Assembly (NCBI GenBank): GCA_048213135.1
Contig: PS015064.1
Coordinates: 1-64,000 of the forward strand
DNA: 64,000 nt
Direction: 5' to 3'
Source of the DNA: Reclinomonas americana ATCC 50394
Lineage: Eukaryota
A program made the position numbers and the translations under genes. How positions within the stretch are numbered: the first letter of the stretch is position 1; every line of letters begins with the position of its first letter. Positions 1 through 64,000 of this stretch are shown here, piece after piece. Below the pieces are notes generated by a model that did no database searches, was not told where the DNA came from, and worked only from the letters and a program-made list of their open reading frames with translations.

Positions 1-1006
1 TCTCCTCCCACTCTGCTTCCCTCCTTTCTCTCATCCCTTCCCTCCGTGCTTCTCCTTCCTTCCCCTCCTTCTTCCTCACCTCCTTTCCTCCTCCGTCCTT
101 GTCTCCCTTCTCCTTTCCTTCCTCTCTGCTTCTCCCCTGCTTCCTTCTCTCCTTCCGTCCTTGTCTCCCTTCTCCTCTCTCCGCTCTCCTCCCTCTCTGC
201 TTCCCCTTTTCCTCTCCCATCTTCCTCACCTCCTTCCCCTCCTCCGTCCTTTTCTCCCTTCTCCTCTCTCNNNNNNNNNNNNNNNNNNNNNNNNNNNNNN
301 NNNNNNNNNNNNNNNNNNNNNNNNNNNNNNNNNNNNNNNNNNNNNNNNNNNNNNNNNNNNNNNNNNNNNNNNNNNNNNNNNNNNNNNNNNNNNNNNNNNN
401 NNNNNNNNNNNNNNNNNNNNNNNNNNNNNNNNNNNNNNNNNNNNNNNNNNNNNNNNNNNNNNNNNNNNNNNNNNNNNNNNNNNNNNNNNNNNNNNNNNNN
501 NNNNNNNNNNNNNNNNNNNNNNNNNNNNNNNNNNNNNNNNNNNNNNNNNNNNNNNNNNNNNNNNNNNNNNNNNNNNNNNNNNNNNNNNNNNNNNNNNNNN
601 NNNNNNNNNNNNNNNNNNNNNNNNNNNNNNNNNNNNNNNNNNNNNNNNNNNNNNNNNNNNNNNNNNNNNNNNNNNNNNNNNNNNNNNNNNNNNNNNNNNN
701 NNNNNNNNNNNNNNNNNNNNNNNNNNNNNNNNNNNNNNNNNNNNNNNNNNNNNNNNNNNNNNNNNNNNNNNNNNNNNNNNNNNNNNNNNNNNNNNNNNNN
801 NNNNNNNNNNNNNNNNNNNNNNNNNNNNNNNNNNNNNNNNNNNNNNNNNNNNNNNNNNNNNNNNNNNNNNNNNNNNNNNNNNNNNNNNNNNNNNNNNNNN
901 NNNNNNNNNNNNNNNNCGCAGGAAAACAGAGAAGAGACAGAAGGAAATAGGCATGAGAAGAGGTAAGGAGGGAGCAGAGAAGGAGAGAGGAAGGAGAGAA
1001 ACGCAC

Positions 1007-1286
1007 CAGGAGTGGCCGACTGCGCTCGGGACGTGTGCGACCGGCTGGGCGTGGCCGCCGTCTTGGTGTGTTCGGATTGTTTCCGGTCGTGATGTTCCCG
1101 CGAGGCGCCCGCACCGCCGCCAACATGACTCGACGATGAGGGACGTGCTGGTCGCTGAGACGTATCGGCATCTGTGCAGAGAGTGAGAGCTGTTAGAATT
1201 ACACGTCACGCACACTCCTTCGCTCTCTCTCTCTCTTTCTTCTCCCCGTCTCACTGACCTGCTTTCTCGGTGGTGTTGGACGACAT
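1007..1286 (-). CDS. 5' end (first two exons) of an unknown minus-strand gene, low-complexity N-terminus
   Basis: Exon 1 is 1286-1259 (MSSNTTEKA+G), followed by a GTCAGT donor, a CTAAC branch and a CACAG acceptor. Exon 2 is 1171-1007 (165 nt, phase 1-1, DADTSQRPARPSSSSHVGG...SATP), followed by a GTGCGT donor. The gene continues into the gap or off the window. Confidence 0.55.
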
Positions 1287-1534
1287 GGTGTGGTCACGAG
1301 AGGCCGCCGCGTCAGAGACAGAGAGGAGCGAGGGAGAGAGAAGGACGACTCTTCAACGCGTTCGAGCTCAAACGTTCGTTGTGCTGATGTGCTGGGTGTC
1401 ACCGTGGCACATCATCTCTGCATCGCTCTCCTCCACAAAAGAGGAAAGGCGCGCATCCTCGCAAAGCCGCGTACGTAGTGTGTGATAGAGGAGGTTTCCT
1501 GTCCCCGGCGGACACCATCCCGATTTCACCATCC

Positions 1535-3655
1535 ATGTCGCTCTGCGAAATCATCGCCGACCCCGCCAAGGACGACGACGCGGTGCTGCAGGAGTTGCAG
1601 GAATGGGTGCTGACGCATGGTGTTGAGGCACTCGAGCAGGAGTCGCCGAGCACACTGCACACGCCGGCGTATGCCGCCGCCCGCCGCGGCCTGCTGCGCT
1701 CGCTGGCCTATATCGCACAAAATGCACCTTCGCGAGGTCTCGTGTTGGAGACGCCTCCGCGGTATAGCCAGTGGACGCCGGCGCATATTGCGTGTGATGC
1801 GGGTCACGTGGCGGTGGTGCAGTACTGTGTGGAGCATGCGCCGAGTGCGGCGCAGGTGTTGGAGCGCGCGAACGACGACGGGCGCACCTTGGCGTTGCTT
1901 GCCGCCAACAGCGGGAGTCTAGAGATGCTGCGCTATGTGGCCACACACGCGCCGAGTGGGGCGCGTGTGTTGGAAATGGGAAACCGACAGACGTGCGCGT
2001 GGCCGGCCACACCGTCCATGATTGCGGCCGCACGAGGCGATGTGGCCATGCTGGAGTACATTGTGTCGCACGCACCTAGCGGAGCTGCGACGCTGGAGCG
2101 TGTGGATTCGAACGGGTACACGGCGGCGGAGCACGCTTGTCGACAGGGCAAGTTGGAGGCGCTGGCCTTTATCGTTGAGCACGCACCGAGCCACGGTCAG
2201 CTGCTCGTCCAGCGCAACAGGAACGACAGCAGCATTCTCGTGCAGTGCGCCACCGTGCCGGTGCTGCAATTCGTTGTGCAGCGCGTGCACGATGGCGCGC
2301 GAATGCTCGAGTTGCCGTGCATGGCGGACGAGTGGACTTTGGCGCTGTACTTGGCTCGGCAGGGCCAGCTGGAGGAGCTGCAGTATGTGGTGGCGGCGGC
2401 ACCGAGTGGCACCCTGGTGCTGGAGGCGGTCGGCAGCAGCGGCTTCACGACGGCACTCGGTGCATGCCAGATCGGCCACCTGCCTCTGCTGCGCTACATT
2501 GTGGCGACGGCGCCGAGCGGCAGCCGTCTGCTGGAGTGTGCCGAGACGAAGAACGGCAACACCCCGGCACACCTGGCGGCCCGGTCCACCCATCATGACG
2601 TGAGCGCGGATGGAGTCTACGACCAGCTGGGTCAGCTCGACTTCATCGCGCAGGTGGCGCCCAGCGGTTGGCGAACGCTGCTGGTGCCCAATCGACAACA
2701 GCGCACGCCAGTGCAGGAACTGGTCAGCAGCATGCATGTGGCGCACCTGGCGGCGCGTATCCCGGCGTTTCTGCGGCGGCACTTGCCGGTCGCCAGAGTG
2801 CTGCTTCGCCACCTCGACTCCCTCATCGGCGACCTGAAGGAGCAGCAGTTCGACGACCTGGTCGAGGAGTACGGTNNNNNNNNNNNNNNNNNNNNNNNNN
2901 NNNNNNNNNNNNNNNNNNNNNNNNNNNNNNNNNNNNNNNNNNNNNNNNNNNNNNNNNNNNNNNNNNNNNNNNNNNNNNNNNNNNNNNNNNNNNNNNNNNN
3001 NNNNNNNNNNNNNNNNNNNNNNNNNNNNNNNNNNNNNNNNNNNNNNNNNNNNNNNNNNNNNNNNNNNNNNNNNNNNNNNNNNNNNNNNNNNNNNNNNNNN
3101 NNNNNNNNNNNNNNNNNNNNNNNNNNNNNNNNNNNNNNNNNNNNNNNNNNNNNNNNNNNNNNNNNNNNNNNNNNNNNNNNNNNNNNNNNNNNNNNNNNNN
3201 NNNNNNNNNNNNNNNNNNNNNNNNNNNNNNNNNNNNNNNNNNNNNNNNNNNNNNNNNNNNNNNNNNNNNNNNNNNNNNNNNNNNNNNNNNNNNNNNNNNN
3301 NNNNNNNNNNNNNNNNNNNNCCGCCGGCCACCTCGATCTCCGGCTTTGGTAGCACGCCCTCGATCGCCGCCTGTGCCAACACTCGCGCCAAGGCCAGCTC
3401 GTACGCGCACGCCGCATGCGCCGTCTCGTGTGCCACCATCGACATGGCCAACGCCGGCAGCGACGTCGGCTCATTCACGGCAGCCGCCGCCGCCGCCGCT
3501 GCCGCCTCACTCGCCTCGGCGACGCACAGCTCGCGCACCAGCGCCTCACGACTGGCNNNNNNNNNNNNNNNNNNNNCGGCGGCGACGGCGGCGATGGTGG
3601 TGGCGATGATGGTGACGGGTATGATAGTGAGCCGGAAGTTGGTATGGAGTGGTAG
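1535..3655 (+). CDS. Ankyrin-repeat protein (~40-aa repeats with a recurring APSG linker), apparently intronless
   Basis: ORF from ATG 1535 with ankyrin motifs TPAYAAARRG, TPAHIACDAG, TLALLAANSG, TAAEHACRQG and TPAHLAAR. After the gap, the reverse complement of contig 3321-3556 joins in frame (EEYG|ASREALVREL...EIEVAG|GGGDGG...GMEW*), with the stop ending at 3655. Confidence 0.8.
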
Positions 3656-4540
3656 AGGAGGAGGAGGAGGAGGAATAGGAGGAGGAGAATGAGGAGGATC
3701 CACGCTGCGTGGTGGAGATTGCGTTTAGGTGTTTTATCGTCGAGGAGGCGGAGGCTGATTGCTTTTACTCGTCAAGCGTATGGTGGTAGTGGAGATTGTC
3801 GTAGCACAGTACGTGCTCTCTTTCTCTCTCAAGTCTGCATTTGCTTCTTTTGCCGAAGCGGCGTCTCTCAGTGTGAATGGCGTTGTCGATGTTTCTGTGC
3901 AGTATGCACCAATGGGAGAACAAAAACAACTACAGTTGTTCAACTGTACTAACCCAAGCAGCAACATGTACGCAGCTGCACGATGATCACCATCTTGAGT
4001 GAGCACCTCACCGAAACGGCGAGAAACAACAACAATTCATTCACCAACAAACAAGCAACAGCTGTCTGGATGACCAAGTCCAACCATATACACAAACATC
4101 AATACAAACACCAATCTTGAGGCAGCAGCAGGTTCCTTGTGTGTGTGTGTTCGCTCTCGGAGCTCCGAACAAGTCGAGAACTGCGATCTTCACCGCATAT
4201 GCGCACTTGCGTAGACGGATAGCGTTTTCTGCGATCGTACACGGCACATCGAATTCGGGAAAAGGCCATAAGCCAGGCAAACAAAGCAAAATGCCGCAAG
4301 GCAAAGCATTGTCGGCGTTGTTGTTCGAATTCATTTTGTAGAGGCAAGAGCTTGCTTCACGTAAACAGTCTCGATAGTGAAGGTGCATGCACAGTCCACT
4401 GCTTGTTAGACAGGGAACCCTTCGCGGGCAGTGCGGTCGACTTGCACAGCCTCCGAATTTCAGTTTTCGCAATCAATCCATTCCGGTGAACCGAAAAACT
4501 AGACACGAAAGGATTATTGGGCCAAGCGCACACGCACGCA

Positions 4541-34945
<30,405 letters not shown>

Positions 34946-35149
34946 TGTGAGCGTTTGGGAGAGTGAAGCAAGATGATGTGACGAGAGATGCCGTTGCTTC
35001 ACTCTTCATTGATGCAGAGCATCGATAAGCGAGGGTGTTTACAGCTCAGAGAGAGACACAGATTGCACGCACACAAAGAGATCAAGGGTTGAGGGTGGAG
35101 GAGAGACACTGATCACACGCACACACCGATCAGGGGTTGAGGGTTGAGG

Positions 35150-35450
35150 AGAGAAGAATCTCGACTTGCCACATCCAGGAGCCGCCACAACAACTGCCAC
35201 GTGAGCGCACTGCTTGTCATGCATCCTCCACCACCCGCCTCGGTGGGCTGGAAAATCGCCTGCCCGAACGCTTCCGCGTCTGTTGCCAAAGACTGCTACC
35301 GACAATCCCACTCACGACTGCACAAAGTGGCGTGATGCGTCACGCACAGCGGCAGCCGTTTCGACAGGCACGCTCGCGGACGGTCCGCCGAACAGGAGGC
35401 GACGGCGGCGATCGTCGGCAGGAAGCAGCATGTTTTCCGGTACGCTCGAC
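35150..35450 (-). pseudogene. Relic fragment of a P-loop NTPase (Crinkler/STAND-like N-terminal part)
   Basis: The minus strand reads ...HDKQCAHVAVVVAAPGCGKSRFF (Walker A at 35185-35162), preceded by a frameshifted HFV..SRE segment with stops. There is no Walker B or continuation. Confidence 0.4.
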
Positions 35451-36312
35451 AGAGAAAGGGAAAGGGGAGGGAGGGAAGGGGGACGATGGAAGGAGTGAAG
35501 GGGGAATGGAAATGTTTCGTCGCACCTTGGTGTCTGTATTCTTCTGCTTACTGTTACTCAAGTTGTGTCTGCGTAAGTGTGCTGAGGCTCCCAAGTCGAC
35601 TGCCAGCCTCGGTTCGGCCGACGGTTTGACTCTCAACACGCTGGCGACTGTGCGGCTTCTTGGTCGCTTCGCATGTTTGTGTGCCAGCGTAAGGAGCAGG
35701 ATGAGCGGAGAGGCGAGTGAGAGAGAAAGAATGCGAGGAGGATGGGCGTGTAAAGCAAGCTGGTTCAAACAACGGGGTACATACATTGCGAGCTCAATGG
35801 AGGAAGGACAGGGAGGGAAAGAGGGAATGGGGAGGGATTCACACCACGGATGCGATTGCACAAGGCACACAGACAAACACGCACGGGAGATGAAGAGGGA
35901 AGAGAGAGCGAGAGAAGAGAAGAGAGACAATGTGAAACGGATGAGGATGTTGATCAATCATGTTACACATGCGGTGCACTCACACGAATCAATAACACGC
36001 ACGCATGCACGCGTGAGACGATCCTTACTCGGAAAAGGGAGAAGAGAGAAAGAGAGAGAAAAGAGCGCGAGACTGTGACGCATGGGCGCGAAATTCAATC
36101 ACAACGAGAATGCGGCACAGACAGGCAAATCAACGAGACGAGCACGCACACATGCCCACGTGCAACAATGTTCACTCGGAGGGAAAAGAAGAGAAGAGAG
36201 AGAAGGGGGGTGGAGAGAAGGAATCATTTCTGCGATCCGTGCACACACTGCAAGAAGAATTCACTCTCTCTCTCTATCTTCTCTCTCTCTCTCTCTCGCT
36301 CACTCGCCCTCC

Positions 36313-36345
<33 letters not shown>

Positions 36346-36648
36346 GCACACACCTTTCATGCAACAACGAATCGAACACGAGTCCTTTTCGCCCCCTGCG
36401 TTCCTCTTTCACTCACACCCCGCACTCTCTTCCTCGCTCATTCACGACACGTGGCACAGCAGGTGACCATCAAACACTGGCGTGCTGCAGAACGAAAGAA
36501 AGATACGTCGGATGTCCTGCATGACATTGATCTCACGCATAGCACAACGCAAAACGCCACGAGGATAAGCCAACTGTGTGTGAGACGTGTGTGCAACAAG
36601 GTGCATCGTGCGGAAGAGCGAGAAAAAACAAAGAACTGCGACGAGAAG

Positions 36649-39600
36649 ATGTCGGTGAGTTGCATTGATGGAGTGGGGGACGCTTGTTGTTCGCATGCTT
36701 CTCCCTCTCCTCTCATCGCTTGTCACTTGCTGCCTTGTGTGTGTCGCAGTTCTCTGTTCACGTGAGCGCGGCGCATGATTCATCGCTGTCGGTGGTGGTG
36801 GCGGGCATGTCGGTCATGTCCACTCTCGAGGACTTGCTGCGTGAGGCCACCCGCTTGATGCGTGAGAAGAGTGGGGATGGAGTGATGGAGATTGCGGGGG
36901 TGGAGAAACCAGCGCCGTACAACATTGTCGGCCTCGCCGCTGTTAAGATTGGAGATCTCGGCATCAACTCATCCACTCATCTCGTCATCCGTCTGAACCT
37001 TCGCGTGGCGCCACAGGCGAGTGGAGGACGCGGGAGTGGAAGCGAGAGGTGCGTTGCTGGATGTGTTTTAGAATCATATCTTTTGTGTCATACAGCTCGC
37101 TTATGTTCTAGATCTTCTTCACACAGCAACTCGGAGCGAGTGACTCGGTTTGTTTTGCTTCTCTTCGGCACCTTTCTCTCTCGCCTTCTTGTTCTTCTCT
37201 CGATGCGAGTGTGTGCTGACTATGTCTGTGTGCGCACGCAGCATGATCAACTCCCAGCGCATCAACATGGCCTTTGAGGTGATGGAGGAGGCCGTGCGTC
37301 TGCGCTGTCAACGCGCACTGGCGCAGTTCAGTCGCGATCATGCCGACTTTGATGTGCGTGCGTGGGTGCCGAGTTTCACGCCTACTGGTATGGATACGGT
37401 GGCAGTGAAGGCATGGCGTGAGCGACATGCTCCACTTCATACAGTGCGAGTTGCGCTTTTCAAGGAGAAACAGCCGGTGGTATTGGCCTGGCGTGCTGCA
37501 TTCGACGCCGACTCCTCGTCCGACCCTCCGTGTGATGGTTTCGACACGACGGCACTCGCCTCAATTGTGCTGTACTGTGGCTTCATTCAGGATGACGGTC
37601 ACAAGCTTATGCTGATTGACAATGTTGATGAACGGAAGGCAGTCGAGGAGCTGCACGGTGTCAGGAACAAGCTGAGACACGACGAGTTGCCATTGACGGG
37701 TGCCACTGTGCAGCAGTACCTTGGTGACGGTGGTGTCTTTCTCTCCATCCTCTCTCGACTACAGTTGACGGCTGAAGCGAGAGCTGAATACTCTGCTCGT
37801 ATCTGTGAGGCACGCCACGCTCGACTCATCGTGGACACATTCGAGGAGCGACTGCATCGACTGGCTGTGCGTGAGCTCTCATTCTACCAACACGACGAGA
37901 GTATACGCAAGGACACGCAGATGTATGTGCCACTGCTGTGCTCACGCGAACGTGAAGTCTCATCGAGTGACAAGATGACAGATTTGTTGACGGAGGTGGA
38001 TGCTTTCCTCTCTGACGCCAACACCACCCAGCGTGTGTTGGTGCTGTTCGGCAACAGCGGCGCCGGCAAGACTACCACCATGTCAATACTCGCTGAGCGA
38101 GCATGGCAACAGTGGCAGATGAGAGAGAGCAGACGAGTACCTGTGCGTGTGCCTCTTGGTGCTCTGCGCAATGCTGATGAGAGACTGTTGGAGGAGGCAT
38201 TGGAGCGACTGTCACCCGAGTTGGGATTGGATTCGGATGTGCGACGGTTGAAGGAGGAACCACTGTTGTTGTTGCTTGACGGGTACGACGAGTTGTACCG
38301 TGGTGTGAATCTGTTTGTCAAGAACCAGCTGGATGTGTGTCGTGATGTGAAGGTGATTATCACTTGTCGTGGCGATTACGCTCTGACGGTTCTGGGTGGA
38401 GTGACGCAGTATCAACGGTACTTTGCACCGGTGGATGCACGTGGACAGTTGTGCATGCAGCAGCTGATGGAGAGACACATTGCGCCGTTCAACAAGGAGC
38501 AGATTGAGAAGTACTTTAGGCGACTGGTGCAAGTGGGTGGTGATGACGGTGAAGTGCGATGGTCGACTACAGAAGACTACATTGGCGCACTGAAGAGTGT
38601 ACATGGACTGGATGCACTGGTGTCGAATCCATTCCTACTGGCAGTGGTGGCTCGTGTGTTGCCGGAGTTGGTGGCGAGTGGCGTGCAACGACCGACTCGA
38701 CGCGATGTGTTCGATCGATTCATTCGACAGTGGATTGTGAGGGAGCAGGAGAGGCAGACGCGTCTTGGTGCGGAGCGTGTGCCGAGTGAAGAGACGTGTC
38801 TCTCGTTCTGTGAGGGACTGGCACGGTTGATGCACGAGAGGAACGTGGTGCGTGTGTCTGTGATAGAGAACCGACCAAGTGAGGTTGATTTTGGTGGTGC
38901 GCCACTCGCCTTGCGACGAGTGGAAGAAGGACCGTTTGACAGGTTCCTCGGTCACAGGAACCAGCATGTGCGAGTGTGCTGTCCGATTGTGCGACGGTAT
39001 GGGACGACGCAGTGGGGATTCGTGCATCTGTCTTTGTTGGAGCATTGTGTGGCACGGCATGTATTTGCATGGGAGACGTGGGGCGAGGAGGGGAAATTGA
39101 CGGTGCAAGATGTGCAGCAGCATGTGTTGGGAGTGCGACTGCTGAATGATCGACCATCGTTGGTGGAGCAGATTGCCGAGGTGGTGCGACGGTCTCCTCG
39201 ATTGCAAGCGAGGCTGTGGGAAGTGATTGTGATGTCGAGGGAGGTGGATGAGGAGCAAGTGGTGACGGCCGCAGCGAATGCAGCGACGGTGCTGTGTGTG
39301 GCACAAGTATCGTTCAGCGGACGGGATCTGTCGGGTGTGCGAGTAAGGGGTGCTGATTTGAGGGATGCGGTGATGCACAGAACGGTGTGGAGCGGAGCGG
39401 ATCTAAGAAGGGTGAACGTGTGCATGGCGTTTGCGAGAGAGGCGGATTTCAGGGGAGCGGATGTCACGGGAGTGAGGTGGCCGAGGAAACCAATTGAAGG
39501 CCACACAGATTGGGTGTATGCAGTGGCAGTGACACCCAACGGCCAGCACATTGTGAGTGGCGGTAAGGACGAGACTGTACGGGTGTGGTCAGTGGCAACT

Positions 39601-41409
39601 GGCGAGGAGGTGCGCCGACTGGAAGGGCACGCAGGTAGGGTACTTGCAGTGACAGTGACACCAGATGGCCACCACGTCGTGAGTGGCAGTGGTGATCGGA
39701 CTGTGCGGGTATGGTCACTTGCAAGTCACGAGGAGGTGCGCCGACTGGAAGGCCACACAGAGTCGGTGAATGCTGTGGCAGTGACACCCGATGGCCATCA
39801 CATTGTGAGTGGCAGTGATGACAAGACTATACGAGTGTGGTCTGTGGCAAGTGGCGAGGAGGTGCGCCGACTGGAAGGTCACACGGATAGGGTGAATGCA
39901 GTGGCAGTGACACCCGATGGCCAGCACGTTGTAAGTAGCAGTGATGACAATACTGTACGGGTGTGGTCGGTGGCAAGTGGCGAGGAGGTGCGCCGATTGG
40001 AAGGCCACACAGATAGGGTGAATGCAGTGGCAGTGACACCCGATGGGCAGCACATTATGAGTGGCAGTGATGACAAGACTGTACGAGTGTGGTCTGTGAC
40101 AAGTGGCGAGGAGGTGCGCCGACTGGAAGGCCACACTGATCATGTTCGGGCAGTGGCCGTCGCACCCGATGGCCAGCACATCGTGAGTAGCAGTGATGAC
40201 AGGACTATACGAATGTGGTCGCTGACAAGTGGCGAGGAGGTGCGCCGACTGGAGGGCCACACGGATACAGTGTTTGCAGTGGCAGTGACACCTGATTGCC
40301 AGCTCATTGTGAGTGGCGGTGAGGACAAGACTGTGCGAGTGTGGTCGGTGGCAAGTGGCGAGGAAGTGCGCCAACTGGCAGGTCACACGATGTCGGTGTC
40401 TGCAGTTGCAGTGACACCTGACGGTCACCATATTGTGAGTGGCAGTGAGGACAAGACTGTACGGGTAAGGTCGGTGACAAGTGGTGAGGAGGTGCGTCGA
40501 CTTTTTGGCCACTGGGGGGAGGTGTATGCAGTGGCAGTGACACCCGATGGCCAGCTCGTTGTGAGTGGCAGTTGGGACGGAACTGTGCGAGTGTGGTCGG
40601 TGGCCAGTGGCAACGAGGTTCGCCAACTGGAAGGCCACACTCGTGAGGTGAACGCAGTGGCAGTGACACCCGATGGCCAGCTCGTTGTGAGTGGCAGTGG
40701 GGACGGAACTGTACGAGTGTGGTCGGTGGCAAATGGCGAGGAGGTGCGCAGACTGGAAGGCCACATTGGTTTGGTGCTTGCAGTGGCAGTGACACGCGAT
40801 GGCCAGCACATTGTGAGTGGCAGTGATGACAAGACTGTACGGGTGTGGTCGGTGACAGGTGGCGAGGAGGTGCGCCGACTGGAAGGCCACACGAGTTTGG
40901 TGTGGGCAGTGGCAGTGACCCCCGATGGGCAGCACGTTGTGAGTGGCAGTTGGGACTGGACTGTACGGGTGTGGTCAGTGGCAAGTGGCGAGGAGGTGCG
41001 CCGACTTCAAGGCCACGCGAGTTGGGTGCATGCAGTGGCAGTGACACCCGATGGCCAGCACGTTGTGAGTGGCAGTGCAGACAATACTGTGCGGGTGTGG
41101 TCGGTGGCAAGTGGCGAGGAGGTGTGCCGACTGGAAGGCCATACGAGTACGGTACTTGCAGTGGCAGTGTCACCCAATGGCCAGTACATTGTGAGCGGCA
41201 GTCGTGACAAGACTGTACGGGTGTGGTCGGTGTCGAGTGGCGTGGAGGTGCGCCGCCTGGAAGGCCGCACGGACGGGGTGTGTACAGAGGTAGATGGACA
41301 GCGTGTTCTTCCAAGTTGGAAGGACACACCACTTGCACACCACATTGGAGAGCTACTCCTGCGCATTCTCGGCTCCTTCCTGCCTGATTTCACCGGCGTG
41401 ATTTTGTGA
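36649..41409 (+). CDS. NLR-like STAND protein: ubiquitin-like - HEPN - NACHT - pentapeptide repeat - 14x WD40
   Basis: Exons 36649-36654 (MS), 36750-37048, 37112-37147 and 37242-41409 join in frame. UBL-like MSFSVHV...STLEDLL...KIGDLGINSSTHLVIRLNLR; HEPN-like FDTTAL and RNKLRH (37663-37680); Walker A GNSGAGKT (38050-38073); Walker B LLLLLDGYDE (38263-38292); VIITCR sensor; NPFLL; AAANAATVL plus pentapeptides (~39270-39475); 14 GH...VW repeats of 42 aa (~39495-41230). Confidence 0.9.
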
Positions 41410-42859
41410 CAAGACAAACGGGAGCTCGTGTAGCAACCCTTACATGTCTGCCGACTTACGGATTATGCAGGCACGCGTGGACCCCTAGCCTGTCGTGCAT
41501 GCAATATGCGCCAAGCCGAACTAGGTGCTCGGCGTTAACAATGTGCAAAATGACCTCAGCGATCGGACGAATCACAGTATTGGTTGTTTGTCGTCGCCGC
41601 TGGCTGCATCTATTTCTGATGCAGATGATCTTTGGTCCAGCTGCACCCCGGTCAAGGGTTTCGTGTGGTATTCTTCATGGCGAAGAGATGCCCTCAGTAA
41701 CCTGAGATATTCGTCGAGAGTACGCTTGTCGAGTTCCTGAAGTACATGTACTCCGTTGTTGGCTGGTGAGGGATGTATATTCGATGCAAGAGATGTCGCT
41801 GTACTCTAACGAGTTCACCTGCGCAGCGGATAGCGAAGATCACATACTCCGCCCGCAGCATCTCCATACAGCACCTGTCCACCACTCGGCGCACCTACTT
41901 GTTCTCCATGCCCATCTTCTTGAGCGACGTCCGGTGTGCACATGGGAAAAGGGAAGGGAGGGGGGGAAGGAAGGGATAAGTGGAGAAGGAGGAGATGGGA
42001 GGGGAGGAAAAGGGAATGGAGACGGGAGGAGAAGAGAAGGAGGAGACGGGAGGAGACGGGAGGAGAAGAGAGAAGAAGAGAAGGAGGAGAAGTGAAGAGA
42101 GGAGACGGGAGGGGAAGGGAGGAAAAGAGAGAAGAAGAGAAGGAGGAGAAGGGAAGAGAGGGGAAGGGAAGGGAGGAGAGGAGAAGGGAAGAGAGGAGAA
42201 GGGAAGGGAGGAGAGGAGAAGGGAAGAGAGGAGAAGGGAAGAGAAGAGGAAGAGAGGACAAGGAGGAGACGGGAGGAGAAGAGAGAAGAAGAAGGGAAGA
42301 AAGGAGGAGAGAAGGAGGAGAAGTGATAGAGGATTGGAGGAGAATGTTTGAGAGGGGGGATGAGAGGAAAGATGAGAGGAGATAAAGGAATGTAAGAGAA
42401 AGGAGAGGGAAAGAACGGAGAGAAGAGAGGAAGTGAGAGGTGAGAAGGAGAGAATAGAAACTGGGACCAATCAGAATGTGCGGTTGTTTCCGTGTGCGAG
42501 AGCTTGTGCAGTGTGACTGTGTGTGTATATGTGAGTTTGTGAGCGAGGACGGGAGAGTGAGACCTGCTCAGCTGGCAGGGATGAAAAGGATGTGAAGGGA
42601 GGAGGAATGGGGAAGCAGCAGTGAACAGAATGAGTGAGTTGTGAGATGCGTTATGTGGTCAGAGAGACACTGTGGATGAAAACATGTACGTTGAGCGAGA
42701 TGCATGAGATTACGTTGAATAGAGCCCCGTATTGCAGAGGACAGCTGATGGACTTTGTAGACTGGAGACATTTATGTCGACTGAATGAGCATTTCTGGAC
42801 GTCGGTAGTGGTTTCTTTGCGTCAAAAGCATGTTTTCCTTTCTCTAACTCTCTGCGAAA

Positions 42860-45800
42860 AGCGAGTTTGAGTCAACGTATTCCATTCACTCACACTGTGG
42901 ATTACAGTATTCAATTTGGTGGCGTCGGATCGTTCACTGCCGTCGCCGGTGGCCAACTTACCGTCTGTGAGTACGAGTGGAGAGTGCGAAGAGTGCAGAG
43001 ATCAAAATAAGTTGCTCATGTGCTTGTTGTGTTTTCGGCAGTGCCATTGCCAACATTTTCAATCCCAACCGTCGCGTCGTCATACACGGTGACAATCGGC
43101 AACACAACCACTATTGGTACGGGTCACCCAGCATGTCATGCTCACATCCATCATCCTTCTCATACTCCTTCATCTGTCTGCAGTTACTGGCGCAACAACA
43201 TCGAGCACAATCGGTCTTCGTGTCGGTTTGTCCGGACAAGTGGTGGTGCTGACGGTGCCAGTGGCCTCGTTCCCCTTTGCCACGCCGTCATTTACACTGT
43301 TCAAGAACGCCGACTGCCGCGGAAATGTGGCCACCATCATCAACGGCTTCAACAGCGCGTCTGATGGCACGACCTATACCATCACATGGACAATCGACAC
43401 GACTGGAGAGCCAACACCAACGAAGCAGCATGCCTGTCGTCCACTGACCTGGCAGGCTTTTTTAGCATGGCATCTGTATCCATTTGTTGCGTCCCTGCTG
43501 GAGATATTTTGCTGTCAAGTTTACTTCTTTTTCTTCTAATGAGGCGACCATGCAGATCGTGTCAAGAGCACTTCCGCGCCTTCCATATCCCAGGGTATCA
43601 AGTCGCAAACTGTTGTCTTGTCGAGTGGCGACTTCCCGTTGCTGGCTACAAGTGCCGCCAATGGCAGTAATCCAGTCACACCTGGCGGCACACCACTGGC
43701 ATTCTCCTCTCACTCGCCACCGACTGTTCGTCGATGGACTTGCGGGCGGCTGCCTTTGTGGTCACTGCGATGTCGCCGACGCGTATTACGGCCACGGTTT
43801 CCACCATTTCTGCGGTCTCACTCGCCTCGTGCACGCTGGATCCAACTGGCACGTATCAAATTTGTGGTCGGTGTGTTAAGGAGGGAAAGAGGGAAGGGAG
43901 GGGGGGAGAAAGAGAGAGGGAGGAGGGAGAAAGAGAGGGAGGAGGGGAGGGGGAGATGGGGAAAGGGAGGAACGACGGTGAAGAAAGAGAGACAGGGGAG
44001 AGAGGGTATTACCGTTGAGAGAGATATGAGCGAGGGGAAATGGTGTTGAGAAAGGGCGTGAGAGTGGATGGTGTGGGCAGAAAGAACAAAGCAGTGGGTG
44101 CCGTGAGGAGAGATGAAGTAAAGCGGGAGAGGCAGGTGAGCCACGAAGTTGAGCGTCTGTGTGTGCGAGAGAAATGGTAGGATGTGAATGAGAGGGCGGC
44201 TGCGAGAGGCAAGAGGGCTGACAAGCAACAGGGAAAATGAGTGAGACGCTGCTGGTGAGCCACATATGTGCGAGAGATATGCGAGGATGTGAATGAGAGC
44301 GCGGTTGCGAGAGGCAAGAGGACAAAGGAGCAATAGGAAAAGTGAGTGAGAGGCTGCTGGTGAGCCACGTATGTGCGAGAGATGCGCGAGGATGTGAATG
44401 AGAGCGCGGTTGCGAGAGGCAAGAGGGCTGAGGAGCAATAGGAAAAATGAGTGAGAGGCTGCATGTTAGCCACGTATATGCGAGAGATGCTCGAGGATGT
44501 GAATGAGAGAGCGGTTGCGAGAGGCAAATGAAAGTGAGAGACTGCATGCGCGAATGAGTTAGACTTTTTGTCATTCTCTTTCATGTTCAACGAGAAAAGT
44601 TGAAGGATAAGAGAGAGAATGCAATTGATCTAATGACGTTGCACCACCATTGACTATTCCACTGACAAAATATCTCCGCACAGCTTCCAAGATGGCTCGT
44701 ATGTGCCTCTCGGTGTGACATTGACCATCACGACCGTCACCGACCCCGATGTCGGCTTCATTTCTCCAAAGTCGTTGCCTCTCGGTGTGCCAACTACGCT
44801 GGTGTTGCATTCACCGTCGCGTACGCTGTCGAGTTGCTCTCGTTTCAAGGTGGTCGACGCTGGATCCGACTGCAATGGTCCGGTTTCGGGTGAGTGCTGA
44901 GAATGAGAAGATTCTGCGCGAGCGGCGGGTGGAGGAGATCTGTACTCACGGTTCACCCTCTTTGCTTATCTCTCTCTCGTCAGCGGCCCTTGCGCTTACG
45001 GCCTTCCAAGACGGCGTCTTTGATGCGTCGTCATGCTTCTATGGATCTGCTGCTGGCGGCTGTGGACANNNNNNNNNNNNNNNNNNNNNNNNNNNNNNNN
45101 NNNNNNNNNNNTGTGCCAACTACGCTGGTGTTGCATTCACCGTCGCGTACGCTGTCGAGTTGCTCTCGTTTCAAGGTGGTCGACGCTGGATCCGACTGCA
45201 ATGGTCCGGTTTCGGGTGAGTGCTGAGAATGAGAAGATTCTGCGCGAGCGGCGGGTGGAGGAGATCTGTACTCACGGTTCACCCTCTTTGCTTATCTCTC
45301 TCTCGTCAGCGGCCCTTGCGCTTACGGCCTTCCAAGACGGCGTCTTTGATGCGTCGTCATGCTTCTATGGATCTGCTGCTGGCGGCTGTGGACAGTTCAA
45401 GGTGCAGCTCACGAGCTCCAAGTCGGTGTATGCCACATTCTGTGTGGCAACCACTCCAGGGGCGACGTACAAGGCGGTGTCGAACAGCGACATTCGTGTT
45501 ACCTCGGGTATGCTGGTGCAGACGTCGTCGGTGGTGGCCAACCAGGCGGGTACAATTGTTGCGTGGTGAAGAGGGAAGGCGGGTGAAGAGGGAAGGGAGG
45601 TGAAGAGGGAAGGGAGGTGAAGAGGGAATGGGGGTGAAGAGGGAAGGGGGTGAAGAGGGAAGGGGGATAAAGAGGGAAGGAGGGTAGAGAGGGAAGGGGA
45701 GAAAGAGGGAAGGATGTAAAGAGGGAATGGGAGGAGGGAGTTTCGACAAGGAGAAGGGAGGGAGATAAAGGGCGATGTGGAAGGATGTGAGACGAGGAGA

Positions 45801-48547
45801 AGAGAGGTAAAGAGGGAAGGGGAGGGAGGGAAGTGAGTCGAGGAGAAGGGGGGTTTTGATGGCATTTTGCATGGAAGAGACAGAGGGTGGAAGTGTGTTG
45901 ATGAGGAAGCAAGGGAGAGAGAAGCAGACTGAAGAATGTCTGTTGAGTTTGTGTGCATTACAAGAGAGGGAAAGGCAGGAGGGAGAAAGGGAACAGATTA
46001 GCTTTGGAAGTGTGTGGATGGGAACGCGTTGGGGAGAGTAACAATGAGAAGTGTGTCTGTGGAGTGTTTGTGGCGCAAGAGAGGACCGTCAGGGGATGAA
46101 TAGGTTGTGGTATTGTGTAGATGGGGATGCAAACGATTAAAGGAGAACGAGGGCAAGGAGACGGAGTGGTTGTGGCAATGAGTGTGTTGATGGGGATGTG
46201 AAGGATAGAGAAACAGAGAGAAGAGTGTCGGTGGAGATTGGATGGCAAGAGAGGATCGTCAGAGGGGGGAGGGAAAGGATTGGTTGTGTTCGACAGTGTG
46301 TGGNNNNNNNNNNNNNNNNNNNNNNNNNNNNNNNNNNNNNNNNNNNNNNNNNNNNNNNNNNNNNNNNNNNNNNNNNNNNNNNNNNNNNNNNNNNNNNNNN
46401 NNNNNNNNNNNNNNNNNNNNNNNNNNNNNNNNNNNNNNNNNNNNNNNNNNNNNNNNNNNNNNNNNNNNNNNNNNNNNNNNNNNNNNNNNNNNNNNNNNNN
46501 GGTTGAGGGTGTGCACATGGGAATGCATTGGAGAGAGAAACAAAAGAGGAGAATGTCTGCGGAGGCTGTTTGTGTGTGTGTGTGTGGCAAGGGAGGATCA
46601 TCAGACGTGGGAAGGGAAATGATACCTTGTGGCAGTGTGGATGATAATGCATTGTAGAGATAGTAAGAATGAGAAGTGTGCCGTGGAGGTAGTGCGTGTG
46701 GTAAGAGAGGATCGTCAGAGGTGGGAAGGGAATTGATACTTTGTGGCAGTGTGGATGAGAATGCATTGGAGAGATAGTAACAAAGAAAAGTGTGCCGTGG
46801 ATACAGTGTGTGTGGCAAGTCAGAGGGGGGAAAGGGATAGCATACGTTGTGGTAGTGTGTGGATTGGATGTTATCGAGAGGGTTACAAAGCGAGCATTGT
46901 TAATGGAGGTTGATTCTGTATGCGAGAGAAAGGTTGGAGGGAGAAGAGAGGAAGGACAATTTGTCAATATTTGTGGTATTGTGTGACGACGGTAAGAGGG
47001 AGAGAGTACTAGTGAGATAGGCGGAGCGCATCAGTGGAGATAGTTATTGTCCTGCGAGAGTGAGAGACCGACTGGGGAGAGGAAAGGATTAGTTGTTCCC
47101 CTGTGTGATGTGAATGCACCGCATGGGGGGACGGGTTGTGGGTGACAGGAGTGGAAGACTTGAGGAGGGGAATGGCTGAGACTTTTGGGAGTGTGTGCTT
47201 GGGAATTCAACAGATGAGTGGCATAGAGGATTGAAAGTCAACTGTGCGTGCGAGGAGAGGAGGTGGGGGACAGAAAGGAAATGTTGAGGTGTTGTTGATG
47301 AGAGAAACAGCTACATGTGAGTGAGTCAGAGAGTTTATGCGTGAAACAGAGAGGAGTGACAGAGGAGCGGGTTGGATATCATGACATTCTAAATCGCATG
47401 GTGTCCACGGCTTGCATGCTGACGTTTGCTTCCTGGTTGTGCGACAGATGAGCACTGGCACTGGCACTCGCTCCGTGGAGATCACGCACCGCTTTGTGCA
47501 ATCGTTCCCGGCGATTCCCACTGTGCTCTTTGGCATCTCCGCTCTCTCCAATACGATTGAGGGCGACACTGACATTCGCTGCGCGCGGCCGTCGGTCACC
47601 GAGTTTATGCTGACGGTGCAGTGCTCGGCACTCGGCACTGCGCAGTTCGACTCGCTCGTTACCAGTTTCGTGAGAGAGGTTTAGTTCTCATGCACACTTG
47701 CATGGAACTCACGACCTGCGTGGCAGATTTCATCGCCATGTACGCGGACCCTGCCGCGACGTACACACACGACAACGAGTTGCCGCGTCAGAAAGCCGCC
47801 AATGAGTGGCTGAGCCTGGCCACCGACAAGAATTTCACTACGGTATGTTGATTCAAGCAGACCTGTGTATGGTCCTTGGACTCATTCATCGCGACCACGC
47901 GGCTGTGTGAGCAGGAAGTGGTGAATGCCCATGCTTTCGGATTCCAGACAATCCCCTCGATTGCGCTGGCGCTGACGGGTGTGCGGTCCATTCGACTCGA
48001 TTCGAGTGGCACGGCGCGCAGCGACAACTTTGAGGTGGCCGTCGGTGAGGCAGCCGCTGCCACCTCGCAGGTGCTGATGACGGTGCGCGGCGATAGTCGC
48101 GTGCAGGCGCTGGAGCTGCGTTCCATGCTGGTGGGATCGCGGCTGGTGCCGCGTGACAATTCCAGTGGCTACGTGATGGTTTCGGGCGGTGAGTTTGACC
48201 GCGAAGATTTGCCGGCAGTTGTGCACGATTGCTGACATGGATCACCGACATGTTGCACAGAGAGCACGCTGGTGGGAAACGCGCCGGTGGTAGTCACCCT
48301 CATCAGCCGTCAGTCAACCCGCGGGTTGAAACAGACTGATTTCCACACCGCCGCATTCTTGCGTGGATGGAAGACGACCGGCACTGGTGCATCGCAGGTC
48401 AGTCCGTCGATTCTACCGACAGATGTGGTTCCGTCGCAAGGCAGCGCGTCGAGTGGAGCGTACGGGCAGCTGACGGTGACGGCGAGCAGTGGGGGAGGTG
48501 TGGAGGAGACGTATGTGACGTGGGTGGCGATTGGCATCCCGGCGTGA
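42860..48547 (+). CDS. Multi-exon extracellular-type protein ending in three H-type-lectin-like domains; 5' end not found, possibly pseudogenised
   Basis: Spliceable exons at ~42860-42965, 43041-43116, 43184-43405, 43456-43518, 43556-43870, 44684-44889, 45310-45557, 47448-47664, 47727-47842, ~47915-48188 and 48261-48547. The C-terminal units show an H-lectin-like pattern (FVQSFPAIPTVLFGISALS; FGFQTIPSIALALTGVRS; TYVTWVAIG*). The model needs a GA donor at 43406 and a frameshift near 43705. Confidence 0.55.
44130..44545 (+). repeat. ~105-bp tandem minisatellite (about 4 degenerate copies) within an intron
   Basis: The block AGCCAC(A/G)TATGTGCGAGAGAT...GGATGTGAATGAGAG...GGTTGCGAGAGGCAA recurs at ~44257, 44362 and 44468. 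Confidence 0.8.
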
Positions 48548-48803
48548 GAGAGGAGAAGGGAGGGGTTTGTGGAAGGGAAGTAGGTAGTGAATACGCAGGA
48601 AAGGAAAGAAAACAGAGAGCGTATGGGGCAAGTGGGGGTGGAGGGAAGGGAGGGCGCAAGGGGGAAGGGAGGGAGGGAGGGAAGGGAGGGCAAGGGGGAA
48701 GGGAGGGGGAAGGGAGGGGGAAGGGAGGCGGAAGGGAGGGGAGAAGGGAGGGGGAAGAGCAAGGGGAAAGAGCAAGGGGAAGGGAGGGGAAAGAGAGAGA
48801 GAA

Positions 48804-48840
<37 letters not shown>

Positions 48841-49186
48841 TAGAGAGAGAGGGAGGGAGAGAGAGAAAGAGAGACGGAGCGANNNNNNNNNNNNNNNNNN
48901 NNGGCATGCATGCACGCACCCTCAATTCCGCAACATCTCACTCACATCGCAGTTGGAGAATGGAGCTCCACGACGGGGACGCGGAGAGACAGGGGGCACT
49001 GAGACACAGACGGCACCACGAGGCGCACGCACACGCGCGCGAGGATGTTGATGTTCCGTCGGATGAATCAGAGTGCTTCACACACACACACACACACACA
49101 CACGTGCACACACACACCACACACACACACCCTCTCTCTCTCTCTCACACACACACACACTCTCTCACACACACACACCACGGAGA

Positions 49187-50351
49187 ATGACAGCAAAGGT
49201 GTGAATTCGTGTGCACTTTTGCGTGGTTGGTGTCTGTGCGTGCATTCGTGTGCTCGTGCACGTGCGTGTGTGCAGTTATTGTTTGTGTGTCTTCGAATGT
49301 CGCTGCTGTGTGTGCGTCTCACCGCGAATGATCGGCACAGATCATTCAGAGTCTCGCAGAAGTGGGATCCGTCACCATCACTCCCGACGGCAAGCACATT
49401 GTTGGTGGGTGCATGGACAGTACCGTTCGTGTGTGGTCTTTGGCAAGTGGAGAAGAAGTGCGACGGCTGGATGGACACACCGACATGGTGATGTCTGTCG
49501 CCGTCACTCCTGATGGCCAGCACATCGTGAGTGGAGGTTTAGACAACACAGTACGGGTGTGGTCGCTGGAGAGTGGGATGGAGGTGCGACGGCTGGTGGG
49601 ACACACTGGATGGGTGTATTGTGTCGCCATCACTCCTGAGGGTCATCACATCGTGAGTGGGGGCTGGGACTGCATAGTGCGGGTGTGGTCGCTGGCGAGT
49701 GGCAAGGAGGTGCGACGGATGGAAGGACACACCGACACGGTGTGGTCTGTCACAGTCACTCCCGATGGTCAGCATGTGGTGAGTGGGGGTGAAGACAGCA
49801 CCGTACGAGTGTGGTTGCTGGCGAGCGGCGAAGAAGTGCGGCGGTTGGAAGGACACACTGACTGGGTATACTCTGTCACCGTCACCCCTGATGGTCAGCA
49901 CGTTGTTAGTGGAAGTGCGGATCGCACCGTGCGGGTGTGGTCACTGACGAGTGGAGAAGAAGTGCGACGGTTGGAGGGACACACTGGAAGGGTGTATTGT
50001 GTCACCGTCACTCCCGATGGCCAGCACATCGTTCACAGGAGCGAAGACGGCACAATTTGGGTGTGGTCTCTGGTGAGTGGCGAGGAAGTGCGACGGTTGG
50101 ATGAACACACTGGATGGGTATCGTCTGTGGCCGTCTCTCCCAATGGTCTCCACATTGTGAGTGCGGGTGGCGACGACAAGACCGTGCGAGTGTGGTGCAC
50201 GCCGCGTGGCCTTGCTCGTCTCGAACTCGACGCTGCGCGGTCGGCCATGCAGGCTGTGCAAGAGGAGGAAGAAGATTCACGATGCCTTCCCGAGCTGGTT
50301 CTGCGCTGTTTCATCGTCGAGGATGCCGAGGTCGTCCTTTTCCGGTGCTGA
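49187..50351 (+). CDS. Stand-alone WD40 propeller protein, copy 1 (7 blades)
   Basis: Micro-exon 49187-49198 (MTAK), GT-AG intron with CTCAC branch, exon 2 49341-50351 (IIQSLAEVGSVTITPDG...LPELVLRCFIVEDAEVVLFRC*). Confidence 0.85.
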
Positions 50352-52275
50352 GTGGGTGAGTCGAAGGGAGGGAAGGTGGCTGCTGGTGATCGTGAGTTGT
50401 TTTTTCGTGTCTTGCGCGGGAGTGCGGGTGATCATGCAGGGTGCAGGTGGGGAGAGAGGACGACTGACGAGAGGAGAGAAGTCGACGTGGATGATGCAGA
50501 ATTGTTCTCCCGTGCTTGTTCCCCTTTCATGTGAGTGAGAGAGAGGTAGTGAAGCACGTCTCCCTCTGTGTGCGTGCCTCTTTCTCACCTCCATTTGTGT
50601 ATGCGAGCGAGATGAATCAATTGGAGTCTGTGATTTCTTTTCCCCCTCGTTGTGATGTCTGTTGTGTGTGCATCTTCAGCTGTGCATGTATGTGCCTCAG
50701 GAGAGCGAGTCACCGATGTTTGTTTCCCTCGCGTCTTGTTTTCGCACCACTTTGGCATCACTGCTCTGCTTCCCATCGTACCTGTGCGCCGCGGACATTC
50801 TCCCTACGTTCTGAAGAATGCCTGTCTTGCAGCTCTCTTTTTTCCTGCCTCCTGCAGAGTCTATCTTTTTCTCCGCCATCTCCCTGCCTTTGTGCGCTCA
50901 TCTGCTTCCCCAGTCATCCACCCCTCCTTGCCGCACACGCTCGAGGCCGAACATGCTGGTCCGCTCACCGTGTTACGATTTCCATCCTGCCAGTCCATCA
51001 TGGTGAGCATCCCGACACCGAAGTGTGTGAGGTGGCATACCTCTCTCCCTTGCAGGATGGTTGTGTGAGCGTCCCTTGGCTTGCTTCTTGACAAACGCGT
51101 GTTGGTATCAGGTGCTGATCGGTGTGTTTGTCAGTGAGACAGAGCAGATTTCTCTCCCCGTCCTCCATTCTTTGCTCACAGCACACCGGCATGCAGAGAC
51201 CATGGAAAGCATGTCGTGGCGATGACAGGCGTGATGTGCATTGCCCGTTGTCGACCGTCACCTCACTCACTCGGCTCCCCACTCGCATCCCACGATGCAC
51301 TCAGCAGTTGTGTGGCCCTGTTTTTCGTGATCTCTCTCCTCCTTCCCTCCACTCACCTCAATTATGCAGGCTGCGCATGCTATGGAGAGCGTGGATTAGT
51401 GGGTGTACACATGTGTGTCGTGATGTGTGATGGTGGCCTGGTCGGTGGATCGTTTTCAATCCCGGTTGGCAAGTCAGAGCGGAACGATTATGTGCGCTCC
51501 TTGGTTGCTGCTCACACTGCCAAGTGACAATGGTTGTGGCCACGGGAGACTGCAGACACGTGCGAGGCCAGCAAGACATGGTGAGTGCGTGTTCTGCATC
51601 TGCGTTGAGGAGCAAGTCGGTGAGACTTGGAGATTGACTGTATCAATTCTGTGTGTGTGATCTGAACACAGCGTGCTGGTAAGTGACTGGCATGCGAAGA
51701 CACGTGGTTCCGTGCTTCACAGTGCATGCGCGAGACGATTCACCGACCGACTGTGAGTGTGATTGAAGGCATGAGGCATTGATTGTGAGTTGGGAAAGAG
51801 GAGGCGAGCCTCGCTACACTGCTGCCTGTTCCATCGTTGTGCTGCTGTTATGGTCGCTCCTCTCCTGTCTCATGTGGCTCTTTTTCTTCATTGTCTCACC
51901 TCAACGTCGCTGTGGGCCGATCCGAGGAGGTGTGAGGTGTCGCTGACTCGCTGCTCATTGGATTCTCAGCTATGCTGTGCTGTGGCTTCAGCACAGCTGG
52001 ACCACAGCTGCATATCCAAGCAGCCCGACATTCCAATTCTCGTTGGCAGAGAATACTGGCCGGTCTCGATGCAATGGAGCGCCAACCTCGTGTCACCACC
52101 ACCACCTTGCATGGTCCATTTTCTGCCGATTTCGCATAGATGTCGACGAGTCCCATGTCGGTCTTCAAAAGCCCACACGCATCAACGAAGCCACACTGCT
52201 CTCACACTGCTGCATGCATATGCTGTGTGGGGTGCTGGCTGCAGCCTGGCGAGGATGCGGGACGTCTCGGAGCAA

Positions 52276-52340
52276 GGCGGGAGAAGAAAGGCGGGAAACA
52301 GTGACAATCCGGAGCGAGCAAATCACACACACACAAACAC
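52276..52340 (+). promoter_or_regulatory. Putative proximal promoter of the WD40 genes (GGCGGGA x2, including E2F-like GCGGGAAA, then (CA)n)
   Basis: GCGGGAAA at 52291, 55167, 58855 and 62297, about 50-70 nt upstream of each ATG; absent before copy 1. The conservation may simply reflect duplication. Confidence 0.25.
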
Positions 52341-52355
52341 ACGCACGCACGGAGA

Positions 52356-53248
52356 ATGACAACAAAGGTGTGAATGTCTGCGCACTTTGCGTGGTTTGTG
52401 TCTGTGCGTGCATTCGTTTGTGTGCGGGTGTTGTTCTTTGTGTTTGTGCGTGTGCGTCTCACCGCGAATGATCTTCACAGATCATTCAGAATATCGCTTC
52501 AGTGCGATCCGTCACCAGTACTCCCGATGGCAATCACATTGTTGGTGGGTGCATGGACAGCACCGTTCGAATGTGGTCACTGGCGAGTGGCGAAGAAGTG
52601 CGACGGCTGGAGGGACACACTGGATGGGTGTTTTCTGTCGCCGTCACCCCAAATGGCCAGCAGATAGTGAGTGGGGATGGAGACAACACAGTGCGGGTGT
52701 GGTCGCTGGCGAGTGGCAAGGAGGTGCGACGGATGGAAGGACACGCTGACTGGGTGTGGTCAGTCACTGTCACCCCTGATTGTCAGCATAAAGTGAGTGG
52801 GAGCAGGGACTGCACCGTGCGGGTATGGTCGCTGATGAGTGGAGACCAAGTGTGGCGATTGGAAGGACGCACTGGTGCGGTGTGGTCTGTCGCTGTCACT
52901 CCCGACGGCCAACAAGTCGTGAGCGGGAGCGGGGATGGCTCCATTCGGGTGTTGTCTCTGGCGAGTGGCGAGGAAGTGCGGCGGTTGGATGGTCACACTG
53001 GATGGGTGTCGTCTGTGGCCGTCTCTCCCGACGGTCAGCACATTGTGAGTGCGGGTGGCGACGACAAGACGGTGCGAGTGTGGTCGACGCCGCGTGGTCT
53101 TGCTCGCCTTGAACTCGACGCCGCGCGCTTGGCCATGCATGCCGTGCAGGAAATGCAGGAGGAAGAAGTAGATTCACGATGCCTTCCCGAGCTGGTTCTG
53201 CGCTGCTTCATCGCCGAGGATGCCGAGGTCGTCTTTTTCCGGTGCTGA
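52356..53248 (+). CDS. Stand-alone WD40 protein, copy 2 (5 blades)
   Basis: Micro-exon 52356-52367 (MTTK), exon 2 52481-53248, same C-terminal tail as copy 1. Confidence 0.8.
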
Positions 53249-55219
53249 GTCGGTGAGTTGGAGAGAGGGAAGGTGGTTCCTGGTGATTGTGAGTTGTTGT
53301 CGTGTCTGCGAGGGAGAATGGGTGATCACGCGGGATGCAGGTGGGGAAGAGAGGATGACAGAGGAGAGAGATCGCGATCGAGAGATCGCTGCTGATGGTG
53401 GTGAATTCTTCTCCCGTGTTTGTTGCCCTGTCATGTGAATGCGAGTGAGTGGGCGTGGAGCATGTCTCCCTCTGTGTACGTGTCTCTTTCTCACCTCAGT
53501 TTGTGTGTGCCAGTGCGATGAATCACCTGGGAGTCTCTTGCGTTTTTTGTCTCGTTGTGAAGTCGACGTCTGTTGTGTATGCATCTTTCGTCGTGCGTGT
53601 ACGTGCCTCAGGACGGCGAGTCGCCATTGTCTGTTTCCTCGCGTCTCGTTTTGCACACATCTACTCTGTGCCCCATTGTGCATGTGCGCCGTGCACATTC
53701 TCCTTCCGACTCTGAAGAATGCGTGTCATTCCGTTCCCCCTTTTTTCTGTCCTTTGTTGATTCTCTCTTTCTCCACCATCTCTCTCCTTGTGCGCTCATC
53801 TGCTTCCCCAGTCATCCACCCCTCCTTCCCGCACACGCTCGAGGCCGAGCTGCTGGTCCGCTCACCGTGTTCCGACTGCCATCCTGCCAGTCCATCATGG
53901 CGAGCTTCCCGATGCCGAAGTGTGTGAGGTGGCATGACTGCATACTGACTCTGCTCCTTCTCTCTCTCTCTCTCGTAGGATGGATGTGTGTACAGAAGCA
54001 TCCCTTGGCTTGCCTCTTGACCAAACGCGTGTTGGTATCAGGTGCTGATCGGTGTGTTCGGCATCGAGACAGAGCAGCAGATTTCTCTCTCCTTCCTCCA
54101 TTCCTTTTGCTCACAGCACACCAATATGCAGACACCTTGGAAGCACGTGCTCCTCGGTGGCCGTGACGATGACAGACGTGCCGTGCATCGCCCGCTGCCG
54201 GCTATCACCTCACTCACTCGGCTCCCCACTCGCATCCCTCCCTGCACGAAGCAGGTGCATGACCTTGTTCGTCTTGATCTCTCTTTTCTCCTTTCCTCCC
54301 ACTCACTTCATTCTTGCAGGCCGTACATGCCATGGAGAGCGTGGTGAGGTCGTGCTGTGTGCCGGTGGCCTGGTCGGTGGATCGTTTCAATCCCGGCTGG
54401 CAAGTCGGAGCGAATCGATGATGTGCGCTCCTTGGTTGCTGCTGTCACTGCGCGCCGAGTGATGATGTTGGTGGCCACGGAAGACTGCAGACACGTGCAA
54501 GGCCAGCAACACATGGTGCGTGCGTGTTCTGCATCTGCGTTGAGGAGTAAGTTGGTGAGACTTGGAGATTGACTGACTCAGTTCGGTGTGTGCCATGAAC
54601 ACAGGCGTGCTGGCAAGTGACTGGCATGCGAAGACACGTGGTTCTGTGCCTCACAGTGCATGCGCGAGACGATTCACCGGCCGACTGCGAGTGTGATTGA
54701 AGGCACGAGGCATTGGCTGTGACTTGGGTGAGAGGGAGGCGAGTCTCACAACACAGTTGCCTCGTCCATCGGTGTGCTGCTGTGCTGGTCTCTCCTCTCC
54801 CGTCCGTTGTGCCATCATCGTGCCCTCGTCAACCTCGCTGTGGGTCGATCCGAGGTGTGAGGTGCAGGGCCACAGCTGCGTATCCAAGCAGCCCGACATG
54901 CCAGTCCTCGTTGAGAGATAATGCAGGGCAGTAGAAAGAGAGTGTCGCTGGACAGCAGCGCGATGCAATGGAGCGCCACCTCGAGCCACCACCACCATGT
55001 CCATTCTGCCGACTACGCGTCGATGGCGACGAGTCCCATGTCGGTCTTCAAAAGCCCACACGCATGAACAAAGCGACATCGCTCACACTACTGCATGCTG
55101 TATGGGGTGCTGGCTGCAGCCTGTCGAGGGATGCGGGACGTCTCAGAGCAAGGCGGGACAAGAAAGGCGGGAAACGGTGACAATCCCGAGCGAGCAAATC
55201 ACACACACACACACGGAGA

Positions 55220-56894
55220 ATGGCAACAAAGGTGTGAATGTATGCGCACTTTTGCGTGGTTGGTGTCTGTGCGTGCATTTGTGTGCTCGTGCATGTGTGC
55301 GGTTGCTGTTTGTGTGCTTGTGCATGTGTGTCTCACCGAGTGATCGACGCAGATCATTCAGAGTCTCGCTTCTTCGGTGCGATCCGTCACTGTCACTACC
55401 GATTGCCAGCACAGTGTCGGTGGATGTGAGGACCGCACCATCCGAGTNNNNNNNNNNNNNNNNNNNNNNNNNNNNNNNNNNNNNNNNNNNNNNNNNNNNN
55501 NNNNNNNNNNNNNNNNNNNNNNNNNNNNNNNNNNNNNNNNNNNNNNNNNNNNNNNNNNNNNNNNNNNNNNNNNNNNNNNNNNNNNNNNNNNNNNNNNNNN
55601 NNNNNNNNNNNNNNNNNNNNNNNNNNNNNNNNNNNNNNNNNNNNNNNNNNNNNNNNNNNNNNNNNNNNNNNNNNNNNNNNNNNNNNNNNNNNNNNNNNNN
55701 NNNNNNNNNNNNNNNNNNNNNNNNNNNNNNNNNNNNNNNNNNNNNNNNNNNNNNNNNNNNNNNNNNNNNNNNNNNNNNNNNNNNNNNNNNNNNNNNNNNN
55801 NNNNNNNNGTGGTCTCTGGCGAGTGGCAAAGAGGTGCGACGGCTGGTGGGACACACTGATGCGGTGTGGTCTGTCGCTGTCACCCCTGATAATCAGCACA
55901 TCGTGAGTGGAGGTGGAGACAACACCCTACGTGTGTGGTTGCTGGAGAGTGGAGAAGAGGTGCGACGGTTGGCGGGCCACACCGACATGGTGATGTCTGT
56001 CACCTTCACCCCTGATGGTCAGCACGTCGCGAGTGGTAGCTGCGATAACACAATTCGGGTGTGGTCACTTGCAAGTGGGCAAGAGACGCGACGATTGAAG
56101 GTGCACACTAATTGGGTACTCTCTGTAGCCGTCACCCCCGACGGTCGGCACGTAGTGAGCGGGGGTGGGGACAACACCGTGCGGGTGTGGTTGCTGGCGA
56201 GNNNNNNNNNNNNNNNNNNNNNNNNNNNNNNNNNNNNNNNNNNNNNNNNNNNNNNNNNNNNNNNNNNNNNNNNNNNNNNNNNNNNNNNNNNNNNNNNNNN
56301 NNNNNNNNNNNNNNNNNNNNNNNNNNNNNNNNNNNNNNNNNNNNNNNNNNNNNNNNNNNCGGGGAAGAGGTGCGACGATTGGAGGGACACACTGACTGGG
56401 TGATGTCAGTCGCTGTTACTCCAGATGGTCAACACGTCGTGAGTGGCAGTAGGGACAACACAGTGCGGGTGTGGTCACTGGCAGGTGGAGAGCTAATGCG
56501 ACAGTTGGAGGGACACGCCAGTACGGTGACGTCTGTCGCCGTCACCTCTGATGGTCAGCACATCGTGAGCGGGAGCGGAGACAGCACAATTCGGATGTGG
56601 TCTCTGACAAGTGGCGAGGAAGTGCGACGGATAGAGGGGCACACTGGATGGGTGTCGTGTGTGGCCGTCTCTCCCAATGGTCAGCACATTGTGAGTGCGG
56701 GTGGCATTGACGGGACGATACGAGTGTGGTCCACACCGCGTGGCCTTGCTCGCCTCGAACTCGACGCTGCGCGCTCGGCCATGCATGCTGTGCAGGAGAT
56801 GCAGGAGGAAGAAGTAGATTCACGATGCCTTCCCGAGCTGGTTCTGCGCTGCTTCATCGTCGAGGATGCCGAGGTCATCCTTTTCCGGTGCTGA
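55220..56894 (+). CDS. Stand-alone WD40 protein, copy 3 (at least 7 blades, two gaps)
   Basis: Micro-exon 55220-55231 (MATK), exon 2 from 55353, interrupted by N runs; same tail ending at 56894. Confidence 0.75.
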
Positions 56895-58917
56895 GTTGGT
56901 GAGTCGAAGGGAAGGTGGCTGCTGGTGACTGGGAGTTGTTTTTCGTGTCTTCTGAGGGAGAGTGGGTGATTGTGCGGGATGCAGATTGAAGAAGAGAGGA
57001 CGACAGACGAGAGGAGAGAAGTCGACGTGGATGATGCAGAATTGTTCTCTGTGCTTGTTGCCCTATCATGTGAGTGAGAGAGAGGTAGTGAAGCACGTCT
57101 CCCTCTGTGTGCGTGCCTCTTTCTCACCTCCGTTTGTGTATGCGAGCGAGATGAATCAATTGGAGTCTGTGATTTCTTTTCCCCTCGTTGTGATGTCTGT
57201 TGTGCGTGCATCTTTCGTCGCTGATATGCGTGCCTCATGAGAGCGAGTCACCGTTGTCTGTTTCCCTCGCGTCTTGTTTTTCGCACCTCCTTGGCACCGC
57301 CATACTCTGCTTCCCATTGTGCCTGTGAGCCGCGGACATTCTCCGTCCGTCTCTGCAGGATGCCTGTCTTTCAGCTCTCTTTTTCCTGCCTCCTGCAGAG
57401 TCTATCTCTTTCTCCGCCATCTCCCTGCCTTTGTGCGCTTATCTGCTTCCCCAGTAATCCGCCCCTCCTTGCCGCACTCGCTCAAGGCCGAGCATTCTGG
57501 TCTGCTCAAGATGCACCGACTGCCGTCCTGCCAGTCTATCATGGTGAGCTTCCCGATGCCGAAGTGTGTGAGATTGCCTGACTGCATACTGATTCTTCTC
57601 TCCCTCTCCTTTGCAGGATGGATGTGTGTGTACAGAAGCAACCTTTGGCTTGCCTCTTGACCAACCACTTGTTGGCATCAGGTGCTGATCGATGTGTTCG
57701 TCACGTGAAACCGAGCAGATGTCTCTCCTCTCCTCCATTCCTTTGCTCACTGCGCACCGACATGCAGAGGCCATGGAAGCACGTGTTCCTCGTCGTTGTT
57801 GTTCCGTAATGATTGCAGGCGTGCTGTACATCGCCCGCTGCCGGCTGTCACCTCACTCACTCGGCTCCCCATTCGCATCCCATCATGCACGAAGCAGGTG
57901 TGTGGCCTTGTTCGTCTTGATCGCTCTTTCTTCCTTCCCTCCCACTCACCTCATTCATGCAGGCCATGCATGTCATGGAGAGCGTGGCGTGGGTGGGTGT
58001 ACACATGCGTGTCGTGGTGTGCCATGGTGGCGTGGTCGGTGTATCGTTTTTGTATCCCGGCTGGCATGTCGGAGCGGATCGACGATGTGCACGCCTTGAT
58101 TGTCGCTCTCTGTGTCGAGCGACAAAGGTGGTGGCCATGGGAGACTGCAGACACGTGCGAGTCCAGCAACACATGGTGCGTGCATTTTCTGCATCTGAGT
58201 TGAGGAGCAAGTTGGTGAGACTCGCAGAAATTCTGTGTGTGATCTGAACACAGGCGTGCTGGCAAGTGACTGGCATACGAAGACACGTGGCTCCGTGCAT
58301 CACAGTACATGAGTGAGATGGTTCACCGACCGACTGTGAGTGCGATTGTATGCACGAGACAATGATTGTGACTGGGTGAGAGGGAGGCGAGTCTCACGAC
58401 AGCGCTGCCTCGTCCATCGCTGTGCTGCTGTGCTGGTCGCTGCTCTCCTGTCTCTTGTGGCTCTTTTCTTCATTGTCTCACGTCAACCTCGCTGTGGGCC
58501 GATCCAAGGAGGTGTGAGGTTTCGAAGACTCGGTGCTCCATGGATTGGCATCAGCACACCAGGGGCACAGCTGCACATGCATGCAGCACGGCATGCCAGT
58601 CCTCGTTGACAGAGAATGCAGGTCAGTAGAAAGAGAGTGTTGCTGGACAGCAGCGCGATGCAGTGGAGCGCCACCTTGTGTCGCCAGCATGTCCGTTCTG
58701 CCGATTTCTCATCGACGAGTCCCATGTCGGTCTTCGAAAGCCCACAAGCATCGACAAAGCCACATTGCTCTCATACTGCTGTATGTTATGTGGCGTACTG
58801 GCTGTAGCCTCGCGAGGGATGGACGACGTCTCAGAGCAAGGCGGGAGAAGAAAGGCGGGAAACGGTGACAATCCCGAGCGAGCAAATCACACACACACAC
58901 ACACACGCTCACGGAGA

Positions 58918-60107
58918 ATGGCAACAAAGGTGTGAATGTATGCGCACTTTTGCGTGGTTGGTGTCTGTGCGTGCATCCGTGTTCCATGTGTGCGGTTGGC
59001 TTGTGCGTGCGTGTCTTCAAATGTTGCTGCTGTGCATGTGCGTCTCACCGCGAATGATCGGCACAGATCATTCAGAGTCTCGCTTCTGCGGCGCGGTCCA
59101 TTACCGTCACTCCCGATTGCCAGCACATTGTCGGTGGGTGCTTGGACAGCTCCGTTCGTGTGTGGTCTTTGGCAAGTGGAGAAGAAGTGCGACGACTGGA
59201 TGGACACACTGGTTCGGTGTGGTCTGTCGCCGTCACCCCCAATGGCCAGCAGATAGTGAGTGGAAGTGGAGACTGTACCGTGCGTGTGTGGTCGCTGGAG
59301 AGTGGCGAGGAGGTGCGACGGTTGACGGGTCACTCCCGGGAGGTGTGGTCAGTCGCCGTCACCCCCAATGGACAGCATATCGTCAGCGGCGGCTTCGACA
59401 AGACAGTGCGAGTGTGGTCGCTGGAGAGTGGCAAGGAGGTGCGACGGCTGCAGGGACACACTGCAAGGGTGCTCTCTGTAGCCGTCACCCCCGATAGTCA
59501 GCATATAGTGAGTGGGAGCGGGGACTGCACTGTGCTGGTGTGGTTGCTGGCGAGCGGGGAGGAGGTGCTGCGGTTGGAAGGACACACTGGCATGGTGTGG
59601 TCTGTCGCCGTCACTCCCGATGGTCAGTACATTGTGAGTGGCGGTGCGGACCGCACCCTGCGAGTATGGTCGTTGACGAGTGGAAGTGAAGTGCGACGGT
59701 TAGTGGGACACACTCGCCCTGTGTGGTCTGTCGCCGTCACTCCCGACGGCCAACATATCGTGAGCGGGAGTGGGGACTGTACCGTGCGGATCTGGTCTCT
59801 GGAGAGTGGCGAGGAGGTGCGGCGGTTGGAGGGACACACTGGTACGGTGTGGTCTGTCGCCGTCACTCCCGATAGTCAGCACATTGTGAGTGCGGGTGGC
59901 AAAGACAAGACTATACGAGTGTGGCCCACGCCGCGTGGTCTTGCTCGCCTTGAACTCGACGCCGCGCGCTCGGCCATGCGAGCTGTGCAGGAGATGCAGG
60001 AGGAGAGGAGTGCCACCGAGGATGAAGTAGATTCGCGATGCCTTCCCGAGCTGGTTCTGCGCTGCTTCATCGCCGAGGATGCCAAGGTCGTCCTTTTCCG
60101 GTGCTGA
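58918..60107 (+). CDS. Stand-alone WD40 propeller protein, copy 4 (7 blades)
   Basis: Micro-exon 58918-58929 (MATK), exon 2 59067-60107 uninterrupted. Confidence 0.85.
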
Positions 60108-62367
60108 GTTGGTGAGTCGAAGGGAGGGAGAGCGGTGGCTACTTGTGATCGTGAGTTGTTTTCTTCGTGTCTTGCGCGGGGGTGCGGGTGATCATGTGGG
60201 TGCGGGTGGGGGAAGAGAGGACGACTGACGAGAGGAGAGAAGTCGACGTGGATGATGCAGAATTGTTCTCCCGTGCTTGTTGCCCTGTCATGTGCACGTG
60301 AATGTGATTGTGCGGGCGTGAGGCATGTCTCTCTCTGCATACGTGTCTTTTTCTCACCTCCATTTGTGTATGCGAGCGAGATGAATCACCTGGGAGTCTC
60401 TTGCGTTTTTTGTCTTGTTGTGATGTCTGTTGTGTGTGCATCTTCAGCTGTGCATGTATGTGCCTCAGGAGAGCGAGTCACCGTTGTCTGTTTCCTCGCG
60501 TCTTGTTTTCGCACCACTTTGGCATCACTGCTCTGCTTCCCATCGTACCTGTGCGCCGCGGACATTCTCCCTACGTTCTGAAGAATGCCTGTCTTGCAGC
60601 TCTCTCTCTCTGTCCCTTGCAGAGTCTCTCTCTCTCTCTTTCTCCGCCATCTCCCTGCCTTTGTGCGCTCATCTGATTCCCCAGTCATCCACCCCTCCTT
60701 GCCGCACACGCTCGAGGCCGAACATGCTGGTCCGCTCACCGTGTTACGATTGCCATCCTGCCAGTCCATCATAGTGAGCTTCCCGATGCCGAAGTGTGTG
60801 AGGTGGCATACCTGCATACTGACTCTGCTCCTTCTCTCTCTCTCCTTTGCAGGATGGTTGTGTGAGCGTCCCTTGGCTTGCCTCTTGACAAACCGCGTGC
60901 TGGTATCAGGTGCTTATCGGTGTGTTTGTCAGTGAGACAGAGCAGATATCTCTCCCCGTCCTCCATTCTTTGCTCACAGCACACCGGCATGCAGAGACCA
61001 TGGAAAGCATGTCGTGGCGAGGACAGGCGTGCTGTGCATCGCCCGTTGTCGATCGTCACCTCGCTCACTCGGCTCCCCACTCGCATCCCACGATGCACTC
61101 AGCAGTTGTGTGGCCCTGTTCTTCGTGATCTCTCTTTTCCTCCTTCCCTCCCACTCACCTCATTCGTGCAGGTCGTGCATACCATGGAGAGCGTGGCGTG
61201 GTGGGTGTACACATGCGTACCGTGATGTGCGATGGATGGCCTGGTCGGTTGATCGTTTAAATCCCGGCTGGCAAGTCGGAGCGAATCGATGATGTGCGCG
61301 CATTGGTTGCTGCTCACACTGCCGAGTGATGATGCTGGTGGTCATGGAAGACTGCAGACGCGTGCTCGGCAATCTACTCATGGTGCGTGCACATGTGTGC
61401 CGTGCTGTGCGATGCTGGCCTGGTTGGTGGATCGCAATCCCGGCTGGCAAGTCGGAGCGGATCGATGATGTGAGCACCTTGGTTGCTGCTGTCGCCGCCA
61501 AGTAATGATGGTGATGGCCATGGGAGACTGCACACGCGCGCGTGGCCTGGTGCGTACGTGTTCTGTATCTGCGTTGAGGAGTAAGTTGGTGAGACTTGGA
61601 GATGACTAACTCAATTCTGTGTGACAGGCGTGCTGGCAAGTGACTCGTCACTGGCATGCGAAGACACGTGGTTCCGTGCCACACAGTGCATGCATGAGAC
61701 GATTCACCGACCGACTGTGAGTGTGATTGAAGGGACGAGGCATTGATTGTGATTTGGGTGAAGGGGAGGCGAGCCTCACGACGCAGCTGCCTCGTCCATC
61801 GCTGTGCACGTGCTACTGTACTGGTCGCTCCTCTCCTGTTCCCTGTGACTCTCCTTCTTCGTCGTACCATCATGACGTGCACCTCGTCAGCTTCGCTGTG
61901 GGCCGAGCCAAGGAGGTGTGAGGTGTCGCTGACTCGCTGCTCAATTGATTCTCGGGTGTGCCGTGGCATCAGCACAACTGCGCCACAACTGCGTATCCAA
62001 GCAGCACGACATGCCAGTCCTCGTTGAGAGATAATGCANNNNNNNNNNNNNNNNNNNNGGGCAGTCGAAAGAGAGTGTCGCTGGACAGCAGCGCGATGCA
62101 GTGGAGCGCCACCTCGAGCCACCACCCTGCTTGTCCATTCTGCCGATTTCCCATCGACGAGTCCCATGTCAGTCATCGAAAGCCCGCACGCATCAACGAA
62201 GCCACATTGCTCTCACACTACCGTCTGTTGTGCGAGGTGCTGGCTGCAGCCTGGCGAGGGATGGACGACGTCTCGGAGCAAGGCGGGAGAAGAAAGGCGG
62301 GAAACAGTGACAATCCGGATATCCCGCAGCGAGCAAATCGCACACACACACGCATGCACGGCGGAGA

Positions 62368-63557
62368 ATGGCAACAAAGGTTGAATCTGCGCATTCGCGG
62401 GGTTGGTGTCTGTGCGTGCATTCGTGTGCTCGTGCATGTGTGCGGTCGTTGTTTGTGTGTTTGTGCATGTGCGTCTCACCGCGAGTGATTGATGCAGATC
62501 ATTCAGAGTCTCGATATGGTGCGATTCGTCGCCATCGCTCCCGATGGCAAGCACATTGTTGGTGGGTGTGTGGACGGAATTATTCGAGTGTGGTCTGTGG
62601 CGAGTGGCAAGGAGGTGCGACGGCTGACGGGACACTCTGATGTGGTGTTTTCTGTCGCCATCACCCCTGANNNNNNNNNNNNNNNNNNNNTGGCAAGTAT
62701 ATTGTCAGTAGCAGCTGCGACAACACTGTACGTGTGTGGTCTCTTGCGAGTGGAGAGGAAGCGCGACGGCTGGAGGGACACACCAGCACGGTGTACTCTG
62801 TCGCCGTCACCCCTGATGGTCAGCTTATTGTCAGCGGCGGCTTCGACAAGACAGTGCGTGTGTGGTCGTTGATGAGTGGGAAGGAGGTGCGACGGCTGCA
62901 GGGACACACTGCAAGGGTGTTGTCTGTCGCTGTCACCCCTGATGGTAAGCACGTTGTGAGCGGCGGTGGAGANNNNNNNNNNNNNNNNNNNNCAACACAG
63001 TGCGAGTGTGGTCTCTGGCGAGTGGGGAGGACGTACGACGGTTGGAAGGACACACTAACTGGGTGATGTCTGTCGCCGTCACTCCCGATGGTCATTACAT
63101 TGTGGGTGGGAGTGGGGACAACACCGTGCGAGTATGGATGCTGGCGAGTGGAGACCAAGTGCGACGATTGGAGGGACACACTGGTGCGGTGTGGTCTGTC
63201 GCCGTCACTTCTGATGGTCAGCACATCATCAGTGGGAGTGGGGACCGCACCATTCGGGTGTGGTCTCTGGCGAGTGGCGATGAAGTGCGACGGTTAGAGG
63301 GACACACGGACCTGGTGATGTCTGTCGCCGTCTCTCCCGATGGCCAGCACATTGTGAGTACGGGTGGCCAAGATAAGACCGTGAGAGTGTGGTCGACGCC
63401 GCGTGGCCTTGCTCGCCTCGAACTCCACGCTGCGCGCTCGGCCCTGCAGGCTGTGCAGGAGATGCAGGAGGAAGAAGTAGATTCACGATGCCTTCCCGAG
63501 CTGGTTCTGCGCTGTTTCATCGTCGAGGATGCCGAGGTCGTCCTTTTCTGGTGCTGA
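62368..63557 (+). CDS. Stand-alone WD40 protein, copy 5 (7 visible blades, two short gaps)
   Basis: Micro-exon 62368-62379 (MATK), exon 2 from 62498. The frame changes coincide with 20-nt N placeholders. Confidence 0.75.
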
Positions 63558-64000
63558 GAAGGTGAGTTTGAGAGAGGGAAGGTGGCTGCTGGTGATCGTG
63601 CGTTGTTTTTCGTGTCTTATGAGGGAGAGTGGGTGGGGAAGAGAGGACGACAGAGGAAGAGAGAGAGGTTGTTAAGGAAGAGTTGTTCTCTGTGTTTGTT
63701 GCCCTTTCATGTGAATGTGATTGTGCGGGGGTGAAGCATGTCTCCCTCTGTGTGCGTGTCTCTTTCTCACCTCCATTTGTGTGCAAGTGCGATGAATCAA
63801 TTGGAGTCTGTGATTTCTTTTCCCCTCGTTGTGATGTCTGTTGTGCGTGCATCTTTTGTCGCTGATATACGTGCCTCAGGAGAGCGAGTCACCGTTGTCT
63901 GTTTCCTTCGCGTCTTGCTTTGCGCACCTCCTTGGTGCCACTTTTCTTCCTCTCATTGTGCATGTGCGCCGCGGACAGTCTCTTTCCGGCTCTGCAGGAT

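What the first reader, a model, noticed from the sequence alone, without database searches (positions are those of the whole stretch)
36649..64000. Candidate protist immune locus: HEPN-nuclease NLR next to a tandem array of hypervariable stand-alone WD40 propellers
Seen: an NLR-like gene with 14 highly similar WD40 repeats lies ~8 kb upstream of at least 5 tandem genes made only of closely related repeats (shared frame VWS(V/L)ASGEEVRRLEGHT..V.(A/S)VAVTPDGQH(I/V)VSG). Both vary at the same few positions, and a lectin-like gene sits between them. Known: Podospora HNWD/HET-D/HET-E NLRs use high-identity WD40 repeats with hypervariable top-face residues for non-self recognition. Inference: the NACHT-less propellers could be detached sensors, decoys or degradation adaptors working alongside the NLR, forming a diversified recognition repertoire. 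I do not know of this arrangement being described.
Basis: partly seen in the sequence, partly recalled or inferred. Interest (0 to 1): 0.85.

Follow-up and report, generated by a model that had tools for sequence, protein, structure and literature searches.

The report
NLR gene beside hypervariable WD40-propeller array
A eukaryotic immune-receptor-like gene with 14 near-identical WD40 repeats lies next to at least five tandem genes that each encode a lone WD40 propeller varying at the same ligand-facing positions, which suggests a diversified binding repertoire whose link to the receptor is still unproven.

Summary
An open frame at 37150-41409 (+) encodes an orphan N-terminal domain, a NACHT ATPase, pentapeptide repeats and 14 WD40 repeats of 42 residues. 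From 49187, 7.8 kb downstream, five tandem units of 2.9-3.7 kb each carry one compact gene. Each gene has a conserved 12-nt ATG mini-exon, a 113-142 nt GT..AG intron, a propeller exon and a conserved non-repeat C-terminal tail.

The same five codons (15, 16, 18, 34, 36) are the most variable in both repeat sets. Four of them match the positively selected top-face positions of Podospora HET-E/HNWD. Scaffold codons are under purifying selection (omega about 0.2). The hypervariable codons change faster than synonymous sites.

NLR blades form one concerted clade, while array blades group by blade position across genes. The array therefore grew by whole-gene duplication, with no recent sequence exchange with the NLR.

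The HEPN nuclease call is not established: there is only an RNxxxH motif and a weak language-model lead. The 'lectin' call rests on one sub-threshold hit. Expression, cooperation with the NLR and an immune role remain untested.

The parts
36807..37048 (+). Candidate first coding exon of the NLR (80 codons plus 2 nt), donor AG|GTGCGT at 37049
   Evidence: Read from the DNA. The phase fits the acceptor CAG| at 37239-37241. There is no RNA evidence and no Pfam family. This part is inferred.
37242..41409 (+). Main NLR exon, uninterrupted open frame up to the stop codon
37243..38040 (+). Orphan N-terminal domain (266 aa) with an RNxxxH motif at 37663-37680
   Evidence: No Pfam family at E<=10. 0 hits among 1.84 billion representatives. 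0 PDB sequence hits. AF2 pLDDT 36. Atlas lead to HEPN_Swt1 at 0.82.
38032..38526 (+). NACHT NTPase domain with Walker A at 38050-38073 and Walker B at 38263-38292
   Evidence: PF05729, E 9e-10, 39.1 bits.
39307..39408 (+). Pentapeptide-repeat linker
   Evidence: PF00805, E 2.9e-6, 27.2 bits against a cut-off of 20.2.
39466..41229 (+). 14 WD40 repeats of 126 nt (two 7-blade sets), followed by a truncated 15th unit up to about 41280
43093..48547 (+). Intervening multi-exon gene of unknown family, with a sub-threshold H-type lectin match at 47385-47681
   Evidence: ORF fragments. PF09458 at E 9.4e-4, 19.7 bits against a cut-off of 24. The other 6 fragments tested gave no family apart from one noise hit (Urocanase, E 0.24).
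49187..50351 (+). W1: exon 1 at 49187-49198, intron of 142 nt, exon 2 at 49341-50351 (7 blades plus tail)
52356..53248 (+). W2: exon 1 at 52356-52367, intron of 113 nt, exon 2 at 52481-53248 (5 blades plus tail; two blades missing in frame)
55220..56894 (+). W3: exon 1 at 55220-55231, exon 2 from 55353. N runs at 55448-55808 and 56202-56359 interrupt it. All assembled pieces are open. Tail present.
58918..60107 (+). W4: exon 1 at 58918-58929, intron of 137 nt, exon 2 at 59067-60107 (7 blades plus tail)
   Evidence: AF2 model with pLDDT 89. Foldseek best match 5yzv with TM 0.96 on the target.
62368..63557 (+). W5: exon 1 at 62368-62379, exon 2 from 62498. N runs at 62671-62690 and 62973-62992. 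Tail present.
63558..64000 (+). Start of a further spacer; the array may continue beyond the window
   Evidence: 63575-64000 matches the spacer start 56908-57361 at 82%.

Best explanation
The locus holds two products of one WD40 repeat lineage.

(1) A NACHT-pentapeptide-WD40 STAND protein (NLR-like). Its 14 blades are kept alike by exchange within the gene and differ mainly at five loop codons, as in the Podospora HET-E/HNWD receptors. By analogy with those receptors, the two seven-blade propellers bind a ligand on their top faces, the NACHT module oligomerises, and the orphan N-terminal domain is the output. Its activity is unknown; an RNase of the HEPN kind is only a lead.

(2) At least five tandemly duplicated, compact, two-exon genes. 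Each encodes a single propeller plus an invariant C-terminal helix and a roughly 27-residue tail. They are real, constrained genes whose top-face residues have been diversified between paralogues.

The mechanism I think most likely: each small propeller binds a different ligand on its variable face, and the invariant tail docks all of them to one common partner. That would give a small germline repertoire of free-standing recognition modules.

Shown here: the anatomy, the common ancestry, the mode of duplication and the selection pattern. Inferred: expression, ligand binding, the docking role of the tail, and any immune role. I put cooperation with the neighbouring NLR at about 1 in 4.
For: Architecture:
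- NACHT, pentapeptide and 14 WD40 repeats, with intact Walker A and B motifs.
- The relatives found (45 proteins at E<=0.001) are mostly NACHT-pentapeptide-WD40 proteins, largely of Mortierellaceae, at 24-31% identity.

Gene models of the array:
- In 5 of 5 units there is an ATG plus three codons, then a GT donor, then an in-phase CAG acceptor 113-142 nt downstream.
- 14 of 14 candidate introns in the upstream repeat gene also begin GTGT.
- The spacers show uniform conservation, and only 8-12 of 30-39 gaps per copy are multiples of three. They are therefore non-coding.

Fold: the W4 model has pLDDT 89, seven blades, a helix at 289-316 and a last 27 residues below pLDDT 50. Its best solved look-alikes are 7-blade WD40 propellers.

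Selection:
- The top five variable codons are identical in the NLR and the array.
- Their spacing (2, 16, 2, flanking a conserved V and D) equals codons 7, 9, 25 and 27 of Paoletti 2007.
- They lie in the D-A loop / start of strand A and in the B-C turn of the model.
- Omega at hypervariable codons is 3.3 in the NLR and 2.1 in array positional pairs. Omega at the other codons is 0.19-0.23.
- In six independent positional pairs, hypervariable non-synonymous change is 0.559 against synonymous 0.308 (Fisher one-sided p 1.3e-4). The rest is 0.078 (p 3e-13).
- All hypervariable 5-residue combinations are distinct, 13 of 13 in the NLR and 19 of 19 in the array, and none is shared.
- The tail is 93% identical in DNA with omega 0.28.

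History:
- NLR blades form one clade (SH-aLRT 99).
- The last blades of the five array genes form one clade (SH-aLRT 100), and the penultimate blades group at 93.
- Nearest neighbours of array blades are same-position blades in other genes.
Against: - No RNA evidence could be obtained, so expression and the mini-exon splice are unverified.
- The hypervariable codons were picked as the most variable ones. Cross-validation between the two gene sets eases this ascertainment problem but does not remove it.
- pN at these codons (0.5-0.6) is near saturation, codon sites are not independent, and blades recombine, so the omega values are rough. For all array pairs omega is only 1.36, close to neutral.
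- W2 has five blades and W1 blade 5 carries unusual scaffold changes, so some copies may be decaying.
- NLR blades are 75% identical in protein, below the 85% 'high internal conservation' threshold of Dyrka 2014.
- Nothing ties the array to the NLR functionally. Identity at non-hypervariable codons is about 70%, and the longest shared exact word is 17-22 nt, against 36-70 nt among array genes.
- The tail has no Pfam family, no homologue and no related metagenome locus.
- Immune function is argued by analogy only.
Confidence: 0.55

Rival explanations
1. The propeller genes cooperate physically with the neighbouring NLR as detached sensors, decoys or inhibitors. The conserved tail would dock on the NLR, so that one NACHT/effector chassis reads several interchangeable sensor modules.
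For: - The two share one repeat lineage and the same hypervariable positions.
- They lie 7.8 kb apart on the same strand.
- The tail is invariant and is predicted disordered on its own, as a docking motif would be.
- A 17-residue stretch of the tail aligns weakly with residues 100-117 of the NLR N-terminal domain. 13-29 of 300 shuffles score as high.
- An earlier scan note describes a WD40-only gene next to NACHT genes in a cyanobacterium (e1-3139741, unchecked).
Against: - No binding evidence of any kind exists.
- The tail/N-terminus similarity is at chance level once several comparisons are allowed for.
- The NLR already has its own complete 14-blade sensor.
- There is no recent sequence exchange between the two sets.
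- Only one NLR and one array were seen, so linkage cannot be told from coincidence.
Confidence: 0.25
2. The propellers are ordinary WD40 adaptors unrelated to immunity, for example substrate receptors or scaffold subunits. They would have arisen when the 3' repeat part of an NLR, or its ancestor, was copied. Their variable face would then reflect neofunctionalisation or relaxed constraint, not a host-parasite arms race.
For: - WD40 top faces are general interaction surfaces. The best fold matches include WDR5, Tup1 and other adaptors.
- Omega for all array pairs is 1.36, near neutral.
- The repeat type is widespread. 2502 proteins of 190-606 aa score E<=1e-20, with identities among the 120 listed of 32-58%.
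Against: - Hypervariable non-synonymous change exceeds synonymous change in independent positional pairs (p 1.3e-4).
- All 19 hypervariable combinations differ.
- The five positions are exactly those that vary in the NLR and four match HET-E.
Confidence: 0.2
3. The array copies are unexpressed relics or pseudogenes of partial NLR duplications.
For: - No ATG opens the long exon.
- W2 has lost two blades, and W1 blade 5 has odd scaffold residues.
- The spacers are about as conserved as the genes.
Against: - There are 0 in-frame stops in any assembled WD40 piece of the five genes.
- The ATG mini-exon, donor and acceptor are conserved in 5 of 5 units.
- Omega is 0.19-0.23 on scaffold codons and 0.28 on the tail.
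- The rest-versus-synonymous test gives p 3e-13.
Confidence: 0.08
4. The array is a store of donor cassettes that diversify the NLR sensor by gene conversion, in the manner of pseudo-V genes or the cassettes flanking lamprey VLR genes.
For: It is a tandem array of related 126-nt units close to the NLR on the same strand.
Against: - Identity at non-hypervariable codons is only about 70%.
- The longest shared exact word is 17-22 nt.
- NLR blades form a separate clade on a branch of 0.17.
- No hypervariable combination is shared.
- The copies are complete genes with their own start, splice sites and constrained tail.
Confidence: 0.04

Closest known systems
Podospora anserina HNWD/NWD family (HET-E, HET-D, HET-R): HET-NACHT-WD40 fungal NLRs
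   Same: - A NACHT domain followed by many 42-residue WD40 repeats that are homogenised within the gene.
- Strong diversification at paired codons flanking a conserved V and a conserved D (codons 7, 9, 25, 27 there; 16, 18, 34, 36 here), located in the D-A loop and the B-C turn (passages of PMC1805685).
- A double propeller of 14 blades (passages of PMC12222747).
   Different: - There is no HET domain. The N-terminus is an orphan.
- A pentapeptide-repeat linker is present.
- Blade identity is lower (75% in protein).
- The NACHT region is only 24-31% identical to any protein found.
- In Podospora the repeats are reported to be exchanged between family members. Here the NLR and the array do not exchange.
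NACHT-pentapeptide-WD40 proteins of Mortierellaceae fungi and of Mycoavidus
   Same: These are the best sequence relatives of the NACHT-to-linker region. 45 proteins score E<=0.001; most of them carry PF05729, PF00805 and WD40 families.
   Different: Identity is only 24-31% and covers 35-76% of the query region. The N-terminal 266 residues find nothing in the two best hits. Nothing is known here about neighbouring propeller genes in those genomes.
Highly repetitive prokaryotic WD40 propellers (PDB 2YMU from Nostoc punctiforme; PDB 5YZV from Thermomonospora)
   Same: They share the fold and the repeat type. The W4 model matches 5yzv with TM 0.96 on the target at 39% identity, and 2ymu at 40% identity. 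Earlier scan notes describe hypervariable arrays of this kind in bacterial NLR-like genes, and one WD40-only gene beside NACHT genes (unchecked notes).
   Different: Those are prokaryotic and, in the scan notes, single genes. Here there are five spliced eukaryotic paralogues with a private C-terminal tail, and their blades are positional orthologues rather than recent amplifications.
HEPN-NACHT proteins of bivalves (DZIP3/hRUL138-like HEPN N-terminal to NACHT)
   Same: An N-terminal Rx4H motif with N after the R, ahead of a NACHT domain, sometimes with WD40 at the C-terminus (passages of PMC9646362). Here the motif RNKLRH lies at residues 141-146.
   Different: No HEPN profile matches here. 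The only pointer is an Atlas score of 0.82 to HEPN_Swt1. The fold prediction failed.
Truncated or 'sensor-only' relatives inside plant and animal NLR clusters
   Same: NOD-less paralogues lie beside full-length receptors. This comparison is from my own recall; no paper was read on it here.
   Different: As I recall, such fragments are usually treated as decaying copies. Here the scaffold and tail are under purifying selection and the binding face is diversified.

Membership tests
NLR-like STAND NTPase of the NACHT-WD40 type | NACHT NTPase domain with Walker A and Walker B motifs | tested here: met
   PF05729 at E 9e-10, 39.1 bits against a cut-off of 26.7. GNSGAGKT lies at 38050-38073 and LLLLLDGYDE at 38263-38292.
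NLR-like STAND NTPase of the NACHT-WD40 type | C-terminal superstructure-forming repeats | tested here: met
   14 WD40 stretches, PF00400 at E 3.4e-169; 14 units of 126 nt.
NLR-like STAND NTPase of the NACHT-WD40 type | N-terminal effector or signalling domain of a recognised class | tested here: not met
   No Pfam family at E<=10, 0 relatives among 1.84 billion representatives, 0 PDB sequence hits.
HNWD-type hypervariable WD40 sensor (Paoletti 2007; Dyrka 2014) | Diversifying selection at the paired top-face codons flanking the conserved V and D | tested here: met
   Codons 16/18 and 34/36 (plus 15) are the most variable in both sets. Omega is 3.3 in the NLR and 2.1 in array positional pairs. 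Fisher p is 1.3e-4. The positions match codons 7, 9, 25 and 27. The estimates are rough (ascertainment, saturation).
HNWD-type hypervariable WD40 sensor (Paoletti 2007; Dyrka 2014) | [quoted passage not shown] | tested here: not met
   Mean protein identity is 75% between NLR blades 2-14 and 69% in the array. DNA identity at non-hypervariable codons averages 85% in the NLR, with best pairs at 94%. The threshold is quoted from PMC4986451.
HNWD-type hypervariable WD40 sensor (Paoletti 2007; Dyrka 2014) | Concerted evolution of repeats within and between family members | tested here: inconclusive
   It is met within the NLR (one clade, SH-aLRT 99). It is not met between the NLR and the array. It is not met within array genes, whose blades group by position.
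HNWD-type hypervariable WD40 sensor (Paoletti 2007; Dyrka 2014) | Repeat-number and sequence polymorphism between strains; role in non-self recognition | not testable with these tools
   Only one assembly is available, no genome is held and no sequencing run was listed.
HEPN superfamily (Swt1-like) RNase | Match to a HEPN profile | tested here: not met
   0 Pfam families at E<=10 for residues 1-274. The Atlas lead to PF18731 scores only 0.82, a value that a third of shuffled proteins reach.
HEPN superfamily (Swt1-like) RNase | Rx4-6H motif, typically RNxxxH | tested here: met
   RNKLRH lies at residues 141-146. RNxxxH appears in 1.6% of shuffles of this domain, while Rx4-6H appears in 93% of them, so only the N adds weight.
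HEPN superfamily (Swt1-like) RNase | All-alpha HEPN fold | tested here: inconclusive
   The single-sequence AF2 model has pLDDT 36 and pTM 0.22. Helices are predicted around the motif, but the model cannot be used.
Seven-bladed WD40 propeller (array genes) | Seven WD40 blades closing into one propeller | tested here: met
   W1 and W4 each give 7 Pfam WD40 stretches. The W4 model has pLDDT 89 with 7 four-stranded blades. Foldseek gives TM 0.96 on target 5yzv. W2 has 5 blades; W3 and W5 are unknown because of N runs.
H-type lectin (intervening gene) | Match to PF09458 above Pfam's cut-off | tested here: inconclusive
   E 9.4e-4 and 19.7 bits against a cut-off of 24, in one of 7 fragments of that gene.

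The most novel reading that the evidence does not exclude
The five or more small propellers would be interchangeable, trans-acting sensor cartridges. Each reads a different ligand on its hypervariable face. All plug through the invariant C-terminal helix and tail into one signalling chassis, either the neighbouring NACHT protein or its orphan N-terminal domain. A unicellular eukaryote would then get a combinatorial, germline-encoded recognition repertoire from one NLR plus a cassette array. The weak 17-residue likeness between the tail and the NLR N-terminal domain would be the docking pair.
Probability: 0.12. Interest if true: 0.85.

Novelty: new variant of a known kind. Interest (0 to 1): 0.55.

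Why it matters
NLRs with near-identical WD40 repeats that are hypervariable on their binding face are known from fungi and bacteria. On that count the NLR here is a further, very divergent member in an unplaced eukaryote.

The new element is a tandem family of NOD-less propellers that are intact and constrained, share a private tail, and are diversified at the same ligand-facing positions. If they are expressed, hypervariable repeat sensors can exist as free-standing proteins. That raises a testable question: do such modules signal on their own, through a shared adaptor, or through the neighbouring NLR? It would also add a case for how recognition repertoires are built outside animals, plants and fungi.

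My five paper searches returned no paper describing this arrangement. Those searches cover open-access papers and bioRxiv only, and supplements were not seen.

Tried and rejected
- RNA evidence: no RNA holder was listed for 49100-53300, so no reads were laid. This says nothing about expression.
- Own genome: none is held, so no genome-wide census of the repeat family was possible.
- Earlier notes: there were none on this genome or on look-alike sequence.
- N-terminal domain: Pfam, a phmmer search of 1.84 billion representatives, PDB sequences and BLASTP against the two best NLR relatives found nothing. The AF2 model (pLDDT 36) was too poor to send to a fold search.
- Tail: no Pfam family. No homologue among proteins of 191-611 aa. 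In the metagenome scan with the tail alignment, 214 pattern matches were found and none was confirmed.
- Complex prediction on two copies of W4 gave 'no answer' (score 0.00 against a mark of 0.32). This is no evidence either way.
- The idea that the NLR C-terminus is a decayed copy of the array tail is rejected. The DNA aligns only over the start of the repeat, and the protein alignment is at shuffle level (69-316 of 500 shuffles as high).
- The idea that the tail matches the candidate NLR exon 1 is rejected (60-186 of 300 shuffles as high). The match to the exon-2 N-terminus is marginal (13-29 of 300) and is kept only as a lead.
- Hidden exons in the 2.1-2.4 kb spacers are rejected, because conservation is uniform and the gaps are not multiples of three.
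- The donor-cassette idea is rejected.
- Rfam and tRNA scans of the window found nothing.
- The search with the whole W4 protein found only generic WD40 proteins that cover the propeller and not the tail. The best is 58% identical over 82% of the query.

Full report
WHAT IS THERE

The window is eukaryotic DNA. It has spliceosomal-type introns, GA/CA microsatellites and 18 runs of N. No whole genome is held for it.

The long open frame 37150-41409 on the + strand (1419 aa) encodes, in order:
- about 266 residues with no detectable family;
- a NACHT NTPase (PF05729, E 9e-10, above the curated cut-off, with intact Walker A and B motifs);
- a helical region;
- pentapeptide repeats (PF00805, E 2.9e-6);
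- 14 WD40 repeats of exactly 42 residues, then a truncated 15th unit.

A plausible upstream coding exon (36807-37048) joins in phase to 37242 through an AG|GTGCGT ... CAG| intron. This is inferred from the DNA only.

The nearest relatives of the NACHT-to-linker part are mostly NACHT-pentapeptide-WD40 proteins, largely of Mortierellaceae fungi, plus one Mycoavidus protein. Identity is only 24-31% (45 proteins at E<=0.001). The lineage of the organism stays open, and 'protist' is unverified.

THE ARRAY

From 49187 to the end of the window there are five tandem units, with ATG-to-ATG distances of 3169, 2864, 3698 and 3450 nt. Whole units, including spacers of 2.1-2.4 kb, are about 76-82% identical.

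The long WD40 frames open directly after a stop codon and have no conserved in-frame ATG. About 113-142 nt upstream, all five units keep an ATG followed by three codons and a GT. The frame resumes in phase after an invariant CAG. The donor type GTGT is the one seen in 14 of 14 candidate introns of the large repeat gene upstream in the same window.

The spacers are uniformly conserved, and only 8-12 of 30-39 gaps per copy are multiples of three, so they hide no further coding exons.

- W1 and W4 have seven blades.
- W2 has five, after an in-frame loss of two blades.
- W3 and W5 are broken by N runs and cannot be counted. Every assembled piece of them is open.

The window ends in the next spacer.

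FOLD

With the five paralogues as alignment, W4 folds with pLDDT 89 as a seven-bladed propeller. It is followed by a helix (residues 289-316) and by 27 residues below pLDDT 50, which are nevertheless the best conserved part of the protein. The closest solved structures are 7-blade WD40 propellers: 5yzv (TM 0.96 on the target, 39% identity), designed WRAP-T propellers, 2ymu and WDR5.

VARIATION

I cut 38 blades in one register, 14 from the NLR and 24 from the array. Five last blades, which carry a one-residue insertion, and NLR blade 1, whose first half is not repeat-like, were left out of the per-codon statistics. That left 13 NLR blades and 19 array blades.

In both sets the five most variable codons are 15, 16, 18, 34 and 36, each with 5-8 different residues. 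The next most variable codons are clearly lower. Codons 16/18 flank an invariant V and 34/36 flank an invariant D. Their spacing (2, 16, 2) is that of codons 7, 9, 25 and 27, which Paoletti et al. 2007 found under strong positive selection in the HET-E/HNWD family and placed on the top of the propeller (passages read). In the W4 model they lie in the D-A loop / first residues of strand A and in the B-C turn.

Pooled Nei-Gojobori estimates are:

| Set | omega at the five codons | omega elsewhere |
|---|---|---|
| NLR blades | 3.3 | 0.23 |
| Array positional pairs | 2.1 | 0.21 |
| All array pairs | 1.36 | 0.19 |

In six non-overlapping positional pairs of array blades, non-synonymous change at the five codons (42.3 per 75.7 sites) exceeds synonymous change (58.5 per 189.7 sites; Fisher one-sided p 1.3e-4). 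The remaining codons are far below it (p 3e-13). All 13 NLR and all 19 array blades have different residue combinations at the five codons, and none is shared. The tail is 93% identical in DNA with omega 0.28.

Several caveats apply:
- The five codons were chosen as the most variable. The choice was cross-checked between the two gene sets but is not independent of the data.
- pN is near saturation.
- Sites within a codon are not independent.
- Blades recombine.
The direction of the result is robust. The numbers are not.

HISTORY

At non-hypervariable codons, NLR blades are 85% identical to each other on average, with best pairs at 94%. Array blades are 70-77% identical to each other, and NLR blades against array blades are 67-71%.

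In a maximum-likelihood tree of the 38 blades built without the five codons:
- the NLR blades form one clade (SH-aLRT 99);
- the last blades of the five array genes form one clade (SH-aLRT 100);
- the penultimate blades group together (93);
- several other same-position pairs join.

So the NLR sensor is homogenised within the gene. The array grew by duplication of a whole 3-kb unit after its blades had already diverged.

The longest exact word shared by the NLR and any array gene is 17-22 nt, against 36-70 nt between array genes. There has been no recent conversion between the two, which argues against a donor-cassette role.

THE HEPN AND LECTIN CALLS

For the N-terminal 266 residues:
- no Pfam family at E<=10;
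- no relative among 1.84 billion representatives;
- no PDB sequence hit;
- a single-sequence model of pLDDT 36.

The language-model Atlas gives HEPN_Swt1 as first hit, but at 0.82, a score that a third of shuffled proteins reach. The motif RNKLRH is present. RNxxxH occurs in 1.6% of shuffles of this domain, and the looser Rx4-6H occurs in 93%. HEPN-NACHT fusions do exist in bivalves (passages of PMC9646362), so the idea is reasonable but not shown.

The gene between the NLR and the array has one H_lectin hit below Pfam's cut-off, in one of seven fragments tested.

HOW IT MOST LIKELY WORKS

The NLR probably works like its fungal and bacterial counterparts. A ligand is bound on the variable faces of two propellers, the NACHT module drives oligomerisation, and the N-terminal domain is activated.

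The small propellers are constrained proteins with a diversified binding face and an invariant tail that is probably disordered until bound. The simplest reading is a set of free-standing recognition modules that share one docking partner. I give this 0.55.

That the partner is the neighbouring NLR is possible (about 0.25), but it rests on ancestry, proximity and a marginal 17-residue likeness. Non-immune adaptors (0.2), relics (0.08) and conversion donors (0.04) are the rivals.

COMPARISON AND NOVELTY

The NLR half is a new, very divergent member of a known design: Podospora HNWD, the Mortierellaceae NACHT-pentapeptide-WD40 proteins, and the bacterial arrays noted many times earlier in this scan.

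It does not meet the formal 85% 'high internal conservation' threshold (passages of PMC4986451). It also lacks a recognised effector domain.

The array of NOD-less, selected, tailed propellers is the part I did not find described. Five full-text searches returned nothing of the kind. An earlier, unchecked scan note describes a WD40-only gene beside NACHT genes in a cyanobacterium.

PAPERS: WHAT I SAW

I read passages, through the find mode, of PMC1805685, PMC12222747, PMC4986451, PMC9646362 and PMC7159879. All other titles were seen only in search listings with the start of the abstract. The remark on truncated NLR paralogues in plants and animals is from recall.

Noticed in passing
window 5500-29000 (+): A very large gene is built from dozens of ~95-residue Thr/Ser/Val-rich repeats, mostly one repeat per exon. 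The exons are separated by 49-78 nt introns that all begin GTGT (14 of 14 candidates). Two sample repeats gave no Pfam family at E<=0.01. It looks like a surface adhesin, but that is only an impression.
   Followed up: partly
window 1388-3352 (+): Ankyrin-repeat gene (Ank_2 at E 7e-23), interrupted by an N run.
   Followed up: partly
window 44725-45300: The same ~50-residue coding stretch appears on both sides of the N run 45069-45111 in the intervening gene. This is either a local duplication or an assembly artefact around the gap.
   Followed up: no
window 36649-36660 and 49187-49200 etc.: Very short first coding exons may be a habit of this genome. ATG plus three codons followed by GT lies in all five array genes.
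   Followed up: partly
window 37540-37593 vs array tails (e.g. 60000-60053): A 17-residue stretch of the NLR N-terminal domain aligns with the most conserved part of the array tail (pattern D-x3-L-x3-VL-x-C-x4-D). 13-29 of 300 shuffles score as high, so the match is marginal.
   Followed up: partly
window 31119-31702 and 44162-44527: Tandem repeats of 167 nt (3.6 copies) and 105 nt (3.5 copies) lie in non-coding, GA-rich DNA.
   Followed up: no
window 26000-50000: There is a sustained positive GC skew (0.2-0.6) on the + strand across the region where all recognisable genes are on the + strand.
   Followed up: no

Follow-up and report, generated by a model that had tools for sequence, protein, structure and literature searches.

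HEPN domains on STAND proteins are documented, in the cited sections of three sources, both in animals and in bacteria (PMC3710099, PMC8662601, bioRxiv 10.1101/2022.07.19.500537), as the original prediction for the locus described here had stated. The same sections describe animal HEPN-NLRs in which HEPN domains of the DZIP3/hRUL138 type and of CXorf38 (Swt1 clan) are fused to NACHT (Anantharaman et al. 2013, PMC3710099; TIAMMAt, PMC8662601), whereas in bacteria, bNACHT and other STAND antiphage proteins can carry HEPN effectors, according to the parts of the reports cited (Kibby et al., bioRxiv 10.1101/2022.07.19.500537; Kaur et al. 2021, PMC8195603). As defined in the cited part of the survey of the superfamily, the HEPN motif is Rx4-6H in which the arginine is immediately followed by a polar residue (N, D or H), and in the HEPN fold, it is described at the end of helix 3 (PMC3710099). 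This fold is an up-down bundle of four helices, and helix 2, upstream of the motif, holds a second conserved residue, which is acidic. The KEN domains of RNase L and Ire1, for which mutagenesis shows that the arginine and the histidine are needed, are placed in the same superfamily, and sacsin is listed as a protein that has both a ubiquitin-like domain and an HEPN domain (PMC3710099, Table 1).

As judged from its sequence, the locus analyzed here is one spliced eukaryotic gene on the forward strand that encodes an NLR-like STAND protein of ~1490 residues under a predicted three-exon model; both this model, with splicing predicted from sequence signals, and the NACHT-WD40 architecture are sound. 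All coordinates refer to the window, i.e. the whole stretch of 64 000 nucleotides analyzed, for which an Rfam search gave no match. On direct reading, the predicted exon 1 (36649..36654) consists of two codons, a putative start ATG (36649-36651) and TCG, followed by the donor GTGAGT from position 36655; unspliced, the ATG at 36649 reaches a stop at 36765 (ORF 36079-36765). The predicted intron 1 (36655..36749; 95 nt, GTGAGT...TGTGTGTCGCAG) ends at 36749 with an acceptor of the (TG)n-rich plus CAG style, which is shared with acceptors in five further genes of the window. The predicted exon 2 (36750..37048) contributes 99 full codons plus 2 bases (P0001) and would be an orphan N-terminal extension, and the predicted intron 2 (37049..37241; 193 nt, GTGCGT...GCGCACGCAG) has its donor GTGCGT, preceded by GAG, at 37049 and its acceptor ending at 37241. 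Both predicted introns follow the GT-AG consensus. Exon 3 (37242..41409) runs through the stop codon and comprises 1388 codons counted from 37243 (P0003), where an ATG, directly after the acceptor, is the first full codon; the frame is preserved across the exon 2/exon 3 junction by the codon AGC, split as AG and C. That the long ORF (37144-41409) omits a predicted upstream exon, as originally proposed, is borne out: exon 2 is missing from it because this exon is in a different frame.

The body of the predicted protein includes a NACHT NTPase domain (38032..38526; PF05729, 38.2 bits with a cut-off of 26.7, E = 1.7e-9; Walker A GNSGAGKT), an array of WD40 repeats and, between the two, pentapeptide repeats (39307..39408; PF00805, 28.5 bits with a cut-off of 20.2). 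The array (39496..41272) consists of 14 tandem repeats, each exactly 126 nt (42 amino acids) long, followed by a degenerate 15th unit; Tandem Repeats Finder reports a period of 126, 14.1 copies and 81% matches, and the Pfam WD40 model matches 14 stretches (E = 2.4e-169). With NACHT above the Pfam cut-off and 14 WD40 repeats, the assignment to NACHT-WD40 proteins stands. The repeats show 74% mean pairwise identity, with the variation concentrated at repeat positions 5-7, 9, 25 and 27. Their number is enough for two seven-bladed propellers, and variation at so few positions is in keeping with a surface that binds a ligand. WD40 repeat hypervariability is a feature of HET-E/HET-D/NWD-type proteins, and by likeness to these, a role in self/non-self sensing is plausible. 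The NACHT region has 721 relatives at E<=0.001, and the best 120 of these 721 are mostly NACHT-pentapeptide-WD40 proteins of Mortierellomycotina along with proteins of their endosymbionts Mycoavidus and Glomeribacter, at 26-32% identity across 87-100% of the region and E-values down to 1.2e-72. By its NACHT ATPase and WD40 sensor architecture, the protein would function as an NLR-type immune-style switch.

The ‘head' of the protein is a different matter. Ahead of the NACHT module lie about 215 residues, or about 317 when exon 2 is included, which form a separate N-terminal domain. The exon 3 portion (37243..37887; P0002 residues 1-215) is an orphan, mostly helical domain and a candidate HEPN RNase effector, with a sub-threshold match to HEPN_Swt1. 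The first 256 residues of exon 3 have no relatives at E<=0.001 among 1,835,955,588 representative proteins; none turned up among 1947 long-protein candidates or in a scan of metagenome contigs either, and a tblastn search within the window found no paralog of exon 2, of the exon 3 head or of NACHT. The head is unrelated to the N-termini of the best 120 of the 721 NACHT relatives, which fits a swappable effector position.

The case for HEPN starts from the hexapeptide RNKLRH (37663..37680; P0002 residues 141-146), an Rx4H motif that has the canonical Rx4-6H spacing and the polar residue (N) directly after the arginine. The intact R-N-x3-H that was originally reported is thus present, but the HEPN domain read from it is at best a candidate, with all HEPN profile scores below threshold. 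Motifs of the generic Rx4-6H form appear in 18600 of 20000 shuffles of P0002, and therefore only the strict RNxxxH form, which is found in 264 of 20000 shuffles (1.3%), is informative. A second, chance-type match, RHAPLH, is located at P0002 residues 61-66, so that such motifs evidently arise with ease. HEPN_Swt1 is the sole Pfam family that matches the exon 3 head at E<=10, and it does so in four overlapping cuts, at 13-13.8 bits (cut-off 27.5; E 0.075-0.14) over 32 residues (129-160). The best language-model look-alike of the head in the Atlas is likewise an HEPN_Swt1 cluster (score 0.81), and the ten best family-bearing Atlas matches all fall within one family or clan; both observations are leads only. 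A profile built from 12 bacterial HEPN_Swt1 domains aligns P0002 residues 128-147, placing RNKLRH on the RNxxAH block, with a score that is reached by 30 of 3000 full shuffles and by 64 of 3000 (2.1%) of those that preserve the motif, whereas hhalign of P0002 with the 12 bacterial members yields 18 columns at a probability of 1.4%.

The signal is narrow. In a block-wise shuffle test, the score of the motif block is reached by only 4 of 2000 shuffles, compared with 593, 689 and 1140 of 2000 for the three other HEPN_Swt1 blocks. FDTTAL, which had been advanced as support for HEPN, is indeed present (P0002 residues 100-105; 37540-37557), and in the MAFFT alignment, the aspartate of GFDTTAL (D101), the candidate for the second, acidic residue, coincides with a conserved D in one of the bacterial blocks, but this block is the one matched by 689 of 2000 shuffles, that is, no better than shuffles. 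A colinear four-block similarity to HEPN_Swt1, which had been suggested by the MAFFT alignment, was ruled out by the same block-wise test. The HEPN signal is confined to RNKLRH and about 20-30 surrounding residues; the Pfam match, the custom profile and probably the Atlas match are not independent because all lean on this motif. Single-sequence AlphaFold runs, the only kind feasible given that no alignment could be built, produced models too poor to use; that of the exon 3 head (pLDDT 39.4) is helical, with helix 130-145 ending in the motif, and Foldseek with this low-confidence model retrieved nothing at E<=0.001. Searches with PADLOC and NCBIfam gave no relevant match to the HEPN candidate, and a PDB sequence search with P0002 gave none.

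The main alternative is that the head is not HEPN but a helical effector or adaptor peculiar to its lineage, for instance a membrane-targeting or signaling bundle of helices such as fungal and other NLRs commonly carry, that RNKLRH is there by chance, and that the NLR-like switch does not have RNA cleavage as its output. Under-cut-off scores for every HEPN family, similarity to HEPN_Swt1 that is absent outside the motif block, a head devoid of relatives in the 1.84 billion representatives and the long-protein candidates, and five RNxxxH motifs in the 68288 residues of the six-frame ORFs of the window are all compatible with this possibility, as is the great diversity of NLR N-termini, which are often unannotated according to the cited sections of PMC9815663 and PMC8662601. 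Against it stand the rarity of the strict motif in shuffles of P0002, the additional score contributed by the motif flanks in the motif-preserving test and the coincidence of the sole Pfam family with the best Atlas cluster. Such a non-HEPN head is a serious, if not a probable, alternative. The HEPN reading of the exon 3 head, plausible although below every accepted threshold, is finely poised, tilting slightly toward being correct; its reading as an RNase is weakly supported.

Taken as a whole, the picture of a spliced NLR-like STAND gene with a divergent HEPN RNase head switched by oligomerization is about evenly balanced between right and wrong. In this picture, the ~215-residue helical domain before NACHT would be a very divergent HEPN-type metal-independent RNase, with RNKLRH as the Rx4H active-site motif of the candidate enzyme. 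Binding of a ligand to the WD40 propellers would cause the NACHT module to oligomerize and, in doing so, to draw the N-terminal domains into proximity; the HEPN domains, once paired, would then cleave RNA, with arrest of growth, cell death or restriction of a virus as the outcome. Activation by oligomerization is proposed by analogy with the known biology of STAND and HEPN proteins.

The 99 codons of exon 2 are probably a real coding extension at the N-terminus of the NACHT protein, as suggested by codon usage and by the consensus splice sites. The codon log-odds of this exon amount to +0.175 bits/codon in the proposed frame, the one that splices in frame, and are negative in the five other frames; this bias exceeds that of the domain that follows (+0.10) and places exon 2 among the highest-scoring 8.6% of 407 stretches of 99 codons that are free of stops. 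In the frame of exon 2, the score is -0.31 within intron 1 and turns positive from 36750, i.e. the coding signal sets in at the proposed acceptor and precedes any in-frame ATG within exon 2; within intron 2, codon scores are negative in 3/3 frames. All this, together with the good donor and acceptor sequences, the latter resembling others in the window, is at odds with the possibility that exon 2 is outside the protein, translation starting at the ATG at 37243 or at an ATG slightly upstream in the same frame, with 36649-37241 serving as 5' leader, holding an upstream ORF or giving rise to a small transcript of its own. There are, nevertheless, several observations in favor of this possibility. 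Because the first full codon of exon 3 is itself an ATG, a shorter product lacking exon 2 might be made. Long open frames are cheap in this window because it contains 96 ORFs of at least 180 amino acids, and the in-frame exon 2-exon 3 join is unremarkable in itself because, by a hand count of those listed, 76 GT-AG pairs keep the frame open, the originally chosen pair being the one with the best splice consensus among them. Furthermore, exon 2 lacks a domain match, a search for its relatives among longer proteins found none at E<=10, and its coding signal wanes across the last third, dropping to near zero in the final 39 codons. On balance, exclusion of exon 2 from the protein appears unlikely.

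What exon 2 encodes is a separate question. The original prediction held that it matches the ubiquitin pattern, and this claim failed every profile test. Among the Pfam families matched by P0001 at E<=10, there is none of the ubiquitin clan; the top match is the unrelated Methyltransf_8 (E 0.009-0.013, under its cut-off). A ubiquitin profile made from 8 bacterial PF00240 domains scores exon 2 at -0.6 bits, a value that 560 of 3000 shuffles reach, with two weak local matches (model positions 12-16 and 58-69) that are colinear with the fold. The 20-residue ubiquitin string invoked originally scores 31 against P0001 (local match SSTHLVIRL), which is reached by just 0.28% of 5000 shuffles and is the best among 575 ORFs of the window, but the runner-up scores 29, and once the search space is counted, the match is not clearly above chance. 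The Atlas look-alikes of P0001 score 0.76-0.80, and 4 of the 6 matches listed are ubiquitin-type clusters (0.76-0.78; a lead only), but one third of shuffled proteins attain 0.76-0.78. The single-sequence AlphaFold model of exon 2 (pLDDT 40.4; one helix and two short strands) is unusable, Foldseek with this low-confidence model gave no match at E<=0.001, and PDB sequence search with P0001 produced matches at chance level only. On the present evidence, a ubiquitin-like identity of exon 2 is not accepted and appears doubtful. The entire original reading, in which exon 2 would be a ubiquitin-like beta-grasp domain that precedes an active HEPN RNase and controls turnover, targeting or assembly, can draw on the Atlas clusters, the colinear local matches and the rarity of the SSTHLVIRL match among shuffles, as well as on precedents in the cited parts of two papers, ubiquitin-clan domains at the N-termini of fungal NLRs (PMC9815663) and sacsin (PMC3710099), but given the profile, shuffle and model results above, it is quite improbable.

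HEPN heads on NACHT and STAND proteins are already in print; if the HEPN reading is right, the present gene would be a very divergent addition to these, and the surprise for the specialist is moderate because the concept of HEPN on STAND has been published. In the main texts of the literature searched, no report was found of a ubiquitin-like-plus-HEPN effector module on any NLR. The boldest formulation, an NLR from an unsampled eukaryotic lineage in which the founding member of an HEPN RNase family for which no relatives can be detected, with a cryptic ubiquitin-like domain on an exon of its own in front, is mounted on a NACHT-pentapeptide-WD40 body of the fungal/endosymbiont type, is a long shot. 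Should the head be an active HEPN RNase, HEPN-NLRs, that is, immune-type switches with RNA cutting as the output, would be known from a further eukaryotic lineage in addition to animals and bacteria, and the head, too divergent for detection by standard annotation, could usefully seed the search for others. For now, the locus is a well-formed NLR-like gene with a candidate output domain.

Several known systems, as described in the cited portions of the sources, can be compared with the present protein. Sacsin would be an earlier example of a polypeptide with both a ubiquitin-like and an HEPN domain, but it is otherwise unrelated in architecture, and for exon 2, the ubiquitin-like reading lacks support. 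RNase L and Ire1 are mechanistic analogues in which sensor-driven self-association turns on an HEPN-type RNase, but their sensor and switch modules are of the ankyrin/kinase kind, with a circular permutation in the KEN fold, and sequence comparison gave no match here. The fungal HET-E/HET-D/NWD proteins share with the present one NACHT and highly similar tandem WD40 repeats that vary at few positions (Kibby et al., bioRxiv 10.1101/2022.07.19.500537), but carry HET or other heads rather than HEPN. The proteins of Mortierellomycotina, Mycoavidus and Glomeribacter have the same NACHT-pentapeptide-WD40 body (PMC9815663), whereas their N-terminal domains, in the best 120 of the 721 NACHT relatives, bear no similarity to the head described here, and the low level of identity places the present genome outside this group. 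The animal HEPN-NLRs, which are for the most part confined to animals but are noted to have expanded in Capsaspora as well, resemble the present protein in the predicted N-terminal HEPN RNase on a NACHT protein, in the Rx4H motif with a polar residue after the arginine and in a presumed role in immunity or cell death. They differ in being recognizable by Pfam-type profiles, whereas the candidate here is below threshold for every family and has no relative among 1.84 billion representative proteins; unlike in these animal proteins, the sensor consists of pentapeptide and WD40 repeats, and NACHT is closest to the fungal/endosymbiont group (best 120 of 721). From the bacterial bNACHT and other STAND antiphage proteins, the present gene differs in being eukaryotic and predicted to contain introns, but it would have the same three-part layout: an N-terminal enzymatic effector, with HEPN among those listed, then a NACHT/STAND switch and, at the C-terminus, a sensor made of repeats.

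The forward strand of the window carries a real, well-formed NLR-like gene with a predicted spliced product of about 1490 residues. The ATG, splice signals and exon layout of the original prediction are borne out on re-reading of the sequence: the proposed exon 1 is the ATG at 36649 followed by TCG; intron 1 (95 nt) has the consensus donor GTGAGT and the acceptor ...TGTGTGTCGCAG ending at 36749; exon 2 (36750–37048; translation denoted P0001) is open for 99 codons; intron 2 (193 nt) has the donor GAG/GTGCGT and the acceptor ...GCGCACGCAG; and exon 3 starts at 37242 and encodes the 1388-codon protein P0003, with the stop at 41407–41409. The junction codon of exons 2 and 3 is AG/C and the frame is kept; the unspliced reading from the first ATG (36649) ends at a stop at 36765. 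Long ORFs arise readily in this window, which is rich in GC and in repeats (96 ORFs of at least 180 amino acids), and 76 GT–AG pairs, counted from the printed rows, would join exons 2 and 3 in frame, so an in-frame splice alone is weak evidence.

Stronger support than an in-frame splice comes from a codon log-odds model, for which the NACHT-WD40 body and four further ORFs confirmed by Pfam served as training set, through the score of exon 2, its rank and the onset of the signal. In the proposed frame the score of exon 2 is +0.175 bits per codon, against negative values in the other five; the N-terminal domain that follows it scores +0.10, and every frame of the two introns gives a negative value. 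Exon 2 ranks in the top 8.6% of the 407 stop-free 99-codon segments outside the training set, and those that outrank it are mostly evident exons of other genes. The coding signal begins at 36750, ahead of any in-frame ATG in exon 2, reaches +0.39 over codons 1–19 and is close to zero across the final 39 codons. Both acceptors combine a (TG)n-rich tract with CAG, a combination also seen at the acceptors of five further genes in the window. The three-exon gene model is, on this evidence, probably correct.

The body of the protein is matched in Pfam by NACHT (38.2 bits, cut-off 26.7), pentapeptide repeats (28.5 bits, cut-off 20.2) and WD40 in 14 stretches. The WD40 array is built of a unit of exactly 126 nt repeated 14 times, with nucleotide matches of 81% and a mean pairwise protein identity of 74%, the variation falling mostly at repeat positions 5–7, 9, 25 and 27; beyond it, at 41260–41409 (+), come a 15th unit in degenerate form (LEGRTDGV...) and then 40 unrelated residues up to the stop. 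A search with the NACHT region gave 721 relatives at E ≤ 0.001. Of the 120 listed, with 26–32% identity, most are Mortierellomycotina proteins of the NACHT-pentapeptide-WD40 type and some come from Mycoavidus and Glomeribacter, endosymbionts of these fungi. These proteins have a body like that of the present gene but differ in their N-termini, which, among the 120, show no similarity to this head beyond a weak match in the pre-NACHT linker. Judged by its sequence, the body is therefore typical of an already known NLR-like group, but the head it carries is different.

Five WD40-only gene copies form a tandem array at 49332–63557 (+), with starts 2.9–3.7 kb apart (about 49332–50351, 52472–53248, 55344–56894, interrupted by N gaps, 59058–60107 and 62489–63557, all +). 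Each has a near-identical (TG)n-rich acceptor region upstream of its start, no NACHT precedes any of them within the window, and they have in common the non-WD40 tail ...PRGLARLELDAARSAM.AVQE...CLPELVLRCFI.EDAEV..F.C. The copies, whose WD40 consensus is almost identical to that of the NACHT gene, may represent stand-alone propeller genes, with repeats shared or exchanged between them and the NLR. An open frame of 654 codons at 1388–3352 (+) contains ankyrin repeats (Ank_2, E 6.3e-22), and the window also has 3017 N bases in assembly gaps, several within the WD40 tandem genes (e.g. around 55430–55800). The genes are flanked by long low-complexity tracts of (GA)n/(CT)n and related type (34000–34600, 36180–36350, 41850–42500 and 48400–48900), and these produce numerous long but spurious ORFs on either strand. 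Rfam found no family at the gathering score in the whole window.

The candidate HEPN domain of the head, P0002, which comprises residues 1–256 encoded by exon 3, is an orphan: there were no matches at E ≤ 0.001 among 1,835,955,588 representative proteins and no relatives among 1947 long-protein candidates, in a metagenome contig scan or, as paralogs, in the window. The HEPN active-site motif has been defined as Rx4-6H, located where helix 3 ends and with N, D or H following the R (PMC3710099), and the string RNKLRH (residues 141–146) falls within this definition. As evidence the generic pattern is worthless, being present in 18600 of 20000 shuffles; the strict form RNxxxH turns up in 264 of 20000 (1.3%) and five times in the six-frame ORFs of the window. 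The same arginine-rich domain has another string of the R[H]x3H type, RHAPLH (residues 61–66; 37423–37440, +), which illustrates the ease with which loose HEPN-type motifs come about by chance.

HEPN_Swt1 is the sole Pfam family at E ≤ 10 for P0002, whole and in three sub-cuts, although with 13–13.8 bits (residues 129–160, E 0.075–0.14) it stays below the cut-off of 27.5, and the top language-model look-alike, a lead only, is a cluster with 99% HEPN_Swt1 members (score 0.81). A profile of 12 aligned bacterial HEPN_Swt1 domains, from the 12 of 401 genomes with a match and narrower than that of Pfam because a single phylum was sampled, aligns residues 128–147 at 3.6 bits. This score is reached by 30 of 3000 full shuffles and by 64 of 3000 that keep RNKLRH in place, so the motif flanks add a little; hhalign recovers the same 18 columns with 1.4% probability. 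MAFFT suggested four colinear blocks, with GFDTTAL on the conserved D-containing block of the family, but block-by-block shuffling supports the motif block alone (4 of 2000), the other three being at chance (593, 689 and 1140 of 2000). The single-sequence AlphaFold model (pLDDT 39.4) is too low to use, and Foldseek on it gave noise. The HEPN reading agrees with the domain position and known architectures but draws on a single short block, with lines of support that depend on each other. As a single hypothesis for the head, a very divergent HEPN RNase is the best one, at even to slightly better than even chances.

That exon 2 has a ubiquitin-like fold, the other half of the proposed module, is unproven and rather unlikely. 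The C-terminal ubiquitin string does match P0001 locally (SSTHLVIRL, score 31, reached by 0.28% of shuffles), but the best unrelated ORF of the window scores 29, no ubiquitin-clan family appears in Pfam at E ≤ 10, and a profile of eight bacterial PF00240 domains (match in 5 of 401 genomes) gives -0.6 bits, reached by 560 of 3000 shuffles. A strand-helix pattern seen by eye counts in favour, as do the ubiquitin-type clusters among the Atlas look-alikes (four of the six shown), which score 0.76–0.78, a range reached by a third of shuffled proteins. Foldseek with the low-confidence AlphaFold model (pLDDT 40.4) found nothing, and there were no relatives among longer proteins. The top Pfam match, ranking above any ubiquitin-type family, is a 67-residue fragment of the unrelated Methyltransf_8 (36750–37010, +; E 0.009–0.013, 16 bits, cut-off 27), probably spurious.

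The gene has the three-part NLR layout. By established STAND and HEPN biology, the WD40 propellers would bind a ligand at the variable repeat positions, the NACHT module would oligomerise and bring the heads together, and a HEPN pair would cut RNA. Published cases include, in animals, HEPN fused to NACHT in DZIP3-type and CXorf38-type families (a DZIP3-type expansion being noted outside this group, in Capsaspora, as well; PMC3710099), and N-terminal HEPN on the NLRs of nine invertebrate taxa (PMC8662601). In bacteria, the effector domains of NACHT proteins (bioRxiv 10.1101/2022.07.19.500537) and of other STAND systems (PMC8195603) include HEPN, and in fungi the N-termini of NLRs can carry ubiquitin-clan (Crinkler) domains (PMC9815663). 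The supplementary alignments and architecture tables of these papers may hold closer cases. If the HEPN reading is true, the gene is a further case of an already known kind, HEPN on NACHT.
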